Source: a virus
Taxonomy: Duplodnaviria > Caudoviricetes
Length of the DNA: 64,000 bases
Virus record (IMG/VR): IMGVR_UViG_3300014204_000111
Location: 96,001 to 160,000 of that record
Direction: 5' to 3' (one strand)
How positions within the stretch are numbered: position 1 is the first letter of the stretch; each line of letters starts with the position of its first letter. The notes beneath the pieces are model-generated. The model was not told the origin of the DNA. It was given only the letters and a program-made list of their open reading frames with translations, and did not search any database. A program made the translations under genes and the position numbers. Below are positions 1 through 64,000 of the stretch, one piece after another.

Positions 1-321
1 ATTCCGCTCAATAGACCTATATATATTGGTTGTATTTTTAAAAAACAATATAAACTAAAGAGTCTCAAAGAACATTGGAAGTCCATTATTTCAGATAAAA
101 TTTTAGAGATTTATATTGTTGAAGATGGTTATGATTATGATGATATTGACAACACTTGTTACAAAGTAACAGTAGTATTATCTGATGATTTCTTTATGGA
201 GCTATATAATGAAAATAAAGATACTGAATTTTTTGGACATGGTAAACTTAGTGATGTATTAAGATATAATGAAAAAGATTATTTAGGATTTTGTAAATAT
301 AGCAAGGATGATGATGATTAA
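1..321 (+). CDS. Hypothetical protein, 5'-truncated by window edge
   Basis: Frame 1 is open from base 1 (IPLNRPIYIG...YSKDDDD) to TAA at 319-321. Confidence 0.6.
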   Translation: MPLNRPIYIGCIFKKQYKLKSLKEHWKSIISDKILEIYIVEDGYDYDDIDNTCYKVTVVLSDDFFMELYNENKDTEFFGHGKLSDVLRYNEKDYLGFCKYSKDDDD

Positions 322-464
322 TGTAATTAAAAGAATTTGTTATTTTCTTAAGATAGTTATCTGGAAAAAATATAAGGAAATTGAGGGATATAAAAGTTAT
401 CTGGTAACTATAAAAATGGTTAATCGTAACTTTGATGTAATTAAGAATTTTGAAAGGACACAAA

Positions 465-1226
465 ATGCAAATATTAAGTAATCAAATTTTATTTAAAGCA
501 ATTAGTGGAAGTCATCTTTATGGATTAAACGAGGAAGGGTCAGATATAGATTATGAGGGAGTTTATATGCCATCTCCTTCTGCACTTCTAGGTATTCGTG
601 CTCTTGAAAACGCAAAACATAGTAAGGGTACAGATGTTGATGTTACAATGTATTCTTTGCAGCAATATGGAAAGCTTTTAACAACTTCTAATTTCAAGGC
701 TCTTGAGACTTTATTTGCTACTGAAGATAAGATTATTCAATGTACACCAGAATTTAGAGCAGCTTTTATAGACCACAAAAAGTTATTTATATCTAATGAT
801 ATTCTTCAACCTTTACATGGTTTTGCTGTTTCTAATTTTAGTAGAATTGATAAATGTCCTTCTGATACGACCTCTCGTAGAATTTTGTTTGATAAATTAG
901 GATATGATTCAAAATATCTTATGCATTGTGTTAGGATTTTAAAAACAGGTGTACATCTAATTACTACGGGTGAATTTAAAGTAGATTGGAGCAATGAAAG
1001 AGAATATTTTTTAGATATCAAGCATGGACGTATTTCTAAACAAAAGGCTTTGCAAGAAGCAGAAGCTTGTAAATCATTAATTCTAACTATAATGCAGCAT
1101 GGTAAAAAGGAAAATTACAATACATATAACTATGTTAATGAACAGGTTATATGTATGAGCAAAAATTGGTTGTTAAATCTAAAGCAAGCGATGACTGATT
1201 TTATGCCTCTTAATTCTGAGCAATAA
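465..1226 (+). CDS. Pol-beta superfamily nucleotidyltransferase (RlaP/YcgL/T4 NrdC.11-like)
   Basis: GSHLYGLNEEGSDIDYEGVY (hGS-x9-DxD signature) plus C-terminal GYDSKYLMHCVR and LDIKHG motifs; ATG 465 follows AAAGGA. Confidence 0.85.
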   Translation: MQILSNQILFKAISGSHLYGLNEEGSDIDYEGVYMPSPSALLGIRALENAKHSKGTDVDVTMYSLQQYGKLLTTSNFKALETLFATEDKIIQCTPEFRAAFIDHKKLFISNDILQPLHGFAVSNFSRIDKCPSDTTSRRILFDKLGYDSKYLMHCVRILKTGVHLITTGEFKVDWSNEREYFLDIKHGRISKQKALQEAEACKSLILTIMQHGKKENYNTYNYVNEQVICMSKNWLLNLKQAMTDFMPLNSEQ

Positions 1227-2406
1227 AGGAGATAACTATGTTTTTAGTTTTTGTTGGCTTACTCTTTGCAGGTGTTATAGGTGCTGTTATAGCCTATGGT
1301 ATTCATGTCTTTGGCTCTTCAATTCAATATAGGTACGAAATATGGGAATATGAAGAGGAAGGATATGGAAGATTTTGGGTTCCAATGATAATTAATTATC
1401 GTCTATGGAAATCTGGAGAAACCGAAGAATGTAATAAAAATGGTTATGAATGGCTGGGGTTATTTAATTTTTCTGATAAAGATAAGATTATTGCCTCTTC
1501 AGCAGCAGATAGTCATCTTTGTGGTGGTATTATTATTTATTGGATTGATGAAGTGCCTCGTCTTAGTGAACAGCAAGCTATTGACAAAATTCATCAATAT
1601 ATCAAACAGGAACAAGATGATTATAACCATCAACATCCTAAGTTTATTTCAAAAAAGGTGATTTAAATGTGGCCTTTTAAAAGCAAGAAGAAAGATTCGA
1701 TATTACCAGATTATTCTATCAATAAGTTATTCGCTCAGATTGAGAAAGAGATGGATAAATACGAGATTATTATAGAGACTTTTAATGATGGTCGAGTACA
1801 ATTTTATTATACACACAATGGAAGTGGTTATGTATGGGGAGAGGATGAGCCAGAGAAAAGAAGAGTCAAAGGACAATCTTGTAGATGGACGGATAAAAAC
1901 GAAATGCTGGAAGATTTGAGGCAAACTATTATTAAAGCATTAAAAGGTCAATTTTCTGAGGTTAAATTATCTTCAGTGGCAGCAAAAGAGAATATTGATT
2001 ATATTCTTGGTAATATAGAATGTCAGGATAGATGTAAAATGATTGAAGGATATGTTAGAGAATTATGTTGTTCTAAGCTTGGAGCAGATGCTTTTAAAGA
2101 AGCATCAAGTGAGTAAAGAGCGTTTTCAAGGCTCTTTTTTATATGAAATTGATATTAGTTATTAATAACAAAGGAGAAATAGAAAATGTTTGGGATTATT
2201 TTTATTTCTATTTTATACTGTCTCGGAGTATATCTATGTTTATATTCATTATATACTTCTTTTAATCAAGTATCGTTGATTTCTTTTATAGTAGCATTAT
2301 TTTGGCCTCTATCTTTGATAGTTGGGATGATTATATTATTAATTTTGAAATTAAATAAATCCAGCAATTCTGTTTGAACAACGAAGCAGAGGGTATAATA
2401 AGTCAT

Positions 2407-2523
2407 GGGCGAGGGTTTGGAATCACCAGCGGAAGAGCGGAACGGATTCGACTTCCGTATACTCCATCACGGGGTATAACCGGGTTCAGCACCGCCAAGT
2501 GGGTTCGATTCCCATCTTGTCCA
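2407..2523 (+). ncRNA. Double tRNA-like-domain RNA (outer normal + inner permuted), both with G3:U70/A73 alanine identity
   Basis: Outer acceptor GGGCGAG 2407-13 / CTTGTCC-A 2516-23 and T arm GTGGG-TTCGATT-CCCAT. Inner T arm ACGGA-TTCGACT-TCCGT, then ATACTCC-A-TCAC-GGGGTAT. Own promoter at 2371-2399. Confidence 0.75.
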
Positions 2524-3256
2524 TTTATAGGAGATATAAATGTATATTCAAAATCGTCTTTTTGATACAATGAAAATGAGGACTATAACTAAACGAATAG
2601 TATTGCAATTAGCATATAAAGATTTTATTGCACGTTTTCGTTTGAGGTCTAGAGTTGGTCTTTCTTACAAAGTATATTACAAGGGTATTTGTATTGGAGA
2701 AGGAGACCAAAATGGATATTCAAGTAAGTTAACTTATAAGAATCATACAAGTCATCCTCTTGCTGATGAGTTAATTAAAATTCAAGATACATGTTGTGAT
2801 AAATGTTATTATCAATATAATATTGAGGTCTGGAATGGCAAATAATCCTTTAACGAATTATATTCATCAACTTAGCGATGTCAATGATAATTTTACAACT
2901 ACTCATATAGTTACTTATACAGGTACTCCTGAACAAATTTTTTTTGAAAGAATGAAAGAGGAATTAATGAAGAGACCTGAAGTTTCTTCTTCTAAAGAAG
3001 ATGAAGATTTCAAGTTGTATTGTTGTGGAATGGATATTAACTATCGTCTAAATAAAAAGAATTTTATGGTTTTTGATATTTGGAGTAATGATTATAAATT
3101 TTACTCTATCTATGTCAATTATACAGATAAAGAAATTGCAGATTGTAAAATAAAGATTTTTTGTAAGAATGATATCTGTGGTACATTCTTTTTGATTAAT
3201 GATTTTTTGGCTATTCTTAATGATTGTTTGGAAGTAATTAATTCAGAGGTGACAAA

Positions 3257-3454
3257 ATGATTAAAGTTTCAGAAGCCGTCTATAATGGTCTTGTTGCTGT
3301 CCGTGATTCTGGTGAAACTAATATGATAGATTATCAGACAGTTATGGAGTTAGCTCTTGATTATGGGTATACAGAAACAGTTGATTGGATGGAAGGCCAT
3401 AAGAGTGAGTATGCTAAAGGTATTTTTGAAGGTTTTGAAATAGGAGAAGAATAA
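3257..3454 (+). CDS. DUF5049-like small phage protein
   Basis: AVRDSGETNMIDYQTVMELA motif. Confidence 0.6.
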   Translation: MIKVSEAVYNGLVAVRDSGETNMIDYQTVMELALDYGYTETVDWMEGHKSEYAKGIFEGFEIGEE

Positions 3455-4238
3455 ATGAATATTAAGAAGTTTTTAGCAATTACACTTGCTTACATGGCAG
3501 GAATGTTGACTTTTCTTTTATTTATGCCACCTTTTCATTGGTGGAGTGTTTTTACAGTTATCGCAATTGCTCTTAACTTATGGATGTCGTCTGATGATAT
3601 TGAGCGCTATGTTCAAGATAGGATGAAGAGCAAAGAATGAGTTACTATAAGTATTATAAGTATTTTGGTGTGTTATTTGGAATGAGTGCTGGAGTATTGT
3701 TTTTGTGTTTATTGGTAGCTCCATTTAACATTATATTTTATCTTTCATTCGCTCTTTATATTTTCCTAGCATTAAATTGTATTGATGAATATGCTAACAA
3801 AAGAATTAGTGGTAAAAAATGAAAAGTTTAAAAAATTATTCTTTAAATGAGCTTCAGCATTTTGCTTGTCTTGCTGCACGGGGATATATGGCCTCTCCTA
3901 GTGGAAAAGATATATGGGATATTTGTATTCAAGATACTCCTCCTCTTTTTCTTAAAATGGATAAGGCTAATTATGAGTATTTTGAAGAAATGGTCTCTTT
4001 TCTATATCGTGGTGAAAAGTTAAAATTATATTTAGATGCAGTAATTACTGAGCTTGATACAATAAAGCATTATAAAGGATATAGACATTTTGATAATAAG
4101 TCTTTGTCTCTTAAGCTTCTTAAGTTAGAAGAGAAAGCTAGGATTATGCGTCACAAATTGAAAGTAGATGTAGAATGCTAAAGTTTTAAAAAGGATAAGA
4201 AATGAAGATAGCAAAATATAGAAAAGATGGAGATACAA

Positions 4239-4334
4239 ATGAATGGTATTATTTATGCCTCTCCCGTGATTGGCTCAGACGGAACAGTATATATTACAAG
4301 TATGGATGGAAAGTTATATGCTTTCGGAGATTAG
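4239..4334 (+). CDS. 31-aa peptide equal to a single PQQ/BamB-type beta-propeller repeat
   Basis: MNGIIYASPVIGSDGTVYITSMDGKLYAFGD; GGAGA RBS upstream; not in the ORF track. Confidence 0.5.
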   Translation: MNGIIYASPVIGSDGTVYITSMDGKLYAFGD

Positions 4335-4817
4335 AAGAGAAATAACTCCTGCTTCAACAAGTCTATGACAATTAGCACATAAAAGAACGCATTTTTTAAG
4401 TTCTTCAAAAAGAATATCTAATGACTTTCTATGCATAGAATCTGCTATGGCAAAAGATTTGGTTGAAGGGTCAATATGATGACAATCGAAAATTCTAGTA
4501 TTAATACCATCGTGTTTAATACCACAATGAACACATATTCCACCTAATTTTTCAACAATTTTTTGTTGTTTGAGTTTGTAATGCTTTCTTTTTGTAAGAG
4601 AAATATTTTGAGAATGATGTTGACGATATGCTTTTTGTTTTTCTTGTTTTTCTTGAGAGGAGATATATTTTCTACCAGAATGACCTCTTATATATTGTCT
4701 AGGTTTGCCATTGGCTCCCATTTGTGAAATAAGGTTCCCACAACCACACGCGCACTCAATTATTGGAGATTGAGCCTGTCTTTCTTTCATTTTAGTTTTT
4801 CTTTGTTGATTACTCAT
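4314..4817 (-). CDS. HNH endonuclease (free-standing, homing type)
   Basis: CACGCG N-terminal motif, CVHCG, FDCHHIDP, LLCANCHR; inserted opposite to its neighbours. Confidence 0.85.
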   Translation of the reverse strand: MSNQQRKTKMKERQAQSPIIECACGCGNLISQMGANGKPRQYIRGHSGRKYISSQEKQEKQKAYRQHHSQNISLTKRKHYKLKQQKIVEKLGGICVHCGIKHDGINTRIFDCHHIDPSTKSFAIADSMHRKSLDILFEELKKCVLLCANCHRLVEAGVISLLISESI

Positions 4818-4930
4818 AATATTATTTACCCAATTATTCTACTATTCCGAAAATTACGGAATTGTTTCTTTTCTTGTCAAGGTTAAATTTTGGTAAAATG
4901 TTTGAAATCCTGTGGTCTGGGTATAATATA

Positions 4931-5030
4931 GGGCAAGAGAGGAACAGGTTCGAGTCCTGGCCTGCGGACGAGAGAAGCGATTCTTTCTATCCGTGGTGTA
5001 AGGTAGTTTAAACGGTGAACACTCTTGCTT
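4931..5030 (+). ncRNA. Circularly permuted tRNA-like RNA #1 (YrlA-like topology)
   Basis: Ends pair GGGCAAGAG/CTCTTGCTT; T arm CAGG-TTCGAGT-CCTG; closed, extended acceptor hairpin; TA then D arm GTTT-AAACGGT-GAAC; starts just after TATAAT. Confidence 0.8.
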
Positions 5031-5050
5031 TAAATTTTGTGAGGTGCAAC

Positions 5051-6118
5051 ATGGACGAACATATCAAGAATTTTATTAACAATGCGTCTGAGCAAGAATG
5101 TGCTGTGCTTTCACTTATGATTTATGAGCGTAAGCGTTATCTTATTTCTAAAAGAGGATTAGAGGTTCTTTCTGAATTAAGAATAGGTAGTAAAGTTACA
5201 TTTAATGGTAATCAAGGCCAAGTATTTACAGGTAATATTACTAAAATTAATCGTAAAACCGCTAATGTTCATACTACGATAGGTCAAAATTGGAATGTTG
5301 CTCTGTCTTTGCTAAAGGTCATTGAATAATGACAAAGTATGCTGTTATTAAAGAACCAAATCCTTATGCTTGGAGTTCTGGTTGCACAGTTTCACTTACT
5401 GATAGTTTAATAGAAGCGAGAAGTTGGTATGATAATGATAAAGAGCTTATGAAAAATGGACATTATGCTTCAGTAAGTCTGGTAGAGCTTATAGTTATTG
5501 AAGAAGAAGATTGTCCTAATGCAATATTACAAGATAATGGTTCCCAAGATTAGGAGATAATATGTTATTATTTTTTGGTTGTTTATTTTTGTTAATTGGT
5601 ATTAGTGGTTTTATTCTTATGAAGATAAATCATAAAAATAAGAGTATATCTATCAGTATAATGCCTAAAATTGAAGAGGTTGATGGCAGGTTTCATATTA
5701 CCCATACAGATGGAACAGACAAGTGGTGTAATACCAAACAAGAAGCAAGAGATTTTTGCGATATGAAAGCCATTGAATGTTTGGATAAAATTAAGGCTGC
5801 ATTAACTAATTTACAGGATGATAAAAAATGAGAATGTTGGTGGTGATAGAGAATAGTTGGTCAGGACTTAAAGTTAAGTTAGTTTGTGATATTAATGATA
5901 TAAATATTGTTACAAAATATCGTGACAAAATAAAACATAATGTAAATAAAGATTATTTACCAATATGTATGCAATCATTTAATAATATATTAGCTAAAGC
6001 AAAAACATACAAACTTAAACCTGGAGAATGTAGAAAAATACAGTTAGCAAGTGGAGATAGACAATTTTTTGTAACAGAAGTTAATGTTTATAATATAAAT
6101 ATGGATATTGAATTATGA
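5051..6118 (+). other. Four small hypothetical genes (5051-5329, 5329-5553, 5562-5831, 5828-6118)
   Basis: Coupled ORFs; the first has an SH3-like C-terminus (G-x-ITKINRKTA...WNV). Confidence 0.7.
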
Positions 6119-6600
6119 TTAAAGTTGGAATTGCACCTTATTTAGAATGTAGTTCAAGAGGAAATAAATGCTTTTCTGCTTTTTATGCCAGGATTAAAAA
6201 GAGAAATAACTCTTCTATTGAAGAGATATATCAAGCATCTAAAGTTTTTGAAGATGGTTCAACAAACCTGAATATAGCAGAGGCCAGAGGAAAGGTCGCA
6301 ATAAATCAAGAAGAATGCTCTTTATTATATTCAATGCTTTGGGAAGAATACATTGCAGAGAATCCAGATTTAATTGAAATTTTAATTAATGCTACTGGTC
6401 TTTCAGATATGTATGGTCAGGAAGGCCATTGTTGTCAGGCTCTTGAGCTTTGGAGAATTAGAAATAACTTTATAGAAATAAAGAGTTTAAGTGATGATAT
6501 GTTAAAAGCCGCCGAGAGTTCAATGGGGTTTTGGGATAATGAAGAGGATGAAACTTGGGATGAATCTTTTGTGCCTGCTACTAATTGGGGTACTAAATGA
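6115..6600 (+). CDS. NADAR-like protein (resembles DarT1-associated NADAR/DUF6977 family)
   Basis: LECSSRG..FSAFYA...SIEEIYQASKVFEDG pattern resembles the LEISxKS..LSAFNL..VE..FQ.SKVFE consensus, recalled from memory. Confidence 0.5.
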   Translation: MIKVGIAPYLECSSRGNKCFSAFYARIKKRNNSSIEEIYQASKVFEDGSTNLNIAEARGKVAINQEECSLLYSMLWEEYIAENPDLIEILINATGLSDMYGQEGHCCQALELWRIRNNFIEIKSLSDDMLKAAESSMGFWDNEEDETWDESFVPATNWGTK

Positions 6601-6860
6601 TTAAAGCACCTTGGACAAATTGGCAACAAGAATCAATTAAAGCATTTCAATTAATGAATTTGCTTCACCCATTTACTTGTGGGAATGATTCATGCAGAGC
6701 AGAACATAAAGAAAGTTTGATAATTAATGATGGACTTCTTTATTGTCCTCATTGTGGATACACTCAGGATTGGGTTCACGAAATTATGGCAAATTGGCAA
6801 TGGATTTTTGTTCATTGCTCTAAAGAAGAGTATAGCCAATTCAAACAAAATTTAAAATGA
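6597..6860 (+). CDS. Zn-ribbon phage protein
   Basis: HPFTCG...CPHCGYTQDW. Confidence 0.6.
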   Translation: MIKAPWTNWQQESIKAFQLMNLLHPFTCGNDSCRAEHKESLIINDGLLYCPHCGYTQDWVHEIMANWQWIFVHCSKEEYSQFKQNLK

Positions 6861-7082
6861 GAACTAATATACTTAAATTTCATCTTTATTTGATTCGTAG
6901 ACATTTATCATATTTGCGTCGTCCTATTTTATTGAATCATAGAATTGATGATTTATTTTTATTAAGAAGAATAAATGGTCATACTCCTTGGTTTACAATA
7001 GGATGTAATAAAGTATGGAATTATATAAAAGAACTTTCTAAGGAGACGGTTTAGAGTCTGAAATTTTGGGTATAATAAAGTC

Positions 7083-7164
7083 TAGTGCGGAGATTCAGGT
7101 GCAAGTCCTGACTGCCCAGGCGAAAACGCCAGCAGATAGTTTAAGTAGCAGAATACCGCCATTG
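7083..7164 (+). ncRNA. Circularly permuted tRNA-like RNA #2
   Basis: GCGG/CCGC closing stem; T arm TCAGG-TGCAAGT-CCTGA; CTGC/GCAG acceptor capped by GGCG-AAAA-CGCC; TA-GTTT-AAGTAGCA-GAAT D arm; own promoter. Confidence 0.8.
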
Positions 7165-7196
7165 TTTAGTTCTTTATCTTTTTGGGTATAATACAA

Positions 7197-7270
7197 TGCG
7201 GGATAGAGAAGTAGTTACTCGGAAGGCTCATACCCTTCAAACGTGGGTGCAAATCCCACTCCCGCAACCA
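7197..7270 (+). tRNA. tRNA-Met(CAT)
   Basis: Acceptor TGCGGGA/TCCCGCA-A-CCA; anticodon arm GAAGG-CTCATAC-CCTTC; T arm GTGGG-TGCAAAT-CCCAC. Initiator/elongator/Ile2 class not resolved. Confidence 0.9.
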
Positions 7271-7285
7271 TTTTGGAGGTTAATT

Positions 7286-7495
7286 ATGAATACTTCGCTA
7301 CTTAAAGAGAAAGTAAAAGAGTTAATCTCTTTATTTGAAGATATTAAGTGTGCTCAGAAAGAATATGAAGAAGAAATGCTTTTCTTATCTCTTTTTGCTG
7401 ATACCTTGAAATGGATGGATGAACATTCTCGTTCTGGAGCAGCAAAACAATTAAAATATATTTTTGAAAAAAGGATTGAAGGAAAGAGTTATTAA
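7286..7495 (+). CDS. Hypothetical protein
   Basis: GGAGG RBS then ATG 7286; the longer ORF-track start overlaps the tRNA. Confidence 0.7.
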   Translation: MNTSLLKEKVKELISLFEDIKCAQKEYEEEMLFLSLFADTLKWMDEHSRSGAAKQLKYIFEKRIEGKSY

Positions 7496-7507
7496 TTAGT
7501 TTAACAA

Positions 7508-7583
7508 TGAGAGTGTGGTGTAATCAGGTAGCACGCATTTTTTGGAAAAATGGGGCGCAGTTCAAATCTGACACTTTCAACCA
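7508..7583 (+). tRNA. tRNA-Pro(TGG), atypical T stem
   Basis: (T)GAGAGTG/CACTTTC(A)-A-CCA; D arm GTG..GGTAGCAC; CATTT-TTTGGAA-AAATG; TTCAAAT loop on a short stem. Confidence 0.75.
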
Positions 7584-7900
7584 TATTAATAGGAGAAAAA
7601 TGATAAATGAATTTACATTATGTTGGCAGATATGATAATGGAGTTTTTACTGAATCACCTGTAAAAGAAATGTCTAAAGAAATATTTTGTGATGGAATGG
7701 GTAGTCAATGGAATTATACTTTTCGAGATATAGATTTTTTCTTTTATAGACATGGTTTTAAGATAGAAGTAGAAGATGATTTGGCTATTACAAAAATTGG
7801 AGATATCATTTATTATTTCACAATAAGTTAATTTTTGAAAGCTTGTTTGAAGTCCTGTCTATTGGGTATAATAAAGAGTGAAGGAAGGAACTCCTTTACG

Positions 7901-7993
7901 AATAGGAGAAGCAGGATTCGATTTCCTGCCATCGCGGATGTGATGTAGTTTAGTCTGGAATACGTCTGCTAGCAAGACAGTAAAACACCTATT
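7901..7993 (+). ncRNA. Circularly permuted tRNA-like RNA #3 with expanded D loop
   Basis: AATAGG/CCTATT; GCAGGA-TTCGATT-TCCTGC; CATCGC-GGAT-GTGATG; TA-GTTT...AAAC enclosing a GTCT/AGAC hairpin. Confidence 0.8.
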
Positions 7994-8033
7994 TTGAAAA
8001 GCCTGTTTAGAATCCAGTAAAACGGGTATAATA

Positions 8034-8148
8034 GTGTTGTAAAGGTAAAGATGGAAGTTCGAATCTTTTCTAGTGCGTTAAAACCCTGCGGTTCTTGCGG
8101 GGGAGCGTTAGTAGCATAAATGGAATAATGCGTTACTGAATTTGACAC
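8034..8148 (+). ncRNA. Circularly permuted tRNA-like RNA #4
   Basis: GTGTTG/TGACAC plus GGTAA/TTACT interrupted terminal stem; GGAAG-TTCGAAT-CTTTT; CTAGTGC/GCGTTAG acceptor with inner hairpin; TA-GCAT-AAATGGAATA-ATGC D arm. Confidence 0.8.
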
Positions 8149-8269
8149 CCGCCACTCGCGGGACATAAGAATGATAAATATGTCATTTCTTTATAAAGAG
8201 GAAACTTCTTTCCTCTAGTTTTAACGGAAGGATTTACAAAGTAAATCCTTCCCTCTTGAACCTTGAAAA

Positions 8270-8925
8270 GTTTGTGTCTAATAAGTTAGAAGAGACGAGT
8301 TGGCTTGCTATTACTGCAAAGCAAGTGAGTGAACCAAAACAGTCTCATATTGAAATATGATAGAGTAAGGAGCTGGACTAAATGTTGCTGCTGGATGCGC
8401 GATATTTAGCCTTACTCATTGTAAGGACGATGTAACGTAGAAAGTACACGTACTCTTTAAGAGATTCGTAGGAAATCTTAGTTTTTCCGTCCAGTTTGAA
8501 AGCAATTGCTGTACCTGACCTGATAGTGGTAGGGGTATGAGGATAGCGAATCATATTTATGGAATCTTACAGATTGACGAATCTATAGGATAAACTATCT
8601 TACGTATGAATTGATTCGTCAATTCAAGAAGCTGCAACTGTTAGGTTGTAGGACTGGTGGGCGTATATAAGATTAAATGCCGCGACCAGTTTGTGATTTT
8701 ATAATCCGAAGAGGATGTCCACCTTCGTTAAAACCTGCGTTGTGTGTTGGCACAGTCAACAGAAAAGCGGACTAATCGTGGTTGACGTTTAAGAGGGCCG
8801 CGACTCTTTATTAACGCGGGTGAAAGCTCTTAAATTGAGAGTGATGGTGAATTATCTTTGGGATAAATTGTGACCATCTAGCGGCCAGCGCTGTGTTGGT
8901 AGATTATCTATCACACTACTGGATT
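8270..8925 (+). ncRNA. Large ornate structured RNA candidate (GOLLD/ROOL-like class, family unassigned)
   Basis: ORF-free, visibly GC-richer than flanks, nearly continuous helices and at least one pseudoknot (AGCTGGA 8371 / TCCAGTT 8490); next to tRNAs. Confidence 0.65.
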
Positions 8926-8958
8926 TTAATATATAATTTTTAGTATAATTTTTAGAAA

Positions 8959-9260
8959 AGATTCTTCTTTGTTTTGCAGTGGCCTTGTCCTAATCTGCTA
9001 GAAGAATCTGTATTTTACTTTGAAAAACTTTAGGATTCAAGTACCTAAGAAACTTAATGTTGTATGATTAGCAACTTCCTAAACGCAAACTTTGAAAATT
9101 TGCAAGAAAAAATAATCAAATGCCATTTCCTTGGCTCACTAATAACTAGATACTTTTAGTGAAAGGAAAGCCATTAGGACGTGTAAGGCTTTAATCTACG
9201 CCCTTAAAAATTGAATCATCGGTCGATTGATGGTGGAAAGACACAAAACCTACCTTTTTT
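8959..9260 (+). ncRNA. Further structured non-coding segment ending in a U tract
   Basis: Hairpin 8959-9009; TTTCCTT..CACTAA/TTAGTG..AAGGAAA; CATCGGTC/GATTGATG; GTG-GAAAGA-CAC; T6 near 9255. Confidence 0.5.
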
Positions 9261-10650
9261 AGAAAGATATTTAAACGGAGGGAAACAACCATCTAAAGAT
9301 AGATGGTTGTTTCATATTATATGAAATTTACCATATGTATTGTATTTGAAATTGAAGAAACTAGTCTTGAAGAAGCTAAGATTAGTGCAGAAGAATACAA
9401 AGAAACATTAGAAGAAGAAAGCAATGGAACAGATTATATTACTCCTGGCTCTTTATCTACTTATGTGACTCAAAAAACTTGTGAGTGTGGAGGAGAAATT
9501 GATTATTATTCTTGGGGAAGAGGAGGAGATTATATCTCCGAAGCTATATGTAAGTCATGTCACAAAGATTTTAATAAGGAATAATATATGTCTAAAAAAG
9601 AGAAGTTAATATATCTTGTGGCTAGAATATATTATGCAGCTAAATGGACAATTACATACAATTCTCTTGACCCATTTAAAGAATTTATTTATACAAGTAT
9701 ATGGGCAATTGATGCTGACCCTAATGGGATTTAAAATATTCTTATTATTAACAGCATGGGAAATGTCTTGTTGTTTTGATTTTTGTAATAGAAAATTAAA
9801 AACAGTTTATTATAAATATAGAGATTTAAATAGACATTGCCCAGGAATGAATATTAAATTAGTGCGTAGGAAAATTTATGAACGTATGCATAACAATCAA
9901 TAATAATATTACTTATGATTATTTTGATAAAAACGATATATATCTGTGGCTTTCTGGAAGGTTTCTATTTACAAAACCAGAAGTGAGACAGAATATAGCA
10001 TATGAAATAATAAATTATGGAAGTTCTGAGTTTTATCATTATAATGACCTTTATCATCATAATGACCATATAATAATAAAAACTACAATGATTAATTGCG
10101 ATTTAGAGATATGAAATGATTAATACAAAAGCTTTGTTTAATATAAGATTTTATGGTTTTTTACATCGTATTATGTATAAATACTTAGTAGCTACTAGAA
10201 TGAGTTGGAATGAAGAAGAAAAAATTAATGATTTTTATAGGAGACATTATCCTATAAGTTGGGGATATGATAGCATAAGTATATCTTACAAGTCTTTCGG
10301 TAGCTTAATTATAGATACTTTAATTATTATATTAGGTCTTATTACATTAATATTTATTAATGTAGAATCATATGATACAAAATAAAGCGTTATAAACATT
10401 ATCAATTTGACCGCAATAATACGATAAGAGCGCAATAATAGAGAATGATATAGAACTATACATAGTGATATATCGTTTTTTATTTACTCTTTATTGAAGG
10501 CTAAGTCTTGCTTAGGAGTCTATTTTACCCTTATAGCTGAAAGCGTAACATTTTAGTTAAATGATAAAAAGAGTATTTTATATATATTTAACACAGCTAG
10601 TGTTTAGAAGCTAAGACTTCGGGTATAATAGACCATTAGGAGATGATTTT

Positions 10651-11382
10651 ATGAGTAGAACAATTGTAATTCCTGACGTACATCATAGATGGAATTTAGC
10701 ATTAAAACCTTTAGAAATTACGGCTAATAGATATATCTTTTTAGGAGATTATTTTGATAATTTTGGTGATACATTAGAAGATACGGCTAATACTGTACGT
10801 CAACTTATTGAATTATCTAAGCGAGATGATGTTACTTTATTATTCGGTAATCATGATATTGGTTATCGTTTTAAAGGCTTTGAATGCTCTGGTTGGACAA
10901 AAGAAAAGTGCGATTTAATTAATAAAATGATGCCTGCCGAAGTATGGGAGAAGATGCAATTAGTTACTTATGTTGATGGATTTATTCTTTCTCATGCTGG
11001 ATTGGCTGAAAGTATTTTTAGTCATCCTATTGATGGCATAACACCAGAATATGTTGCTAAGTTATGCGTTGAAGGATTGGAACATGCTCAATTAGGTATT
11101 TATACTCCTGCTTTAACACCTGGACAAGCTAGGGGTGGTCGTCAAAGACAAGGTGGCCTTGATTGGTTAGACTTTAATCAAGAATTTGCACCAATTAAAG
11201 GAATAAACCAGATTTTCGGTCATACCCCAGCACCTTCCGCAAGACAAAGTAGCACCGAAGATTCAATTAATTGGTGTATTGACACTCATTCAAAAGGGTT
11301 TGTCATTCTTGAGAATGGCAAGGTCTTTCCACAAGAGATTAAAATGGTTGATTTTTTAAAAGATAAATTATCCGAAGTTTAA
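10651..11382 (+). CDS. Calcineurin-like metallophosphoesterase
   Basis: DVH, GDYFD, GNHD, SHAG and GHT motifs in canonical order. Confidence 0.92.
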   Translation: MSRTIVIPDVHHRWNLALKPLEITANRYIFLGDYFDNFGDTLEDTANTVRQLIELSKRDDVTLLFGNHDIGYRFKGFECSGWTKEKCDLINKMMPAEVWEKMQLVTYVDGFILSHAGLAESIFSHPIDGITPEYVAKLCVEGLEHAQLGIYTPALTPGQARGGRQRQGGLDWLDFNQEFAPIKGINQIFGHTPAPSARQSSTEDSINWCIDTHSKGFVILENGKVFPQEIKMVDFLKDKLSEV

Positions 11383-11828
11383 CCTTAGAAGTGTTTATAA
11401 TTCTTAGAAATGGGGATAATACAATTGAAGTGAAAGGAGAATTGTAATGTCTAAGCGTAGTGCTAAAATAAAGAGGAAAGTAGGCAGGGCTTTAGAACAT
11501 ATTGCTTATAAGTTAACAGCTTCAGGAGTAGGCAAACACAAGTCTGTGCGCGATTATAACAGAAAGAATAAGGATTGGAAGAATGAGCAATCATAAAGAG
11601 CAAAAGAGGGAACGTAAGTTCTGGATTGTTAAAATTAAGGAAAGGGATGGGAATATTCCACCTGAATACAAGATAGTTGAAACAAACAAAAGACCAAAGA
11701 ACGCTGTATTTCAAAGTAAAGACCAATATTATGAGTCTAAGAATACAGCAGAAGTCCAGATGAATTATATTTTAAATGAAATATTCAGTTCGTGTGATGG
11801 TACAAGGTTTGACTAATAGGAGAAATCA

Positions 11829-12260
11829 ATGTTTCAAATTAAAGTAAAGTTTACTTGTCCTTTGTGTGGAAAAGAATCAGAAGATGATGACCCTGCAATT
11901 TATGGACAAGAAGAATCACAAAGTTGTGACGGTTTTATTGCTGTAACTTGCTCTCATTGCAAAGAGGATATCGAATTTTCTGACAGATATGGAGAGGGTT
12001 GGACAGGCGAAAAGATGCCGAATTATAATGCCTTTTAGGAGTAAGAAATGAAAGAACGTACCCGTTGTATTAAGTGTAGTGTCAAAATTGAATACAAATG
12101 TCCTCATTGTCATAAAGATATTAGTGAATCTGATGCCATCTATTCCTGTCAAGATGGTTTTGACAATGCTTTTCTTGGTCTTATTTGTCCTGAATGTAAA
12201 AAAGAATTTGAGGTTGAGAATGTTATGGATGGAGAATGGGTATTTCGTTGGTATGAATAG
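11829..12260 (+). CDS. Two tandem paralogous Zn-ribbon proteins (11829-12038, 12048-12260)
   Basis: Shared K..(F/Y).CP.C.K(E/D)...AIY...C..CK pattern. Confidence 0.7.
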
Positions 12261-12591
12261 ATATTTAACTAAAAGAGTGTTTCTTAGCTCTTTATCCTGG
12301 GTATAATCATGTATCAAACCAAGGGAGAAACAAAGATGAAGAGCAGAAAGAAAGCGCAGGTCTTTAGAGTAGTAAAATGGATTATGCATGAGTATCCATC
12401 GGGGAATACTATGGAAGATTACGTTAAGTTTAATGAATTGTTGCAAAAGGCTTGTGATTGGGTCAATCGTACAGGTTTGTTTCTTAAGCCTCAATCTGAA
12501 GAACCAGAAGTTTGGGGTTAATTTAACCTAAAGAGTGTTTGAAAGCCTCTTTACCGGGTATAATATAGCATCTTTGAAGGGAGAGTTTAAA

Positions 12592-12900
12592 ATGGAAAAG
12601 AAACAGAAGTTGAGCACTTTAACCCTTATTGGCATCATCGCATCTTTTGAGGATGGTCGGCGTCTGATTCAGGTTAATCGTGAGGCAAAACTTCAGGCAA
12701 TAAAAGCAATTCGTGATATTACTGGCCTGGGTCTTGTGGAAGCAAAACTTATTTCTGACTATCTCTTTCTTTGTACTAATGCTGACACTTTCACCGTGGG
12801 TGCGCAAGAAATGATTCAATTCTGCGAGTCTTACATTCTCTCGTTGACTAGCAAAGAGAACGAAATCCAGTCGTTGTTCGACAAATTCAACAAGTTTTAA
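12592..12900 (+). CDS. Ribosomal protein bL12 C-terminal-domain-like protein
   Basis: KLQAIKAIRDITGLGLVEAK matches bL12 KI.VIK.VR.ITGLGLKEAK; own promoter and RBS. Confidence 0.75.
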   Translation: MEKKQKLSTLTLIGIIASFEDGRRLIQVNREAKLQAIKAIRDITGLGLVEAKLISDYLFLCTNADTFTVGAQEMIQFCESYILSLTSKENEIQSLFDKFNKF

Positions 12901-13819
12901 TCTAAGTTTCATTGAAAACCTGTTTGAAACAGGGACGGTCAGGGAATAATACATTATCAAAGTCAAGGAGTTTTAAGATGGCAAAGTCAATTATGGTAAC
13001 TAAGGTTCTCGTTCGTGATTCTCGCACTGGCCGTTTCGTGGACAATGCTCCAGTAAAGCATCTAGCTATTACTGGAAACATTTCTTCTCGTCAGATGATG
13101 GGCTGGGCAAGTCATCCTAAGCAAGAGCGTGCTCTTCGTTTTGAGAATGACAATCGCCTTGAGGTTTATGTTCCTGAAGGATATTTCCTCACTTATAAGC
13201 GCGAAGGTCATCTGACTCAGCCTACTTTTGTGCCTCGTTTGAGGGATGCTCTAAGGGTTATTCTTCGTAAGTTTAACTCTTACGTGTCTATTTTTACGTC
13301 TTAGTTTATTAAAGACAAGCCAAGGTGTCTAATGTCCTTGGCATATATTATTAAGAGGTTTAAAAATGTTTAATCGTAAACAAGTTGATGCTGAAAAGTC
13401 AGAAGAACGGCGTAAGCCTAAGCAGGGTAAGAATAGTCCTCGACTTCCAGCCTATAATCGTGATTCTCGTAACGAGAAATATTTCTTTGTTAAAACTCAA
13501 GACGAAGAAATTTTGGATGATGATAACGAATTTTGTGATTTTTAATTTAAAGGATAAAGAGAAATGAAGATTTATGATTGTTCTACTGGCAATCTTATTG
13601 CCACAGGTGAAGATTTTAAAATCATTCATAATCATCCTTTAGACAAGGAAAGCGAGTATCAACTTCGCATTACTTCCGAAGGGATTGCCTGTGATAAAGT
13701 AGTTAATGGTCAGATTGACCAGGAATCAATTTTTTGGTGGGATGACCTCTTTCCTGAAGGAACATAATTTAGATTTAACCTAAAAGATGTTTAGATTACT
13801 CTTCACAGGGTATAATAAG

Positions 13820-13985
13820 ATAGCAAAAGAGTCTGGATTGCAAACAGTACGGTTCAGATGTTTAAACCTTTTTTGGCTGACACTGGTAAGGATTGGTGTA
13901 TAAACTGCCTTCGTGGTGGGCGAACACGTTAAACTGAATCTGATTCCCGGTGATGACCAGCACCTTAAACTGGTTGTCTTTTTTA
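13820..13985 (+). ncRNA. Small RNA with three tandem H-type pseudoknots
   Basis: Own promoter at 13808; repeated stem-loop + TAAACTG + loop complement; ends in T6. Confidence 0.6.
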
Positions 13986-14871
13986 ACCAAAATTAAATCA
14001 AGAGAATGTTTAGATTACTCTTAACAGGGTATAATAAGATAACCTAACAGGGATGAAGTAATGATTGCCAAGCATCATCTTAAAAAATTACAACAGATTG
14101 AAGTCAAGGCTCTTAATGCTTTCCCTAATATCGTTAAAGTTAGAGAAGAGATGAAGAGTCTTAAGAATATCCCTGGACATGAAAAGACGATTAAAAGAGT
14201 CTGGGATAAGTTTGTTCTTACAATACAGGAGTTATAACATGGATAGCACAATGTTCTACGGTACATTAGCGAACACCGAATTAACTAGCATTGCTTTGGT
14301 GAAGCAAGCTTTTAAAGCTGGTATGCCATTAGTAGTGGTATCTAATCGTCCTACTCCTGGTGGAGAAATTATTCTTCGTATTGTAACTTATATTACTAAA
14401 AGTAATGGGTCTTATACAAACCCTCATACATTTACAGAAGAGACTCTAAAAGGCATACTTCGTGTTCATACTAACGAAGCAGGAATTATTGATAAAATTT
14501 ATTAGGAGTAAAAAATGAAAGTTACAGTTTTAACGGCTGCTGAATGGACGGGTTGCGGAGAGAATAAGCGCGTCATTGGTGTTTATGCTGATACTCCCGA
14601 AGGTCAGAAGCTTTTTAATGAGGCTTATAAAGAGGAAGATGATGGGGAAGTCAGTCTCGAAGTAGAAGATTACGAAGTCCAAGGTTTTATCGAAAGTTAA
14701 CCTAAAGAGTGTTTAGAAGCTCTTCATCCTGGGAATAATACTGTATCTTAAAGGGAGCAGCAATGTCTAAAGATATAGAGATATTCGGAATTACTAGTGC
14801 TGTATTAGGTCTTATCTTTATGTCGTGGGTTATGATGGTTATCGCCCTCATTGCCTTAATTGCTACCCAAG

Positions 14872-15444
14872 TTATTTCTTTGGAGAAGGGCAATGCTTAA
14901 GGATTACATCTTTCAAAGTGCAATGCAAGTTATGGAAGAGTGTAAGGCCGATTGGTTTTCTGTTTCAAAGAATGCACGCATCGGATATTGTGATGGTGTA
15001 AAATTCTCCACAGGAGAAATAGTATGTACTAATAAAATTCATGCTCCTAAGCCTGTTACAGCTATATCGTTTGCTACTTTTACTCATGAAGCCTTTCATG
15101 CTCAAGATATAAAGAGGCGAGAAATGGAATTGCCTACTTATATTCTTGAATATGATGCATGTAAATATAGTGAAGTACAAGCGGATAGGTTTGGGATTGA
15201 TTTACCTGCTTCTGTGAAACTAGATAATCGTGCTTATGTCGCTAAAGAGATAGCGAAGTATATTACTTCTATTTTGGGTGGTTCGATGCAACTGAGCGAA
15301 TTTATGAAGGTCTGGGATAGTATTCCTAGTGAGATTCGTGGGTATGTTGCGGGATTGGTAAAATATAATCCTGTTACTCAAAGTGTTTCAGGTGGAATTA
15401 CTCCACAACAATGGATTACTGCTAAGAATAATAAAACGAAGTAG
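14872..15444 (+). CDS. HExxH zinc-metallopeptidase-like protein
   Basis: FTHEAFHAQD followed by a downstream EYDA. Confidence 0.55.
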   Translation, partial: LFLWRRAMLKDYIFQSAMQVMEECKADWFSVSKNARIGYCDGVKFSTGEIVCTNKIHAPKPVTAISFATFTHEAFHAQDIKRREMELPTYILEYDACKYSEVQADRFGIDLPASVKLDNRAYVAKEIAKYITSILGGSMQLSEFMKVWDSIPSEIRGYVAGLVKYNPVTQSVSGGITPQQWITAKNNKTK

Positions 15445-16056
15445 GAGAAAGTATAATGTTGACAATGGTTGAAAAGCGTGAAAAGTTGGCGCAACATGCG
15501 GTTGATAGTTATGATGAAGAGACAATATTCCAAACAGCTATGGAAGGCTGTATTGGTCTTAACTATCAAAGTGATGAAGAGATTAACCAACAATATAAAG
15601 ATATTTTCGGTGACGAAGAGAATGACGACGAAGATGCCGAAGAGGATGATTTTACCGAAGATTAACCTCATAAGTGTTTAGAAGCTCTTCATCCTGGGAA
15701 TAATTAAGAGTAATTCAAGATAGGAGACTAAGATGGACGAAGAGTTAGCAAAGGAAGTGGCGCTGCTATTGGCAGACCTAGCAGACCTGAGAATCCAGGT
15801 AAATGGTCTTAAACAACATCCTGATAATCGCTTTTGTGTTGAAGGTGTTATCGAGAAGTTCGCCAAGGTAGAAGATTATGACCGTTGGCTTAATGTCATT
15901 GCCAGGGATGAAGTGCTATTTTGGGCCTATCTTGACGAGAGAGAGAAGAGGATTTAACCAGAGTTTCACTTCCCAGATGTTTAAAAGCTCTGAGATTGGG
16001 AATAATAGAGAGTAAGGGAAAGAAACATCGAGTGAAAAGAATTTCCTTCCCCACGA

Positions 16057-16122
16057 AAGCGCCGAACGCCGTAAATATAGTTTCATGCGGCGACGAACAT
16101 AGTAAGAGTCTATCAGGCGTTC
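16057..16122 (+). ncRNA. GC-rich three-way-junction RNA element
   Basis: AGCGCC/GGCGTT, CGCCGTA/TGCGGCG and ATAG/CTAT, downstream of promoter 15998. Confidence 0.45.
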
Positions 16123-16428
16123 TTAATCTTTAATAAGGATATAACAATGAAGGTTCAAGTCCAATGGATTATGAGTGGCGAAATTGAGGTTGAGTCAGCT
16201 GATGCAGCTCGTAAAATGAGCCTGTACGAATTGGAGCAGGCTGGAGTTATTTACTTGGAAGATTCATTGGTTGTAGATAATGAGTCGGTTGAAGATGACG
16301 ACTTACCAGTATAAGTGAAATTAAGGTTAAATGAAGAGTAAAGGTGATTAGATTCTCTTCATCCGGGGTATAATCTAATCGGCAGTGGGAAAGACTACAT
16401 AATATTATATTCTTCGAGGTGGTTAATT

Positions 16429-16821
16429 ATGGCAAAGTTTCGTTTGGCTGATGGTACGGTGGTTGATGGTGTGGCGATTAATGAGCAGAATCAGGAGCGG
16501 ATTCAGCATCGTTTGAGCTTGGGTCTTGGTAAGCAAGGTAAGCTTCCTCGTATTCCGGCGGATGCTGAAGCAGCAGAGGTTTGGTTGGACGCTGTGACCG
16601 CTGGCGAAGCGCTCTTGAAGTTTGGCGAGAAGGTCTTGGGTAAGACTAATATGGCGAATGTTTCTACGATGGTGGCTTCGCTTGAAAAGGGCTACGAGGT
16701 CTTTAACAAGATGGTCGCTGCCGGTCTTACTATCGCTGACCTTGTGCCGCCTGCTAAGGAAGTTTCCGAGACTTCTATTGCGGATGCTGCCGAAGTCATT
16801 ACCGATGGTTCCGCTGAGTAA
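16429..16821 (+). CDS. Hypothetical protein, probably highly expressed
   Basis: Own promoter, GAGGT RBS, own terminator, GC-richer codons. Confidence 0.75.
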   Translation: MAKFRLADGTVVDGVAINEQNQERIQHRLSLGLGKQGKLPRIPADAEAAEVWLDAVTAGEALLKFGEKVLGKTNMANVSTMVASLEKGYEVFNKMVAAGLTIADLVPPAKEVSETSIADAAEVITDGSAE

Positions 16822-16842
16822 TCAGGAACATTAATTGGATTA

Positions 16843-16866
16843 AGGCCAGGGAAACCTGGCCTTTTT
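16843..16866 (+). terminator. Intrinsic terminator
   Basis: AGGCCAGG-GAAA-CCTGGCCT followed by T run. Confidence 0.8.
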
Positions 16867-16945
16867 AATATATATTTAATCTCTTTTATGTTTAAGAATC
16901 TAGGTAAAGGGGAATAATATATTATCAATAAAGAGTGAGGATGAA

Positions 16946-19900
16946 ATGCATAAGTTTAAGGTTGAAGATTTAGTTGTGATTCAAGAGAATCCTTTCCATC
17001 GGGCTTTGATTGGTACTTATGGTATGGTTGAGCAAGTGTTTGGTGGGAATGATAATACTACACCTGTTTATTCTATTGTTACGGAGCGTGGAATTTACAC
17101 TTTTACAGAGCAAGAATTGAAGGGAGAATAATTCAATGATGAACAAGTATGAATTATTCGGTTATTTATCATTCTTAGGTTTTCATCCTAAGTATGAAAA
17201 ACCAGTAAAACGTCATAGTATGACCTTCCAGATTATTAGCTTTACCATTGGCGATAGAGATGTTTACTTTGAAGGTGATAATTATTGGTCATTGAATGAA
17301 CATAAGACTAATCCTGACCGTTCTCTTTACTTTGGTGGTGGAAGTAAACAAAAAGAAATTCAAAAGTCTATTAAACTTGTTGAATCTGGATTTACAGGTG
17401 TTGAACCACGGGTTATCTGGAAGGATGACGTTGTTATTATGCATAATCCATTCTATGATAATATAAAAAGTAAGGAATTTCATGGTCGTGGTTATTATGA
17501 GTTAGAATTACCTATTGGTCATAAACTAGCAGACAGGATTCCAGAGGGTCTACCATATAATTAGAATTTAACCTAAAACTTGTTTCACATATAGAGAGCG
17601 GGGTATAATAAGATATTCAAGAGTTAGGAGAATTAAATGGCTGTTCAAAGTATCTGGAAAGTATTAGGTGATGTGATGATTGCTAATATGGAAGCAGAAA
17701 AGCAAGCAGAAATTAAGGCAAGCGAAGCATTTACAACTGAAGAGCTTTTTGAGGAAGCTTCTAAGTTGTTACGTGAATGGACTAAATGTACGTTTGCTAA
17801 CATCTTCTTGCGTTATTCTCCTCATACTTATATTGAAACTATTAAGCGTAAAAAAGTTGAGGTTCCTGGTGCTGCTTGGCATGTCTCAGGAAGTTATAAA
17901 ACTTATATCTGTGGAATGTCTCACGAAATTGAAATGGAAGGAGCTAGGCTTGGTTATACGCCTAATCACGCTCTTTGGGTGTTCTTGGAAGGTCTTAAAA
18001 AGAGGATTTCATCAGAAGCTAAGAAAGAAAGTGTTTAATTTCTTCTCCGCAGGGTATAATACTGTATCAAAGCAAGGGAGTCAGAAATGACCAAGTTTTC
18101 AATTACCATTAATGAAGAGAACGATGAAGAGATTATTAAATTGGTTAAGACTTTTCTTTCGACTGTCTGTAATAGTCTGCCGTTGGTTGAGGTTGAGAAT
18201 CAAGCTAAGACTGCTTGGGACATTACCAAAGAGCAGGTTAAGCACTTTATCTATATTAATCATCAGCTATATACCACGAGAAACATTGCAAACGCATTTA
18301 ATATGTCGATAACAGATGCTAAAGCAATGCTAAATGCTTTGTGTGATGAAGGTAAAATCCAGAAGAATATCTTTGGAGATATGGACAAACTTACTACCTG
18401 GAGTTCACCAAGTTTTAATCATTAATCTGTTATCTTTGCTCTTCACCGGGTATAATATAGTATCTTTGAAAGAGAGGAACAAAATGTTTAACCAATTCGA
18501 CCTGAACAAGTGGCATAAGAATCAAGTTGATACTGGTAAGTATAGTTCTGAGCATGGCGCAGAAGATTTAGTTTGTGCCGATGGTTTCTCAATGAGTGTC
18601 CAGGCTTCCGAAGGGCATTATTGCACGCCTAAGCGTAATTTTGCTCCGTGTTATTCTCATTTTGAAGTTGGTTATCCTAGCAAGTATCAAAGTGAGCTAA
18701 CACGTTATAAGCAGGGTCGTGGTAAGGCTACTGAGTCTGTTTATGCTTATGTTCCTGTTGAAGTGTTGGAGTCTCTTGTTTATAAGCATGGTGGAGTGAA
18801 GAAATGATGATTGCTAATATTGAAGTAAAGTCGTTAGTAAATATTCATCCAGATGATTTCACTGGATGTGAACATCAATGGATAGAGAATCCATATGATT
18901 ATGATTCTTGCCAAACTCAAGTTGTTTGTTCTTTGTGTCACTGTCCAGGTGAATTAGACGAAAAGACGGGAGAATTGGTTTATCCTACAACTTAAGAGGT
19001 AAAGAGATGTCTAAGTGTGTAATCTGTGATAAAGAGTTAAAGAAATCTATTGGAGCATATGTCAATGTTGAGTGTGATTTAATTCACTTTCAAGATGACA
19101 ATGCTTGGCCTTGCTGTCCTGATTGTATTGCAAGATATGAAGATAAAGAGCATTGGACAATTGAACAAGCGAGAGAGTGCGAACAAGAAAGGGAGAATAG
19201 TTAATGATAAATAGAGATAGGCTCAAACATCATAAGAGAATCAAGCGCAATAAGATGTTTTTAAGATATCATTCTTGTCCAGAAGGTAGATATTGTCCTT
19301 GGTGTCAAGAAACGAGACAGTATCAGATAAAGAGAGAAAGAGAAAGACTCAAAGACCAGGAGAAAGAGTTAATCGAAGTTTAATGATTAATTGGTTTGTT
19401 GCTCTTCATCCTGGGTATAATACAGTGTTCTGAAAGGGAGTGAGAAATGGTTAATCTTGATAAAAACGAAGTGAACAATCTTATTCTTGCGGTAGGCGTA
19501 GAAATCTTTGCGCAGCAAGCATTGCAAAGTATCAAGAACATTCGTGCTGCCGGTCTTGATACTCCTGATGGTATTGGTATTAAAACTAGCAAAACCTTTT
19601 ACGATTGGTTAATGTTTAATTATCTTCCTTTGGGAGTGAGGTCTTTTATTATCACTGAGGAATCAGTTAAGGGTTTTATCAATGCTTTAACCCATGACCT
19701 TGTAGATATTAATTTTGCTGAAAACCTAAAGGCCAAGCAAAGTTTTTGGGCAAAATATGAAGTAGATGATTAGACTTCTTGTTTATCGGGTATAATAAGG
19801 CATCTCAGAAAGGGAGAACGAAATGTTAAAGGGCGAAGTACATTTTGATAAAGATGGCAATGTTATTGGTTGGGGTGTGTGGACTAATGGTGGAATTGAA

Positions 19901-22900
19901 GGTGGCGATTGTGTTTATGAAGAGAATGCTGTTGGTATGTTCTATTCTCAAGCATTAGCAAGAGCACAGGCTAAGGCACTCGAAATGGAAGGCCAGCCAC
20001 TTCCTATCTATTCTAATGATTCGCAGCGTGTGGATGCCCTTGTAGAGCTTCTTAAGACCTATCTTAGCGATGATGGGATGGCGGAAGGTGAGGGCGGTGG
20101 ATGTTATACGACGAAGGGACAGCTTGAAGTTGAAGAGAAGATGAACGCAATCCTAAAAGGGAGATAAAATGTTTAACAAGCCAAACAATTTTGTACATCC
20201 TAATGGTTTTGGGAAGGTTAACAAACCACCCAAAAGGAAAGGCCAAAAGACCTTTGGCTATCGTTTCTGGTCTTTTGTGTATTTTTGCTCTTCTGAAGTT
20301 TCTCGTCGTGCTTCTCGTAGAATGATAAAAATGATAAGAGGAGAATAGAATGGCTTGGCTTATCTTCCTAATTCCTATCTTGTGTGTTGTAGCATCCTTT
20401 ATATGGCCTACCAAGTGTCCTAAGTGTGGCTATCATGGATTAAATTTAGCTTGGCAAGATAAGAAATTGTTTGGTAAATATCGTAGATATTATAACTGTC
20501 CTTGTGGACATAAATGGAGTGTGGGAAGATGACAGGTCAAGAGGCGGGAGTATTAGAGAAGAAATTAAAAGCGTTATATCCTAATGCAGTTATTAGTGCA
20601 TATATAACTGATAGAATCCATTGTTCCGAAAAGATTATTCATAATTGGTCTATTTCAATTGAGTTTCCTTTCTCGACTGTTCAAGATGTTGATAATTTCT
20701 TAACTCTTTATCCTGTAAAGGTGTAAAATGTTAGTATGGTTAATTGACGCGGTACAAGAAAATGCTTGTGGCGATACAAAATCATTTATGGTACATGCTT
20801 CATCTACAAGAGAGAAAGCGGAAGCTTGGGTTAAAATGCAGCAAGATAAACATAAAGATTATATGCCAAAGTATGAATATATCATTAGTGGCTATACTCT
20901 TGATGTAGAGGATTTAATCCAAGTTTAACTAGAGACTTGTTTCTTTGCTCTTCACTATGGGTATAATTAAGAGTAAGTCAAGGGAGTAAGAAATGGAAAC
21001 GATTTTGTTAGTTAGTTATAAGCCAGATAAGACCAGGCGTATTAGTGCTACATTCTTTTATTGTAAGCAAAAGGATTGGGACGACGAACCTTTGCACCAA
21101 GTTACTGATAAGGATTATAAAGCAGTAATCCTTTGGGCGAAAGTTATTGAGGAACAGAAAGGAAAGGACGTTCATATAGATATTCTTCAACATCTGCTTG
21201 ATAGTATTAAGAATGACCAAAAGCATAGTTATGAGTCTGAAGATTGGTTTATCCAGTTTGTGCCTTGTATCTGTTCTTAAAGGATAAAGAGATGAAAGTA
21301 AGCGTATTGATTAAACACCTTCGTAAGTATACAGTAAAATATAAATTAGCCAAGCAATCTTATCTTTACGCAATGAAGAGAGATTGGAGTTTTAAAACTA
21401 AGTGGCGTTATTTTAAATGGGCTATTGAACCATTATTTCGATAGGAGCACGAAATGAAAGCTAGTACATTAATTACACAACTTTGTGAGTGTCTTATCAG
21501 TAATACTATAATTGGACAAGATAAAGAGACAATCATTCGTGCTAGAGCTGCTCTAATAAATGCAATCAAAGCGGCTAATTCTGATTGTGATGTTTGCACA
21601 GAAGATATAAACTTTGATAGTGTAGAATTTAAAGCAGCTATTCTTTTGGTGTTTGATGATTGCCCTAAAAATAATTACATTGATATTTTACCTAAGACTG
21701 ATTAGTTGCTCTTTATCTGGGGTATAATAAGGCATCTGAGAGGGAGAACAACAAAATGGCTAAGATTACTTTCGATTATAAGTGTAACCGTTGTGAGCAG
21801 GATGTTCGTAACACGAATGTTCAAGTAGGTATTAATCAAAGTTGTGATTATGATTCGTCTATTTCGATTGATACAACCTGTCCTGTGTGTGGTCAAACAA
21901 TGACTTGGGACTATGATGGTTTTAGTGATTGGACAGCCTCTTACGAGCCTTACAAAGCTCCTGACGTGGATTATAGCAAGCCTGCCAGTGATATTAAGTG
22001 CGAAATCTGCGGCAAAGGTCAAAGCAATCACGACGAATTTAATAGTATCATTCGTGGTAACACTACAATGTTTCGTCGTGTTTGTTCTGAATGCAGGAAG
22101 GATTATATCTTTCGTGAACATCCTATCTGTGATATCTGTGGAAAGACTAACAATCGTGATATTAGTATATGGCAACGTCTGGTAGATAACAAGTTTCAAA
22201 CTATCTATACTTGTGAGGATTGCTTTAATAAGGCGTTTAATAAAACATAATGTATGGTAAGAATATTACAAAATGTAGGTTTCTTAAACATATATATGTA
22301 AAAATAGCTCAAAGGATATGGCCTTATCATCTTAGACAGTGGAAGTTTTTTCGTTTTAGAGGAGTAAGAAATAAAAATATCAAAGCTATTATGGAAGATA
22401 TATAGAATGATAAAGAGAGGTTCTTATCGTTATGGTATGGTTATACTTAGAGAAGAATGGAATCGGTGTAAACACAATGGACATATATAATCTTTGCTCT
22501 TTATCTTGGAAACAATGATGATGCAACTACTTACATGTATTAAGAGAAAGATAAGGATAATAACATCGTATTTTAACTCTTATGTAAATTGTAAATTATC
22601 TACAAGGTTAAGATATTTAGTAACTCAAGCTAAATATAGAAAACATGTTGGTAAAAGAGCAATGACAATGAGGAAATAATGATGAATTTACTTAAGTGCG
22701 TAAGAATAACAATAAGGAAAAGAACGCCACACTTTAACTCTTATATAAGAAATAACTTATCTTTAAGATTAAAAGATATGATATTTAACAAAAGGTTAAT
22801 GGAATGGGCGTACAAGGAAATTATAAGTGCTAAAGCTGAATCAGTAAAATTTCCTCCAAGACAGTTATGAGATTCTTTAACAGCTTAAAAATGGCTAAAA

Positions 22901-23360
22901 GGATATATCGTTTTTGTTTACGTATGGTTGAAATATCATCAAATCTTAATAAAATATCTATGTTCAAAGAATTATGTAAACGCTGGCATAATTGGAATGG
23001 ATTCTAACTCTTTTGCTCTTTATGTTTGAATGAGAATAGGAGAATACACAAGAGATGAATATAATAGATATATATGAAATATGTAAAGAGAAGTTTATAG
23101 GATGGTTAGATAAACAATGTTATAATTCGTATATTTCGTTATTCCCTTTTACGATGTGGGGGAAGTTACACAAACAGATAATGGTGTATTATGATACTAA
23201 TATGAAGGTAACAGGTTTATCTAATACGGAAATAGAAGAATTAGCGAAGGAATATACTTACGGTTATATTAACTTATTTTGGATTCCTTTATCTATAATG
23301 ATTGGGTTGATAGGTATTATTGTAGGATGTTTAGGCATTATTATAGGGTGTTTTATATAA
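16946..23360 (+). other. Run of ~25 small hypothetical early genes, many Cys-rich, many under their own promoter
   Basis: For example 17136-17564, 17637-18038, 18087-18425 (wHTH-like), 18484-18807 (CADGFSMSVQAS..HYC.P conserved phage family), 19447-19773, 19823-20167, 21756-22250 (multiple CxxC). Confidence 0.7.
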
Positions 23361-23393
23361 ACACCGCAATATAGGGTATATAACTAATTCTAC

Positions 23394-23468
23394 ATCGTTT
23401 TCAAACCAATTATTATAGATAGTTTATCGTTTTCATAGATAGTTTATCGTTTTCAAACCAATTATTAT
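23394..23468. repeat. Nested direct repeats in AT-rich intergenic DNA
   Basis: ATCGTTTTCA x3, ATCGTTTTCAAACCAATTATTAT x2, ATAGATAGTTTATCGTTTTCA x2. Confidence 0.85.
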
Positions 23469-24039
23469 GGGAAAAGCTAGGTCTTTTATATATTTAAAAA
23501 TCAATCTCAAACAATCTACATATCCCCACAACTTAACCAATATCTAACAAAGTGTTTTACAAGACTACAAAACCTCATAAAAGACCCACATTTAAAGATA
23601 AAGAGCTTAAATTCTAAGTAACCTGTTTGAAATCTTGTCCTTCGGGTATAATATAGCAGCGGGGAAGGGAGCGAGAGGAAAGCTGCTCTATGACCTCTCT
23701 TTCCTGATACCAATAGGAGTGCAATATATGTTGATGAAGTTGTCAAGTTGTTGTTGGGCAGAAGTCTTTGATGAAGATAAAGAGCCTGAATGTTCAAGTT
23801 GTGGCAAAAAGTGTCAAATTATTGAACATGATGTGCCTTTAGCTAAAGATGAAGATTCTTAATCAGGATTTAACCCAATTTTTATTGACATAAACACCAG
23901 CATATGATAATGAGACTGCCTCCCAGAAAGACACGCTTGCCCCAGGTGAGTTAAAAAGGTTTAATTAGTATTTAACCACACAACTGTTTTAAACTCTCTT
24001 CACCGGGTATAATTAAGCATCAGAACGAAGGAGCAAGAA

Positions 24040-24567
24040 ATGAGTAACACAGTGGTCTTGAAATGGGATAGTGATTATAACTCATCAATGGACATTAACA
24101 GCCACTTTCTCGACTTGTGGAATCGTGAAGAGAAGAAATTCGAGACTAAATGGTATGGCGATACCTACAACTTCGATTATAAGTGGATTGATGAAGCTGG
24201 TGGCTGGGCTTCTGAAGAGGATAAGGAAGAGGCTTTCCAGGCTGTCATTAAGCGTGACTTGGAAGGTTGGATGCGTGACCAGCGTATCAAAGATGAAGAG
24301 AAAGAAATGGGCGATGATTGCACTGTGGTTCGCGGAAAGAAAGTTCCGCAGGGAACCAAGGGACGCATCTTCTGGATGAAGGAAGTGCCTAAGTATCATT
24401 CCTATGGGCGTGACTTTGAATGGCGCGCAGGCATTAAAGACCAGTATGGTGATGTTCACTGGCTGCCCCTGTGCTACTTGATGAAGGACACAGTGGAATA
24501 CACTCCGCAAGAGGATGTCATTGCAGAGCATAAGGCTTACTACATGAGGAAGTGGAGCCACAAGTAA
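24040..24567 (+). CDS. Conserved phage hypothetical protein
   Basis: VVRGKKVPQGTKGRIFW motif; promoter, RBS and terminator present. Confidence 0.75.
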   Translation: MSNTVVLKWDSDYNSSMDINSHFLDLWNREEKKFETKWYGDTYNFDYKWIDEAGGWASEEDKEEAFQAVIKRDLEGWMRDQRIKDEEKEMGDDCTVVRGKKVPQGTKGRIFWMKEVPKYHSYGRDFEWRAGIKDQYGDVHWLPLCYLMKDTVEYTPQEDVIAEHKAYYMRKWSHK

Positions 24568-24584
24568 GATACGATGGAGAATAT

Positions 24585-24613
24585 GGCCTGGGGAAACCCA
24601 GGCTCTTTTTTTT
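24585..24613 (+). terminator. Intrinsic terminator
   Basis: GCCTGGG-GAAA-CCCAGGC followed by TCT8. Confidence 0.85.
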
Positions 24614-24735
24614 AACTAAAATTTGGCTTGACACCAAGGGCTTCATATGATAATGAGCTGAGCATAGGACATAAGAGTGTTTAACCAGATTTTCACTCAG
24701 AAAGTGTTTGAAAGCCTCTTCACCGGGTATAATAA

Positions 24736-24815
24736 GATACCCTAGAGACTTGGGTGCGAATCCCAACTGCCCGTCGCAGGGTACATCGTCTAAGAGTAGG
24801 ATACTAGGCTGTATT
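24736..24815 (+). ncRNA. Circularly permuted tRNA-like RNA #5
   Basis: GATAC-CCTAG / CTAGG-ct-GTATT bulged terminal stem; TTGGG-TGCGAAT-CCCAA; TGCCC/GGGTA; TC-GTCT-AAGAGTA-GGAT D arm. Confidence 0.85.
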
Positions 24816-24832
24816 TTTGTTAGGAGTTTACA

Positions 24833-25129
24833 ATGAACATTCAAGACTTGATTAATGCCCCTAGGATTGTCGTTCGTAACAGCAGAGGCCAGCTTGTTGG
24901 TGGGATGCCATCTTACAAGGTTCACGAACCTAACGCGAAGATTAAGAGCGTTCGTCAGTTCTTTGGCTATCTGATGCATTCATCCTGGGGAAAGAACATT
25001 CAGGATGCCACTATGGAAGCCTACAATGCCCAAGGTGAGCTTTTGGCACGTGCTTCTGTGTCCACCACAGGGACGCATCCTAACGGTCATCCTAAGCGTT
25101 CTGTGAAGGTCTCATTCACGAAAGTTTAA
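24833..25129 (+). CDS. Hypothetical protein
   Basis: AGGAG RBS; VVRNSRGQLV resembles LVRDSRTGRFV in the 12978-13304 ORF. Confidence 0.7.
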   Translation: MNIQDLINAPRIVVRNSRGQLVGGMPSYKVHEPNAKIKSVRQFFGYLMHSSWGKNIQDATMEAYNAQGELLARASVSTTGTHPNGHPKRSVKVSFTKV

Positions 25130-25228
25130 CCAAGAAACCTGTTAGAACCTTGAAAGTTGGGGTATAATTAAGAGTGAGGGAAAGAAAGCTTCCCAAGTTT
25201 GAAAGGCTGCTTTAGCGCCAAAGATTGA

Positions 25229-25301
25229 AAGCGGAAGGTGCGGGTGTAAGGCCCGTGTGTCAGTAACTCTGGCAGTAGACTAAATAATAGGTCAGCCGCT
25301 T
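25229..25301 (+). ncRNA. Circularly permuted tRNA-like module #6
   Basis: AAGCGG/CCGCTT; GCGGG-TGTAAGG-CCCGT; TGTCAG/CTGGCA; TA-GACT-AAATAATA-GGTC. Confidence 0.7.
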
Positions 25302-25497
25302 GTTTGAAAGCAAAGACAATCAATAGTTTAGGGGTTAGAACGCCAGACAAGCATGGTCGCACCTGTAGATGGTAGGGCAGCTTCGGACGCTGCTTGATTG
25401 TTGGATGCTAAAGAAGGATGGTTGGCACTTACCAAAAGTCCGCCGCATTGAAAGGCTGCTAGAAGCGCCGTTTATGAGACTGTCTAATTAACAGTTA

Positions 25498-25582
25498 GCA
25501 AGGAAACGAGAGTGCAATCCTCTCTGCTGATTTAGCAAGTTGCAAATTGCCTTAAGCATCGTCTAGTAGAAGGACGCCTTGT
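25498..25582 (+). ncRNA. Circularly permuted tRNA-like module #7
   Basis: GCAAGG/CCTTGT; GAGAG-TGCAATC-CTCTC; TGCT/AGCA with inner hairpin; TC-GTCT-AGTAGAA-GGAC D arm. Confidence 0.8.
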
Positions 25583-25614
25583 GTTTGAAATCTGGTGGAT
25601 TGGGTATAATAAGA

Positions 25615-26285
25615 GTGAGGCAAGGTTCAGGTGAGTAGCTTGGTAAAACATTGGGAATCAACCATAGATAACCTATCTTAAGTTCTTTTAAAATAGTTGG
25701 TATGTTTTGTTCTCATGATGAAGAGCAAAGAGATACGGATATACAGGAGAAGTTCGACTCTTTTCCTCTTGTTCTTCATCTTTTAACTTGATAACTTATG
25801 AGTCTTATAGCCCTTATAATTGGTGAGTCCTGTTATGTATTAGGGAATTAGAAGTAAGACTCTTTTAACTTGATAATTTCATATAAGAGTCTCGCTAGAC
25901 TTAGACCCGGTGGGTTTAAGGGAAATAATTAGAGATTCTTCAGATTACGGGAAGAGAGGATTGGACTTGTATGGAGCAGCTTAACAGTACCCTAATTACA
26001 GGTTCCCTCTCTTTTCTCTGGTTAAATTGTTTGCAAACCCGTACTAACTGGGATAAGTTAGGATGATAACAACATTACAGTTAAATCTTAAAGTCTCATT
26101 GTTAAAGAGCAAGGAGAAATGATATGCGAACCTTCACCTAATTGGTTCTGAAAGACAAAGATTTTAATACATATAAATATAAATTGAATTGTTCGAGTTA
26201 CCTATGTGAAATTCAGGTGGCCTCTTTCTTAGAACTTGTTGCAGTGGTCTTATCCTAATCTGCTGTTCTAAGGGAGAGGTTTTTG
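25615..26285 (+). ncRNA. Non-coding array of long hairpins including a T-loop minihelix (25717-25780)
   Basis: GATGAAGAGCAA/TTGTTCTTCATC with GAGAAG-TTCGACT-CTTTTC; GAGTCTTAT/GTAAGACTC; GAGTCTC/GAGATTC; hairpin 26220-26280; no ORF of 60 aa or more. Confidence 0.55.
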
Positions 26286-26357
26286 CTATTATTTAACCTA
26301 AAACATGTTTGTTTGCTCTTCATCCGGGTATAATAAGGCATCTAAGAAACAGGGAGC

Positions 26358-26816
26358 TTGAAAATGACATTCGTGGGAAGCAAGTATAACGAAACTAAGA
26401 ATCTTTCAACCACCGAGATTGCCAAGCTCATTCGTGCTGACATCAAGGCTGCTAAGGCTGATGGTTCAATCCCCAAGTTTTGCAAAGTTTCAGTGAATAC
26501 TGAATACTTCGCCAATGGTTCAAGCATTGACGTTCGTTTGAAGACCTGGGAAGGTGAAATGGTTAACATTGAGTTAGCACGTGAAATCTATCCCAATCGT
26601 CCATGCAACATGAAAGATATCCTTGTGATGAAGCTGGCAAAGACTCTTAGCACTCTCCAGGCTATCCACGACAGCTACAACCAGGACAGCAGCGAATCAA
26701 TGGTGGATTACTTCTGTGTTAACTACTATGGTTATGCTGATTTGGATTCGGAACTGAGCGACAAGATTCATGAGACATTGAAAGCTAACAACATCAAAGG
26801 ATATTATGACCGTTAG
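26358..26816 (+). CDS. LPD29-like (large polyvalent protein-associated) domain protein
   Basis: AKLIRADIK...KVSV...GSSIDV...YNQDSS.SMVDYF.VNYY pattern. Confidence 0.55.
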   Translation: MKMTFVGSKYNETKNLSTTEIAKLIRADIKAAKADGSIPKFCKVSVNTEYFANGSSIDVRLKTWEGEMVNIELAREIYPNRPCNMKDILVMKLAKTLSTLQAIHDSYNQDSSESMVDYFCVNYYGYADLDSELSDKIHETLKANNIKGYYDR

Positions 26817-27002
26817 TGTTTGAAACCTGAGCTAACGGGTATAATAAAGCATCAAAGGAGAGAGATGGCTAAATTCTGTTGTGAGTGTGGAGAAAAGGTT
26901 AATGATTATGAGTGGGATGAAGTATTAGGAGCTTATTTCGGTTATTGCTCCGAGTGTGACGAAGACCATCTTGTACATTGAAATATCTCAGTAAGTCTAC
27001 AT

Positions 27003-27110
27003 CCTTGCGTAGTTGAAAGAGAATAACGGTCTATAATCTCTGACGGGTAATAGATGCATTAAAACCGTGTATATTATAGAACATTGTGGGTGCAAGTCCT
27101 ACCGTAAGGT
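27003..27110 (+). ncRNA. tRNA-like RNA with long insertion in the anticodon arm, no encoded CCA
   Basis: CCTTGCG/CGTAAGG acceptor; TA-GTTG-AAAGAGAA-TAAC; TCTATAAT/ATTATAGA enclosing ~34 nt; GTGGG-TGCAAGT-CCTAC. Confidence 0.75.
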
Positions 27111-27464
27111 CTTAATTTCTAACTGAGAAGTGTTTAAAACTTCGTTACTAGGGTATAATACAATCGAGAGAGAAACTCTCTTTGCTCTTAATCTTGGAGA
27201 AAAAGATGTACGCCACTAAGAACTATAAGACTAAGAAAGAGTTTAAAGCTGCTGTTGCTGAGAAAGATGTCGAAGTCTATCAGCCTAACCAGATGTTTGA
27301 AGTCAAGGCTGGCCCAAAGGTTATCTGTGGCCCTCACGCTCCTGCAATGCATACGTGGTACGCTAATGCTAGGGTTATCGAGAGAGATGGCAGTTTCTAT
27401 GTTGAGAAGGGTAGCAAGGTTGTTTAGGAAGTGACCCACTTGGGTATAATAAGATGAGTGAACC

Positions 27465-27490
27465 AGCCTGGGAGCAACCCAGGCACTTTT
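27465..27490 (+). terminator. Intrinsic terminator-like hairpin
   Basis: GCCTGGG-AGCAA-CCCAGGC followed by ACTTTT. Confidence 0.6.
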
Positions 27491-27850
27491 GCATTGAAAT
27501 CATCTTTAAATAAAGAGATAATTCTTCATTATCATATGATTGGCGCTTTGTATATAGATAAGTTGAGATTTTAATTAGATTTAATTATATTCATTAATTC
27601 AATTTTTAAATATTTAACCTATATAAAGGAACCTTCTGGCTGGTAGAGAGTTAAATTTAGAGTATTATATGATATATTATATATGATAAAAGTTTATAGG
27701 GAAATTGGTTCCATAGAAAAAAGACCTAGTGCTCTAGTTCACAAAATTCAAACTATAAAAATTTCTTTTAAAAATAAATCTTCCAAAAAGAAAGTTCACA
27801 AAATTCAAATATAAAAAAGGGACTCCTAAAGAAAAAGGTGGTACAGAAAA

Positions 27851-30800
27851 ATGAATTATATAAGAAATAAGTTTTTAAATAAAATTAGATATAATATTAT
27901 TTGTAAAGCTCTGAAAGTAGATTCCTTAGAAAATATGTTGGTTGAAATAAAAAGGTACATATTTCCTCATAGATTATTGGTCTTAGATAGTATATATAAA
28001 ATATTTGTTGAAAAAGGATTAAGAGGAACTACCATAAAGCAAGATTGGAAATATATGGTTGATATGGTGAGATTAGGGACTCCTAAATAAAAAGGTGGTT
28101 AGAAAATATGTATAACTATATAAGTGATTTATGGAAAGGTAAAAAGAATGGATGTTTGAGAGCCTATTGGAATAAATTAAAATATCACTTGAACAAGAAT
28201 GTTTAACACAATGAAAACAATTAGATTCCATATATATAAATTATTTTATTTGCAAATAGTTCCTTGTAGTAATGTGAGAAAATATAGATATATAGATAGT
28301 CCATATCTTTTTAAACAAAAAATTGGATTAGCTAATGTTTTTAGGATGATAAAAAAAGGAGCTTTAAAATGTCTTTAAATCAATTTCTAAGTTTTATTCG
28401 TATATATTTTGCTAGAAATAATACTTGTTTTGCTCCTAGTTTTATTCCTAATAATACCTTTAAGAATGGTTTTGAAAAAATTTGGCTGGCCTTCCTTTTT
28501 ATATTATGAATCTTAGAGTAACATATAAAAAATGGCTTTATTATAGAGGTAATGTGCAGAACGAAATATATAATAAAGAGACCTGGAATCTTTTTCTTTC
28601 AAAAAATGGTGAAAAGAGGTTTCCATGATATTTATATTAAAAATTATCAGACATCGCTTATATGTACGATATTATAATTATTTAGCAGAAACATTGAGTG
28701 CTCGTGAATTTTTGTCTGATTCTCGTGATTGGACTAATAAAGGAGTTATAAATGTATGGGAACAAATAAGACGACGTTTTATGTAAAGTTTACTGGACTT
28801 ATTAGAAATAGAATCTATTTATGTTTTTATAAGAAAAAGTGTGGATTTATACTTATTGAGGAAAACAAATTCTATCCTTTGAGTACCTGTTGGTCTAAAG
28901 TTATTAAGAAAGTTTCACACAATGATTAAAATGACCCAAATTATTAGATATCAAATATATTTAGTTTATGATAAAAATGTTAAAAAATCCATTGCATTCA
29001 AAAAAGTACCTTATCGTGATATGAATAGTATGGGGTATGATTGGAATAGATTAGGAATAGCAAATATATTTGATAGTTTAAAAACCAATGTACCATGTGA
29101 AAAATATACTAGACTTATTATACATGGATATTAATTTAAAAATTATTGCTTTTACCATCTATAATAAAAGATGGAAAAGTCATTACTATAAATTATACCC
29201 AGATAGTAATATACAACCTTATTCGGAAAAGATTTCTTCTATAAGAAAAAAGGCTGTTGCTAGATGGCATTTAAGTTTGACTCTATGTTGGGAGGAATTG
29301 ACATGCTCTTCATCTTAAAAGTTATTAGGCATCGTTTATATTATAGAGTATGGAGTCCTTACTGGTCAATTACACATAGTGATAATTATTCTACTTCTAT
29401 AAGTTGGAACTGCTGGGTAAATAATGGACTATCACGCTTATTAGGAAAATTAAGATGAAAATATTCAAAATTATTCATTATAGATTCTATCATCTATTAT
29501 ATAGTAGGGGTATTATCAATATAAGAATTAATATAAAAAATTATTCATCTAATAATAGTTTTATTTGGTTCAATATAGGTATATCACGTATTTTACAGCA
29601 GCTAAAAACAGGAAAATTTTACTAATATCATGTCATTAAATCTATTTTTAAATCTGATTCACTTATATATCTCAAGTCATAACGGACACCAAGATACAAA
29701 AGACCATAGCTCTTTATCTTATAAAATAATGGTAATGGCTCAATTAAAAAACAAACATAATCTTATTACTTTCTCTATGGTTGGAACATATAAGATGTCA
29801 TACTTATGGTGGATAGAAAACAGGAAAAGAGATGAAATTTCTAAGAGAAATTAGGAATAAAATTTATTATGCTATTTCACCGGAGCTTGGTTATTTTAAA
29901 ATGTATGTGTCTCTTAAAAATGCCTTTATAGCGTGTAAATGTATATATTTGGGTGAAGAAGGTACTTTGTTGGAAAAATTTTATGACCTATTAAATAAAG
30001 AGAACAATGATTCTTTACGGGAGTGAAATGCAATATCTTCATAAAATTAACACTGAGTTACATAATCTTTATTGTCTTTTATTACATCTTCGCGCGCGTT
30101 TTTACTTTCCTGACAAAAATTTGTCAGAAAAATGGAGTTATATTGTTAAACATGTACAAAAAATTAATGAAGAGTTATAACAAAAATTGTTGTATTAATA
30201 TTTTATTAAGGGTAGATGAGAAAATGAGAAATAACAAATTATGAGAACAAAAAGAAACATAATTGATGTGATATATTGGAATATTGTAAATTTTGTATTT
30301 TCTTATAATTTAGATGGTTATTCAGATTTTCGATGGGGAATGTATCTAAAGAATCGGTGGAATTTTATAAAAAAATATTATAAACATAGGTCTTAAAAGA
30401 TGAATTTTACAACTCGTATTAAAAAAATTATTTATAAATTAAGATATAATACTTTTATGGCCCCCCATGCGGTAAAAGAAATATTATCAGATTGGCATAT
30501 TTTAATACAAAGAGCTAGAAGAGTTAAAGTAATCAAAGCATATGAACGAGCTTCTAAACAAAGATTTATTTGCAGACTTTTTTTTATTCATGTTATAAAG
30601 GTGATGAGAAGACATGCTTTTCTTAAGAGTAATTAAATTTATTATATATAAATATAGCTATAATCAGATATATTATACCAAATTGTTTAATAATCAATTA
30701 AATAAAGCTTTTTATCAGTGTTTATCTTTAGCACTTATAAAAAAGAGGTATCATATAAAAAAGAGGTATTATATTGACAAATAATTTATTTTATAAAATT

Positions 30801-30900
30801 CATTATATATTATGGTTATTTACTGTACAACATCGTCCTAATGCCAGAATAAGAGGATTTTTTGATAGAAAATTGAGTAGTAGGTTTGACATCTTAACGG
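27851..30900 (+). other. Array of basic/aromatic paralogous microproteins
   Basis: Shared N-terminal IIRHRLY-like and C-terminal W.N.G.S-like motifs (see findings). Confidence 0.7.
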
Positions 30901-30917
30901 GTAAACTAAAGTAAGAC

Positions 30918-31214
30918 ATGTTCAAGATAATTTGCATTTTGGCTATACTACTTTTAATGTCTTGTACGCAAGAACCAACTTCTAATATTATTATAGAAGA
31001 TATTAGAGGGAAAGTAGAATTAAGTAGGAATGGATTTCCAATAGAATTTGTCGCCCCATTTTCTCTTCAATCGGGGGATGTTTTGACTGTTTTTGAAAAG
31101 AGTAAGGCTAAAATTAAAATAGAAAGAAATAACATTATACTAAAAGAAAGGACAGTTTTAACTATTAATGGAGGAGAAGTCGAAATTTCGGCACTTGCTG
31201 TTGTTAGAGGTTAA
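30918..31214 (+). CDS. Putative lipoprotein with FecR-like beta domain
   Basis: Lipobox-like LLMSC; IRGKVEL...LQSGDVLTV..KSKAKI. Confidence 0.6.
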   Translation: MFKIICILAILLLMSCTQEPTSNIIIEDIRGKVELSRNGFPIEFVAPFSLQSGDVLTVFEKSKAKIKIERNNIILKERTVLTINGGEVEISALAVVRG

Positions 31215-32468
31215 AGTGACTCATAAACCATTTAGATGTTTTTTGGCATATATACAAGCAGGTATAAATATGAAATATTTTTGTGTGAAATTTATTTATA
31301 ATATAGATGACACAGAAGGATGGGATTTAACTGATAAATGGGCTTTAATCGCTAGATAAATATATGTTTGGTTTAAGGTAAATAGGTCTAGTTGGTTGAT
31401 GATGCATTATTATATATAAACAAATGATAGCAATTATAACACAAACAATACAAACAATTTTTAACCCAAATATTATCTGCATATCTTATAATTACCCAAT
31501 TTGCAGTTGTCAGGTGCGTATTTGGGGCGAGAAATGGGTATAATATAGTATCCTCGGAGAAGGCTGGGCAATTTCACATTGCCCAGCCATGTGTGGTATT
31601 TTAAAGGAGATTATGTGTGAATGATTAAAAATGAAATAAGACTCTTTCCATGTATTCGTTGGATTAAAATGCATACACGTAGACAAGATATTATTGATGG
31701 AATTGAAGGCAAATATATTCCTACTAATGAAGATATAGATGTTTCTTATGCTTTTTTTGTTTATTCAGTCTTTAAAAAAGAAGGTTGTTTTGTAGAAATA
31801 AAGAAAAGAAAAAAGGGCGAAATTGGTAAGTATATTAGGATTGCTAAATTTTATCTTTCTCAATTAGATATTAAACAAGCAAGAGAATGTTTAAATGATA
31901 AAATTCTTGATTATCAGACAGGTATATTAGCGCTTCCTAATTTAAGTGTTTTTACCAAATATCTTTTAAATAATATGAAAAATCAGGATTTAGAGGTTTA
32001 ATTATGAAGTTTCAAAATATTACAGCAGAACAACAAACAGAAATTGATACCTTTTTTAAGGATGTAAAAAAGATTGTAAATGATGCTATTAAAGAAATTA
32101 CAAAAGAAACAGATGAAAAATTAAAGATTAGAAATACTTGTTTCGTTATGTCTACTATAGCTCAGAATAGAAAGGTATTATATTCAAATCCTATTATGAA
32201 GAGTCTAAATGAGAAAGAAATTAAATCTATCTCCTCTTTATTTGATAAGCATATGGACTCTTTACGAAAAGTGTGTGGTTCTGACATTATGAAGAATGAT
32301 GAATTTACTGGCGACCCAAAAATGGATTATGCTCTTTTAACCGGGGTAGCAAAACGAGTGTCACAAGAGGAGTATGATGCTAATATGAAAATAATCATAG
32401 ATAAAAAACGTGCTACATTAACTCCTCGTTGTAGAAATGTAGAACAATCTATAGATTTGGAGTTTTAA

Positions 32469-32915
32469 ATGAAATTAGAAATTAATAGTAATCCTTCTTT
32501 GTCAGATATGGCAGATGTTATAGATAAAAGAGGGACTGTATCTATAAAAAGAACGCAAGGTTCAACAATAAAATTTGCGCAACATTGTTTAGAGGTTTCT
32601 TTACGAAGTGTCGATAAAGATACATTAGAAGTTATAAAGGCGTGTTTTGGAGGAACCGTTACTGTTCATGATGCAAGAAATTCTAAAAATATCATGTATG
32701 AGTGGAAATTATTGTCACATAAAGCAGCAGACTTTTTAAAAAATATTAGAACTTATATCAAAGAAAAATTAGGTCAAATAGACATTGCTCTTAAATTTGC
32801 GGAGTCAATAGTTTTAAATAAGAGAAAAATGATTAGTCAGTTAGAATATGATACTAGAGAACAATATCGTTTAGATTTAATCAAACTAAATAAATCTCAA
32901 AGAGAAAGTAAATGA
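32469..32915 (+). CDS. Degenerate LAGLIDADG-family protein
   Basis: MADVIDKRGTVSI...LEVIKACFGG.V...YEWKL...FLKNIRTY..K..Q; the catalytic D/E position is replaced by R. Confidence 0.7.
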   Translation: MKLEINSNPSLSDMADVIDKRGTVSIKRTQGSTIKFAQHCLEVSLRSVDKDTLEVIKACFGGTVTVHDARNSKNIMYEWKLLSHKAADFLKNIRTYIKEKLGQIDIALKFAESIVLNKRKMISQLEYDTREQYRLDLIKLNKSQRESK

Positions 32916-33399
32916 CTGCTCTAATTATTATAGGATATTTTATTATAGGAATTATTTGTGCTATTTTTGGAAATATATATGTGACAATAAATAAATTTGA
33001 ATCATATAGCAGTTCAGGAATAGTCTTTGCTTTGATAGTAATATGGCCTGTACTAATCTTTATCGTTACTATGGTTTATTGTTCTAAAGTTATATTTAAT
33101 TTTATTTCATTTATTTCTGATTTAATTATAGACAAATGGGAGAAAAAATGATATTTATTATAATTTGGCTAATTGGATGGCTTTGGACTTCTATATTCTT
33201 TTACCTAGGAACCATAGATACTGCTAAAAGAGAAAATGTCTTATATGGACAAGAAAAGGTTTTAATTATATCTCTTATTGTGTGCTCTTTATTCTGGCCT
33301 ATTGTAGCATTAACGATGGCTACTTCTTTCTTTATAATGTTTTTTAGAAAGATGTTTAAGCACCCGCAAGACGGGGTATAATATTCTCAGAGGTGCATT

Positions 33400-33876
33400 A
33401 TGGATAAAATAACTGTCAAGGTGGGAGACAAAGAAATTGAAATTGAGACTAAACCCATCACATTAATATGCAAAGATAAACATATGATTGAAGATGTTAA
33501 AATGCCCAATGATATTTATGTAATTGATGCAGAAAAGACTCTTAATCATAGTCGTAATATTAGTATATTACAGTCTAAAACTATCGATTTTGTTTCTATA
33601 GTTTTCAGAAACGAAAAAGGGAAAGAACAATTTGATAGAAAAAAATTGATGGATGATACACATAATTATCTTGCTCTACAAGGTATTGGATTTCAACATG
33701 TGGTTGGTATGATAGATTTAATGTTAACAAATTTATATGCAGGTAAGAGATTTTCTTTAAAATATCCAGAATCTTATCTTCATCCAGCTTTTCAGGCTAA
33801 TTTAGCTGATATGATAATAGCATTTCAAAAATTTACAACAACATTACCTGATATTGGAAGTGATTTAAATGTCTAA
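33400..33876 (+). CDS. Truncated AAA_21/OLD-type ABC-ATPase-like protein
   Basis: GIGFQHV signature-like segment and YPESYLHPAFQ (cf. EPExHLHPxxQ); no Walker A. Confidence 0.5.
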   Translation: MDKITVKVGDKEIEIETKPITLICKDKHMIEDVKMPNDIYVIDAEKTLNHSRNISILQSKTIDFVSIVFRNEKGKEQFDRKKLMDDTHNYLALQGIGFQHVVGMIDLMLTNLYAGKRFSLKYPESYLHPAFQANLADMIIAFQKFTTTLPDIGSDLNV

Positions 33877-34892
33877 TTCGTTATCAAGAGTTTTTCGTCT
33901 CTTTTTTGATAAACTAGGTGGAACAATAGAAATAGCGCCTAGTACAGATGAAACAATGATAAGTTTAGTAGTTAAGGATTCTTCAGGAGCAGTAATCAAG
34001 TTTCCTGATTTAGATGAAAATGATTTGACAGATATTCTGTTACTCTTTAGTAAAGTAGAAACAGATATGGCTCAGAGGGTATATAAGAAAGTTAACCCTC
34101 AAACTAACACTGACGTAAAAGTTTAACGAATTCGTTAAATATTACTATATTATAATTTTAGGAGGGCATCATTATGTCTTACCACGAAGAATTGAAAGGA
34201 AGAGAGTTGGCTCTTTTCCATTTTGACAGAATCAATCGGATTCCTATTAATAGTAGAGCGCATCCGTTCTTGGTTCCACGACACGTTCCTGTTCTTACCA
34301 CAGACACAATTTGTGTAAAGAAAGAGGGAGAAAAGTATCGAATCGGAGTTGCTATTCAATCTTATTTGGATATGCCTTGGCGTAAGAAGGGAAATCAAGA
34401 AGCTTATGAACGAGTTACTGAGAAACATGAATCTACCGTACTCGTCTCTCTTGATGAAATTCCAGATACAATTGTTAATATTCTTAATTCTCCTCCTGTT
34501 TGTAAGTTAGACTATCAAAGTATCATCATCGGTAGATTGGGCTATGACCTTGCAAACACTCTTGAATTTGTTGGTAGAATTACTGCAAATCTTGTGGAGA
34601 AAGTATAATGGAAGAATTTATCATTGATTTTAAAGAGACTAAGCAGGTTGCATTTATCTTTAAATGTCCTTCTACGTTCAATTTAGCACAAGCTGACATT
34701 GTTCTAAAGGGACTCCAAAGAAAAGGTGCATATATTCAGTCCGGCTATATGGCCGGACAAAATCCTCCTGCATTATGGTTTATTTGTTTCGAACATGAAG
34801 CTGAAGATTTTAAGAAAATAGCTCAGGAACTTGTTAAACAAGTAATACAACAAAAAGAATATGAAAGATTAAAAAGACAATTGGGAGTGTAA

Positions 34893-35627
34893 ATGAATAT
34901 TATTGCAGTAATGGGAGGGGCAGGAAGTGGAAAGTCAACATTTTCTACTATAGGTACATTATATCAATGGAATACAGAACAAGTAGGCGTTGGGCTAAAA
35001 AAGATAGATAAATATATTTATAAAACCTTTACAGATATTCCTTCATTAACAGAAACTTTTATTAATAATCCTGTTGAAATTTTAGAAAGTGGAGTTGTTA
35101 CTTCCTCTTTATCTCAAGAACAGATTAAAGTAATGAAAGATTGGTTCGAAGAAATCAAAATGTTTTATCCTAAAATGTATTTTCGAGATTTTATAAACAT
35201 TGTTTCTGAAGGATTGAATTGGTATAATAATACTCCAATTATTGTTCATAACGGGAAAAGAAGGAATGCTCTTCAATATATTGGAACATATATGAGAGAC
35301 AAGTATTCTCCAGATATTCATATTGATGGGGTAGTTAATTATATATATCAAACAAATTATCAAAATTGGGTGATTAGTAGTGTAAGATATTTGAATGAAA
35401 TTGAGGCTTTACAACGAGCCTCTCAATCATTTAAAGTAGTATTAATTAATGGTTCTAGAGAACCTTTGACAGAAGAAGCATCTCAACATCCAAGTGAAAC
35501 AGAATGGAAATCTTGGATAACAAATCATCCAGGTGAATATATTATAATTGATAATGACTCAACTCTTCATAATTTTATCATTAAATGTAGTAATTATTTT
35601 GGAGGACTTAATGCAAATTCGGACTAA
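34893..35627 (+). CDS. Deoxynucleoside monophosphate kinase
   Basis: GGAGSGKST P-loop, RNALQYIGT, ISSVRYLNE, HPSE, IDND. Confidence 0.85.
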   Translation: MNIIAVMGGAGSGKSTFSTIGTLYQWNTEQVGVGLKKIDKYIYKTFTDIPSLTETFINNPVEILESGVVTSSLSQEQIKVMKDWFEEIKMFYPKMYFRDFINIVSEGLNWYNNTPIIVHNGKRRNALQYIGTYMRDKYSPDIHIDGVVNYIYQTNYQNWVISSVRYLNEIEALQRASQSFKVVLINGSREPLTEEASQHPSETEWKSWITNHPGEYIIIDNDSTLHNFIIKCSNYFGGLNANSD

Positions 35628-35837
35628 AGATTTTAATGGTAAGCCATTACGTACTTTTAGTGTTACTTATTCTTCAGACCAAGACGGTTATGTTATTGAA
35701 ATGATTGATTTAGAATCAAGAGTAGAGGTACAAGCTGTTTTTGATAAACGACAAATTATGGATTTAATTTTGGGTATGGCTCAACAATTACCCTTAATTG
35801 GAGAGGGTGTGGAAGCTGCTCCTCAAGAAATAGAGAT

Positions 35838-36182
35838 ATGATAACTATATTGTTTACTGGTAAATTAAAATATACTAGACCTGTTATATTAGATATGATT
35901 AAAGAGAAAAATGCAGAACTTCTGAATAAAGGTGATTCCAATGTATTTAATTACCATCACACTAAAATATCTTCTCTTTATGATTTTGGTTACATTGATT
36001 ATCTCGTAGAGGGAAGTAATAATAGAGGAGTAATATCCTCTAAATCTAAGTTAGCAAGAGCTTATAATAGTTTGATGTCTCGACATAAAGTAAATATAAT
36101 AGGAGAAGAAGAATTTTGGCAATTATTTAAGTATAATACCTCTAAACTTTTTATGCCAGAAAACGTAGATTTAGAAATATGA
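35838..36182 (+). CDS. Stand-alone BRCT-domain protein (NAD-ligase type)
   Basis: LFTGKL..TR, DYLVEG, SKSKLA, IIGEEEF. Confidence 0.7.
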   Translation: MITILFTGKLKYTRPVILDMIKEKNAELLNKGDSNVFNYHHTKISSLYDFGYIDYLVEGSNNRGVISSKSKLARAYNSLMSRHKVNIIGEEEFWQLFKYNTSKLFMPENVDLEI

Positions 36183-36625
36183 TTTATTTAAAAGAAAAAA
36201 AAATAGTATTAGTAGGAAAATTGTTTACTACACAGACTGAGATAAAACAGTTATTTCGTAATCAACAATCAGATATTTATAGTAAATTATCCAATTTTCA
36301 TAATCGACACGAATTATCGTGGGCTAGTCCTTATAATTTGAAAAAATTACGGCCAGAAGATAAAGTTATAGATTTTTATACTATACAAGGTAGTTTGCCA
36401 ACAGTAATATTAAGATATCACCTTAATCATACGGCATATGTTGCTCTTGGCAAGAATCCTAAAACTTTATTATTTAACAAGTGGGATACTATTATCAACA
36501 AAACATGTTATAAAAATCAGTGGAATGAGCCTCTTAGTTTTATAAATGATATACAATTAAAAAATTTACTTTTTAAAGGGGCAATAATATCGGATATTCC
36601 TTCTTCTTCTGATTTAGATATTTAA
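36179..36625 (+). CDS. Second BRCT-like protein
   Basis: KKIVLVGKL..TQ, TAYVALGKNP, FINDIQL. Confidence 0.5.
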   Translation: MIYLKEKKIVLVGKLFTTQTEIKQLFRNQQSDIYSKLSNFHNRHELSWASPYNLKKLRPEDKVIDFYTIQGSLPTVILRYHLNHTAYVALGKNPKTLLFNKWDTIINKTCYKNQWNEPLSFINDIQLKNLLFKGAIISDIPSSSDLDI

Positions 36626-36647
36626 GTTATTATTATTTTTAATTTTA

Positions 36648-36671
36648 GGACGCTGAGGCGTCCTTTTTTTT
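36648..36671 (+). terminator. Terminator closing the early/middle region
   Basis: GGACGC-TGAG-GCGTCC followed by T8. Confidence 0.85.
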
Positions 36672-36685
36672 GGGTAAAATACAAT

Positions 36686-36829
36686 ATGCATAATATAAAT
36701 TCAAAACCAACTATGATTGTTGAAGCTAAGATTATAAGAGCAAACGGAAAAATAGAAAATCTTGGGGTTATTTCTGGCCCTTGGTATCTTAGATTTTGGT
36801 CTAAAATCAAACATATATTTGGGAGATAA
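36686..36829 (+). CDS. 47-aa protein heading the structural module
   Basis: MHNINSKPTMIVEAKIIRANGKIENLGVISGPW...; ATG 5 nt after TAAAAT; not in the ORF track. Confidence 0.65.
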   Translation: MHNINSKPTMIVEAKIIRANGKIENLGVISGPWYLRFWSKIKHIFGR

Positions 36830-36832
36830 TAA

Positions 36833-37228
36833 ATGGCAACTGTTACAGTATTTACAGATTCTGGTAAAACGGTAGTTACAACAGCTCTTGTTTCAGGAGT
36901 AACTCCATATATTCATTGGGGAACTGGTACTAATGGTGGAGCAACTGTGGATGATTCAGCTTTAGAAACTCCAGGTAACGAAGATAGAGTATTAGGAACA
37001 GAATCTTTGGTTAATGGAGGTGTAGCAGATGACACATATCAAGTAGTTGGAACATTAACTTGTGACTCTACTGCTAAGGCTATTACTGAAGCAGGAATAT
37101 TTACAACTGCTGGTTCAGGTGGCCCACCTAAAACTGGTGGAGTATTATTTCTCTATTCTACATTTAGCGCTATTAACGTAGCAGAAAATGACCAAATTGA
37201 ATTTACATTTAAAATGAGATTTACTTAA
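36833..37228 (+). CDS. Virion structural protein (tail-fibre/collar N-terminal-like)
   Basis: WGTGT...DSAL...AITEAGIF...FSAINV...DQIEFTF pattern. Confidence 0.65.
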   Translation: MATVTVFTDSGKTVVTTALVSGVTPYIHWGTGTNGGATVDDSALETPGNEDRVLGTESLVNGGVADDTYQVVGTLTCDSTAKAITEAGIFTTAGSGGPPKTGGVLFLYSTFSAINVAENDQIEFTFKMRFT

Positions 37229-37312
37229 AAACAATGGACATAACATAATGTTCATTCCTACCTCTCTTGAGATGATTTTGTTCATCTCAAGAGAATTAAT
37301 ACGTACAATTGG

Positions 37313-38836
37313 GTGGAATATTTTATGTTAGTACAATCTGTTCAATCTGTTACTGTAGAGACTAATAAAGATAGTATTAATACAAGTATCTCTTTAGATA
37401 TGTCCTTGGATGGTAGTCCTTGGTGTAAAGTTTCAACTACAAGTATTTTAGACCCTTATACCCTAGATTTATCTTTAGATGGTACTCCTTGGACAGGAGT
37501 TGTAGGTACTCAATTTCAAGCACTTATAAAATTTACAAAAATATATAATAATGTTACTTCTAATATTGTTAATAATATTATACGTAAAATTGCAGCTATT
37601 AAAGATATTAACATTCTTATTCTACTAAGTATTATTACTACACTAATTAAAGTTGGTGGAGAACTTTTCTATCAAATTTGTGACGTAGTATCTACAAGTT
37701 TAGAATCTCTACTAAATAAAACAAAAACTTCAAAAATTTTGACTATAAGTACGATACAGTCTTTATCGAAAAATATCTCCGTATCTCGCGCTATTAATTT
37801 AATTATCATCAATACTCTTCACAATTATATAGCAATTTCAAAACTTTGTACATTGTTTGTTTCTCAAAATATCACCAATAATATCAAAAATATCAAAGAT
37901 ATTACTTGTAATATATTGACAACATCTAATAAATTAAATAAAATAATTAGAACAATAACTAATATCATAACAATTTCTCGTCAACTGTTTGTGACAACAT
38001 CTCTTCTAACAATAGTAAATACATCTACAATATTTAATATATTAGTAAAAACTTCTAAAGATATTATCGTTAATATTTCCAAAAAAGTACAAACAAAAAT
38101 TAATAAAATATGTTTGGTTATTTTAATAACTCTAAATGATATTTTATACAATGCCGTTCATACTCTATCTCAACTTTGTAGTGTTGATATTATTATTGAA
38201 TTAGTTAGTTTAAAATTAATTTGTAAAAAATCTTTAGAAACATTATCTATTGTGTACTCTATCGTAATAAAAAATATAAGTAAACTTATTCTTTTGCCAG
38301 TTATTTTATCTATGATATTAATTAAACATACATTCTTTCATTTAATTATAAACAGTAGCATAGCTATTTCAAGTTTTAGTCGTCAATTTGGAGAATTTAC
38401 CGTAACTTTAGTCGGTACTTTTATATCAAACTTAAAAATTCAAAAAATTCTTTCTGCCATTGTTAATTCTGTTGTGTCATTTAATAAATTTGTTAAAGTT
38501 ATAAGAGTAATCGTCGAAAGAATTGCTACAATGAGTTTTACTTGGATTATTGGAAGAGTTATTCCAGTCTCTTTATCTTTTAAATTACGTTATGACGATA
38601 AAAATGAAACTTGGAAGGGACAATCGGGTAAATATAGATTAATGGTTTTCAGAGTTGGGCCAATGAATATGCCTATCTCTTTAACTGGATATAAATGGTA
38701 CTTATATTATAACGGAGATTTTTTAAGGTCAGGCAAAGCTTTAACTCTTGACTCTTCACGTTTGGCTGCTCAAAGAATTGTTGATTATATTAGAAAAGCT
38801 GGATTAGAAGGTACAATAGAAGAATATAGGAAGTAA
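37313..38836 (+). CDS. Low-complexity Ile/Thr/Ser/Lys-rich putative fibre protein
   Basis: Two LD(M/L)SLDG(S/T)PW repeats, long degenerate repetitive core, globular C-terminus. Confidence 0.55.
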   Translation: MEYFMLVQSVQSVTVETNKDSINTSISLDMSLDGSPWCKVSTTSILDPYTLDLSLDGTPWTGVVGTQFQALIKFTKIYNNVTSNIVNNIIRKIAAIKDINILILLSIITTLIKVGGELFYQICDVVSTSLESLLNKTKTSKILTISTIQSLSKNISVSRAINLIIINTLHNYIAISKLCTLFVSQNITNNIKNIKDITCNILTTSNKLNKIIRTITNIITISRQLFVTTSLLTIVNTSTIFNILVKTSKDIIVNISKKVQTKINKICLVILITLNDILYNAVHTLSQLCSVDIIIELVSLKLICKKSLETLSIVYSIVIKNISKLILLPVILSMILIKHTFFHLIINSSIAISSFSRQFGEFTVTLVGTFISNLKIQKILSAIVNSVVSFNKFVKVIRVIVERIATMSFTWIIGRVIPVSLSFKLRYDDKNETWKGQSGKYRLMVFRVGPMNMPISLTGYKWYLYYNGDFLRSGKALTLDSSRLAAQRIVDYIRKAGLEGTIEEYRK

Positions 38837-38838
38837 CT

Positions 38839-41664
38839 ATGGCTTATACAAATGCTGTCTATTTTTTAGATTATGAATTAGGTTCTGATGCAGCTCGCGC
38901 TGATTTAGTTCCATCATCTTATTCTAATAATGGAAGTGGATTAGTTCGTGTTACAGTAGGTAGCTTAGGTACACCAAATATAGTTACAGATGCAGTAGTA
39001 ACTATTGCTGGTACTACTGGAAGTATATATGCTGGTTCATGGAAAGTTACAGTTATTAATTCTACTACAATAGATTTACAAAACTCTACTTATACATCTA
39101 ATCCAGCTACTAAAGGAACCTGTGTCCCATTTGGAGGTGATTCATGGGCTAATGCATGGAAAACTATCACTACAGGTGCAACATCAACAAGAATAGCGGC
39201 TGGTGATACTGTACGTATTGCTAAATCTCCAGCTCCAATAAATACTGGAGTTACAGGAAAATGGACAGCAGGCCCAGTAGGTGCTTCTGTTTATATAACT
39301 GGGACAAGTAATAATGCGGGGTCAATTAGAATCACGGCTGCTGGACATGGATTAGTTACTGGTGATGTAGTTTATATTACTGGTGTGTATGGTACATTAG
39401 AAGCAAATGGTGCATGGCTAGTAACTTATGACAGTGCTACTCAATTTACCTTACAAAATTCTGTTTATACTAACGCTTGGTCATATGGTGGTACAGTAAA
39501 AAATATAAATGCTAATGCTGTAATATTATCATCTGCTTTAACCACTACTATTGATAATTGTGAATCTCCTGCTGGTTTAGATGATTGGGTTTCAAAAAAT
39601 AGCTCAGCAGTTGCTCATGTACACGTTCCTGCAACAGACGGAAAACAAGGTGATACATGTATGCAAATTACCTCTCCACTTATACCAGCAAAAAATACTC
39701 TTTATGCTTATAAAACTGTAAATTCATTAGATTTATCATCAAAACAAAAAATTACATTTTGGTTTAAAAATGCCGTAACTGTACTTGCTGACCAATGGAG
39801 AATATGTCTTTGTTCTGATACTGCTGGAGCTACTATTGTAGATTCGTTTATTATACCAGCGGTTGCATGTTATGATGGTTATACAATGCGTTGGCAACCA
39901 CTTACTTTATCTCAAACTGTTACTACACTTACTGGTGTAGTTTTTAGCGATGGTGGAGGTGGAAGCTCAGTTATTGGAACTTATGCTTCACATGGATTAA
40001 GAAGTGGACAATCTATTACTATTTCTGGTACTACAGATTATAATAATACTTATACTATTACGGTCACAGGTGCTGATACCTTTACTATAGCTACAGCCTG
40101 GATAGGTGGAGCTGATAATATTGGTAATATTAGATTAAACTTAGGCGCAAACATAAAGAGTGTTGCTCTTTATAGTGGTAATAATGCGACTGTACCTACA
40201 ACTAATAAATATGTTAGATTAGATAATATCCAAGCTACTACAACTAATGGAATAAATTTACAAAGTTTAATTAGTAAAAATAGTGCTGAACAAGGAGGAA
40301 CTGAAGGTTGGTATGGTATTCAATCGATTAATGGGACAGTTGTACTATTAGACCAATCTACCGCAACAAAATCAGACTCTACTTATATTAGTGGTTACTT
40401 TGGAGCTAGTGCTGCTGCTGATGCAGTATATATTAGAGAAACAATTAAAACTTCAATGGCAGCTTCTAATGGAGCTATAATACAAGCTGTACAAAATAGC
40501 GGTTCTCTTGCGGGAGGTAATATTAGTTTCTTAGGAGGTTATAATACTTCCAGTGCCAATAACTGTGATGGAGAAACTTATTTTGATGGATTAAATGGTA
40601 TGGGATATGGGATATATGCTACTGCTAAATCCTATATAACATTTAGCAATATTAATACTTATAGGTATGATACTGGTTATTATTTAACTTCTGCATCACA
40701 TTATTGTACTATTCAAAGTAGTAGTAATATAAATAATAATAGCACTACAGGATTATATGTTAATAGTTGTAATTATTTTACAATTACTGCGCTCGCTAAT
40801 ACTAATAGTAATGGAGGCGGTGGAATAGGATTTACATCTTCTCTTTATGGAACTTTTACTACTATAGGTAATGTTACAAATAATGCTGGAATAGGAATTG
40901 ATATTTACGGCATGTCATTTAGTACATTTAATACTATTACTAATGCAAGTGGTAATCAGGGAGGATTTGGAGTTTGTCTTCGTCCATTCTCTTCTTCTTT
41001 TTCTGTCAGAAATAAAATTATGAATCTTACTGCTAATTATAATTCTAACTATGGTATTCGTTTATATGACCAAGCAGATAATAATTTAATTTGCAATCTA
41101 AGTACTACCGGAAATATTACTGGTGGAGTTTATTGTGATGGACAAAATAATTATTTTCGTAATTCATTAATTAATGAATCTTCAGAAATAGTACAATTAT
41201 CATCTCAATATGATTATTATATATATTCTTGGAATCATGACCGTGTAGCTGGACATCATAAAATATTTACAGATGGCGGAACTATTGATTGTCAAGATGA
41301 TGTTGTTTATACTGCTGGAGGATTTGCTTGGAGATTTATTCCTGCGGCAACTAGAATTGCAGCATATCCATTAAAATTAAAAATTGCAGAAATTGCCGTT
41401 GTTTCTGGAAGAACTTATACAATATCAGCTTATTTAAAATTAGACCATAGCACAAATGTTGCAGCAAAACTAGTTATTCCTGGTGGATATTTAAGTGGAA
41501 TTTCTACTGATGTAACAGCAAATACTCCTACTAACACTAATTGGAATAAAGTCTCTTTAGCCGCTATTACACCAACAGAAACAGGAATATTACCAGTAGA
41601 AGTATGGGCTTGGTATGTGGCTGGATTATCGAATATTTATGTAGATACACTCTCCATAGAATAA
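38839..41664 (+). CDS. Tail fibre/spike-like protein with parallel beta-helix
   Basis: G/T/S/N-rich; repeated HGL.(T/S)G..(V/I).I(T/S)G modules; GIY/NN..G beta-helix repeats; possible C-terminal carbohydrate-binding domain. Confidence 0.7.
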   Translation: MAYTNAVYFLDYELGSDAARADLVPSSYSNNGSGLVRVTVGSLGTPNIVTDAVVTIAGTTGSIYAGSWKVTVINSTTIDLQNSTYTSNPATKGTCVPFGGDSWANAWKTITTGATSTRIAAGDTVRIAKSPAPINTGVTGKWTAGPVGASVYITGTSNNAGSIRITAAGHGLVTGDVVYITGVYGTLEANGAWLVTYDSATQFTLQNSVYTNAWSYGGTVKNINANAVILSSALTTTIDNCESPAGLDDWVSKNSSAVAHVHVPATDGKQGDTCMQITSPLIPAKNTLYAYKTVNSLDLSSKQKITFWFKNAVTVLADQWRICLCSDTAGATIVDSFIIPAVACYDGYTMRWQPLTLSQTVTTLTGVVFSDGGGGSSVIGTYASHGLRSGQSITISGTTDYNNTYTITVTGADTFTIATAWIGGADNIGNIRLNLGANIKSVALYSGNNATVPTTNKYVRLDNIQATTTNGINLQSLISKNSAEQGGTEGWYGIQSINGTVVLLDQSTATKSDSTYISGYFGASAAADAVYIRETIKTSMAASNGAIIQAVQNSGSLAGGNISFLGGYNTSSANNCDGETYFDGLNGMGYGIYATAKSYITFSNINTYRYDTGYYLTSASHYCTIQSSSNINNNSTTGLYVNSCNYFTITALANTNSNGGGGIGFTSSLYGTFTTIGNVTNNAGIGIDIYGMSFSTFNTITNASGNQGGFGVCLRPFSSSFSVRNKIMNLTANYNSNYGIRLYDQADNNLICNLSTTGNITGGVYCDGQNNYFRNSLINESSEIVQLSSQYDYYIYSWNHDRVAGHHKIFTDGGTIDCQDDVVYTAGGFAWRFIPAATRIAAYPLKLKIAEIAVVSGRTYTISAYLKLDHSTNVAAKLVIPGGYLSGISTDVTANTPTNTNWNKVSLAAITPTETGILPVEVWAWYVAGLSNIYVDTLSIE

Positions 41665-41692
41665 TAAGGGTAAAATAAAATAGAGGTTTTCA

Positions 41693-41926
41693 ATGAGACA
41701 ACAAAGAATGATTAACTTTACTGCATCTGACTACTTGTTAGTCGATGTTGATGAAGTCAATGATGATACATATGATTATTATGGTTATGTTAAAGCCGCT
41801 GCTAATGATTGGTATATTGTAAGAGTAGACAAATATGGTGCTACTTTGAGATATGCTAAAGAGTCTTCTGGTTATGCTATTGCTTGGGAAGCTAGAGTCA
41901 GTCAAAGTTATGGATACCCAGGCTAG
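41693..41926 (+). CDS. Small hypothetical (probably structural) protein
   Basis: YYGY...WYIVR...RYA...Y..AW..R....Y conserved phage pattern. Confidence 0.6.
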   Translation: MRQQRMINFTASDYLLVDVDEVNDDTYDYYGYVKAAANDWYIVRVDKYGATLRYAKESSGYAIAWEARVSQSYGYPG

Positions 41927-41929
41927 TAT

Positions 41930-42847
41930 ATGAAAGATTGTTTACTTGTTGGGTCAATTGGAAGTTTAAAAGCTGCTGCTTTAACAATAGGAACGTTTTA
42001 TGCCCTTCAAAGTGAGGGATATAATATCATTGGAATGACTGGAGCAAGTGGAGGTTCTTTACCTTTACCATTGCTAGGTCAAAACTTACCAATGAATCAG
42101 GTAATCGATATTTTTAAGAAAATTCCTGGTGACTCTATACTTGATATGGATATCACTCAACAAGGGATAGATTGGATACGAAAAAAGTTTGGTATTCCTC
42201 GTAAAGGAGATAAGCCTTTTACTGGTTTATATAGAGGTAATGCATTAAGACAAACACTTTTGAAGATGTATAAAGAGAATAATGCACAAACATTTGAAAG
42301 CGCTAAAATACCGTTTCTTGTTGTTGCGACAAAAATTGCAGTAGCCAGAGATAGAGTAACAAACGACTCTTCAGTGTTTTTGAATGCAGTTACTCATCCT
42401 AGACATACAATTTTTAAACAAGGAGATGTTGTTAGTCCAATAAGAGGCTCTACCGCTATCCCTCTAGTCTTCAAAGAAGAAGAGATAAATGGAGAATTGT
42501 ATTTAGACGGAGGTATTGTAGACGCTATACCAATTTTACCTGCATTGCAACATTTTGGCCCTTATGATGTATTTATAGCAGATGCTGCTTCAACTATTTC
42601 AGAAGAACCACTATATGCAGACGAAGTAGATTCAGTCATTGAAATTATGATTGCTACTATCTATACGATGTTTAGAGACGCAACTTTAACGAAGATTGAG
42701 GACGCCCTCAAAATCTTAAGTCTTCACAATAAAAATATGTATAGAATTAGAGCAAATATTAAAATCAAAATGACAGAAACTGAAAAAATGAGTGAAGCAA
42801 TATTAGAAAGTTATTATACTGCTAAGGCAACAATTAAGGCGATATAA
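41930..42847 (+). CDS. Patatin-like phospholipase
   Basis: GASGG nucleophile elbow, STAIPLVF, YLDGG. Confidence 0.9.
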   Translation: MKDCLLVGSIGSLKAAALTIGTFYALQSEGYNIIGMTGASGGSLPLPLLGQNLPMNQVIDIFKKIPGDSILDMDITQQGIDWIRKKFGIPRKGDKPFTGLYRGNALRQTLLKMYKENNAQTFESAKIPFLVVATKIAVARDRVTNDSSVFLNAVTHPRHTIFKQGDVVSPIRGSTAIPLVFKEEEINGELYLDGGIVDAIPILPALQHFGPYDVFIADAASTISEEPLYADEVDSVIEIMIATIYTMFRDATLTKIEDALKILSLHNKNMYRIRANIKIKMTETEKMSEAILESYYTAKATIKAI

Positions 42848-42904
42848 TATATATCGAGATAAATTTACGCATTTTATTGATAATAATAGTACTAAGGAAT
42901 AATT

Positions 42905-43729
42905 TTGCAAGATATAGTTTTAACTGACCAAGAGATAGAATCTTTGATGTCTAGTAATTACGTCAAAGTTAATAATTATGAACAGTATTTTGAAAATGAA
43001 TATATTAAAACAGACAATTATTTATTAAAATATAGTAATGATGAACTTAAAATATGTCCTATCCAATTTAAAACTAAATTTCCAATCAAAATTCCCCAAA
43101 ATAACTATCCTTATTTAGCTGTAGTTAACGCTTGTATTGACCCAGCTATCCCGCTTGTTTGTATAGAAGGAAAAGCGGGAACAGGAAAAAGTTCTTCCGC
43201 CGTTGCTTCACTAATGTATTTATGGGATAAAACTCCTGAATTAAGAGCTATTTTAGTAAAAGAAAATATCTTATCTACAGCTAATGGATTAGGATATTTA
43301 AAAGGTACACTTGATGAAAAAAAGAAACCTATTTTTGAATATATTAATTCTGTATTAGAATTTACTAATAATACTAAATCTAAGTCATCTATTAAAGTAG
43401 ATGATTTTGAGCTACAAACTTTAGCATTTTTATTAGGTACAACTTTTTATAAATCTTATATTATTGTAGATGAGGCCCAAAACTTAACTCCTCAAAATAT
43501 AGATTTATTAGTTACAAGAGTTGGAAAAGGAAGCAAAATGATATTATTAGGAGATAGTGACCAAAATTATAATAAAACATATAAGGGAGATAATGGTTTA
43601 GTCTATCTTCGTAAAGTTATGCAAGGAAGTAAGCTTTTTGCTTCTATCGAATTAACCGATTGTTCTTTACGTTCTGCTTTGGTGGAAGAATTTTTAACAA
43701 GAAAAAATAATTACCAACAATATGGGTAA
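42905..43729 (+). CDS. phoH: PhoH-family ATPase
   Basis: GKAGTGKS, LGYLKG...EK, IIVDEAQN, TRVGKGSK, GDSDQ, RS.LV; the usual RGRT is altered to LGTT. Confidence 0.9.
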   Translation: MQDIVLTDQEIESLMSSNYVKVNNYEQYFENEYIKTDNYLLKYSNDELKICPIQFKTKFPIKIPQNNYPYLAVVNACIDPAIPLVCIEGKAGTGKSSSAVASLMYLWDKTPELRAILVKENILSTANGLGYLKGTLDEKKKPIFEYINSVLEFTNNTKSKSSIKVDDFELQTLAFLLGTTFYKSYIIVDEAQNLTPQNIDLLVTRVGKGSKMILLGDSDQNYNKTYKGDNGLVYLRKVMQGSKLFASIELTDCSLRSALVEEFLTRKNNYQQYG

Positions 43730-43737
43730 CATATTAC

Positions 43738-44454
43738 ATGTTACAAAATTCTACCATAGATAGTGCAACAAATAATATTCAAGATTTAACTCAGAGTACT
43801 GACCAACAAGTTACTCAGAATACTGCTGAAGTAACTAAAGAATATGGATTACAGTGGATTCAAAATGAATCTTTTGCAGTTGCAACTGCTGCGGTATTTG
43901 TGTGTTTAATTGTAACAATTGTACTTATTCTTTTAACAACAACTATTTCTGGAATTTCAGGAAGATTAAATAGTATTACTGCTGAAATAAAAAAGCTTAA
44001 AGAAACAGATTTAGAATTTTTAAAACAGACTTTTAATAATACAGCAGACCAACTTAAAACTATTATCAGTCAATTTACTCAAACTACTTTATCTTCTGCC
44101 TCTACAGAACATGCAAGAGTAGAAACTATTTTAACTAAAAAAGTTGATGATATTAATTTATTAACACAAAAGTTAATAGATAGCAAAGATGAGGCGATGA
44201 AAGGGGCTGGAGAAAGAGAATCAAGAATTATTAAAGCTATTACTGATAATCATAATTATACAATGGAAAGTAATGCTCAAATTGCTTCACATTTAGCAGC
44301 TACTACATCTAAAGTTGCTGCTGATTTAGCAAGCTACAATGCTTCAACCCTTGTGGAACTTGGAGAGTTGGGTAAAGATATCGCTAAAACCTTAACTGTC
44401 TTAAATATATTAGTTAAAAAGCAGCTTAATGGAGATACTGATAATGTCAAATAA
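43738..44454 (+). CDS. Single-TM coiled-coil membrane protein
   Basis: Hydrophobic segment at about aa 46-70 followed by helical heptads. Confidence 0.6.
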   Translation: MLQNSTIDSATNNIQDLTQSTDQQVTQNTAEVTKEYGLQWIQNESFAVATAAVFVCLIVTIVLILLTTTISGISGRLNSITAEIKKLKETDLEFLKQTFNNTADQLKTIISQFTQTTLSSASTEHARVETILTKKVDDINLLTQKLIDSKDEAMKGAGERESRIIKAITDNHNYTMESNAQIASHLAATTSKVAADLASYNASTLVELGELGKDIAKTLTVLNILVKKQLNGDTDNVK

Positions 44455-44620
44455 AGTCCTTGATGATAGCAAAAAGGCTCTTAAAAAAGCTTTAGTAGAA
44501 CTGCAAATCACAGCAGCTCAGTTATATTTATTTCAACAAGGTAAAACTAAAGAAGAAGCAAAGAAATTAGTTAGAACTATTAAAGATGCTGAACTAATTT
44601 TGTTACAAGCTGAAAAATAA

Positions 44621-45127
44621 ATGTTATTGGCACTTGACCCTAGTTTAAAAGGTTTTGGCTATTGTTATAAATTAAATAATGAATTGATTTATGGTACGTT
44701 AAAGTCAACCAGTTTATCTTGTATTAGAGATTTTTTGGTATCTTTAAATAGTATTACATATATTGTTCGTGAAGGTTATGCTTTTGGTTTTCATAACTCA
44801 GGATTTACAAAAATAGTTGAAATTGGTGGAGTAATTAAATTAATTGCTTCTGATAAGAATGTTCCGGTTCTCGATATTGCTCCTACAACTTTAAAATCAC
44901 TTATTACTGGAAATGGGAAAGCTTCAAAAAATGATGTTATAAATATAACGAGTAAAGTAACACAAAGCGTTATAATAGATGATAACATAAGTGACGCAAT
45001 AGCTCTTTATCTTTGCGGTGAAGCTTATATAGATTATATACAAAAAATGCAAATTAAATTTGGTTCTATTACTGTTGCTTCAGTAAATAAAGAGCTTAGA
45101 TACATATTACAAACAAAAGGAGTATAA
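44621..45127 (+). CDS. RuvC-like Holliday junction resolvase
   Basis: LALDPSL..FG, VREGY, E..GV, P.TLK..TGNGKASK, DNISDAIA. Confidence 0.9.
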   Translation: MLLALDPSLKGFGYCYKLNNELIYGTLKSTSLSCIRDFLVSLNSITYIVREGYAFGFHNSGFTKIVEIGGVIKLIASDKNVPVLDIAPTTLKSLITGNGKASKNDVINITSKVTQSVIIDDNISDAIALYLCGEAYIDYIQKMQIKFGSITVASVNKELRYILQTKGV

Positions 45128-45370
45128 ATTGGCCTGCAATAGCTGTGGAAGTTCTAAATCTAAATTTGAAATATATTTGACTGTTGATGGAAGAGAATTT
45201 TATGTCGGGCCAAGACCTCTTTATACATTTTTACGTTCTATAGCTCATCTTTTTGAAGAGAATATTGAGTATGAATTTATCCACGAGAACAAACAAACTG
45301 GTGGAAAAATGAATGGTAAATTACATTTTTTGAATAAAATTCCATATATTAATAATCGTAGGTTAATTTA

Positions 45371-45949
45371 ATGGCTCATAAAGCTTCGTCCTTTCAAATT
45401 TTGCCTATTAATGAATATAAAACAGTACTGAAACCAGAAATTAGTGCTCATCAAAATTATAGAATTTTTCCTACATTTATGAATGTTAGGGAACTTCCTG
45501 TTTCAGATTATGACTCTGCTATTGCTGGAGGAGATATGATTGTTAATCCACTTCAGCCAACCACTCTACAACATACTATTAACGCTTATTATTTTAGCCC
45601 TGTTTTTACTTATAATGGACTTGAATTTAGATTTTATTTTTCTCATGGACAAAAACTCTTATATAAAAGAGGTTTAACTAGACATGAGACATATCAATAT
45701 AGATTATTATCTGAACCTAAATACGAGATATGGGAAGTAGATGCAAATGGTTCTATATATATATTAGCAAATGTTTTAGATAAATTAGAGATACAAGTAG
45801 CATTAGACAATTACGAAATAACAGTAAAAGTACCTAATAATAATTTGCATTATTATTGTATTGATGATATTCCTTTTGCATTTCCATTTTCAAACTATAC
45901 TGCCACTGTTAAATGGCATCTTCCTGATATGGGAGGAACTATTAAATAA
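45371..45949 (+). CDS. Hypothetical protein
   Basis: 192-aa coupled ORF. Confidence 0.7.
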   Translation: MAHKASSFQILPINEYKTVLKPEISAHQNYRIFPTFMNVRELPVSDYDSAIAGGDMIVNPLQPTTLQHTINAYYFSPVFTYNGLEFRFYFSHGQKLLYKRGLTRHETYQYRLLSEPKYEIWEVDANGSIYILANVLDKLEIQVALDNYEITVKVPNNNLHYYCIDDIPFAFPFSNYTATVKWHLPDMGGTIK

Positions 45950-47565
45950 TGCTATGTCGAAAAACACAAAGATTAACTTCAATTGGTGGATTAACTTCTA
46001 GAACAACAACTCCTACATTAGGAGTTCTTGATGTTTTAAATCAGAGAGACGCTAAAAGTTACGAATCTTTACCCACAATTAGTATTGGTAATAATCCGTG
46101 GCAACTACCATTTGTTTTGCCTCATTTAGATTTATTTGAAGTAACTTTAGATTTAGGAAAATCTCGTATTATCTATTCTTTAGAATATGATTCTGCATCT
46201 AAAACTTCCACAGGAAGTACTATAGGGTCTTTACCTGACCAACAATCTTTGTCAACTTCTGGGGGTTCTTGTCCAATAGATAGTCCAATGCCTTTGCCTC
46301 AAAGTGAATATTATGGACGTGACCCAATTATTCGTGTAAAAAAGAAAATTTCTATTGATTGTGATACTTTTCCTGAATTATATGCGGAATTTTTAACAGG
46401 AGGAGATAGTCAATCTGTTTTATTAGGATATCCTACTAATTTTACTGGCAAATATTTAGAAACATTTTTTATGACATATATTATTGGAGATAGTATTCCA
46501 AGAGATGTTCCTGAAATTAATTTTTGTTATAAAAATATTCCATTATGTATGACATCAGCTCAACAAGAACAAGGAATTAATACCGATATAACTAGTGGCC
46601 CTTATTCTATGAGTGGCTATCCCTCTGCTAGATATCCCGTTGCTCTTCAGGGAGTAACAATAACTCAAGATAGAGTTAAATATAATATAACTATAGATGG
46701 TAAACCTTATTCTTATACTGATAGTAGAACTGATGATGATATTCCTTTAACATCCAATAAGATTAAACCTTTACACTTTCCAGTTGTCCATCCTGAAATG
46801 TTAGAAGATTTAGATAGATTAACAGAAGTAGTGCAAAGAATAGGTTCTTCACAACCATCTGGTTCTACTTTAGTCGAAAGTCCTCATATTAATGAACCAG
46901 GAGGAAAAGAGTCTGAGGGTGGAGGTATTTGTGGATTTAATCCAGATATTAGTGTAGATGATATTATCAAAGTATTAAGCATTAATTATTCTTTCTTTTC
47001 TGAAAAATTATTAGATATTTTATTTGTTAGACTTTGGTTAGCAATTGAATTTATTCTCTTTTTCTTTTGGAATATTTTTCCTTTATGTAAAGAATGGGAC
47101 TATGTAGAAGATATGGTTCTAAGAATTTTTTCTATAGACCCATTTAAAGGTGGAGGAGATTGTGTTCCAAAACCTCTTAAAACATTACTTAAATTAGTAA
47201 TAAAAGTATATAAGGTTTCAACTTGCTGTAGTATTGCAGGATTTTTAACACAACCTTTATTAAAATTAATTCCTTGTGCTATTTATCATATCGTTTGTTT
47301 TTTAAGGAAGCTAAGATATCTTTTAGTATATCTCTTTTTAATGGTTATGGCTTTTCTATATTATATCTTAATTCACGGAATTGAGGCTATATGTAATATT
47401 ATAGCTAATTTAGGTTCACCTCCTAATAATCCTCCAAAAGACGCAAACCAAGGTGATAAACAAGGTATTGATATAGCATTAAAAAAGAAAGATGCCACTC
47501 CTGTAGCTACAAATGAAAATAACGGTCTTTCTCCCAGCGCTACTAAACCAAAGTCAGATGGTTAA
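45949..47565 (+). CDS. Hypothetical protein with Cys-rich hydrophobic C-terminal segments
   Basis: 538-aa ORF with 2-3 TM-like stretches. Confidence 0.7.
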   Translation: MLCRKTQRLTSIGGLTSRTTTPTLGVLDVLNQRDAKSYESLPTISIGNNPWQLPFVLPHLDLFEVTLDLGKSRIIYSLEYDSASKTSTGSTIGSLPDQQSLSTSGGSCPIDSPMPLPQSEYYGRDPIIRVKKKISIDCDTFPELYAEFLTGGDSQSVLLGYPTNFTGKYLETFFMTYIIGDSIPRDVPEINFCYKNIPLCMTSAQQEQGINTDITSGPYSMSGYPSARYPVALQGVTITQDRVKYNITIDGKPYSYTDSRTDDDIPLTSNKIKPLHFPVVHPEMLEDLDRLTEVVQRIGSSQPSGSTLVESPHINEPGGKESEGGGICGFNPDISVDDIIKVLSINYSFFSEKLLDILFVRLWLAIEFILFFFWNIFPLCKEWDYVEDMVLRIFSIDPFKGGGDCVPKPLKTLLKLVIKVYKVSTCCSIAGFLTQPLLKLIPCAIYHIVCFLRKLRYLLVYLFLMVMAFLYYILIHGIEAICNIIANLGSPPNNPPKDANQGDKQGIDIALKKKDATPVATNENNGLSPSATKPKSDG

Positions 47566-47585
47566 AGAAAAGGGTAAACTATGAT

Positions 47586-48776
47586 ATGCCTATCAGACAA
47601 ATTGTATCAGCAGGAACTAGATATAACCCAGGAGATTATTTTTCTCCATCTCTGAACACGCCAGAAGTTATCAATTCTATTCAACAAGTTCATAATAATG
47701 CCTTACAATCTCAAGGTAAAGTAGATTCTATAAGAAATTCTACTTTTACAGTTCCAGAAGAACACTTAAATAGAGTGAGAACTTTAATGTCTCTTCAAAA
47801 TCATTGGAGAGAAGCTGTACAGAGAATTGCTAGAAACTCTAAAAATGGTCAAATAGACCCAAGATATTTACATGCTATAGGCAAAGTATTAAATGGTTCC
47901 TTGGAGCAAAAATTAATGAATCCTGGCGAACAATTAGCTAAAACGCCTGGTTATAATTCTATTTATAATCATATGTTTGGTGTCTTTGCTGGTAAAGGTC
48001 AAATGTTAAGAGACGAGGGACATATGGCGAAAGTTTTAGATGATGAAATTAAGACATACAAACCACAACAAGTAACAGTACAACAAGCTTTTGGTGGACA
48101 ACATCCATTTCCAGAGTTTGCTCATTTAGAATCAACACCCGAAGCTAAAGTTGGTAAAGATTTTTTGAATCTTTTATCTACTCCTGTTTCTCCAGAGGCG
48201 GCAGAACTAATGAATGTAAGACGCTCAGATATGCAATCAATAGGAACTACTAGCAAAACTCTTGCTAATATGGGACTTTCTGCTTTTGGTAATGTTGCTA
48301 AACCAGGCCAATTTGCTAAAAGTGTAAGATTAGTTAGACGTTCACTCTTTACTATTAATGATTTGATGTTATATGACCCAAATAGAGCTATGGTAGAAAT
48401 TAAAAAATTGTGTGATGAAAATATTCCTCAAGAATTACATAGTCAATTTAAATTAAAAGAAATTCGTCAATTAAAAAAGGCTATTCAAGCAATATATGCT
48501 TTTAAAAATAGTACTGTACCAGTTGACCTTTTAAAAGCATGGGTAACAACTCAAACACCTATAGATATTAATGCATTACCTGAAAAAAAATATAATGAAC
48601 TTAATTCTCCTTGGAATGATGACCACGAACATTCTGCTATTAAAACTTATGTAGAAAAATTTCCAGATAGTGCTTTTATTGATGTTCTTTTATTTAGACT
48701 AGCTCTTGATGATTATGTCTCAAATAAAAAACAAGTATCAGAAGCTAATATGGAAGTTGGAGGATTAGATGAATAA
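47586..48776 (+). CDS. Hypothetical protein
   Basis: 396-aa ORF directly behind a late promoter. Confidence 0.75.
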   Translation: MPIRQIVSAGTRYNPGDYFSPSLNTPEVINSIQQVHNNALQSQGKVDSIRNSTFTVPEEHLNRVRTLMSLQNHWREAVQRIARNSKNGQIDPRYLHAIGKVLNGSLEQKLMNPGEQLAKTPGYNSIYNHMFGVFAGKGQMLRDEGHMAKVLDDEIKTYKPQQVTVQQAFGGQHPFPEFAHLESTPEAKVGKDFLNLLSTPVSPEAAELMNVRRSDMQSIGTTSKTLANMGLSAFGNVAKPGQFAKSVRLVRRSLFTINDLMLYDPNRAMVEIKKLCDENIPQELHSQFKLKEIRQLKKAIQAIYAFKNSTVPVDLLKAWVTTQTPIDINALPEKKYNELNSPWNDDHEHSAIKTYVEKFPDSAFIDVLLFRLALDDYVSNKKQVSEANMEVGGLDE

Positions 48777-49170
48777 TCTTATTCTGCTCTATAGGAAACC
48801 ATTTGGTGACGAGTATGTTTCTGCGGATAGTCTTTTTGATGGTAAGTATAATATATATGAATTATTAGATATGTTTCCTGAAGCTTATCTTTTATTGGTT
48901 AATGATACAACAGAATATAACTTAGAACAAGTAATTAATAGAACTCGTTTAAATCAATATTTTAAAGTTGACGATAAAAATGAAATGCCTTGTGTTAATT
49001 GTAAGGCTGGAAATCCTGTAGATAGAGAATATTGCTATAAATGTGGTTATAAAAATAAATATTATAGTGTTACTAAATTTCTTAGTGACTCTTTTAGTAA
49101 AGCAATGTCTACAAAATATTATGTACTTTATGAATTTTGGGAAGACCAAAGACACAGAAGTATAATCTAA
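48769..49170 (+). CDS. Zn-ribbon hypothetical protein
   Basis: CVNC...CYKCG. Confidence 0.65.
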   Translation: MNNLILLYRKPFGDEYVSADSLFDGKYNIYELLDMFPEAYLLLVNDTTEYNLEQVINRTRLNQYFKVDDKNEMPCVNCKAGNPVDREYCYKCGYKNKYYSVTKFLSDSFSKAMSTKYYVLYEFWEDQRHRSII

Positions 49171-49181
49171 GAGGATTGATA

Positions 49182-52100
49182 ATGACTCCAGAAGAATTAA
49201 TTGCTGCTAGACAATCTGTTCTTGACTCTTTACAAACATTTAGAAAAGAGAATAATCTTAGTCCGGTTTTAGACCCTAGGGGAGAGACTCCAGAAACTAG
49301 AAACACGCATAATATACAAAATATTTACCAACAAACACGTTATGGGCAAGAATATAGACATCCAGATAATCCATTTTTCCCTCCTGCTAATGAAGAAGAT
49401 TTTGGTCATGGAGGATTTGCTCCAGCATTAACACCAGAAGAAGAAGAGAAAATAAATATAAATGATACTTCTGAAACAGATTTACCTAATAATAATAGTA
49501 ATTTTTTATTTCCACAAGAATCTGTCAATCCTGAGATAAATAAAAAATGGAACGAGTACCAAAATAATATAAAAACAAGTAATATAGCTAAAATACATCG
49601 TTTAAACAAAAAACCATATGAACATCCTGATGAAACAATGTATCTAGGTGGAGAAAACTGGTCTCATGGAGGAATAAAAGATTTTATTCAACCATTAGAT
49701 GAAGGTATTTCCTCTTTATTTGATAAAATTACTTTTTCTAGAGATAATATAGAGAGAAACAAAGCAATAACAGAAAAATCTCCTCGATTTAATTCTAAAA
49801 AATTAATGCCAGAAACAGCTAATGCCTGGAGTAATTTTATAACTTCTCTTAAAATTCCTCATGGCGGAGATAATAATATTAATTTAAAAGAATTATTGAA
49901 AGAGACGGGATATGTTCACGGTCAATTAAATCCTGAAACAAAAGAAATATCTTGGAATGCAATACCTGAAAAAAAAGCGTGGACTCATAGTGATTTAACT
50001 AGAGAAATACCAGGAATAGTTTTAGGTGGTATACAAGGTATTGTACATCCTAAAACAAAAAAAGAACATTTAAATATTTCTTGGGTTGGTACTCCAGAAC
50101 ATTTAAGAAATCAAGGATTTGCTACTACATTAGAAACAGAAGCACATAAATTAGCAAAACAATCTGGATATGGAGGGCTATATTCTGATGAACAATTACA
50201 TCCTGAATTTACAAAACCAATTCATCAAAAACTAGGTAAACCATATACTCATTGGGGTAAAGAAGAATATTTCGGACATGGCGGAATGAAAGAAGATTAC
50301 ACTCATGTAGGTAATTATATAGGAGAAGTATTCAAACAACATCCAGATAGGAATATAGCTATTACACGCTTAAAAGATGAAGGTGTTATTAGTGGTAATC
50401 CTTCTTCTGGAAAAGATAAACAAGTATACTCTTTAAATACATTTTTACATCCTGAAACAGGCGATATTCAGCGTTTTAGAGGTGGAGTGCTTAAAGTAGT
50501 TCATCCTAATCAAGGTAGATATGCACAAGATGCTATGTTGGAAGAAGTTACTTCTTCTCAATTATATCCTAATGTAACTGTACCTGTTCATGCATATGAT
50601 AATCATAATTATAATTGGGCAATTGCGGATAAAGTAAAGCCTTTAATTTCTGGGTCAAGAGAGTATATTTTTGGGCAAGACCCAGATATGACAAGTTCAC
50701 AAAAATATGATGCAAATCGAAGAATAGAAGAAGGACAATCAAAATTAGAGGATTATTTAAATCGTTCTAGTCCAGAATTTTTACAAGAAATTTCTAAGAT
50801 AGGTGTTAAACCAGCAGAAACAGAGTGGGCTGCTAATTGGGGTATAACACCTGTTAGAAATGAACAAGGAAATGTTGTTAGAGACCCAAGAACCAAAAGA
50901 ACTCTTAAGAAGTTAGTCTTATTAGATTCTTCAAGAGCTGGACTAAATAAAGCTGTTCCTACTCCAGAAGAGATGATGAACACTATGTATGGACAAACTT
51001 TTGAAAAACTCCAAGAATTACAATTAATTGGTAAAAAACCTCTTGGAGAAGGAATGAGAAGAGTAGTATATCCTACTGCTAATCCAGGTATTGTTGCTAA
51101 AAGAGCAAAAATAAGTCCATCTGGTAAGGCTCATGTAGGAATGAACAATAATGGTGATGAAAGAAATAAATATTTAACTTTAAAAAATCAAGGATTAGAT
51201 AAACATGTAGCCGAAGTTTATGGATTAGTTCCTATTAAAGATAATAACATTCTTTTGCAAGAAAGAGTGCGTCCAATAGATATGGGAATTAAAGATGACG
51301 ATAAAATTTATGAAAAATATAACAAGCTTATTTCACCAGATATGCAAGATTTTTTTACTAATAGATTAGGAATTAATGATATTCATCCAGGAAATATGGG
51401 GATTAAAAAAGATAAAGAGACTGGAGAAAAATATCCTGTAGCTATTGATATTCCTAATAATATGGGTCATGGTGGAGAGAAATATGTTGGTCGAGATTAT
51501 GATAAAGTTTTAGAATGGCTAGAGAATACTCCGCGTGATGAAGTTACGGCACAATTAAAACCATTAGGTAGTGGTAGACATAGAGCAGTATATGCTTTTC
51601 CTAATAAATTTGCTAAAGAGCAATTTGGAGATATTTATCCAGAAATTGTATATAAAGACCCTGTGGCGTATCAAGGAACTCCTGCTAACGAAAGAGAAAT
51701 GAGAAATTGGCAACAATTAAAAGAACAGGGGAAGGCAGAATTAGCCGCTCCTGTTGTTGCACAAGCAAGATTAAAAGGTGGATATAGAGTAGGTATTTTA
51801 CAGAGAAGAATTAATCCTTTTCATGGTGATAAAGCCTTTGGTCAAAATACTCCGTGGGAAAGAGATGAAGAATTCACAAACGCAGGACTTAAAGATAGAG
51901 TTGGTTTTAATTTTGGTTTAACTAGAGTAATGCCAGATGGTTCATTAGGACAAAAAAGAACAGTGCAACATGATATAGCAGGTGCTCTTAACAAGGCAAT
52001 TAATGATTATGATGAAGTTGGAAATTTAATTAGAAATTCTAAACTAGAACAATTCAGTTCAATGCTCAAATTTATGGGACGAGAAGGTAAAGATAGAAGG

Positions 52101-55064
52101 GTTGGAACTTTAGACCATAAAATTGCTCAAAATTTATTAGGCAAAACTTATGCAGATTTTCTTAAAGTTAAACCAATAGTATTTAAAATTCCTATGGCAA
52201 ATAGTTGGGAACCTAACGCGAACAACATGGAGTATGAAAATTTTATGAATAAATATAAGGGACAAGAACTTGTTGTTCCAACTTTAGCTTCTTTTCATAC
52301 AAATGATAATAAGGTTATCAATATTCAACCTAAAGTAAATCCATTTAGGTCAGAAAAACAAATGATGCGGACTTTAACTTCTGATAGAGAGAATGAACTT
52401 TATGGAAAAACTGGATTACATGATTTAGGTTATCATAATTTAGCTAATACTAAAATAACAGATAATGGAGTATTAACCGACCATAATTCTGTAAGACCGT
52501 TTGATTATGTACATGGTGGAGATAAAAAGATTAGTTATGATACCAAGGGGCGTTTTATAAACTCTGGTGTTATGAGAGAAGTTCATCAATCTGCATTAAA
52601 TCCAAATCATGTAGTAAAAATTCCTTATGGAAGAGATGGAGAAGAGAATAATAGGGCAGAACGTGCTAGATATTTGAAATTAAAAAAATTAGGATTAACA
52701 GGAACTGGAGATTTAGAAAAAGATTTGACTATTGATATTCATGGTTTTGACCCTGAATCAGGTAGAAGTGTTGCTGAAAAAGCATATCCTATTCCGGGTT
52801 ATTTAGCAGAGTCAATATCTAGAGATTTAAGAACTGGGGGTAAAGCTGAGAATTTCCCTGAAACACTAAAAGATAGGGTACTACAATTACGGGAAATAAC
52901 GCGCAATCCTATGAATAGAAATATAAGTGATTTACATGGAAGTAATGCAATGTTTAATTCTCCATATAAAGGAGACTTCAATAATGAAGATGAATTTGTT
53001 AATTTTGCATCAAAACATTTAGTAACTGTAGATTTCAATGCAGGACATGATGGAGATAAAAATTCTTTATCTGAATTATTAAAAACTACTAAATATGTAT
53101 ATGGAGAGTTAAATCCTAAAACTAAGGCTATTAATTGGAATTCTATTGACCCAGTTGATGCTCTACCATTTAATCAGTTTACTAAGGAAAGTCCCCGTAT
53201 ATTATTGACCAATAGGTATGGTTATATACATCCTGAAACTAAGCAAGAGCATCTTACTATTTCTTGGGTTGGAGTTCCAGAAAAAATGAGAAAAAAGGGT
53301 TTTGCTACCGCATTAGAAACTGAAGCACATAAGTTAGCCAAACAGTCTGGATATGGAGGATTGTATTCTACACATCAAAATCATCCAGAGGCTACCAATT
53401 CTATTCATCAAAAATTAGGCAAAGTTATACAAGATAAAGAAGGTGCTGAATTTTTCAATAAAAGTAGAGAATATCATTGGCCTCTTGACCCTCTTGACCC
53501 TTCTTTGCCAACTAAACAGCCAATTACGGATATTAGTGCTTTACGTCCAGAATTTGCACAAGCAATTACAGAATTATTTAAACAAGCTAAACAACACGGA
53601 TATGATTTATATATTAGAGAAACATTTAGAACTAGACCTCGCCAAGATGAACTAAATAAGGAATGGCATGCTGGTCAAACTGGTTATGCACCTGATATTT
53701 ATGATGAACGTGGTAATTTAAATATTGATGATGCTAATTTTGCTCATGGACAAGGATTAGCTGCTGACATAGGAATTAAAGGATATGAAGAGAATGAAAC
53801 ACCTATTCACCATCAATTACATAAATTGCTTTTTAATATTAATCCTCAAATTATATCAGATAAGGTAATCCAGGGCGATGAAAATCATTATGAAGCATCA
53901 GACCAATATAGACAAAGTGTTGAAGTAGATTTAACTAAATCTCCATTTTATACTGAATATGTAAAGCGTTATGCTAATCCTACTCCGCAAGAATTGGATA
54001 AACCAGGAACTCAATTGCCAGAACAAAGTATGTTAAAAAGTATATTCGAAGCATTTGGTGTCGTTAAGGCTCTTTATTCTGGCCCAGACGATTCTTATGC
54101 ATATAGAGAAGGAGAAAATCCTCATCTAGATAATTCAAGAGCAACACTAGAAGCTATTAAAAATACTAAACTAGGTAAAAGAAGTAATTTTACAATTAAA
54201 AAACAATCAACATCTCCTCAAGTGTCGTTATCTCAATCTCCAGTTGTAACTCAACCAAGCCCTACTTTGTCTCAAGTAAATTTTACGTCACCTCAGAAAA
54301 TAGCTCCTCAATTATCACCTGATTTAGCTAAAGTTGCCACTGGATATAGTGATATATTAAGTAAATTAAGAGAACAACCAACTAGAAGTATGCCTCGACA
54401 AACAGATACATCAGGTGGATATGAATCTCCTATTCTTCCTAAACCTTCTCAGTTAGGTATGAGTGTACCTATGAGTCAATCTAAATTAAGAGATACTGGT
54501 CAAGGTTATACAGATAAACCTGGGGATAGAAGTCCAATTGTTCATCAATTAGGACAGAATCTTTTTGGAGAGACAGAATCTCAACCTAAAAATCTTAATT
54601 TATTCGGAGAATCATTTCCAGAGATACCTTCAACTCAAGAAACACAACCTAATGTTGGTTCTTTATTTGATGCTTCTTCACCATCTTTATTTGACTCTAA
54701 TACTATTCAAAATATGAGATATGGAGAAGCTGATATTCAATTAAAGAGAGAGAAAGAACAAGAAGCTATAAGACAAGCTCAACTTGAAGAACAAAAACAA
54801 CAAGAACTTCAAAGTAGACAAGCTCAAATACAATCAATTTTTAATAAAAATCCTCGTGATGTTGGAGGATTTGCCTATGATAAACTTAAAGAAGAGAATA
54901 AATTAGGTGGATTTGGAGGTATTTTAGCTCAAATAGCTGATAAAATTATTGGCCCTGCAACAGCTCCTCTTGGTGGCTTCAGCTTCGAAGAACAAAGAGC
55001 TAAAAATATGCTTGCTCAAGAAAAAAGAAATTTAGCAAATGAAATTAAAAAACGTCAAATATAG
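49182..55064 (+). CDS. Giant multi-enzyme protein: 2 GNAT + 5 kinase-like + M15 peptidase modules
   Basis: GNAT RNQGFAT/RKKGFAT; kinase G.G..R.VY, V.K, N..E, DxxxxN, hhD; M15 ETFRT..RQ, HGQGLAAD, DENHYE. ATG 49182 follows GAGGA. Confidence 0.85.
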   Translation: MTPEELIAARQSVLDSLQTFRKENNLSPVLDPRGETPETRNTHNIQNIYQQTRYGQEYRHPDNPFFPPANEEDFGHGGFAPALTPEEEEKININDTSETDLPNNNSNFLFPQESVNPEINKKWNEYQNNIKTSNIAKIHRLNKKPYEHPDETMYLGGENWSHGGIKDFIQPLDEGISSLFDKITFSRDNIERNKAITEKSPRFNSKKLMPETANAWSNFITSLKIPHGGDNNINLKELLKETGYVHGQLNPETKEISWNAIPEKKAWTHSDLTREIPGIVLGGIQGIVHPKTKKEHLNISWVGTPEHLRNQGFATTLETEAHKLAKQSGYGGLYSDEQLHPEFTKPIHQKLGKPYTHWGKEEYFGHGGMKEDYTHVGNYIGEVFKQHPDRNIAITRLKDEGVISGNPSSGKDKQVYSLNTFLHPETGDIQRFRGGVLKVVHPNQGRYAQDAMLEEVTSSQLYPNVTVPVHAYDNHNYNWAIADKVKPLISGSREYIFGQDPDMTSSQKYDANRRIEEGQSKLEDYLNRSSPEFLQEISKIGVKPAETEWAANWGITPVRNEQGNVVRDPRTKRTLKKLVLLDSSRAGLNKAVPTPEEMMNTMYGQTFEKLQELQLIGKKPLGEGMRRVVYPTANPGIVAKRAKISPSGKAHVGMNNNGDERNKYLTLKNQGLDKHVAEVYGLVPIKDNNILLQERVRPIDMGIKDDDKIYEKYNKLISPDMQDFFTNRLGINDIHPGNMGIKKDKETGEKYPVAIDIPNNMGHGGEKYVGRDYDKVLEWLENTPRDEVTAQLKPLGSGRHRAVYAFPNKFAKEQFGDIYPEIVYKDPVAYQGTPANEREMRNWQQLKEQGKAELAAPVVAQARLKGGYRVGILQRRINPFHGDKAFGQNTPWERDEEFTNAGLKDRVGFNFGLTRVMPDGSLGQKRTVQHDIAGALNKAINDYDEVGNLIRNSKLEQFSSMLKFMGREGKDRRVGTLDHKIAQNLLGKTYADFLKVKPIVFKIPMANSWEPNANNMEYENFMNKYKGQELVVPTLASFHTNDNKVINIQPKVNPFRSEKQMMRTLTSDRENELYGKTGLHDLGYHNLANTKITDNGVLTDHNSVRPFDYVHGGDKKISYDTKGRFINSGVMREVHQSALNPNHVVKIPYGRDGEENNRAERARYLKLKKLGLTGTGDLEKDLTIDIHGFDPESGRSVAEKAYPIPGYLAESISRDLRTGGKAENFPETLKDRVLQLREITRNPMNRNISDLHGSNAMFNSPYKGDFNNEDEFVNFASKHLVTVDFNAGHDGDKNSLSELLKTTKYVYGELNPKTKAINWNSIDPVDALPFNQFTKESPRILLTNRYGYIHPETKQEHLTISWVGVPEKMRKKGFATALETEAHKLAKQSGYGGLYSTHQNHPEATNSIHQKLGKVIQDKEGAEFFNKSREYHWPLDPLDPSLPTKQPITDISALRPEFAQAITELFKQAKQHGYDLYIRETFRTRPRQDELNKEWHAGQTGYAPDIYDERGNLNIDDANFAHGQGLAADIGIKGYEENETPIHHQLHKLLFNINPQIISDKVIQGDENHYEASDQYRQSVEVDLTKSPFYTEYVKRYANPTPQELDKPGTQLPEQSMLKSIFEAFGVVKALYSGPDDSYAYREGENPHLDNSRATLEAIKNTKLGKRSNFTIKKQSTSPQVSLSQSPVVTQPSPTLSQVNFTSPQKIAPQLSPDLAKVATGYSDILSKLREQPTRSMPRQTDTSGGYESPILPKPSQLGMSVPMSQSKLRDTGQGYTDKPGDRSPIVHQLGQNLFGETESQPKNLNLFGESFPEIPSTQETQPNVGSLFDASSPSLFDSNTIQNMRYGEADIQLKREKEQEAIRQAQLEEQKQQELQSRQAQIQSIFNKNPRDVGGFAYDKLKEENKLGGFGGILAQIADKIIGPATAPLGGFSFEEQRAKNMLAQEKRNLANEIKKRQI

Positions 55065-56529
55065 TATCAGAAACATGAAATGTAGATAGACAGAGAGACG
55101 ATACAATATCATCGAATCCTGTTCTTGGCTTATATTTAATATTACCACTATCTGTTGTTTCCGCTCTATAACCCTTGAGTTCTTTTTTTATCTCTGGAAT
55201 ATCCCATAATGCTAAAGCTTCTGAAGCTAATTTGACTCTTAATTTTTCAATCATTTCATTTTTATTTTGATTAGTAAATTTGAGACCTTTAATTACTATT
55301 GATACACCATATTTATCTTTTAATCTTTTAGCTACTTCTCTTGGAACAGATGAACCTTCTCCAGTTGCGTCTATAATTACTTTTAATTTTCTTTTACCAT
55401 TATGTTGTCTAAATATAAAATCAGTAATTCTCTCTATATTCTCATCGTCTCCAACTTGAGTATATCTTTGGAATCCTACCATTTTATAATCCCCAGTTAA
55501 TGCTGTACAAACTGTATAGTCATGTAATCTAGCATAGTCAATACCAATGGTAATTTCTTCGTTCGGAGCTGGGGTATAAAATTGACTTTTTGTTTCTCCG
55601 TATTCTATCCCCTTTTTGAACTCTACAGGAAACCAAATATCCTCATTAAACGAAAATACATCTCCCGCGATAGTATCAAACTTAGCTTCGTACTCTCTTG
55701 CAAAAATAGCTCTCGAATATGGAGTTCCTGTAGATTCGGCCTTTCTTTTCTCTTCATAATACTCAGAGATATCAGCAAAAGGATTCTCTAGAATATGCAT
55801 TCTAAATCCTCTCGCTCTTAATCTTGCTATCTTACTTGCTGCTTGATATGCTGTAATATCTCCAGACTTAAACATCTCTCTAATCTTATGTTCATCTTCT
55901 TCTGCTAATTGAAATCTCTCTGCAAAAAAGTTTATCTCTCTCGGAGAACTAATAGCAAACAATCTTCCCATATTATTTTCACGGGCAAGAGATGGTTTGA
56001 TTAAGTTAAAAGCGTCATCTTTAAGAATTGCAGCTTCGTCTATAACTACTAAATCAGCACTTTTACCAATTAAAGAGTCAGGATTATCTCCAGATAAACA
56101 AGTTAAAGTACTATGTTCAGAACCCATAGATGTACTTAAATGCATATCTTGTCTTGTATTTGAGCCAGAAACTTTGATGCTACGCAAGAAGTCACTTTTA
56201 ACAAAAGCAGTCCAAACTGTATCAAAAACAATTTTGGCTAACTGGTAAAAAGGAGCTACTAAAAATATCTTTCTGTTAGGTAAACAAAGTTCTTCTAATA
56301 CTCTTATAGCAGCAGTTTGAGATTTACCACTTCCACGAGAAGCAGTAATATACATTTCTTTTGCAGGACACATAAGAAGTTTTGTTTGTTTGTCAAATGG
56401 CACGTATTCTTCGCCAAATGACTCCCACAACTTCATCCTGTCCTCTCCTAGCCCTAAAGCTTCATCTCTATCTGTTAGTGGTGTTTTGTTTAAAAGTGCT
56501 CTAGGATTACTCGTCAGTGTGTTCTTCAA
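55045..56529 (-). CDS. terL: Terminase large subunit
   Basis: ASRGSGKS Walker A, VVIDEAA Walker B, ISSP, REYEA, GIDYARLHDYT, IDATGEG, DDIVSS. Confidence 0.95.
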   Translation of the reverse strand: MKNTLTSNPRALLNKTPLTDRDEALGLGEDRMKLWESFGEEYVPFDKQTKLLMCPAKEMYITASRGSGKSQTAAIRVLEELCLPNRKIFLVAPFYQLAKIVFDTVWTAFVKSDFLRSIKVSGSNTRQDMHLSTSMGSEHSTLTCLSGDNPDSLIGKSADLVVIDEAAILKDDAFNLIKPSLARENNMGRLFAISSPREINFFAERFQLAEEDEHKIREMFKSGDITAYQAASKIARLRARGFRMHILENPFADISEYYEEKRKAESTGTPYSRAIFAREYEAKFDTIAGDVFSFNEDIWFPVEFKKGIEYGETKSQFYTPAPNEEITIGIDYARLHDYTVCTALTGDYKMVGFQRYTQVGDDENIERITDFIFRQHNGKRKLKVIIDATGEGSSVPREVAKRLKDKYGVSIVIKGLKFTNQNKNEMIEKLRVKLASEALALWDIPEIKKELKGYRAETTDSGNIKYKPRTGFDDIVSSLCLSTFHVSDTIFDVF

Positions 56530-57238
56530 CTAATTCTTCCTCTAATATTAATTCATCTAATATTCCAGATTCAAAGAAAGTTATATCAATTTCTTGATTT
56601 TCTTCACTGTTAATATCTGTATTACTATCTATTTCTGCTTCATAACCTTCTTGGTTAACATCAAAATTATTTCTAAACTTTTCTCTTAAATTTTTATTAA
56701 GAGAGTCCATATATTTTAATTGTCCACTCTTTTGATGTTGTACAAGAATAGTTTTATCTTGTTTAAAACCATGTAATTCACTCTGAGAACCAATTGATTG
56801 TAAAACTACTTGTTTACATTTACTTACTACACCAAAAAATTTGTCTATAGGTAATGCAAGAACTTCTTTTTGCTCAAAAGGCAAAGAATCGTATATAGCT
56901 CCCTCTTTTAGTCTCTTTATTCCTTCTGCTCTAGTTCCTAATAAATATTCTATAGTAGCCCATTCCGAAGAGGCAACAGCTTCTGCTCTAGATAAAAGAA
57001 TTTGTCTTTGGTCAACACTTTCCTTCATTGTAGCTTCTTTTGAAGTTAACTCTAACGCTGCTTTATAATATCTTTTAACTTTGTTATAATCCCATTTAAT
57101 ATTTTTAGATTCTAAATTTTTTTGAATTTCAATAATACTACTGCAACCGTGAGAAATTGCGTCTACAATGAGACGAATATTCTTAGAAGTCTCTTCAATT
57201 GAAGGATTTCTGCTAACTAATTGGTTATTATCACTCAT
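56507..57238 (-). CDS. Putative terminase small subunit
   Basis: Overlaps the terL start; N-terminal HTH-like helices, acidic tail. Positional inference. Confidence 0.55.
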   Translation of the reverse strand: MSDNNQLVSRNPSIEETSKNIRLIVDAISHGCSSIIEIQKNLESKNIKWDYNKVKRYYKAALELTSKEATMKESVDQRQILLSRAEAVASSEWATIEYLLGTRAEGIKRLKEGAIYDSLPFEQKEVLALPIDKFFGVVSKCKQVVLQSIGSQSELHGFKQDKTILVQHQKSGQLKYMDSLNKNLREKFRNNFDVNQEGYEAEIDSNTDINSEENQEIDITFFESGILDELILEEELVEEHTDE

Positions 57239-57344
57239 AAACTTATGTTACCCACTTAGAAAGGGTAAGATATGATGTTGATAATAAACTTACTTACGAG
57301 ACAACAAGAATTGTTAACAAAAAATACGATGGAGCTAGCATTAA

Positions 57345-60197
57345 ATGAGAAATTTTAACATCTTAGACATTTTTAAACTAGATTATATATCTGACCGTAA
57401 ATTACGTCAAATGGATAAGGTCATTAGGACTCCCGTTAAAACACGTTCATTAACAACAGAGTTTAGACCTCACGACCGAGACCGTGGGCAGGAAATATCT
57501 GGAGAATATTCATTTCAAATACCTTTTAGACAACAAAAACAGTTATATCAAAGAAATCCGTGGGTTAAGCGTTGTATTGACCATATTTCTTCTGCTGCTG
57601 CTGGATTAAATTGGCATATTATACCAAAAGAAAAATACAGAGAAGAAATGGAAACTGACCAACATATGCAAACAGCTAAGGTATTGGCAGAAGAATTGTT
57701 TAATCGCCCAAATACTTTTAAACAATCATTTAGCGACTTAATTAAAATGATTGTTAGAGATGTTAAAATTATGGATGCTGCTGCGATTGAGAAAGGGAGA
57801 GATTCATTTGGAAGATTAATTACTCTTAAGGTAATTGATGCTTCTACACTTAAAATTGATATTGATGAACGAGGACAAATAATAAAATACGTACAAGAAT
57901 TTAGAGGTAATCAACTTCATGGTATGTATACTATTCCTAATGAACTAGCAAATGCGAGAGACCCACATGGAAGTAGAGGAATTGATTTTGACCCTACTGA
58001 AGTAATATATCTTAGGCTTAATCCTCGCTCAGAAGGGCCATATGGTTCTTCTCCTATAGCATCTTTAGTAGAAGCAATTTATGCTGATTTAGCAACTGAT
58101 ATTAATCTTTATCATTTTCTTAATACTGGTGGTGTTAATACTGGTTATATGAGTGTTGGCCCAAATATTGACAATGACCAAATTGAAAGAATCAAGATTA
58201 AGTTTCGTCGCTCTTTATCTCCTGGTATGAGATATGAATTTCCTATTATATCATCAGAAGATGAAGTTAAATGGGAATCAATGCAAGTTACTAATGTTGA
58301 AGCACAAATGGCTGAATTACAAGGAGAACTAAGAAATAAAATTTTAGCAGTTCTTTCTATTCCACCTAATGAATTAGGTTTATCTGGAAATACTAGAGGT
58401 CAAGTTTATAGTCAGCAAGATGTGTTCTGGGGTAATGCTATTATTCCTATGATGAAATCTATTGCTGAAAAATTTACAAATGAAATTTTAGCGGAATTTG
58501 ACGATAGATTAATGTTTGAATTTTTACCTCCTTCTGAGTATCAATATGAAGCAATTATGGCTAGAATTACAACTCTTGAACAAGAAGGACTAATTGAAGA
58601 TGATTTAAAGTATCAATGGTTAGGCTTAACTCCTCCAAAAGAACCCACTTATGTTCAAAAGAAAAAAGAACTAGAACTTAGAAAATTAGCTGTTGATGTC
58701 TATATGGTAGAAATGCAAGCACTTGCTCAGTATAAGAATAAAAAATACATCTTAGATGAACCTCGTTTGCAATATCAACAATTACAAGCTGAAACTCAGC
58801 AAATGATGGGTGGAGGACAAGCCTCTCAAGGTGAATTAGACATTCAAAATGCTCAAATAGATGTTCAGAAAAAACAAATAGAGCTTGAAAAACTGAGAAT
58901 TATGTCTGACCAGAAGATGTTTCCAGATGAGATGGAACTAAAGAAACTTCAAATTCAAGCACAAATTCTTGAAGCTCAAAGCATGATGGCTCAGAATGGA
59001 AGTAGTTCAAATACTCCTCAAGCTCCATTAACAATGGGCGAAATTGTACATGGTATACAAAGTGGAGAAATAAATACACAAACTCTAGCAGTTATGATTG
59101 AAAAACATTTGGTTGACCCTGAACAGTTAAAACTCATTAATGTTGCAGATAGAACTGTCTCAGGTATAATAAAGGATGCAGAAGAAGTTGCTACTCAAAA
59201 ACAAGCTATTCAATTTAAGAAAGAAAAAATAAATATGGATAGACAAAAAGAGCAAATGAAATATCAGCAAGCTGGCGCTCAACATCAAAACAAAATGGCA
59301 GATGCTCAATTTGACCAACAAAAGATGGGAATTCAAAATCAAGGTGAGTTACAAAATGTTATTGCTCAGCAAGAATTAGCTAGAAATCAGTTAGGTATGA
59401 GACAACAACAAATGGAACAACGTGGACGCTTGCAACAGCAAAATATGCAAGCTCAACAAGCTCTTGGACAACAAAAGACCCAAGTTCAACAACAACAGTT
59501 GTCTCTTCAGCAACAGCAAATGCAACAAATGGCCCAAAATCCTCAAATGGCTCAACAAGGAATGCAACCTCAGCAACAAAATTCTGCTAATTCTCAACAA
59601 CAATTACAGGAATTAAGACAATTAACTATGAATAAATCTATTTCAGATAGATTAAATTTCTTTAAAACCTTACCTAATATTTTAGGAAATGGACAAATTA
59701 CTGATTCTAAAATAAGTGAACCTCATAAATCTAGAATAAGTCCAGATATTACTCATTTTGAGAATGATGTACATGATTTTGATTTAAGTAAACATGTAGA
59801 GAATAAAATAGAATCATTAGAATCTAGAAATCCTGCTGTGTCTATGTCTACTCCTTCTTTAATAAAAAATCAAGCTATGGGTGTTGATGTCAAAGATAAC
59901 AATCCTGTAGATATGGCTATTAAACAAATTTCCGAAGTTGGAGAAATGGATGCTATTCATCCTAATACAGGGATAAAGAGCAATCAGAATGTTTTAGGTC
60001 AACATACAACTGGAGATGGAGCGCATAGTGCAACAACTATTTCTAGTCCATCTCAAGAAGGAATTGCTGCAATTAGACCTCTTAATATAAAGAAGCCTTT
60101 ATCATTCCAAGCAACTGACCCTCAACCAGGACATGCCAAGCTTGATATAGATTCAGCGCAAAAGAAGCATAATACTAAACCAAAAAGTGAAATATAA
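57345..60197 (+). CDS. Portal protein with long Gln-rich C-terminal extension
   Basis: WVKRCID.I, FNRPN, YGSSPI, I..VLSIPP.ELG and F....I.P portal motifs in the first ~430 aa. Confidence 0.9.
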   Translation: MRNFNILDIFKLDYISDRKLRQMDKVIRTPVKTRSLTTEFRPHDRDRGQEISGEYSFQIPFRQQKQLYQRNPWVKRCIDHISSAAAGLNWHIIPKEKYREEMETDQHMQTAKVLAEELFNRPNTFKQSFSDLIKMIVRDVKIMDAAAIEKGRDSFGRLITLKVIDASTLKIDIDERGQIIKYVQEFRGNQLHGMYTIPNELANARDPHGSRGIDFDPTEVIYLRLNPRSEGPYGSSPIASLVEAIYADLATDINLYHFLNTGGVNTGYMSVGPNIDNDQIERIKIKFRRSLSPGMRYEFPIISSEDEVKWESMQVTNVEAQMAELQGELRNKILAVLSIPPNELGLSGNTRGQVYSQQDVFWGNAIIPMMKSIAEKFTNEILAEFDDRLMFEFLPPSEYQYEAIMARITTLEQEGLIEDDLKYQWLGLTPPKEPTYVQKKKELELRKLAVDVYMVEMQALAQYKNKKYILDEPRLQYQQLQAETQQMMGGGQASQGELDIQNAQIDVQKKQIELEKLRIMSDQKMFPDEMELKKLQIQAQILEAQSMMAQNGSSSNTPQAPLTMGEIVHGIQSGEINTQTLAVMIEKHLVDPEQLKLINVADRTVSGIIKDAEEVATQKQAIQFKKEKINMDRQKEQMKYQQAGAQHQNKMADAQFDQQKMGIQNQGELQNVIAQQELARNQLGMRQQQMEQRGRLQQQNMQAQQALGQQKTQVQQQQLSLQQQQMQQMAQNPQMAQQGMQPQQQNSANSQQQLQELRQLTMNKSISDRLNFFKTLPNILGNGQITDSKISEPHKSRISPDITHFENDVHDFDLSKHVENKIESLESRNPAVSMSTPSLIKNQAMGVDVKDNNPVDMAIKQISEVGEMDAIHPNTGIKSNQNVLGQHTTGDGAHSATTISSPSQEGIAAIRPLNIKKPLSFQATDPQPGHAKLDIDSAQKKHNTKPKSEI

Positions 60198-60431
60198 GGA
60201 ATAAATAAATGGAGAAAAGCACGGAAGAAATTTTAAAAGAAGATGATACTTCTATGGGAACTGGAGAAGTTAATCCTCATAGTCCAACTAGAAGATTTAC
60301 TTGTTTTAAAAGAAAGCAAGAATTTAATATGTCAATGCAAGTTGGCTCTTTAACTCCACCAATTTGCGGAGTTCCTGAAAATGTGCCTACAGAAGTTATT
60401 CCAAGTGAATAAAAATGGGGTAAAATAGGAT

Positions 60432-61040
60432 ATGACCGAAGTATATAACGAACAAGATTTAGGGCATGGAGATAATTTTTATTGGCCTAAATTACATAGA
60501 TTTTTACATCAAGTTAAATGGTGCAAACAAACACACGGAGAAGATTCGTTTGATTACGAACAACAAATTGTAAAACTTGCACAATTAGTAGCTGCTATGG
60601 GTGATATGAGAGATTTACCTATAGAAGAGTTATATCATTATTTCCACGGTCATCACAAAGCTGATATTAATAATGCTGTTGAACTAATTCAAACTCAAGA
60701 TAAGATGATGTCTCCTAGAGAAGGAAATCTTGAAGAAAGATATAATAATAAATGGGTTGTTAGAGATACAGAGAATTATATGGATGGATTTGGTAGACCT
60801 TGGTTATCTCAAGGATATAACCAATCTACTGATTTAAAAAGAGAACAAGTATTAGATTATAACACCCCTGTAGGTCTTCATAGACCAGATGCAGATACAT
60901 ATATTGAAAGTTATCCCGAACATCCTCATAATGAAAAATGGGAAGAGAAATTAAAGCAGAATAGCTACCTCCGTATGTTGTTCACCAAAGAAGAACGTGC
61001 CGAGGCTAAACGTAATATGGAAAAATACGGAGAACAATAA
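60432..61040 (+). CDS. Hypothetical head-region protein
   Basis: Late promoter 5 nt upstream; N-terminal acidic leader ending LGHG. Confidence 0.7.
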   Translation: MTEVYNEQDLGHGDNFYWPKLHRFLHQVKWCKQTHGEDSFDYEQQIVKLAQLVAAMGDMRDLPIEELYHYFHGHHKADINNAVELIQTQDKMMSPREGNLEERYNNKWVVRDTENYMDGFGRPWLSQGYNQSTDLKREQVLDYNTPVGLHRPDADTYIESYPEHPHNEKWEEKLKQNSYLRMLFTKEERAEAKRNMEKYGEQ

Positions 61041-61921
61041 TGTCAACAGCAGAGCAAGTGATGCAACAAGCCGAAACCTATAAGTTATTCAAAGGTATTA
61101 TTAATAATTTTGAAGAAGATTTGGTACAACATGGTTATGAGCTTGATGAACAAGATAAAGTAAGAGTAATTAACTTGGTTATTGATACGACCCAGAAGCT
61201 TTTTAAAGGGTCTACAGATGAAGAGTTAATTGATTTTCTTGGTCGTTATGATAGAAATATTAGAGCAACTGCTCTTAATACATTAAATAATGAATATGAA
61301 CAAGAAGCTTTAACTAAATCTATGCAAGAATTGACATATCACCCAGACCATGTTTACGCTCATCAAGTAGAAGAGTCTGGAAAAGATGTTTATCCAGAAA
61401 TGCTTAAGAGCAGATGGAATGAGTTGCCTGACGAACTTAAAAACCATATGGAACAATATCATATGGAAAATAGATTATGGCACACTCATACAGATAATTT
61501 GGCTGACCCATTGATTTTTGGTAAATCAGTTGAAACTAATATGGTTGAACGTAACTATATTCATGAAATCGCTCACCGTCTTGACGAAAAAGCTGTAAGA
61601 GGCGAAGAGGCAGATGATGAAGAGATTTCAGTATATTCTGAGCTTTATAAAGCTGAAATTTATCCTGGTATGGTTGCCAGTGATGGTGTGGTTATTACTC
61701 CTGAGTTAGCTGAACATATGAATGGTATTCACGGCCCAAGATATCAAGCTCATCCTTTAGAACTTCCTATGATTGGCCCTTCTGGTTCATTTGTTGAATT
61801 TGAGCATTTAAAGAAATCAATGCCTGATAGACCTACATCATTTAAAACTGAGAATGAAGTTTCTATTTTGAAGCAAGAACTTTTTAATCTCGGCTACGAG
61901 ACTCAAAAAAAAAATAGCTAA
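61040..61921 (+). CDS. Acidic head-region protein (scaffold-like), possibly extended by slippage at A10
   Basis: Seven hydrophobic-x-K-[S/A/G] motifs; ends in an A10 run. Confidence 0.7.
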   Translation: MSTAEQVMQQAETYKLFKGIINNFEEDLVQHGYELDEQDKVRVINLVIDTTQKLFKGSTDEELIDFLGRYDRNIRATALNTLNNEYEQEALTKSMQELTYHPDHVYAHQVEESGKDVYPEMLKSRWNELPDELKNHMEQYHMENRLWHTHTDNLADPLIFGKSVETNMVERNYIHEIAHRLDEKAVRGEEADDEEISVYSELYKAEIYPGMVASDGVVITPELAEHMNGIHGPRYQAHPLELPMIGPSGSFVEFEHLKKSMPDRPTSFKTENEVSILKQELFNLGYETQKKNS

Positions 61922-63050
61922 ATCCAGTCCTAATCCTGGCTGGTCAGATGATACTTACGAAGAAGACGATGATTCTGCACGTCAAGAGGCAGAAGAGTTA
62001 AGTTTAGGTCAAGATACTCCTTCTCAAGCAACTAAAAGATTTCTTCCAGCAGAAGGTCATGCTGATGGACAACATCCATATTTAAGTAACCCAATTCATT
62101 CTTCATTCTCTCATTTACAACAATATCTTCCTGAACTTAATCAGCATTTAAATGCATACTTACAGCAAAATCCTAATTTTGACCCAAAGAATATACTTGC
62201 AGTTAGAGGAGCGGCATTAGAAGCTCTTCATCATCATCATACTCTAAATCACCTAAATCCTACGCCTCCTCCGAATATACCTCAAATAGTTCAACAAGCA
62301 GGAGCGCTTATCCAAGGTCATCTTGATTCAGAAAAGAAAAATGTACAACAATCTTCACAATCTTCATTAAGTAATCAAACTTGGGATAAGAATGATACAA
62401 CAGATATTTTCGGTAAACCTACTTGGTTCCCACAACAAAAAGGTCACGGAGGTATGGGAGAATTTTCTTCAAACTATATAGCTCCTTCAATGAATAAGTC
62501 TCTTAATTCTTTTGTCCAAATATCTATGCTTAAAGGTATGCTAGATAATTTACACACTAAACATAATTACGGACACGGAGGAGAAATAGATGTATTAAGC
62601 GGAAAAACTGTTAATCCAAAAGATTTACCACAACCTGTTCAACCAATGCCATCTTCTCCTATTGCTGTACCTAATGACCCTTGGAAAGAGGATAGGGAAG
62701 CACAAAAGTATGAGAAAAAGACTTTGCCACCTCATTCAGGAGATGGTTGGGGTTTAGCAGATGATATTAGAGGAAATTTAACTGATGAACAAGAGATGGA
62801 TGATGCTAATAATGACCCTAATAATGGACTAGCTCCAGAATTTAGGACAAAAACTGTTCAATCAGACCCTAAGCAATCTCAAAGAATACAATCATTTCCT
62901 GGCAATTTATATCCTAGTAATCCATCTATGGTTCCTTCGACTCCTGCACCACAAGTATATAATCCCAATGTTAAACCAAGTAATGTAGATATACTCCCCG
63001 GATTAAGAGCAATGATAGAAAGTGCTAAAGTAGGACAGGCTGGTAAATAA
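61914..63050 (+). CDS. Startless +1-frame continuation of the 61040 gene (includes ORF 62454-63050)
   Basis: Frame open 61872-63050 with no ATG/GTG/TTG before 62454; reads IAKSSPNPGW... immediately after the A run. Confidence 0.7.
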   Translation: MAKSSPNPGWSDDTYEEDDDSARQEAEELSLGQDTPSQATKRFLPAEGHADGQHPYLSNPIHSSFSHLQQYLPELNQHLNAYLQQNPNFDPKNILAVRGAALEALHHHHTLNHLNPTPPPNIPQIVQQAGALIQGHLDSEKKNVQQSSQSSLSNQTWDKNDTTDIFGKPTWFPQQKGHGGMGEFSSNYIAPSMNKSLNSFVQISMLKGMLDNLHTKHNYGHGGEIDVLSGKTVNPKDLPQPVQPMPSSPIAVPNDPWKEDREAQKYEKKTLPPHSGDGWGLADDIRGNLTDEQEMDDANNDPNNGLAPEFRTKTVQSDPKQSQRIQSFPGNLYPSNPSMVPSTPAPQVYNPNVKPSNVDILPGLRAMIESAKVGQAGK

Positions 63051-64000
63051 TGCAATTATTTAATGAAATTATTCAGGACTTAATCGGAGAACATGTATTT
63101 AATTGTTCTTGTGTTTCTGTGGAAACTAAGAAAACACTCATAACCTTATATTCAGATATGGTTGATAGCTTTGTAATGGGTGAACTTGGTAAATTTAAAA
63201 TAACACAACAGATTTTTAAAGAATTTTTAAAAAATCAACTTCCCGAAGTTTTTGAAAAAGCTGACGCTCTTAGATTTGAAAGAGAAGCACAAGAAGATGT
63301 TGCTCAAATTATAAATAAATCTATTATTCAGCAGAAAATTCCTCAATTTGAACAAACACATCAAGCATATTCTAAATGTTTATATATGAACCCATTTATT
63401 TTTGAAATGAAAGAAGGTTTTTACTTTAATAAACAAGGAGAACCATATATATATTTAGAAATTCCTGATATTAAAGAACATATTCTCCATATAATAGATG
63501 ATAGAAATAAATTTCCTAAAATTAAAGCAAGTTGGTTATTTTGTGATGATATAACTCCAGAACTGGTACATAGATTTCATATGACAACTTATTCAATTGC
63601 GCTTATGATTAGGGACATTACGCATCATTTACAAGTAATGCATCCAGAAGATATTATTGCTAAACTATCTTCTGTGTTTATTCCAATTCCCCAAGGATTA
63701 AGTGTTTATTATCAAAATGAACAAGGACAATTATCTTTGCCATCATCACTTTACGCTACAGAATTAAAAGAAAGAGGTTTAGATAAAATTCCTTCGATTG
63801 GTGTATACGACCAATTAGTTAATGATAAAAATGCATTTTTTGATTTTATTAAACAAAACAAATTAGCATCAGGTATTAAACTAGATTTAATTGGAGGAAG
63901 TTTATTTGGAGACTTTGGGTTATTAGGACACCCAAGTTATTTAGACCAAAAATTACCATATATTCATAATATACTATTACCTATGTTTTTAAATACTTAT
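63050..64000 (+). CDS. Hypothetical protein, 3'-truncated
   Basis: ATG overlaps the preceding TAA; open to the window end; contains FEKA and INKS motifs. Confidence 0.7.
   Translation, partial: MQLFNEIIQDLIGEHVFNCSCVSVETKKTLITLYSDMVDSFVMGELGKFKITQQIFKEFLKNQLPEVFEKADALRFEREAQEDVAQIINKSIIQQKIPQFEQTHQAYSKCLYMNPFIFEMKEGFYFNKQGEPYIYLEIPDIKEHILHIIDDRNKFPKIKASWLFCDDITPELVHRFHMTTYSIALMIRDITHHLQVMHPEDIIAKLSSVFIPIPQGLSVYYQNEQGQLSLPSSLYATELKERGLDKIPSIGVYDQLVNDKNAFFDFIKQNKLASGIKLDLIGGSLFGDFGLLGHPSYLDQKLPYIHNILLPMFLNTY

What the first reader, a model, noticed from the sequence alone, without database searches (positions are those of the whole stretch)
2407..2523. 117-nt RNA made of two tmRNA-like tRNA domains, both with alanine identity
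Seen: the outer acceptor GGGCGAG/CTTGTCC-A and the inner permuted acceptor GGGGTAT/ATACTCC-A both have G1-C72, G2-C71, G3:U70 and A73. Each has a 5-bp T arm and a stemless GG-containing D loop (GGTTTGGAATCAC; AACCGGGTTCAGC), joined by a short GCGG/CCGC helix. There is no anticodon and no tag reading frame. Established: G3:U70 is the AlaRS determinant, a stemless D loop is the hallmark of the SmpB-binding tmRNA TLD, and two-piece tmRNA genes have this permuted arrangement. Inference: a bivalent TLD acting as an SmpB/AlaRS/EF-Tu sponge, or a tag-less rescue RNA that alters trans-translation.
Basis: partly seen in the sequence, partly recalled or inferred. Interest (0 to 1): 0.87.

Follow-up and report, generated by a model that had tools for sequence, protein, structure and literature searches.

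The report
Two-headed alanine tRNA-like phage RNA
A 221-kb uncultured phage carries, behind its own promoter, a 117-base RNA gene that folds into two interlocked tRNA "top halves", each bearing the signals for alanine charging but no anticodon or tag message; it belongs to an apparently undescribed phage RNA class related to the ribosome-rescue RNA tmRNA.

Summary
Window 2407-2523 (+) is a 55% GC island in a 30% GC phage genome. It contains two 7-bp acceptor stems (outer 2407-2413/2516-2522; inner, permuted, 2471-2477/2459-2465), both with G1-C72, G2-C71, G3:U70 and A73. It also has two 5-bp T arms with TTCGAnT loops and two stemless GG-containing D loops. A phage promoter of a type used 34 times on this strand ends 7 nt before G2407.

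ARAGORN and Rfam call nothing at threshold. The only tmRNA-like sub-threshold hits in the 221-kb genome lie in this element.

I found 17 further non-identical RNAs with the same crosswise layout, 16 in IMG/VR phage contigs and one in a metagenome contig. Covariation in all four helices is strong, and 16 of 18 sit in tRNA arrays. One is a paralogue of its phage's own permuted tmRNA, and one lies 6 nt after a tmRNA gene.

The window's copy is a topological variant: it has a split 4-bp GCGG/CCGC bridge instead of a local hairpin. No close relative was found, so that bridge is untested.

The function (SmpB/tmRNA mimic, or tag-less rescue) is inferred, not shown.

This scan noted the same class twice before on other phage DNA. 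I found no paper or Rfam family describing it.

The parts
2372..2399 (+). Phage promoter: GTTT (2372-2375), 15-nt spacer, GGGTATAAT (2391-2399). The expected transcript start is about 2405-2407.
   Evidence: GTTT-N13-16-GGGTAT occurs 34 times on the + strand, 2 times on the - strand and 1.4 times in shuffles. The listing shows the same motif a few nt before tRNA genes. Two sigma-70-family genes are in the phage.
2407..2413 (+). Outer acceptor stem, 5' strand GGGCGAG
   Evidence: Pairs 7/7 with 2516-2522. Differs only at pair 7:66 from the phage tRNA-Ala acceptor stem (5' strand GGGCGAT).
2414..2426 (+). D loop 1, stemless, GG-containing (belongs to the outer domain)
   Evidence: Sequence. Same length as class D loops of 10-16 nt. 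Resembles the tmRNA D loop.
2427..2441 (+). Linker holding two GCGG copies (2429-2432, 2437-2440), the candidate 5' strand of the bridge helix
   Evidence: Complementary to CCGC at 2492-2495. It is one of several near-isoenergetic pairings and is untested by covariation.
2442..2458 (+). T arm 1 (ACGGA / TTCGACT / TCCGT), part of the inner domain
2459..2466 (+). Inner acceptor 3' strand ATACTCC plus discriminator A2466
   Evidence: Pairs 7/7 with 2471-2477. Aligned by Rfam tmRNA_permuted.
2467..2470 (+). Spacer TCAC. Either the loop closing the inner stem, or a segment removed by tRNA-end processing.
   Evidence: Class spacers are 4-12 nt, and 4 of 17 start with CCA.
2471..2477 (+). Inner acceptor 5' strand GGGGTAT
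2478..2490 (+). D loop 2, stemless (belongs to the inner domain)
   Evidence: Aligned to the tmRNA_permuted D-loop region. Matches 8 of 13 positions of the L032 tmRNA D loop.
2491..2498 (+). Linker with CCGC (2492-2495), the candidate 3' strand of the bridge helix
2499..2515 (+). T arm 2 (GTGGG / TTCGATT / CCCAT), part of the outer domain
2516..2523 (+). Outer acceptor 3' strand CTTGTCC plus discriminator A2523. The next bases are TTT; no CCA is encoded.
2530..2845 (+). Downstream gene: GGAG ribosome-binding site (2530-2533) and a 101-aa ORF (2540-2845). It has no promoter motif of its own, so it is probably co-transcribed with the RNA.
   Evidence: No family match.

Best explanation
This is a real phage small-RNA gene, transcribed from its own promoter starting at about G2407.

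Fold. The RNA forms two tmRNA-type tRNA-like domains with swapped strands. The 5' acceptor strand and D loop of the first half combine with the T arm and 3' acceptor strand of the second half (outer head). The reverse combination forms the inner head. A short bridge helix probably joins them. In effect, the closed P2 hairpin of a TLD-only mini-tmRNA is replaced by a second, permuted TLD.

Inferred steps:
1. Host RNase P and CCA-less 3'-end processing (RNase Z type) followed by the CCA-adding enzyme trim the outer ends. They probably also cut the TCAC spacer. This would give a base-paired two-piece RNA of about 60 + 53 nt with two CCA ends.
2. Host AlaRS charges both heads through G3:U70 and A73.
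3. The charged or uncharged heads engage host SmpB (and EF-Tu). They would either compete with host tmRNA, blocking tagging of proteins during infection, or deliver alanine to stalled ribosomes without a tag.

My odds by step: real structured two-headed RNA gene, about 0.9. Alanylated, about 0.6. Acts through SmpB/trans-translation, about 0.4.
For: Structure:
- All four helices are perfect and the pattern is absent from shuffles.
- The element is a 55% GC island in 30% GC DNA.

Expression signal:
- The promoter belongs to a 34-member phage regulon and ends 7 nt before G2407. The phage encodes sigma factors.

Class:
- Seventeen further non-identical RNAs share the layout. Such RNAs make up 36% of viral pattern hits but 4-5% of hits in bacterial genomes and metagenomes (Fisher p 2e-8).
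- In the model-based alignment, 95.7% of cells are paired against 72.8% in shuffles. 15 of 24 pairs change on both sides. Covariation is 0.596 against 0.136, reached by 0 of 500 shuffles. G3:U70 is kept in 13/15 outer and 14/14 inner stems.
- 16 of 18 lie in same-strand tRNA arrays.
- CCA is encoded at the inner junction in 4/17 (p 1e-4) and at the outer end in 6/17. This argues that both 3' ends are used.

tmRNA kinship:
- Rfam tmRNA_permuted aligns to the inner junction, and RF00023 gives its best genome-wide hits here.
- The L032 element is a paralogue of that phage's permuted tmRNA.
- The L017 element starts 6 nt after a tmRNA gene and shares its acceptor sequence type.
- The DS6A TLD-only tmRNA has the same module order with a closed P2. 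A similar TLD-only molecule is reported to inhibit tmRNA strongly, perhaps by titrating SmpB (PMC4131195; PMC11915505).

Processing:
- About a third of this phage's own tRNA genes also lack CCA, so the host must be able to mature CCA-less ends.
Against: - There is no direct evidence of expression, processing, charging or SmpB binding.
- Scores against tmRNA models are far below threshold: 16 and 19.8 bits against a cut-off of 47. DS6A's TLD scores 43 bits.
- Most class members' D loops lack the tmRNA UUCGAC motif.
- Seven of 10 other carriers also encode a genuine tmRNA. That sits oddly with a pure tmRNA-inhibitor role. The association is not above that of size-matched tRNA-rich phages (6/9 against 4/8, p 0.64).
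- The outer acceptor stem is almost identical to the phage's own tRNA-Ala. A tRNA-Ala origin or mimicry is therefore equally possible for that head.
- In this copy the bridge helix is only 4 bp and ambiguous. An alternative outer 5' strand exists. Neither end encodes CCA.
- The extra stability of the two-piece duplex over its monomers is not unusual: -12 kcal/mol, matched or beaten by 19 of 200 shuffles.
Confidence: 0.45

Rival explanations
1. Alanine acceptor-arm mimic unrelated to SmpB. The two heads imitate tRNA-Ala acceptor/T minihelices. They would serve one of three roles. They could be a decoy or sponge for something that acts on tRNA acceptor ends, such as host anti-phage toxins that modify or cut CCA ends, or AlaRS itself. 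Or they could be a ribosome-independent donor of alanine for an aminoacyl-tRNA-dependent transferase.
For: - The outer acceptor stem differs from the phage tRNA-Ala stem only at pair 7:66 and shares its G5:U68.
- The L043 member keeps a true D arm and an anticodon-stem-like helix, so it looks tRNA-derived.
- The element lies in a region with an RlaP-type RNA-repair nucleotidyltransferase and many other promoter-driven tRNA-like RNAs.
- By established knowledge, G3:U70 minihelices are good AlaRS substrates.
Against: - Stemless D loops and the permuted junction are tmRNA features.
- L032 and L017 tie the class to tmRNA genes.
- No candidate partner enzyme is conserved next to the class. I did not cluster neighbouring proteins systematically.
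Confidence: 0.25
2. Cis-acting processing signal. The tRNA-like fold sits between the promoter and the 101-aa ORF at 2540. Its main role would be to be cut out by RNase P and RNase Z, setting the 5' end and stability of the downstream mRNA. The released RNA would be a by-product.
For: - There is no promoter motif between the RNA and the ORF, and the ribosome-binding site starts 7 nt after A2523.
- The same promoters drive tRNAs and mRNAs in this region.
Against: - A processing signal does not need two heads, or an alanine identity set conserved in both stems across the class.
- Class members sit inside tRNA arrays, not before conserved ORFs.
Confidence: 0.1
3. Decaying remnant. The element would be a fusion of a permuted tmRNA fragment with a tRNA-Ala fragment that is no longer functional.
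For: - This phage has no tmRNA gene.
- This copy lacks CCA and the central hairpin of the main class.
- No close relative is available to show purifying selection.
Against: - All 24 pairs of the four helices are intact, both identity sets are intact, and both T loops are canonical.
- An intact promoter is placed to start at G2407.
- GC content is kept 25 points above background.
Confidence: 0.08
4. Protein-coding. The overlapping 63-aa ORF (2374-2565, TTG start) or the 55-aa minus-strand ORF would be the real gene.
For: The frames are open.
Against: - No Pfam or PHROG match for either ORF.
- The + strand ORF starts inside the promoter's upstream element, has no ribosome-binding site, and overlaps the next gene's start.
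- The GC-rich composition alone explains the lack of stop codons.
- The RNA structure is conserved as a class while its sequence is not.
Confidence: 0.02

Closest known systems
TLD-only ('CDS-less') mini-tmRNA of mycobacteriophage DS6A (PMC4131195; PMC11915505); located here at NC_023744 28478-28560
   Same: - Phage-encoded, with no tag reading frame.
- Acceptor stem with G3:U70 and A73, a stemless D loop with UGG, and a T arm.
- Module order is acceptor-D loop-P2-T arm-acceptor.
- It is the molecule type reported to inhibit tmRNA, perhaps by titrating SmpB.
   Different: - DS6A has one head, and its P2 helix is closed by a loop. Here the far end of the short bridge opens into a second, circularly permuted head.
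- DS6A scores 43 bits against RF00023, against 16 bits here.
Circularly permuted (two-piece) tmRNA genes, Rfam RF04321 (Caulobacter type; phage examples such as OM43 phage Melnitz, PMC9004378)
   Same: The inner junction has the same order: T arm, 3' acceptor strand, discriminator, short spacer, 5' acceptor strand, D loop. In class member L032 this part is nearly identical to that phage's real permuted tmRNA.
   Different: - There is no coding piece: no resume codon, tag frame or pseudoknots.
- The flanks that would form the long P2 helices instead form a second alanine acceptor/T arm.
- The score is 19.8 bits against the cut-off of 47.
Two-headed alanine tRNA-like RNAs of large phages
   Same: - Crosswise pairing of two half-units into two acceptor/T minihelices.
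- G3:U70 and A73 in both heads, canonical T loops, and a length within the class range of 104-118 nt (this copy is 117 nt).
- Phage origin, in the neighbourhood of tRNA genes.
   Different: - Most members have one short unit (D loop only) and one unit with a local 4-6 bp hairpin, giving a single five-way junction.
- This copy, and perhaps L043, have two intermediate units whose extras can only pair with each other. This gives two three-way junctions joined by a bridge.
- The class model scores it 41.8 bits, and only with the alternative 5' register.
tRNA-Ala (this phage's own, genome 82702-82776)
   Same: The outer acceptor stem is identical at 6 of 7 pairs, including G3:U70 and G5:U68. The T loop TTCGACT is shared with T arm 1.
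   Different: The element has no D stem and no anticodon arm. It is not called by ARAGORN or by the Rfam tRNA model.

Membership tests
tmRNA (Rfam RF00023 standard; RF04321 permuted) | tRNA-like domain with the alanine identity set (G3:U70, A73), a T arm and a stemless D loop | tested here: met
   Present twice.
tmRNA (Rfam RF00023 standard; RF04321 permuted) | mRNA-like domain with a resume codon and a tag reading frame ending in a stop codon | tested here: not met
   ARAGORN tmRNA mode finds none. The only open frame through the element is the unsupported 63-aa ORF.
tmRNA (Rfam RF00023 standard; RF04321 permuted) | Reaches the curated covariance-model score (47 bits) | tested here: not met
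   19.8 bits for RF04321 and 16 bits for RF00023.
tmRNA (Rfam RF00023 standard; RF04321 permuted) | Binds SmpB and is charged by AlaRS | not testable with these tools
   Needs biochemistry. The phage has no SmpB or AlaRS gene of its own.
TLD-only mini-tmRNA (DS6A type) | Little more than one TLD: a single acceptor stem closing on itself, with P2 closed by a loop | tested here: not met
   There are two heads with swapped strands and no closed P2.
tRNA | Cloverleaf with D stem and anticodon arm; detected by ARAGORN or Rfam RF00005 | tested here: not met
   There is only a 20-bit sub-threshold tRNA-Sec alignment.
Two-headed alanine tRNA-like phage RNA (class defined here) | Four helices in the order outer 5' strand, T arm, inner stem (3' strand first), T arm, outer 3' strand, with crosswise acceptor pairing | tested here: met
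Two-headed alanine tRNA-like phage RNA (class defined here) | G3:U70 and A73 in both heads | tested here: met
.
Two-headed alanine tRNA-like phage RNA (class defined here) | One D-loop-only unit plus one unit with a local central hairpin | tested here: not met
   The gaps between acceptor strand and T stem are 28 and 21 nt with no local hairpin. A split bridge is possible instead.
Two-headed alanine tRNA-like phage RNA (class defined here) | Embedded in a same-strand phage tRNA array | tested here: inconclusive
   It lies 3.2 kb after the last tRNA of the main array and 4.7 kb before tRNA-Met and tRNA-Pro. It is on the same strand and among other promoter-driven small RNAs, but not flanked directly by tRNAs.

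The most novel reading that the evidence does not exclude
Large phages make a self-complementing, two-piece RNA with two functional alanine-accepting heads and no decoding or message part. Both heads would be charged, and the particle would act bivalently on the host's ribosome-rescue machinery. For example, it could hold two SmpB molecules, or rescue stalled ribosomes without tagging. That would be a new way for viruses to take over translation quality control. The window's copy would show that the two heads can also be joined tmRNA-style through a shared P2-like helix.
Probability: 0.35. Interest if true: 0.9.

Novelty: new variant of a known kind. Interest (0 to 1): 0.78.

Why it matters
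tmRNA-SmpB is the main ribosome-rescue system of bacteria. Phage-borne tmRNAs are known, but their role in infection is not.

A conserved, anticodon-less, tag-less RNA with two alanine heads would be a compact natural tool aimed at AlaRS, EF-Tu, SmpB or the stalled ribosome. It is easy to test: it is only 117 nt, and the host enzymes involved are universal.

It would also be a rare natural case of a strand-swapped, pseudo-symmetric tRNA-like fold. Standard annotation (ARAGORN, Rfam) misses it completely, so phage tRNA islands probably hide many more.

Tried and rejected
- **Kin of this phage.** The bridge helix therefore could not be tested by covariation.
- **Class members against GenBank phages.** No match.
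- **Loose 5'-unit pattern.** The pattern without G53 gave no window-like relatives.
- **RNA data.** No RNA holder is listed. Contigs from two other metagenomes cover only neighbouring bits, not the element.
- **T4 species 1 and 2 stable RNAs.** Checked as possible analogues; they are not alike.
- **AcrIIIA1 paper.** Not relevant.
- **Co-occurrence with tmRNA genes.** 7/10 carriers against 5/24 non-carrier pattern hits gives p 0.015. This vanishes when only records of 75 kb or more are compared (6/9 against 4/8, p 0.64). I do not use it as support.
- **SmpB gene.** Present in only 1 of 11 carrier records.
- **Thermodynamics.**
  - The unconstrained MFE keeps the outer and inner acceptor stems but breaks the T arms. 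Its z-score is only -2.0.
  - The gain in stability of the two-piece duplex is not significant.
- **MAFFT alignment of the class.** It mis-registers the 5' strands, so I used a model-based alignment instead.
- **Not run.** The large protein search for the 63-aa ORF. Mao et al. 2009 is not held in the library.

Full report
**Setting**

The window is bases 96001-160000 of a 220,861-bp IMG/VR phage record with direct terminal repeats. The DNA is about 30% GC and genes run almost entirely on the + strand. ARAGORN finds 20 tRNA genes, 18 of them upstream of the window and two at 7197 and 7508. The element at 2407-2523 is the strongest GC island in its neighbourhood at 55% GC. It lies between a 63-aa membrane-like ORF (2186-2377) and a 101-aa ORF (2540-2845).

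**The observation**

- The outer stem GGGCGAG/CTTGTCC and the inner, permuted stem GGGGTAT/ATACTCC each pair 7/7. Both have G1-C72, G2-C71, G3:U70 and an A discriminator.
- Each stem is followed or preceded by a 5-bp T arm with a canonical TTCGAnT loop, and by a 13-nt stemless GG-containing loop.
- The core pattern occurs once in the window and never in 100 shuffles.
- ARAGORN calls no tRNA or tmRNA here, and Rfam has nothing at gathering score.
- At relaxed threshold, Rfam's tmRNA_permuted model aligns to the inner junction. That junction runs T arm, 3' acceptor strand, spacer, 5' acceptor strand, D loop. The score is 19.8 bits, E 0.034.
- The standard tmRNA model gives its best hits in the whole 221-kb genome inside this element (16 and 12 bits).

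Three caveats apply.
- The GCGG/CCGC bridge is 4 bp. GCGG occurs twice, and several alternative central pairings lie within about 1 kcal/mol when the four main helices are fixed.
- A second candidate 5' strand, GGAAGAG at 2431-2437, pairs 6/7 without G3:U70. It is what my class model and Rfam's tRNA-Sec model pick.
- Neither end encodes CCA.

**A promoter fixes the 5' end**

GGTATAAT occurs 52 times on the + strand against 7 on the - strand, with about 11 expected. Forty of the 52 have GTTT or GATT about 20 nt upstream. The stricter motif GTTT-N13-16-GGGTAT occurs 34 times on the + strand, 2 times on the - strand and 1.4 times in shuffles.

Copies sit a few bases before tRNA-Leu, tRNA-Phe and tRNA-Met, before several other GC-rich small-RNA-like islands, and before many ORFs with ribosome-binding sites. 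The phage encodes two sigma-70-family proteins.

One copy lies at 2372-2399 and ends 7 nt before G2407. So the element is very probably its own transcription unit. The transcript would start at or within a base or two of the outer acceptor's first G. This favours 2407 over 2431 as the 5' strand.

The next ORF has no promoter motif of its own, so it is probably co-transcribed and separated by 3' processing of the RNA.

**A class of such RNAs**

Pattern scans used only T loops, TCCA, a short spacer and GGG, with no complementarity imposed. I then screened the hits by script for inner and outer 7-bp pairing (for the scans; 25, 27, 38, 56 for the screen).
- Sixteen of 44 distinct viral hits pass. 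Only 6 of 124 bacterial-genome hits and 4 of 110 metagenome hits pass, and most of those are marginal (Fisher p 2e-8).
- With L009, L032 and metagenome contig L259, this gives 17 further non-identical RNAs of 104-118 nt. Their acceptor sequences are highly diverse but always complementary.
- The outer 5' strand was not part of any pattern. Even so, it starts with GGG opposite TCC in all of them.

I built a covariance model from five members and realigned 15 matches.
- 95.7% of cells pair, against 72.8% in shuffles.
- 15 of 24 pairs change on both sides.
- The covariation score is 0.596 against 0.136, reached by 0 of 500 shuffles. Sliding the partners by 1-3 columns destroys the signal.
- G3:U70 is kept in 13/15 outer and 14/14 inner stems.
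- This alignment is fitted to the model and includes two doubtful L008 rows.

Sixteen of 18 members lie inside same-strand tRNA arrays. CCA is encoded after the inner discriminator in 4 of 17 (p 1e-4) and after the outer one in 6 of 17. This argues that the inner junction is a real 3' end, so the RNA would mature as two base-paired pieces, as permuted tmRNAs do (PMC11915505).

**Relation to tmRNA**

- In L032 the element's first ~95 nt are nearly identical to the phage's own permuted tmRNA gene 700 nt downstream. That stretch covers the acceptor piece, spacer, 5' acceptor strand and D loop. After it, the tag-coding body is replaced by a hairpin, a T arm and a second 3' acceptor strand.
- In L017 the element starts 6 nt after a standard tmRNA gene. 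Its inner acceptor (GGGCTGA/TCGGTCC) resembles that tmRNA's (GGGCCGC/GCGGTCC).
- The window's two D loops resemble the tmRNA loop (UGG..UUC.AC) seen in L017, L032 and DS6A.
- The closest described molecule is the TLD-only tmRNA of mycobacteriophage DS6A. I located it at 28478-28560 of NC_023744: one acceptor stem, D loop, closed P2 hairpin and T arm, scoring 43 bits. A similar TLD-only RNA is reported to inhibit tmRNA strongly, perhaps by titrating SmpB (PMC4131195).
- Against this, the window's outer acceptor stem matches the phage's own tRNA-Ala at 6 of 7 pairs, so that head may be tRNA-derived.

**How the window's copy differs**

Most members have one unit with only a D loop (10-16 nt) and one unit with a local 4-6 bp hairpin. 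That gives a single five-way junction.

Here the gaps between acceptor strand and T stem are 28 and 21 nt, and neither holds a hairpin. The extra segments can pair only with each other. This would give two three-way junctions joined by a bridge, each junction laid out exactly like a tmRNA TLD with its P2 helix. Only L043 looks similar (CCGTC/GACGG).

No close relative of this phage could be found, so the bridge remains a prediction.

**What I could not support**

- The phage has no SmpB, AlaRS, class II CCA enzyme or tmRNA gene. Only 1 of 11 carrier records has SmpB. Any action must therefore go through host factors.
- Seven of 10 other carriers also have a bona fide tmRNA, against 5 of 24 non-carrier pattern hits. 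Among records of 75 kb or more the comparison is 6/9 against 4/8 (p 0.64), so I draw nothing from it.
- No RNA run holds the region.
- Thermodynamic scores are unremarkable.
- The overlapping ORFs have no family match. The + strand ORF starts inside the promoter without a ribosome-binding site.

**Verdict**

This is a genuine, promoter-driven small RNA gene with two alanine-type tRNA-like heads. It belongs to a phage RNA class that I found in no paper or Rfam family. Two earlier follow-ups of this scan reached the same class independently on other phages.

The most likely mode of action is mimicry of the tmRNA tRNA-like domain towards AlaRS and SmpB. That would either compete with host tmRNA or rescue ribosomes without tagging. 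This part is inference.

Noticed in passing
window 4920-5030, 7069-7170, 7865-7993, 8025-8148, 24726-24815, 25161-25301, 25603 onward: The same GTTT-N-GGGTATAAT promoter is followed within a few bases by GC-rich stretches. Those I read (4931-5030, 7083-7164) have T-arm-like hairpins and a terminal stem but no anticodon. ARAGORN does not call them. In the one parsed (4931-5030), the acceptor-like stem is closed by a hairpin and lacks G3:U70, so it is a different kind from the element studied here.
   Followed up: partly
whole genome; window 2372-2399 and about 30 other sites in the window: There is a phage promoter regulon of SigB/SigF-like form (GTTT, 13-16 nt, GGGTAT). It occurs 34 times on the + strand against 1.4 expected. 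It is concentrated between genome positions about 60 kb and 130 kb. Two sigma-70-family genes lie at genome 32.1 kb and 69.8 kb.
   Followed up: partly
genome 95069-95148 (about 850-930 bases before the window start): An apparent tRNA with anticodon loop CTTTTAA (Lys, UUU) and an encoded CCA lies between tRNA-Arg and tRNA-Lys. ARAGORN missed it. It surfaced as a weak tmRNA-model hit.
   Followed up: no
window 450-1226 (+): A 258-aa RlaP-family (RNA repair pathway, pol-beta-type) nucleotidyltransferase lies 1.2 kb upstream of the element. Pfam E is 1e-16 and PHROG nucleotidyltransferase E is 1e-39. Whether it acts on CCA-less ends is unknown.
   Followed up: no
L032:5614-5722 and L032:6311-6614: In another phage contig, the two-headed RNA and a complete permuted tmRNA gene share a near-identical ~95-nt 5' part. 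This shows a duplication route from tmRNA to the two-headed form. The outer stem of this copy has A3-U70 rather than G3:U70, and its 5' strand lies unusually far upstream.
   Followed up: partly
L017:5377-5882 (-): A standard tmRNA gene (tag ending ASLAAA) is followed after 6 nt by a two-headed RNA. They probably form one transcript processed by tRNA enzymes.
   Followed up: partly
genome tRNA genes: About two thirds of this phage's tRNA genes encode CCA and about one third do not. Several tRNAs begin only 4-9 nt after a promoter -10 box, so their 5' ends may be made by initiation with little or no leader.
   Followed up: no
window 1800-3200: Short contigs identical to parts of this stretch occur in a groundwater and a freshwater metagenome, besides the landfill sample that probably gave the record. 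They do not cover the RNA.
   Followed up: partly

What the first reader, a model, noticed from the sequence alone, without database searches (positions are those of the whole stretch)
4931..25582. Battery of at least seven circularly permuted, anticodon-less tRNA mimics
Seen at 4931-5030, 7083-7164, 7901-7993, 8034-8148, 24736-24815, 25229-25301 and 25498-25582. The order is always: terminal stem 5' strand, 4-5 nt linker, T arm, acceptor stem closed by a loop or hairpin, TA/TC, D arm, terminal stem 3' strand. The RNA ends replace the anticodon arm and there is no free CCA end. Stem sequences differ completely while the geometry is kept. Five lie directly behind their own early promoter. Established: this is the topology of bacterial YrlA Y RNAs, which bind Ro60/Rsr and are usually few in number and next to rsr; no Ro60 gene is visible in this window. 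Inference: a diversified panel of tRNA-elbow decoys that cannot be charged or cut at an anticodon, possibly sponging tRNA-targeting defence nucleases, tRNA-binding sensors or host Rsr-PNPase.
Basis: partly seen in the sequence, partly recalled or inferred. Interest (0 to 1): 0.92.

Follow-up and report, generated by a model that had tools for sequence, protein, structure and literature searches.

The report
Seven sealed, anticodon-less tRNA mimics in phage
A 221-kb phage carries seven small RNA genes shaped like tRNAs with the two halves swapped, the acceptor end sealed and no anticodon loop, most behind their own early promoter and with no Ro60 partner gene; the design resembles bacterial YrlA Y RNAs, but its function is untested.

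Summary
All seven loci have the order terminal stem, linker, T arm, capped acceptor-like helix, U8-N9, D arm, one purine, terminal stem. They keep the tRNA core nucleotides U8, G10, A14, R26, U54 and A58. A covariance model finds exactly these seven in the 220,861-bp genome (40-61 bits; next best 19.7). A descriptor found five, against none of comparable GC in 40 shuffled genomes. Twelve of 14 modelled pairs change on both sides. Five elements follow a GTTTGAAA...GGGTATAAT early promoter. A TerL-51% relative has one e3-like copy in the syntenic interval, with a different terminal stem. An unrelated viral contig has a promoter-element-terminator copy.

They are not YrlA members. The Rfam YrlA model gives no hit, the GNCGAA motif is absent, and the complete genome has no TROVE/Ro60 or RtcB. 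No conserved neighbouring protein was found. The phage has about 20 tRNAs, an Rnl2-type RNA ligase and RlaP.

Best reading: Ro-independent, tRNA-derived shape mimics made early in infection, acting on tRNA-body-binding factors. The decoy function is inference only; no RNA data exist. This scan has already noted permuted tRNA mimics in many other phages, there beside Ro60-like or DUF7873 genes. This is a new variant of a known kind.

The parts
4900..4927 (+). early promoter of e1 (GTTTGAAA ... GGGTATAAT)
   Evidence: one of about 40 plus-strand copies of this promoter consensus in the early region; the -10 ends 6 nt before the terminal stem
4933..5028 (+). e1: terminal stem 7 bp, T loop UUCGAGU, long capped acceptor with GCGA tetraloop, UA, D arm GUUU/GAAC with GG. 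It forms the 5' leader of ORF 5051-5329.
   Evidence: 57.6 bits; permuted cloverleaf 1.9 kcal/mol above MFE
7049..7076 (+). early promoter of e2
7087..7159 (+). e2: terminal stem GCGG/CCGC, T loop UGCAAGU, acceptor 4+4 bp with AAAA cap, D arm GUUU/GAAU without GG. It is followed at once by the promoter of tRNA-Met.
   Evidence: (60.9 bits)
7845..7872 (+). early promoter of e3; a small hairpin lies between it and e3
7901..7993 (+). e3: 6-bp T stem plus 6-bp acceptor capped by GGAU, D stem GUUU/AAAC with a hairpin inserted after the GG of the D loop. A counterpart lies in the relative at L067:2352-2446.
   Evidence: (39.8 bits)
8005..8032 (+). early promoter of e4
8039..8136 (+). e4: terminal stem GUAA/UUAC starting at the predicted transcription start, 10-nt linker, T loop UUCGAAU, 7-bp acceptor (G1-C72, C2-G71, G3-U70) capped by a hairpin, UA, D arm GCAU/AUGC with GG. 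Weakest fold of the seven.
   Evidence: 47.3 bits; 7 kcal/mol above MFE
24706..24733 (+). early promoter of e5
24741..24808 (+). e5: terminal stem CCUAG/CUAGG, T loop UGCGAAU, 5-bp acceptor with 6-nt cap, D arm GUCU/GGAU. It forms the 5' leader of ORF 24833-25129.
   Evidence: 57.6 bits; the cloverleaf is the MFE
25141..25168 (+). early promoter of the non-coding unit that holds e6, a normal-order tRNA-like RNA and e7
25229..25301 (+). e6: spacing closest to a tRNA. It has a 5-bp T stem, 7 acceptor positions (6 bp plus a G-G) capped by UAACU, UA, and a 4-bp D stem.
   Evidence: 57.9 bits; the cloverleaf is the MFE, z -2.9
25498..25582 (+). e7: terminal stem GCAAGG/CCUUGU, T loop UGCAAUC, acceptor 4 bp plus internal loop plus 4 bp, UC, D arm GUCU/GGAC. 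It has no promoter of its own.
   Evidence: 46.2 bits; the cloverleaf is the MFE

Best explanation
The seven loci are genes, or 5' leader modules, for tRNA-derived, circularly permuted tRNA mimics.

Each RNA starts at or near an early-promoter transcription start with the strand that corresponds to the 3' side of the anticodon stem. It then runs through a variable-loop-like linker, a T arm, an acceptor-like helix sealed by a loop or hairpin, U8-N9 and a D arm. It ends with the strand that closes the terminal stem.

The kept tertiary-contact nucleotides, and the matched D-loop/T-loop flavours, imply an L-shaped tRNA body with an intact elbow. That body has no anticodon loop and no free CCA end, so it can neither decode nor be charged as made.

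Shown:
- the architecture
- its statistical significance
- covariation among paralogues and in two other viral lineages
- promoter linkage
- absence of Ro60, RtcB and YrlA sequence features

Inferred:
- The RNAs accumulate early in infection.
- They act through their shape, by occupying or recruiting proteins that recognise the tRNA body. Candidates are RNase P or RNase Z, T-loop and D-loop modification enzymes, the CCA-adding enzyme, tRNA-directed defence nucleases or sensors, and the phage's own RNA-repair enzymes.
- This fits a genome otherwise invested in tRNA supply and repair.
- They most likely arose from the phage's own tRNA genes by tandem duplication and loss of the outer halves.
For: Architecture and significance.

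The two elbow flavours co-vary perfectly. U55 goes with GG in the D loop in 4/4, and G55 goes with no GG in 4/4. The same two flavours, and the same UAGUUUAA D arm, occur in the phage's own tRNAs.

Promoters of the same consensus also drive tRNA-Leu, tRNA-Phe and tRNA-Met. In e1, e4 and e5 the predicted start falls at the first base of the terminal stem.

e2, e3, e4, e6 and e7 are not followed by an ORF.

The relative at TerL 51% identity has one e3-like element in the syntenic interval. It has a different terminal stem and acceptor, the same GUUU/AAAC D stem with an inserted hairpin, and a terminator behind it.

The unrelated contig IMGVR_UViG_3300006147_000194 has a promoter-element-terminator copy at 40.4 bits. 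There the cloverleaf is the MFE, with z -3.2.

The genome holds about 20 tRNAs, an Rnl2-type RNA ligase and RlaP.

Against: There is no transcript, end-mapping, modification or binding datum.

The thermodynamic signal is mixed. z-scores run from -0.1 to -3.2. The permuted cloverleaf is the MFE for only 3 of 7, and for e4 it lies 7 kcal/mol above the MFE.

The acceptor-like helices are heterogeneous, which argues against one common enzyme that measures a 12-bp stack.

e1 and e5 sit in mRNA leaders, so at least those two could serve mRNA stability or processing instead.

Only one copy was found in 68 kb of the nearest relative, so the battery as such is not conserved.

No element is a recent copy of an extant phage tRNA, so the origin is inferred from shared arm motifs only.
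Confidence: 0.5

Rival explanations
1. Processing or stability modules. The tRNA-like fold is a substrate for host RNase P, RNase Z or RNase E, or a 5'-terminal protective structure. It would define and stabilise the ends of early transcripts. Copies with a 12-bp T-plus-acceptor stack and a small cap (e3, e4, e6) would be opened by RNase P and perhaps given CCA, yielding two-piece RNAs.
For: e1 and e5 lie between a promoter and a Shine-Dalgarno/ATG. The 5' end is predicted to be base-paired in e1, e4 and e5. M. smegmatis YrlA, which has a 7-bp acceptor stem, is cut by RNase P and receives CCA (PMC4201824). e3, e4 and e6 have stacks of 6+6, 5+7 and 5+1+6.
Against: Five of the seven have no downstream ORF. 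e2 is followed directly by another promoter. RNase P cleavage inside a sealed acceptor would not release an mRNA. The acceptor helices of e1, e2 and e7 continue past internal loops. No CCA is encoded, although many of the phage's tRNAs encode it.
Confidence: 0.2
2. RNA subunits of an RNP with a dedicated protein partner encoded elsewhere in the phage or host. This would be analogous to the Ro60-like or DUF7873 gene-RNA units that this scan has noted in other phages.
For: Earlier scan notes report permuted tRNA mimics beside a Ro60-shaped protein, or beside DUF7873, in many phages and bacteria. e3 and e4, and e6 and e7, are tandem pairs like the double-module RNAs described there.
Against: The genome has no TROVE domain. 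Pfam and PHROGs scans of ORFs beside the elements, and of most ORFs of 170 aa or more between 53 and 131 kb, gave no hit to DUF7873 or any RNA-binding family. The 654-aa unknown protein looks like GP88, not Ro60. The terminal stems share no common handle. The three lineages that carry elements share no neighbouring protein.
Confidence: 0.1
3. True Y RNAs that hijack the host's Rsr (Ro60)-PNPase machinery.
For: The T-AS-D topology is the same as in YrlA.
Against: There is no RF02553 hit at E<=10, no GNCGAAN0-1G motif, and no long Ro-binding stem, since the terminal stems are 4-7 bp and unrelated in sequence. The phage has no rsr gene, and the host is unknown.
Confidence: 0.07
4. Non-functional relics of tandem tRNA duplications, or rearrangements driven by homing endonucleases.
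For: The tRNA-rich region carries several HNH genes, including one at 4314-4817 (-) just upstream of e1. Tandem tRNAs with identical acceptor stems, the presumed precursor state, exist in other phages.
Against: All four helices are intact in all seven copies, with different sequences. The tertiary nucleotides are kept. Promoters are placed exactly at the 5' strand of the terminal stem. Related copies in two other lineages keep the fold.
Confidence: 0.08
5. Circularly permuted tRNA genes that mature into working tRNAs after end-joining, as in Cyanidioschyzon merolae.
For: The 3' half precedes the 5' half, and the phage encodes an Rnl2-type RNA ligase.
Against: No anticodon-loop sequence is encoded at either end, and the terminal stems are of unequal length (4-7 bp). 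The acceptor helices are irregular and carry no encoded CCA. There is no RtcB. Primary transcripts carry a 5' triphosphate at the stem.
Confidence: 0.03

Closest known systems
YrlA (Y RNA-like A; Rfam RF02553), the tRNA-like Y RNA of bacteria and mycobacteriophages bound by Ro60/Rsr (Chen et al. 2014, PMC4201824; Wang et al. 2018, bioRxiv 10.1101/312249)
   Same: The order is the same: 5' stem strand, linker or V region, T arm, capped acceptor-like stem-loop, D arm, 3' stem strand. The tRNA tertiary nucleotides are kept. There is no free CCA end and no anticodon loop. The acceptor stem-loop varies in sequence and length.
   Different: The Rfam model gives no hit, there is no GNCGAAN0-1G Rsr motif, and the terminal stem is short and not conserved. 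No Ro60 gene lies nearby or anywhere in the genome. There are seven copies with their own promoters, against one or two beside rsr. The T and D stems are not near-invariant, as they are in YrlA.
Permuted tRNA-mimic modules noted earlier by this scan in other phages and bacteria, beside a Ro60-shaped protein or a DUF7873 gene (unpublished AI notes)
   Same: The module is the same sealed-acceptor, anticodon-less permuted tRNA. It often lies in phage tRNA regions and sometimes occurs as tandem pairs.
   Different: Here there is no conserved partner gene next to the elements and no shared handle stem. Each copy is a short unit of its own with its own promoter, rather than a domain of a 330-465-nt RNA.
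Circularly permuted tRNA genes of Cyanidioschyzon merolae and some other algae and archaea
   Same: The 3' half is encoded upstream of the 5' half, and the acceptor strands are joined by an intervening loop. A likely origin is tandem duplication.
   Different: Those genes encode a complete tRNA, including the anticodon loop, and mature through a circular intermediate. Here the anticodon loop is missing altogether.
Two-piece (permuted) tmRNA
   Same: It has a permuted tRNA-like domain in which the T arm and acceptor 3' strand precede the acceptor 5' strand.
   Different: There is no tag reading frame and there are no pseudoknots. A full D arm is present. ARAGORN finds no tmRNA.

Membership tests
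YrlA (RF02553) | Match to the Rfam covariance model (gathering score 69 bits) | tested here: not met
   best hits in the whole genome are 13 and 11.3 bits, at other sites. None of the seven is listed at E<=10. The cmscan at E<=10 over both clusters also found nothing.
YrlA (RF02553) | Encoded within about 4 kb of a Ro60/TROVE gene on the same strand | tested here: not met
   PF05731 has no match at E<=1 in the complete 220,861-bp genome, while the control genomes with Ro60 did match.
YrlA (RF02553) | GNCGAAN0-1G motif near the 5' end (putative Rsr contact) | tested here: not met
   a regular-expression search over each element plus or minus 15 nt gave no match.
YrlA (RF02553) | T arm, acceptor-like stem-loop and D arm in that order, with tRNA tertiary nucleotides | tested here: met
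YrlA (RF02553) | Binding by Rsr/Ro60 | not testable with these tools
   This needs immunoprecipitation or in vitro binding, and the host is unknown.
tRNA (RF00005) | Cloverleaf in normal order with anticodon arm and free acceptor end | tested here: not met
   ARAGORN and the Rfam tRNA model call only tRNA-Met and tRNA-Pro in the window. The elements lack an anticodon arm.
Circularly permuted tRNA genes (C. merolae type) | A complete tRNA sequence, including a 7-nt anticodon loop, recoverable by joining the ends | tested here: not met
   The sequence beyond the terminal stems is promoter on the 5' side and shows no consistent loop-like sequence on the 3' side.
Two-piece tmRNA | tRNA-like domain plus tag reading frame and pseudoknots | tested here: not met
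   ARAGORN with tmRNA search found none in the window or genome. Only e4 has a G3-U70.
DUF7873-associated double tRNA-mimic RNA (scan-internal) | A DUF7873 gene directly upstream of the RNA | tested here: inconclusive
   Pfam on the ORFs beside the elements, and on most ORFs of 170 aa or more between 53 and 131 kb, shows no DUF7873. I could not run a genome-wide search because I did not know the family's accession, and one guess was wrong.

The most novel reading that the evidence does not exclude
The phage deploys a Ro60-independent, multi-copy panel of uncleavable and unchargeable tRNA bodies. They are expressed from strong early promoters and come in the two elbow flavours of its own tRNAs. 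They would soak up or misdirect host factors that recognise the tRNA body, in particular tRNA-directed defence nucleases or sensors, and so form an RNA-based counter-defence that complements the phage's tRNAs, RNA ligase and RlaP.
Probability: 0.15. Interest if true: 0.85.

Novelty: new variant of a known kind. Interest (0 to 1): 0.62.

Why it matters
tRNA-shaped RNAs with a sealed acceptor and no anticodon loop are known in print only as the effector module of YrlA Y RNAs, which sit beside Ro60. Here the same module stands alone, without any Ro-binding part or Ro60 gene. It is multiplied seven-fold behind individual early promoters, in a phage that also carries tRNAs and RNA-repair enzymes. 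Similar stand-alone copies occur in two other viral lineages.

If these RNAs are made and stable, the tRNA-body mimic would be a self-sufficient functional unit that phages use on its own. That would give a direct handle on which host or phage proteins read the tRNA elbow during infection. It would also explain part of the ORF-free, GC-rich sequence in jumbo-phage early regions.

Tried and rejected
- Rfam at gathering and at E<=10 gave no family on any element.
- blastn of both clusters against INPHARED phages gave no match.
- Relatives through neighbouring proteins. The 175-aa ORF upstream of e5 has no homologue. The 161-aa ORF has four homologues in unrelated contigs without elements. The 77-aa anchor ORF found only itself. 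Its alignment with the relative's copy found nothing in metagenome contigs.
- TerL alone and as an alignment found no close relative in IMG/VR.
- A promoter pattern scan of IMG/VR gave 32 single hits, which is chance level.
- A pattern scan for T arm plus TAGTTTAA gave 119 or more loci, almost all tandem tRNA genes. Of 120 matches, 55 lay in two ARAGORN tRNAs and 52 in one. R1 scores such junctions at 25-38 bits, so R1 is not specific inside foreign tRNA clusters. Only IMGVR_UViG_3300006147_000194 is a clear stand-alone copy.
- The metagenome record of the relative could not be searched whole. I walked it in 10-kb steps instead.
- Sequencing runs: no RNA holder is listed. Two DNA runs (landfill, the likely source; groundwater) hold the identical phage, so they gave no variants for covariation.
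- Ancestry test against permuted versions of the phage's 20 tRNAs: only arm-level similarity, no element-to-tRNA match above shuffled controls except the e3 arms against tRNA-Val.
- A guess at the Pfam accession of DUF7873 was wrong.
- CCA-adding enzyme (PF01743): no match in the genome. Rnl1 (PF09511): no match either, but its control rang in no genome, so that search is uninformative.
- I rejected the dimeric-tRNA artefact that Chen et al. warn about. No anticodon arms flank the elements, promoters abut them, and both the acceptor and terminal strands pair with each other.

Full report
**Source**

The window is bases 96,001-160,000 of a 220,861-bp IMG/VR virus record with direct terminal repeats, rated complete. 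The genome is about 30% G+C. The Rfam tRNA model gives 22 matches and ARAGORN 20. A long plus-strand early region is full of small ORFs, each behind a promoter of consensus GTTTGAAA-N11/12-GGGTATAAT, with about 40 copies between 60 and 129 kb. The same DNA occurs in a landfill metagenome (probably the source) and, identically, in a groundwater metagenome. No RNA run holds it.

**Observation**

I parsed every locus into fifteen consecutive segments: terminal 5' strand, linker, T stem, T loop, T stem, gap, acceptor 3' strand, cap, acceptor 5' strand, junction, D stem, D loop, D stem, nucleotide 26 and terminal 3' strand. The concatenated segments reproduce the sequence, and every delimited helix is fully paired.
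- Terminal stems are 4-7 bp and unrelated in sequence (GCAAGAG, GCGG, AAUAGG, GUAA, CCUAG, AAGCGG, GCAAGG).
- Linkers are 4-5 nt, except 10 nt in e4.
- T stems are 4-6 bp with a 7-nt loop of the form U-[U/G]-[C/U]-R-A-N-N.
- The acceptor-like helix starts 0-1 nt after the T stem. It has 3-7 proximal pairs and is closed either by a 4-6-nt loop (e3, e5, e6) or by a further hairpin (e1, e2, e4, e7).
- The junction ends in UA or UC, the D stem is 4 bp and starts with G10, and one or two nucleotides, the first a purine, precede the terminal 3' strand.

The tRNA core nucleotides are kept: U8, G10, A14, R26, U54 and A58 in 8 of 8 (seven plus one relative); A21, C56 and G53-C61 in 7 of 8; a pyrimidine at 48 in 6 of 8.

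There is a clean tertiary covariation. The four RNAs with U55 have GG in the D loop, and the four with G55 have none. The phage's own tRNAs show the same two flavours: Trp, Glu, Phe and one Met have UGC T loops with GG-less D loops. They also use the same UAGUUUAA D arm in Val, Glu, His and Trp.

**Significance**

- A covariance model built on the T, D and terminal helices finds exactly the seven loci in the whole genome at 39.8-60.9 bits. The next hit, at 19.7 bits, is a tRNA T arm.
- An independent hand-written descriptor recovers five of the seven. Forty genomes shuffled in 5-kb blocks with dinucleotides preserved gave 2.3 AT-rich hits on average and none with G+C of at least 0.42.
- On the model-fitted alignment of eight sequences, 85.7% of cells pair, against 63.5% after shuffling. 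Twelve of 14 pairs change on both sides, no shuffle in 500 reaches the observed values, and sliding the partner by 1-3 columns drops the covariation score from 0.74 to 0.10-0.28. That alignment leans towards the model, so I give most weight to the slid controls and the descriptor test.
- Thermodynamics is mixed, as it is for real tRNAs. The permuted cloverleaf is the MFE for e5, e6 and e7. It lies 1.9-3.9 kcal/mol above the MFE for e1, e2 and e3, and 7 kcal/mol above for e4. z-scores run from -0.1 to -3.2.

**Transcription units**

e1 to e5 each follow a consensus early promoter. In e1, e4 and e5 the usual start, 6-8 nt after the -10 element, falls on the first base of the terminal stem.

e1 and e5 are followed within about 25 nt by a Shine-Dalgarno sequence and an ATG, so they are mRNA leaders unless cut off. 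e2 is followed directly by the promoter of tRNA-Met, e3 by the promoter of e4, and e4 by hairpins and a roughly 1-kb ORF-free stretch. e6 lies 60 nt behind a promoter, in a G+C-rich non-coding unit that also holds a normal-order tRNA-like RNA and e7.

**Relatives**

The phage is isolated. TerL has only five homologues at 48-70% identity, all on metagenome contigs.

I walked 68 kb of the 134-kb contig carrying the 51% homologue (JGI 3300037067, Ga0378408_0000204). It is syntenic around the terminase gene. It contains one element, L067:2352-2446, in the interval bounded by the same two conserved genes that bound e1-e4 in our phage. This element resembles e3: CAGG/CCUG T stem, UUCGA loop, UA, D stem GUUU/AAAC and a hairpin inserted after the GG of the D loop. 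Its terminal stem (GAGUAG/CUACUC), acceptor helix and inserted hairpin differ, and an intrinsic terminator follows it. No other copy was found in those 68 kb, so the battery is not conserved as a set.

A pattern scan of IMG/VR was swamped by tandem tRNA genes, the false positive that Chen et al. warned of. It did yield one clear stand-alone copy in an unrelated, 29% G+C viral fragment (IMGVR_UViG_3300006147_000194). That copy has a TATAAT box, a 10-bp terminal stem, T arm, capped acceptor, UA, D arm and terminator. It scores 40.4 bits, its MFE is the cloverleaf, and no tRNA gene lies in the 3 kb scanned around it. The three lineages share no neighbouring protein.

**What it is not**

- Rfam's YrlA model gives no hit on any element, and the GNCGAAN0-1G motif thought to contact Rsr is absent.
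- The complete genome has no TROVE/Ro60 domain, no RtcB and no CCA-adding enzyme.
- Pfam and PHROGs find nothing for the ORFs beside the elements, apart from an HNH endonuclease upstream of e1. Scans of most ORFs of 170 aa or more in the early region show enzymes typical of jumbo phages but no candidate RNA partner. These enzymes are a NAPRTase, an isochorismatase, a DNA ligase, an Rnl2-type RNA ligase, RlaP, metallophosphatases and a sigma factor. A 654-aa unknown protein looks like GP88, not Ro60.
- ARAGORN finds no tmRNA.
- The elements are not dimeric-tRNA artefacts. No anticodon arms flank them, and both the acceptor and the terminal strands pair with each other.

**What it most likely is**

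The shared arm motifs and elbow flavours point to descent from the phage's own tRNA genes. The simplest route is tandem duplication of a tRNA followed by loss of the outer halves. This automatically yields complementary terminal (anticodon-stem) and acceptor strands. Tandem tRNAs with identical acceptor stems exist in other phages. No element is a recent copy of an extant tRNA, though.

Several features argue for selection on the tRNA-like three-dimensional body rather than on any sequence. All helices are maintained with unrelated sequences, the tertiary nucleotides are kept, and the promoters are exactly placed. [quoted passage not shown]

I therefore read the seven as Ro-independent tRNA-body mimics, made early, that act on proteins which recognise the tRNA body. 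Whether they are decoys, scaffolds or substrates cannot be decided from sequence. The processing and stability reading fits e1 and e5 but not the five copies without a downstream gene.

**Comparison with earlier scan notes**

This scan has already recorded permuted tRNA mimics in many phages, typically as a domain of a longer RNA beside a Ro60-shaped protein or a DUF7873 gene. Those are unchecked AI notes, and I used them only as leads. Neither partner is present beside the elements here, and there is no shared handle stem. What is particular to this phage is the number of copies, their independence (own promoters, short terminal stems) and the lack of any linked protein.

**Verdict**

It is a new variant of a known kind: the YrlA-type tRNA mimic without the Y-RNA part. 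Its function is open.

Noticed in passing
window 2392-2523: Behind an early promoter lies a roughly 117-nt RNA with two T arms. The outer part is a normal-order tRNA-like frame (acceptor GGGCGAG/CUUGUCC-A, T arm GUGGG-UUCGAUU-CCCAU). Where its anticodon arm would be, it holds an inner permuted module (stem GCGG/CCGC, T arm ACGGA/UCCGU, 7-bp acceptor GGGGUAU/AUACUCC capped by about 5 nt, stemless GG-containing D loop). This is in effect an eighth permuted module, and R1 does not detect it.
   Followed up: partly
window about 25312-25405: A normal-order tRNA-like RNA lies between e6 and e7 and is missed by ARAGORN and Rfam. It has an 8-bp acceptor ACAAUCAA/UUGAUUGU, UA, D arm GUUU-AGGGGUUA-GAAC, an irregular middle region and a T arm GCAGC-UUCGGAC-GCUGC with G at position 58.
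   Followed up: partly
window 25700-25790: A 15-bp stem encloses an 8-bp hairpin with a T-loop-like UUCGACU loop and is followed by a U run. It lies behind the promoter at 25603 and has no D arm.
   Followed up: no
window 8149-9313: After e4 come three strong hairpins and then about 1 kb without an ORF of 50 aa or more on the plus strand. There is no Rfam hit, GOLLD and ROOL included.
   Followed up: no
genome 84999-103270 (tRNAs Trp, Glu, Phe, Met): Several bona fide phage tRNAs have G instead of U at T-loop position 55 (UGCAAGU, UGCGAUU, UGCAAUU, UGCAAAU). The same tRNAs lack GG in the D loop. This is a non-canonical elbow shared with e2, e5, e6 and e7.
   Followed up: partly
genome 91911-92000 and 79845-79940 (upstream of the window): Two further odd tRNA-like sequences are not called by ARAGORN. 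One has acceptor CCGCAGA/UCUGCGG, a 5-bp D stem and an anticodon-like loop CUUAUAA. The other ends in T arm ACGGG-UUCGAUU-CCCGU followed by CCUGGGC-A.
   Followed up: no
window 450-1226; genome 88071-89081 and 75974-76885: RNA-repair-type genes lie in the tRNA region: RlaP (PF10127), an Rnl2-type RNA ligase (PF09414) and an ATP-dependent DNA ligase. RtcB and the CCA-adding enzyme (PF01743) gave no match. Rnl1 (PF09511) also gave none, but its control rang in no genome.
   Followed up: partly
L067:925-1300 and L067:6946-7750 (relative contig Ga0378408_0000204): The relative has a TTGACA/TGGTATAAT promoter followed by about 350 nt without an ORF, and an 800-nt ORF-free gap. Both lie in the interval syntenic with e1-e4 and may be counterparts of this phage's non-coding RNAs.
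   Followed up: no
L093:367-440 (IMGVR_UViG_3300013121_000030): A tRNA-Gly is followed after 6 nt by a second tRNA-like gene whose acceptor 5' strand (UGCGGGAG) is the exact complement of the first gene's acceptor 3' strand. This is the tandem state from which a permuted element could arise.
   Followed up: no

Follow-up and report, generated by a model that had tools for sequence, protein, structure and literature searches.

Does an ORF-free stretch of phage DNA next to tRNA genes encode a large structured RNA and, if so, where does this RNA begin and end, is it a single molecule, and to which family does it belong? Large "ornate" phage RNAs located beside tRNA genes, i.e., GOLLD, ROOL, and T5 RNAX, are abundant, and the structures of some have been solved. 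To our knowledge, none of them has a known function. The region considered here (positions 8270–8925, hereafter the body) most likely makes a non-coding RNA. At the sequence level, the locus is non-coding, with raised GC, a better fold than controls, a promoter/terminator-like layout, and a permuted tRNA-like head, and it matches no known family. The preferred reading, held with about even confidence, is that of a real promoter-driven non-coding unit on the plus strand (approximately 8040–8925), in which a stable structured body lies downstream of the permuted tRNA-like head; its context is like that of RNAX, GOLLD, and ROOL, and it would be a member of none of them. The features of the locus are listed in Table 1.

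Table 1. Features of the locus, in window coordinates.
Feature	Position	Strand	Basis or remark
Predicted phage promoter TGTTTAGA...GGGTATAAT, class TGTTTaGA-N12-GGGTATAAT	8004–8032	+	Nearest promoter upstream of the body; predicted start ~8039–8040
3′ part of the circularly permuted tRNA-like module	8040–8077	+	ARAGORN on rotated sub-windows
27-nt spacer between the acceptor strands	8078–8104	+	Hairpin CCTGC-GGTTCTT-GCGGG (8085–8101)
5′ part of the permuted tRNA-like module	8105–8146	+	ARAGORN and pairing read from the sequence
Four linker hairpins	8148–8162, 8171–8186, 8197–8216, 8227–8251 (span 8148–8251)	+	Pair probabilities
Helix-dense body, ORF-free and GC-enriched	8270–8925	+	~12 mostly local hairpins and a few uncertain long-range helices
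GAGAC/GTCTC	8292–8296/8342–8346	+	Sequence
GAGTAAGG/CCTTACTC	8363–8370/8410–8417	+	Outer helix around 8378–8388/8399–8409
GACTGGT/ACCAGTT	8652–8658/8685–8691	+	Sequence
CGAAG/CTTCG		+	Sequence
GTCAAC/GTTGAC	8755–8760/8781–8786	+	Sequence
TTTAAGAG/CTCTTAAA	8788–8795/8827–8834	+	Outer helix around CCGCG/CGCGG
GATGGT/ACCATC	8843–8848/8873–8878	+	Sequence
Terminator-like hairpin CCAG...CTGG (8886–8922), enclosing 8893–8916, then ATTTTAAT	8886–8927	+	Fold −10.5 kcal/mol; T-run directly after
Sigma-70-like promoter ATCACA-16-TATAAT (8910–8937) and tandem TATAATTTTTAG ×2	8910–8955	+	

Genomic Setting

The source is an IMG/VR virus record of 220,861 bp that carries direct terminal repeats, and the window, i.e., the whole 64,000-nt stretch analyzed, comprises its bases 96001–160000. 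The phage genome has a GC content of 0.317 and contains 20 tRNA genes according to ARAGORN. Another assembly of this phage is available (ENA ERZ27247350, 220,900 bp); over 17.6 kb, the two differ by 1 base, and the sequence of the 8270–8925 RNA is identical in both. The phage is effectively a singleton, without a close relative in the collections reached. Its portal protein has its closest relative (64% identical) on a 5.7-kb contig and is 52% identical to that of the closest large contig, G005. Among 5.8 billion protein clusters, the 93-aa neighbor protein and the other flanking proteins each stand as singletons.

The genes neighboring the body are uniformly oriented on the plus strand. One of them, at 10651–11382, encodes a protein of 243 aa with a Pfam Metallophos match and a weak match to a PHROG RNA ligase family. 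tRNA-Met and tRNA-Pro lie near the non-coding region, at 7197–7583; together with the adjoining tRNA-like module described below, they bear out the tRNA neighborhood noted in the original prediction. Four more ORF-free islands are present in the window (15958–16428, 25363–26341, 26817–27181, and 61922–62453). These show GC contents of 0.38–0.39 versus 0.32 for the genome and are likely to be additional ncRNA loci.

Coding Content, Composition, and Folding of the Body

As originally predicted, the body is free of ORFs: none of at least 60 aa was found in 8270–8925 under any of three genetic codes (code 11, code 4, or TAG=Q). The ORF-free gap in full extends from 7835 to 9302. A single Shine-Dalgarno-led micro-ORF (17 aa, 8382–8435) was considered as a gene and judged to be a chance occurrence; it sits inside a strong hairpin. 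No family was matched in a Pfam search of six ORF fragments from the region. The GC content of the body is 0.407, versus 0.317 for the genome and approximately 0.30 for both flanks.

The minimum free energy of the plus strand of the body is −202.9 kcal/mol, which corresponds to a z-score of −4.95 relative to dinucleotide shuffles (−4.93 in a repeat). The body therefore folds better than the shuffled controls against which the original prediction proposed to set it. For 21 coding controls of the same length from the same phage, the mean z-score is −1.06 (sd 1.23, minimum −3.9); the body is more extreme than all of them, although one control nonetheless reached −3.9. When the body is folded in halves, z-scores of −3.0 (8270–8600) and −4.1 (8600–8925) are obtained, and the value is −7.3 for 8147–8925, which includes the linker hairpins. 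The structure excess of the body is thus real but moderate. The minus strand gives a z-score of −4.6, near that of the plus strand, and its weaker absolute energy is compositional. Since the two z-scores are so similar, folding does not discriminate between the strands, and the plus strand was assigned from the promoters and the orientation of the genes.

Promoters and Boundaries of the Unit

The window contains 31 copies of the element GGGTATAAT (30 on the plus strand), versus an expectation of 0.7 (an excess of about 40-fold). When the contexts of these copies are aligned, a common upstream TGTTT(a/g)GA box appears at a distance of 12 nt. The composite motif TGTTT(a/g)GA-N12-GGGTATAAT is, as judged from this arrangement, a predicted promoter class of the phage. 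It spans positions 2391–33382 of the window and has 43 + 3 copies in the genome; it is rare in two distant relatives read whole (2 and 8 copies). Many small genes and non-coding units are predicted to be driven by this class.

Two copies, at 7864 and 8024, are found near the region. No phage-class promoter is present between 8033 and 10620, and hence none is internal to the body. An acceptable sigma-70-like promoter ahead of 8270 was likewise found neither by a promoter scan nor by reading of 8255–8291. The original prediction had begun the RNA at 8270, and with no promoter directly before it, this 5′ boundary proves to be wrong as the start of a gene. Because no promoter is nearer than that at 8004–8032, the body would most simply be the downstream part of a transcript starting at approximately 8040. 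Four hairpins link the head to the body, and hairpin energies of −7.8, −8.2, and −12.1 kcal/mol were computed among them. One of them, 8197–8216, is followed by AGTTTTAA and constitutes a weak terminator-like site, which could part the head from the body and leave the latter without a recognizable promoter.

On the 3′ side, hairpin 8886–8922 with the subsequent ATTTTAAT is the probable end of the unit, and it is below the threshold of a consensus terminator scan. The sigma-70-like promoter and the tandem TATAATTTTTAG elements probably start the next non-coding unit, 8960–9313. Considered from 8930, behind whose tandem TATAATTTTTAG boxes it lies, this next unit (8930–9313) is AT-rich (GC 0.315) and weakly structured, and it ends in a strong 14-bp hairpin (9282–9313) that abuts the start of the following gene. 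Its hairpin 8974–8999 matches 26239–26264 (92% over 26 nt).

These boundaries bear on whether the body has a function of its own. It might instead be a long structured leader or spacer, made by read-through from the 8024 promoter to the small genes from 9321 onward, or a trailer cut off the tRNA-like module. The genes at 9321–10385 need an upstream promoter because 8033–10620 contains no phage-class copy, and the sub-threshold strength of the terminator-like hairpin is compatible with read-through. Yet, the sigma-70-like promoter at 8910–8937 can serve the downstream genes, and in so densely coding a genome, a functionless spacer would hardly be expected to comprise 650 nt with a GC content nine points above the background and a fold far beyond that of controls. 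This reading is therefore regarded as unlikely.

A Permuted tRNA-like Module at the Head of the Unit

The preferred reading, a promoter-driven unit starting at approximately 8040, gains a further element from the sequence ahead of the linker hairpins. The transcription start expected from the 8024-copy promoter coincides exactly with the beginning of a circularly permuted tRNA-like module. Its parts are arranged in the order T arm, acceptor 3′ strand, spacer, acceptor 5′ strand, and D arm, and no CCA is encoded. The T arm (8053–8069) reads GGAAG-TTCGAAT-CTTTT and is followed by the acceptor 3′ strand (8070–8076) and the discriminator G8077. Beyond the spacer, the acceptor 5′ strand GCGTTAG (8105–8111) pairs with 8070–8076 at 7/7 positions, including a G3.U70 pair (G8107.U8074). 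The D arm occupies 8114–8131. The remnant of the anticodon arm is ambiguous, and its call varies with where the ends are joined. In this geometry, the ~650-nt body would leave the tRNA-like head on its anticodon or variable side.

The module was identified with ARAGORN on rotated sub-windows, with an artificially permuted tRNA-Met as the positive control. At the default threshold, all of the junction-crossing calls (99/99) had their 5′ end at 8105, and no ARAGORN call was obtained when the same rotation test was applied to two coding control stretches. By analogy with tRNA geometry, the acceptor spacer 8078–8104 would be the expected cut site for RNase P or 3′-end processing.

A second candidate for a permuted tRNA-like module is located at 7876–7954, behind the promoter copy at 7864–7872, and is called only at ARAGORN -ps90. 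It has a T arm of the sequence CAGGA-TTCGATT-TCCTG, an acceptor stem capped with a loop of 4 nt (GGAT), and an anticodon loop of 8 nt with the anticodon call "acga". The head and the body also have one sequence element in common: CGTTAAAACC(C)TGCG(G)TT is found at 8076–8096, in the head spacer, and again at 8726–8745. The 10-mer of this element has only 3 copies in the 221-kb genome.

Helices of the Body

The helices listed in the original prediction are all present in the sequence at their proposed positions (Table 1). The same holds for the proposed mutually exclusive pairing, in which helix 8572–8583/8613–8624 competes with the GAATTGA-TTCG-TCAATTC (UUCG) hairpin. As for a proposed pseudoknot between 8371 and 8490, the complementarity does exist (8371–8378/8489–8496), but an 8-nt match is estimated to occur by chance approximately 0.25 times in 650 nt. 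The TGAAA(G) motifs of the original prediction are, like this pseudoknot, putative elements.

At pair probabilities above 0.6, about a dozen helices are retained, nearly all of which are local hairpins of 18–85 nt. Long-range helices, e.g., 8489–8495/8918–8924, alter when the 5′ end is shifted from 8255 to 8040. The original description of an "ornate" structured RNA of ~650 nt therefore stands in part: the body is helix-dense and unusually foldable, but with mostly local hairpins and end-dependent long-range helices, a single-molecule fold is unsupported.

This predominance of local helices, together with the dependence of the long-range pairs on the chosen ends, agrees with a different reading, namely, a polycistronic string in which small, separate modules (hairpins or tRNA mimics) are processed or act independently rather than as one large RNA. 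Moreover, the adjacent hairpin at 8960–9010 has a 26-nt match in the 25363–26341 island (26239–26264). Against this reading, no internal repeats or shared modules were found within 8270–8925, and apart from the neighboring 8974–8999 hairpin, no module is held in common with the other non-coding islands of the phage. Nor did ARAGORN on rotated 8140–9320 detect any additional permuted tRNA module inside the body or next to it, no small-RNA family was matched at E ≤ 10, and phage-class promoters are absent from the interior. The modular string is a possibility to be taken seriously, though with clearly less than even confidence. It is considered the main rival of the preferred reading, followed by the leader or trailer; a missed known family is unlikely.

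Pairing of the body with the tRNAs of the phage itself was also considered. The longest contiguous antisense pairing is no better than that of shuffles; z-scores from duplexfold were set aside, as the duplexes contained giant loops.

Comparison with Known RNA Families

The search against Rfam suggested along with the original prediction was performed with Rfam 15, and at the gathering score, it returned tRNA-Met alone. At E ≤ 10 over 7000–9400 (2.4 kb), only tRNA-Pro was added, the remaining matches being at chance level. With the laxest filters, 8230–8940 (711 nt) gave three chance-level snoRNA/miRNA matches at E ≤ 10. Neither GOLLD (RF01998) nor ROOL (RF03087) had a covariance-model match even at E ≤ 10, and the Rfam 15 models of OLE, HEARO, RNase P, group I/II introns, tmRNA, and small ribozymes were silent as well. 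Membership in GOLLD or ROOL, at which the original prediction had hinted, thus fails, whereas the absence of any Rfam 15 family match to the body is in line with its suggestion that the family may be new.

GOLLD and ROOL are phage RNAs near tRNA islands, and GOLLD sometimes has tRNAs within it (10.1101/2024.12.08.627333). The context here is GOLLD-like, with a phage record, tRNA-Met and tRNA-Pro nearby, and a unit length of 656–885 nt. Like GOLLD and ROOL, the present RNA would be phage-encoded, ORF-free, 600–900 nt long, located beside tRNA genes, and richer in GC than the genome. Unlike them, it has no covariance-model match and no covariation-backed fold, and its head is a permuted tRNA-like module instead of a normal tRNA. 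GOLLD and ROOL form RNA-only multimers, and such assembly would be speculative for the present RNA.

T5 rnaX is annotated in GenBank AY543070.1 (40848–41566) as "stable RNA with unknown functions". An nhmmer profile built from 8 members, T5 rnaX and seven diverse relatives, recovered T5 at an E-value of 6.5e-137 and matched nothing in 7835–9320; its best matches in this genome have E-values of 0.9 or worse, and all lie outside 7835–9320. Both RNAX and the predicted unit are ORF-free, approximately 600–900 nt in length, promoter-driven, and situated in the tRNA region of a large phage, joined to a tRNA gene in the case of RNAX (whose phage is lytic) and to a tRNA-like module here. However, the tRNA partner of RNAX is a normal tRNA-Arg located downstream, whereas here, a permuted tRNA-like module lies upstream of the RNA.

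The order of elements, i.e., a T arm and an acceptor 3′ strand, a spacer, an acceptor 5′ strand, and then a long structured RNA, is also that of two-piece tmRNA, and the G3.U70 pair is shared. In contrast to two-piece tmRNA, the module has a true D arm, a discriminator G, and no CCA, and the body is about twice the length of a tmRNA. A tmRNA was rejected, as a tag-like C-terminus is encoded by none of the reading frames and the Rfam tmRNA families are silent. ARAGORN -m was negative at default and gave a doubtful call only at -ps80 on artificially rotated sequence. The tRNA-like module of YrlA-type Y RNAs (RF02553) likewise has its acceptor stem closed and its free ends close to the anticodon side. 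Yet, there is no Rfam match to them, and Y RNAs are ~100–200 nt long and lack a 650-nt tail.

These comparisons bear on a further reading, in which the models overlooked a divergent member of a catalogued family (GOLLD, ROOL, RNAX, RNase P, tmRNA, or a group I/II intron). The phage and tRNA-island context would fit GOLLD and ROOL (bioRxiv 10.1101/2024.12.08.627333), and the size is similar. Against this, Rfam 15 at its laxest filters gave only chance matches on the 711 nt (E 0.6–9.7), the 8-member RNAX profile had no match in the region, and neither a tmRNA by ARAGORN default nor a tag-like frame was found. A missed member is accordingly very improbable, and this reading is already largely refuted.

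Proposed Mechanism

Returning to the promoter-driven unit with a tRNA-like head, we infer its transcription, the co-transcription of head and body, and the processing, stability, and function of the RNA from the layout of the sequence. Transcription would proceed from the 8004–8032 promoter, first through the tRNA-like head, then through the four linker hairpins and the ~650-nt body, to the terminator-like hairpin. The head may recruit tRNA-processing enzymes of the host, with RNase P and 3′ trimming acting in the acceptor spacer. Such processing would define the ends of the RNA and stabilize it, so that the GC-rich body might persist as a stable structured RNA. The body could then act as a scaffold or decoy in a contest between phage and host over tRNA and translation.

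A bolder version is a giant two-piece tRNA-headed RNA, in which a cut in the spacer would leave an acceptor piece of ~38 nt, with G3.U70 and possibly chargeable with alanine, paired to an 820-nt structured body. This version is speculative and quite improbable. If true, it would represent a new class of phage RNA that combines tRNA/tmRNA mimicry with a GOLLD-sized scaffold. One more unrelated example would strengthen the view that ornate phage RNAs work in the arena of tRNA and translation, the present one being set in a phage rich in predicted tRNA mimics and RNA-repair genes. In a fused unit of this kind, the head and the body would be separable experimentally.

Homologue Searches

No homologue of the RNA was identified by blastn against 50,697 GenBank phage records or by nhmmer over 2.06 Mb of collected loci. 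None was found either in the neighborhoods of genes related to the NADAR-like gene or to the 243-aa gene (10651–11382), and the same is true of the whole records of four NADAR-gene loci. Two large genomes were read whole, again with no RNA homologue: the portal relative G005 (202 kb, IMGVR_UViG_3300037067_013225) and G006 (211 kb), which was chosen by a promoter-motif scan, contains the promoter motif twice, and has only 6 ORFs in common with the phage. Exact-motif scans yielded nothing in IMG/VR (two scans), 65 matches in JGI metagenomes, all of which are GC-rich chance matches, and 2 matches in GTDB genomes, both inside a Sphingomonadales coding gene. As no homologue was found and the phage is a singleton, covariation cannot support any helix. 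At present, the value of the locus is that of a lead, i.e., an orphan without comparative support.

A separate observation concerns G005, in which a 912-nt ORF-poor gap (L033 17802–18713) is present. It is unrelated to the body and consists of two promoter-like copies of CGCTTGACTTA(T/C)GCGGG(A/G)AATCGTG(C/T)TATACTTATCTTAAGTC with structured leaders.

Follow-up and report, generated by a model that had tools for sequence, protein, structure and literature searches.

We read the product of one open reading frame (ORF) in the genome of an uncultivated phage as a polyvalent multi-enzyme protein, in which a decayed kinase-like module (M1) is followed by four paralogous minimal kinases (M2 to M5), and which would be borne by the virion as an effector that modifies the host. 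We put the probability of this reading at roughly 55%. The ORF encodes 1,960 amino acids (aa) on the plus strand, at positions 49182-55064 of the window, the stretch of 64,000 nucleotides that was analyzed here as a whole (positions 96,001 to 160,000 of IMG/VR record IMGVR_UViG_3300014204_000111). Its domains come in the order N-terminal region, GNAT, five kinase-type modules, GNAT, M15 peptidase, and disordered tail.

A 1,960-aa ORF beside the packaging genes

The ORF contains no internal stops and begins with an ATG at 49182, with AAGAGGA as a strong ribosome-binding site 7 nt upstream. Residues are numbered as in protein P0001, in which aa 1 is the TTG at 49137; P0002 is the record of this 1,960-aa protein itself. 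The phage genome is 221 kb long and has direct terminal repeats, and the genes neighboring the ORF encode the terminase (TerL) and the portal. Promoter-like sites inside the ORF are not enriched (32 against 31.3 expected), and no plus-strand terminator was seen in it. Shine-Dalgarno use is frequent in this phage, which is a weak argument against a Bacteroidota host.

The N-terminal region (49182-49856, plus strand; aa 16-240) has no assigned fold, and family searches with it gave no match. It is followed by the first GNAT acetyltransferase copy (49857-50273, plus strand; aa 241-379), in which the match to Pfam Acetyltransf_1 is split in two stretches, while the second copy (53043-53471, plus strand; aa 1303-1445) matches that family at E 8.1e-6 and clears the cut-off. 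The 2 copies are 59% identical over 138 aa (E 3e-54), and 76% identical over 204 nt at the DNA level. A VanY/M15-type peptidoglycan peptidase domain comes next (53472-53996, plus strand; core aa 1464-1548), with an H-x6-D motif and a downstream His in its translation; it matches Pfam VanY at E 1.5e-4, narrowly under the cut-off, and phrog_2649, annotated "endolysin", at E 8.4e-5. The layout of the tail (53997-55064, plus strand) was read from the translation: a low-complexity part rich in Ser, Pro, and Gln, a stretch resembling a coiled coil, and a hydrophobic end with many Gly residues. For the tail, the family scan gave only a weak FG-repeat match. Throughout the protein, the motif HGG occurs 6 times where 0.35 copies are expected, positioned at module borders; aa 90, 176, and 241 mark three of these copies in and at the end of the N-terminal region. 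An ORF of the head module shares the motif.

Four minimal kinases and a doubtful first module

A preliminary description of this DNA had assigned a set of kinase motifs to each of five modules, and every set was found where it had been placed. M2 (50973-51464, plus strand; aa 613-776), which was recognized by phrog_4301, AlphaFold2 (AF2), Foldseek, and VIA, carries a Gly loop at 637-639, Lys655, Glu675, Gln708, the catalytic loop DIHPGN at 748 (Asp748, Asn753), and AIDI at 769, with Asp771. M3 (51465-51992, plus strand; aa 777-952), assigned from motifs and homology, has its Gly loop at 811, Lys840, Glu854, Gln889, DRVGFN at 920 (Asp920, Asn925), and QHDI at 944 (Asp946). In M4 (51993-52508, plus strand; aa 953-1124), assigned by homology to M3, the corresponding residues are Lys1017, Glu1032, Gln1064, DLGYHN at 1096 (Asp1096, Asn1101), and PFDY at 1121 (Asp1123). 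The most diverged of the four, M5 (52509-53042, plus strand; aa 1125-1302), has Lys1161, Glu1175, DLHGSN at 1265 (Asp1265, Asn1270), and TVDF at 1297 (Asp1299). The catalytic set of protein-kinase-like (PKL) enzymes, consisting of the glycine loop, the β3 Lys, the αC Glu, D-x4-N, and the metal-binding Asp, is complete in M2 to M5.

The metal-binding Asp residues at 597, 771, 946, 1123, and 1299 follow each other in steps of 174, 175, 177, and 176 aa. This near-constant period of 174-177 aa is real, and it is kept despite indels that fall at differing places in the modules. The spacing of 173-178 aa given in the preliminary description therefore holds for the DFG-equivalent Asp, while the catalytic-loop Asp is spaced slightly more loosely (steps of 172, 176, and 169 aa from M2 to M5).

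By sequence comparison, M2 to M5 are true paralogs, most clearly M3 and M4, which are 28% identical over 167 aa (E 5e-15), followed by M2 and M3 at 25%; the low identity described earlier was thus borne out. Smith-Waterman z scores from 300 shuffles were 23.6 for M3-M4, 8.6 for M2-M3, 4.5 for M2-M5, and 3.4 for M3-M5, against −1.6 to 1.2 in control comparisons with GNAT and N-terminal segments. The homology of M5 to the other modules is weak, with an E of 0.0047 in leave-one-out hhalign, where the shuffles reached a maximum score of 16.5. Unlike the GNAT copies, the kinase modules share no similarity at the DNA level. A phmmer search of aa 380-1306 against 1.84 billion representative proteins returned the protein itself only, so that the modules have no detectable relatives but one another. 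The most economical origin of the array is an old duplication inside the gene, in agreement with the tandem duplication proposed before. The further ideas of that description, different substrates for the modules and a size limit imposed by ejection, are speculative.

Structure prediction and Foldseek, which had been put forward as a check, gave M2 a protein-kinase-like fold. The AF2 model (pLDDT 80.8, pTM 0.74) runs from β1-β3 through a long helix, β4-β5, and two helices to a β hairpin. Foldseek found 72 matches in the PDB at E<=1e-3, with OspG of Shigella as the best (E 1.3e-5), and those listed were exclusively protein or PKL-type kinases and pseudokinases. In VIA, the model aligned with Z 9.4-10.5 over 131-148 of its 157 residues, its matches including LCK, PLK4, IRE1, PRPK, OspG, and HopBF1 (Z about 10). 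A BFVD fold search added many phage kinase-like proteins of 140-220 aa. M3 to M5 probably share the fold of M2, by homology. Pfam and NCBIfam kinase models gave no match at their cut-offs, the best being YrbL-PhoP_reg at 16.2 bits versus 31.5.

That each module ends a few residues past the metal-binding Asp, as had been noted from the sequence, was confirmed by the module borders, the ends of the stand-alone relatives described below, and the structural alignments of M2. In M2 to M5, 3-8 residues separate this Asp from the next module, and the residue pair directly after it is I-P, I-A, Y-V, and F-N, respectively. The VIA alignments stop at residue 388 of LCK, 161 of PLK4, and 164 of OspG, presumably near the DFG motif of each of these kinases. 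Because the M2 alignments stop at this region, the model indicates that the C-lobe beyond the metal-binding Asp is truly absent. With neither an activation segment nor αF-αI (subdomains VIII-XI), the modules fall outside the definition of a canonical protein kinase, and kinases that lack the αF helix and any lobe for binding a substrate may not be active by themselves.

Of the five kinase modules described earlier, these four are solid, while M1 (50274-50972, plus strand; aa 380-612) is doubtful. It has ETEWAANWG at aa 561 and LLDS at 595, and under one alignment it retains Lys453, Glu470, Asn567, and Asp597, with Thr562 replacing the catalytic Asp. Its z scores are weak (4.5 to M5, 3.1 to M4), and with hhalign E values of 0.24-0.31, profile comparison cannot separate it from shuffles. 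Its model (pLDDT 61.7) gave no fold matches, the best Foldseek E being 0.63 and a wide VIA search yielding nothing at Z>=5. From its residues, the earlier suggestion that M1 is a pseudokinase appears plausible.

Relatives of the modules

The array itself has no detectable counterpart in the collections searched. In addition to the phmmer search, megablast and tblastn searches with the region and with M2 against 50,697 phage records gave nothing, even at E<=1, and a word-indexed search among long proteins returned the self match only. The module profile had no matches in a set of proteins of 89-308 aa or in five Bacteroidota genomes, and no related loci were found by array, TerL, or portal in viral and metagenome contigs. 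None of the protein searches, including that of the 1.84 billion representatives, found an ortholog in which the array is conserved. PDB sequences were searched with the region and with profiles of the modules and of the stand-alone family, which returned nothing significant, and no kinase at E<=10.

A connection to other phage proteins was provided by phrog_4301, the only significant family in PHROG scans of the modules. It matches the whole protein at E 2.7e-16 and, among single modules, M2 at 4.4e-8, M3 at 2.3e-3, and M5 at 0.037; neither M4 nor M1 is matched, and M4 is tied to the group through M3. The family linked in this way consists of free-standing phage proteins of 118-124 aa (L124:1495-1935, P0003-P0122), which end 1-2 residues past the metal-binding Asp. 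They have the motif order and the invariant catalytic residues of the modules, and a Gln is nearly invariant in them. Unlike the modules, they are encoded separately among small early-type phage genes, and they are about 55 aa shorter. These proteins are annotated as hypothetical only, and a Pfam family for them is absent. One of 401 Bacteroidota genomes contains phrog_4301, giving a stand-alone relative. The modules were missed by an HMM built on the narrow stand-alone family by itself, and hhalign of the module profile against the stand-alone profile gave E 0.0044 over the N-lobe only; the link between the two thus rests mainly on phrog_4301.

Kinases without a C-lobe have already been described in phages. 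They were predicted in 2017 in "polyvalent proteins", which also carry GNATs and DD-peptidases and were argued to be injected (Iyer, Burroughs, Anand, de Souza, and Aravind, J Bacteriol; PMC5512222). Like them, the modules lie in a giant multi-domain phage protein and have lost the whole C-terminal subdomain while keeping the catalytic residues intact. As in that class, stand-alone versions exist, and the class shares the presence of GNAT and DD-peptidase domains. The Gln that is conserved in the last N-lobe strand of those kinases is present in M2 (Q708), M3 (Q889), and M4 (Q1064), but not in M5. A Glu that may correspond to the one before strand 2 in those kinases lies in the Gly loop of M2 (GEG) and M4 (REG) only, and a His before the catalytic Asp, perhaps their conserved His, in M4 only. 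What sets the present protein apart is the five tandem copies: in the text of that paper, arrays of several copies come up for ART domains only, and a tandem kinase array does not.

In structure, M2 is most like OspG (Z 10.1) and HopBF1 (Z 9.4). Full-length OspG has about 196 aa, with C-terminal helices. The chain in its structure comprises 169-171 residues and is aligned up to 164, while the modules extend just 3-8 residues past the Asp. OspG, NleH, and HopBF1 are effectors delivered by type III secretion into eukaryotic target cells. Sequence homology to OspG and NleH was undetectable by phmmer and by profile searches of PDB sequences, the likeness being structural only. Both OspG and NleH are active despite having no subdomains VIII-XI (PMC12756638).

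Among the BFVD fold matches of M2 were also T7-like kinases (E about 1e-4). The T7 kinase T7K (gp0.7) serves host take-over and broad counter-defense; it is expressed early and combines a single kinase domain, with a DPV motif, and a shut-off/DNA-binding domain (PMC13645617). The modules differ from T7K in having D-I, D-Y, or D-F at the metal-binding Asp, in the missing shut-off domain, in their structural-gene context, and in their PHROG match, which is phrog_4301.

Proposed role and rival readings

In the reading that we favor, M2 to M5 are units of about 175 aa; each begins with an N-lobe, continues through helices D and E to the catalytic loop, and ends with the metal-binding Asp. The polyprotein would be expressed late, together with the head and packaging genes, be carried in the virion, and enter the host together with the DNA, its peptidase helping passage through the cell wall. 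Once inside, the kinases and acetyltransferases would act on host proteins in the service of take-over or counter-defense, as the T7 kinase does, and the C-lobe-less kinases may, like OspG, depend on binding a partner to be fully active. The chain might also be cut into separate enzymes at boundaries where GHGG and LNKA recur; a prohead protease was sought in the phage genome with PF04586 and PF03420 and neither was found, so that cleavage is a conjecture. A bolder version, which we consider speculative and rather improbable, has the protein packaged as a single chain and cut at GHGG/LNKA, freeing four kinases of about 20 kDa, the pseudokinase, two acetyltransferases, and the peptidase at DNA entry. 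Host partners would then switch on the kinases as in OspG, and the 174-177 aa would reflect a constraint of packing or ejection.

The same enzymes could also remain unpackaged and act inside the infected cell, as a cytoplasmic multi-enzyme protein or even a lysis enzyme, with the kinases working late. We regard this as unlikely, though worth keeping in view: neither the protease nor MuF or any other known packaging domain was detected, the PHROG matched by the peptidase domain carries the annotation endolysin, and the stand-alone relatives lie among small early-type genes, away from structural genes. Against this stand the direct adjacency of the gene to TerL and portal, the HGG motif in common with the head-module ORF, and the combination of a wall peptidase with protein-modifying enzymes in 1,960 aa, which is an injected architecture according to PMC5512222. 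A further reading is that the modules are structural repeats, former kinases that are catalytically dead and retained for size and shape, for example in a head-internal or scaffolding protein. The strikingly constant period despite scattered indels would suit such repeats, as would the missing αF and substrate-binding lobe and the catalytic Asp already lost from M1. At 20-28% identity, however, the Gly loop, Lys, Glu, Asp, Asn, and Asp are among the few positions that stay invariant, which argues for selection on catalysis, and the stand-alone relatives hold the same residues invariant; we therefore consider dead repeats improbable.

The substrates of the modules might be small molecules rather than proteins, with kinases of the aminoglycoside, choline, or Kdo type working alongside AAC-like GNATs, for instance in inactivating anti-phage metabolites. 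In M2, the D-x4-N loop (DIHPGN) is similar to the APH-type motif, and APH(2'')-Ia appears at Foldseek rank 29, but OspG, NleH2, and eukaryote-type kinases outrank APH structurally, and the modules lack the helical C-terminal subdomain with which APH and choline kinases bind their substrate. Matches of the GNAT copies to AAC(6') have E values of 0.007-0.011 and lie far under the cut-off (16 bits versus 140), and we give small-molecule substrates little credence. Least probable is that the repeats have a different nucleotide-binding fold, such as a RelA/SpoT-like nucleotidyltransferase. The best PDB sequence match of the module profile is 3l9d, a putative GTP pyrophosphokinase, at an E of 0.094 over 54 residues; this match is not significant, and the AF2 model of M2 agrees with kinases along its full 157 residues, the top Foldseek and VIA matches being kinases throughout. 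The candidate 3l9d was rejected on the kinase fold of this model.

Under the favored reading of a virion-borne effector, four diverged, apparently competent kinases and two acetyltransferases, probably delivered along with the DNA, would make up an arsenal far beyond the single T7 kinase, which disarms many bacterial defenses at once (PMC13645617). Through the phrog_4301 link, the "hypothetical" phage proteins, of which at least 158 were found, gain a functional lead. Finally, the modules may offer a natural set of kinase cores that are the smallest known and stop at the metal-binding Asp, and they would be useful for defining the minimal fold required for phosphotransfer.

Genomic context and domain architecture

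The window covers bases 96001-160000 of a virus record of 220,861 bp, which carries direct terminal repeats and has a G+C content of approximately 32%. The module array lies wholly within a single open frame on the plus strand of the window (49137-55064). The likely start codon is the ATG at 49182, positioned 7 nt 3' of an AAGAGGA ribosome-binding site and giving a product of 1,960 aa; residues are numbered here from the TTG at 49137. Promoter-like sites were not enriched within the frame (32, versus 31.3 in shuffles) and no plus-strand terminator was seen in it, so that the whole frame is one translation unit. Genes for PhoH, a patatin-like lipase, and a RuvC-like resolvase are located on its 5' side, and the large terminase gene (TerL; 55045-56529, minus strand) lies directly downstream, with the portal gene (57345-60197) beyond it. 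Elsewhere in the window, a 941-aa protein (38839-41664) matched the FCCH domain of ubiquitin-activating enzyme E1 above the cut-off (E 5.2e-7), and is followed by a patatin-like phospholipase (41930-42847; E 1.2e-15).

The encoded protein combines four kinase-fold modules that lack a C-lobe, one degenerate module, flanking GNAT acetyltransferase domains, and a wall peptidase. An N-terminal region with an unassigned fold (aa 16-240) precedes GNAT copy 1 (aa 241-379; 49857-50273), the kinase-type modules M1 to M5 (aa 380-1302), GNAT copy 2 (aa 1303-1445; 53043-53471), and a VanY/M15 peptidoglycan peptidase (aa ~1464-1548). The tail, up to aa 1975, is rich in Ser, Pro, and Gln, then coiled-coil-like, and ends in a Gly-rich hydrophobic stretch. 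The two GNAT copies that bracket the array are far closer to each other (59% protein identity, E 3e-54; 76% DNA identity over 204 nt) than the modules are among themselves, suggesting that either the GNAT duplication is more recent than the module duplications or the GNAT copies were homogenized.

Among 1.84 billion representative proteins, a phmmer search with aa 380-1306 returned nothing but the protein itself. Word-indexed and phage-record searches for the array found no relatives, nor did searches for related loci that were queried with the array, TerL, and portal, and by these searches the array appears isolated in sequence space.

Fold, truncation, and kinship of the modules

Kinase motifs had been listed for the array in a preliminary description made from the sequence alone, and all of them were found in place in the ORF. 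We modeled M2 (aa 622-778) from an alignment (A4) of M2, M3 to M5, and 57 stand-alone relatives, which gave a mean pLDDT of 80.8 and a pTM of 0.74. The structure prediction and Foldseek search that had been proposed as a check of the kinase fold returned, for M2, 72 PDB hits at E<=1e-3, led by the Shigella minimal kinase OspG (4bvu, 4q5h; E 1.3e-5, TM 0.55) and NleH2, with JAK pseudokinase domains, MLK1, Nek7, MEK1, a RIO-type kinase, and APH(2'') ranking lower. VIA-align placed 131-148 of the 157 residues on LCK, PLK4, IRE1, PINK1, PRPK, OspG, and HopBF1 (Z 9.4-10.5). A BFVD search gave 110 viral matches at E<=1e-3, many of them uncharacterized phage proteins of 140-220 aa; T7-like "protein kinase" entries were among them, as was a 412-aa protein joining a GNAT to an M2-type fold. 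Assigned by the order of secondary structure in the model, the key residues of M2 are the Gly loop (637-639), Lys655 in beta3, Glu675 in alphaC, Gln708 in beta5, Asp748 and Asn753 in the catalytic loop, and Asp771 after the beta hairpin. Equivalents are present in M3, M4, and M5, and the kinase reading of the modules is well supported.

Three independent lines agree that the modules end just after the metal-binding Asp (597, 771, 946, 1123, and 1299 in M1 to M5). As had been proposed, the N-terminal segment of the next module begins 3-8 residues past each of these residues. Structural alignments span the entire M2 model, with target ranges stopping at LCK residue 388, PLK4 161, and OspG 164, which we take to be near the expected positions of the DFG motif. 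Finally, all of the sequence relatives found beyond this protein are free-standing, and they likewise end at this Asp. The profile of this phage family, phrog_4301, matched the whole protein (E 2.7e-16), M2 (4.4e-8), M3 (2.3e-3), and M5 (0.037). The family (loci L124:1495-1935, minus strand, and L125:6001-6366) has no fewer than 158 members, each 118-124 aa long, named just "hypothetical", and with no Pfam domain found. They occur in large phage contigs, and across 401 Bacteroidota genomes the profile detected a single member (E 3.3e-21); one member is located amid small early-type genes on a 145-kb phage contig. Family members terminate 1-2 residues past the metal-binding Asp, share with the modules the Lys, Glu, Asn, and Asp that are invariant among them, and look like the smallest free-standing kinase core.

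M2 to M5 are paralogs with a complete set of catalytic residues. In blastp, M3 aligned with M4 (28% over 167 aa, E 5e-15) and M2 with M3 (25% over 135 aa, E 1e-5) and M5 (E 4e-4). Smith-Waterman z-scores over 300 shuffles were 23.6 for M3-M4, 8.6 for M2-M3, 4.5 for M2-M5, and 3.4 for M3-M5, compared with -1.6 to 1.2 for controls pairing a module with a GNAT or the N-terminus. Leave-one-out hhalign recovered M2 (E 4.7e-6), M3 (E 1.2e-4), and M5 (E 4.7e-3; score 23.4 versus a shuffle maximum of 16.5); M4 reached E 0.031 and is linked directly to M3 instead. As no DNA-level similarity among the modules is left, their duplications are probably old. Successive metal-binding Asp residues are 174, 175, 177, and 176 aa apart, and the catalytic-loop Asp residues of M2 to M5 are 172, 176, and 169 aa apart. 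The former period (50919-53033) stays within 174-177 aa despite insertions at differing places: between beta2 and beta3 in M3 and M4, after alphaC in M5, and in the longer helix-D region of M2.

Module 1

The preliminary description of five kinase modules proved essentially right for M2 to M5, but was not confirmed for M1 (50274-50972), which is approximately 50 aa longer than the others. Structure searches with its model (pLDDT 61.7, with a disordered stretch at the expected beta4-beta5) found no fold match, and profile comparison with the other modules stayed at noise level. In one alignment, M1 runs co-linear with M4 across aa 387-505 (z 3.1), a register that provides a Gly loop (GKDKQV), Lys453, Glu470, Asn567, and Asp597, and places Thr562 at the position of the catalytic Asp. 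With profile comparison at noise level and a poor model, the earlier suggestion of a pseudokinase is a reasonable guess and no more. The top local match of M1 is M5 (aa 449-484, z 4.5), in a different register. M1 may therefore be a remnant pieced together from two partial N-lobes, and its extra 50 aa could be explained in this way.

Border motifs, known systems, and a proposed role

The tripeptide HGG, usually as [FM]GHGG, opens most of the polyprotein's domains (49391-49415, 49649-49673, 49851-49871, 50261-50285, 51468-51491, and 52512-52535). Its 6 copies compare with 0.35 expected, a count reached in 0 of 20,000 shuffles. Genome-wide, 13 of the 15 HGG tripeptides in ORFs of at least 100 aa cluster in four ORFs, which include one from the head module (further places: 61872-63047 and G000:C1:215968-217880). 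The borders without HGG (M1/M2 and M3/M4) have G-L-N-K-A or A-L-N-K-A in common. HGG may serve as a signal for processing or targeting; searches of the phage genome with PF04586 and PF03420 found no protease for border cleavage. A 452-aa ORF (G000:C1:216001-217360; L126:3002-4360) carries two HGG, and the next ORF three more. From its weak, sub-threshold caspase-like match (Raptor_N, E 0.0068), this ORF is a possible candidate protease for the HGG sites.

Shine-Dalgarno cores precede 52% of the ORFs of at least 120 aa in the whole genome, versus 10% of random positions, which hints at a host that makes strong use of them. Such use is less typical of Bacteroidota, and therefore argues weakly against a Bacteroidota host, though a stand-alone relative occurs there.

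Polyvalent proteins are giant multi-domain proteins of phages or plasmids for which delivery along with the DNA has been argued (Iyer et al. 2017; PMC5512222). [quoted passage not shown] Set against this description, our array matches in its main features. M2 to M4 have the Gln; the Glu that precedes strand 2 and the conserved His appear to be kept just in part. In the text of that paper, multi-copy arrays are mentioned for ART domains only, not kinases. The protein class had already been described computationally; what sets the present case apart is the arrangement in tandem and its sequence isolation.

Of the proteins with solved structures, OspG and NleH come nearest in function; both are active without subdomains VIII-XI, OspG being turned on by binding of E2~ubiquitin (PMC12756638). 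In T7, mass phosphorylation by a phage kinase disarms defenses (PMC13645617). We propose that the ORF would be expressed late, together with the head genes, and that the protein would be packaged and then ejected, possibly with cleavage of the chain at its domain borders. Within the host, the modules, possibly activated by a partner, and the GNATs would then phosphorylate and acetylate host proteins.
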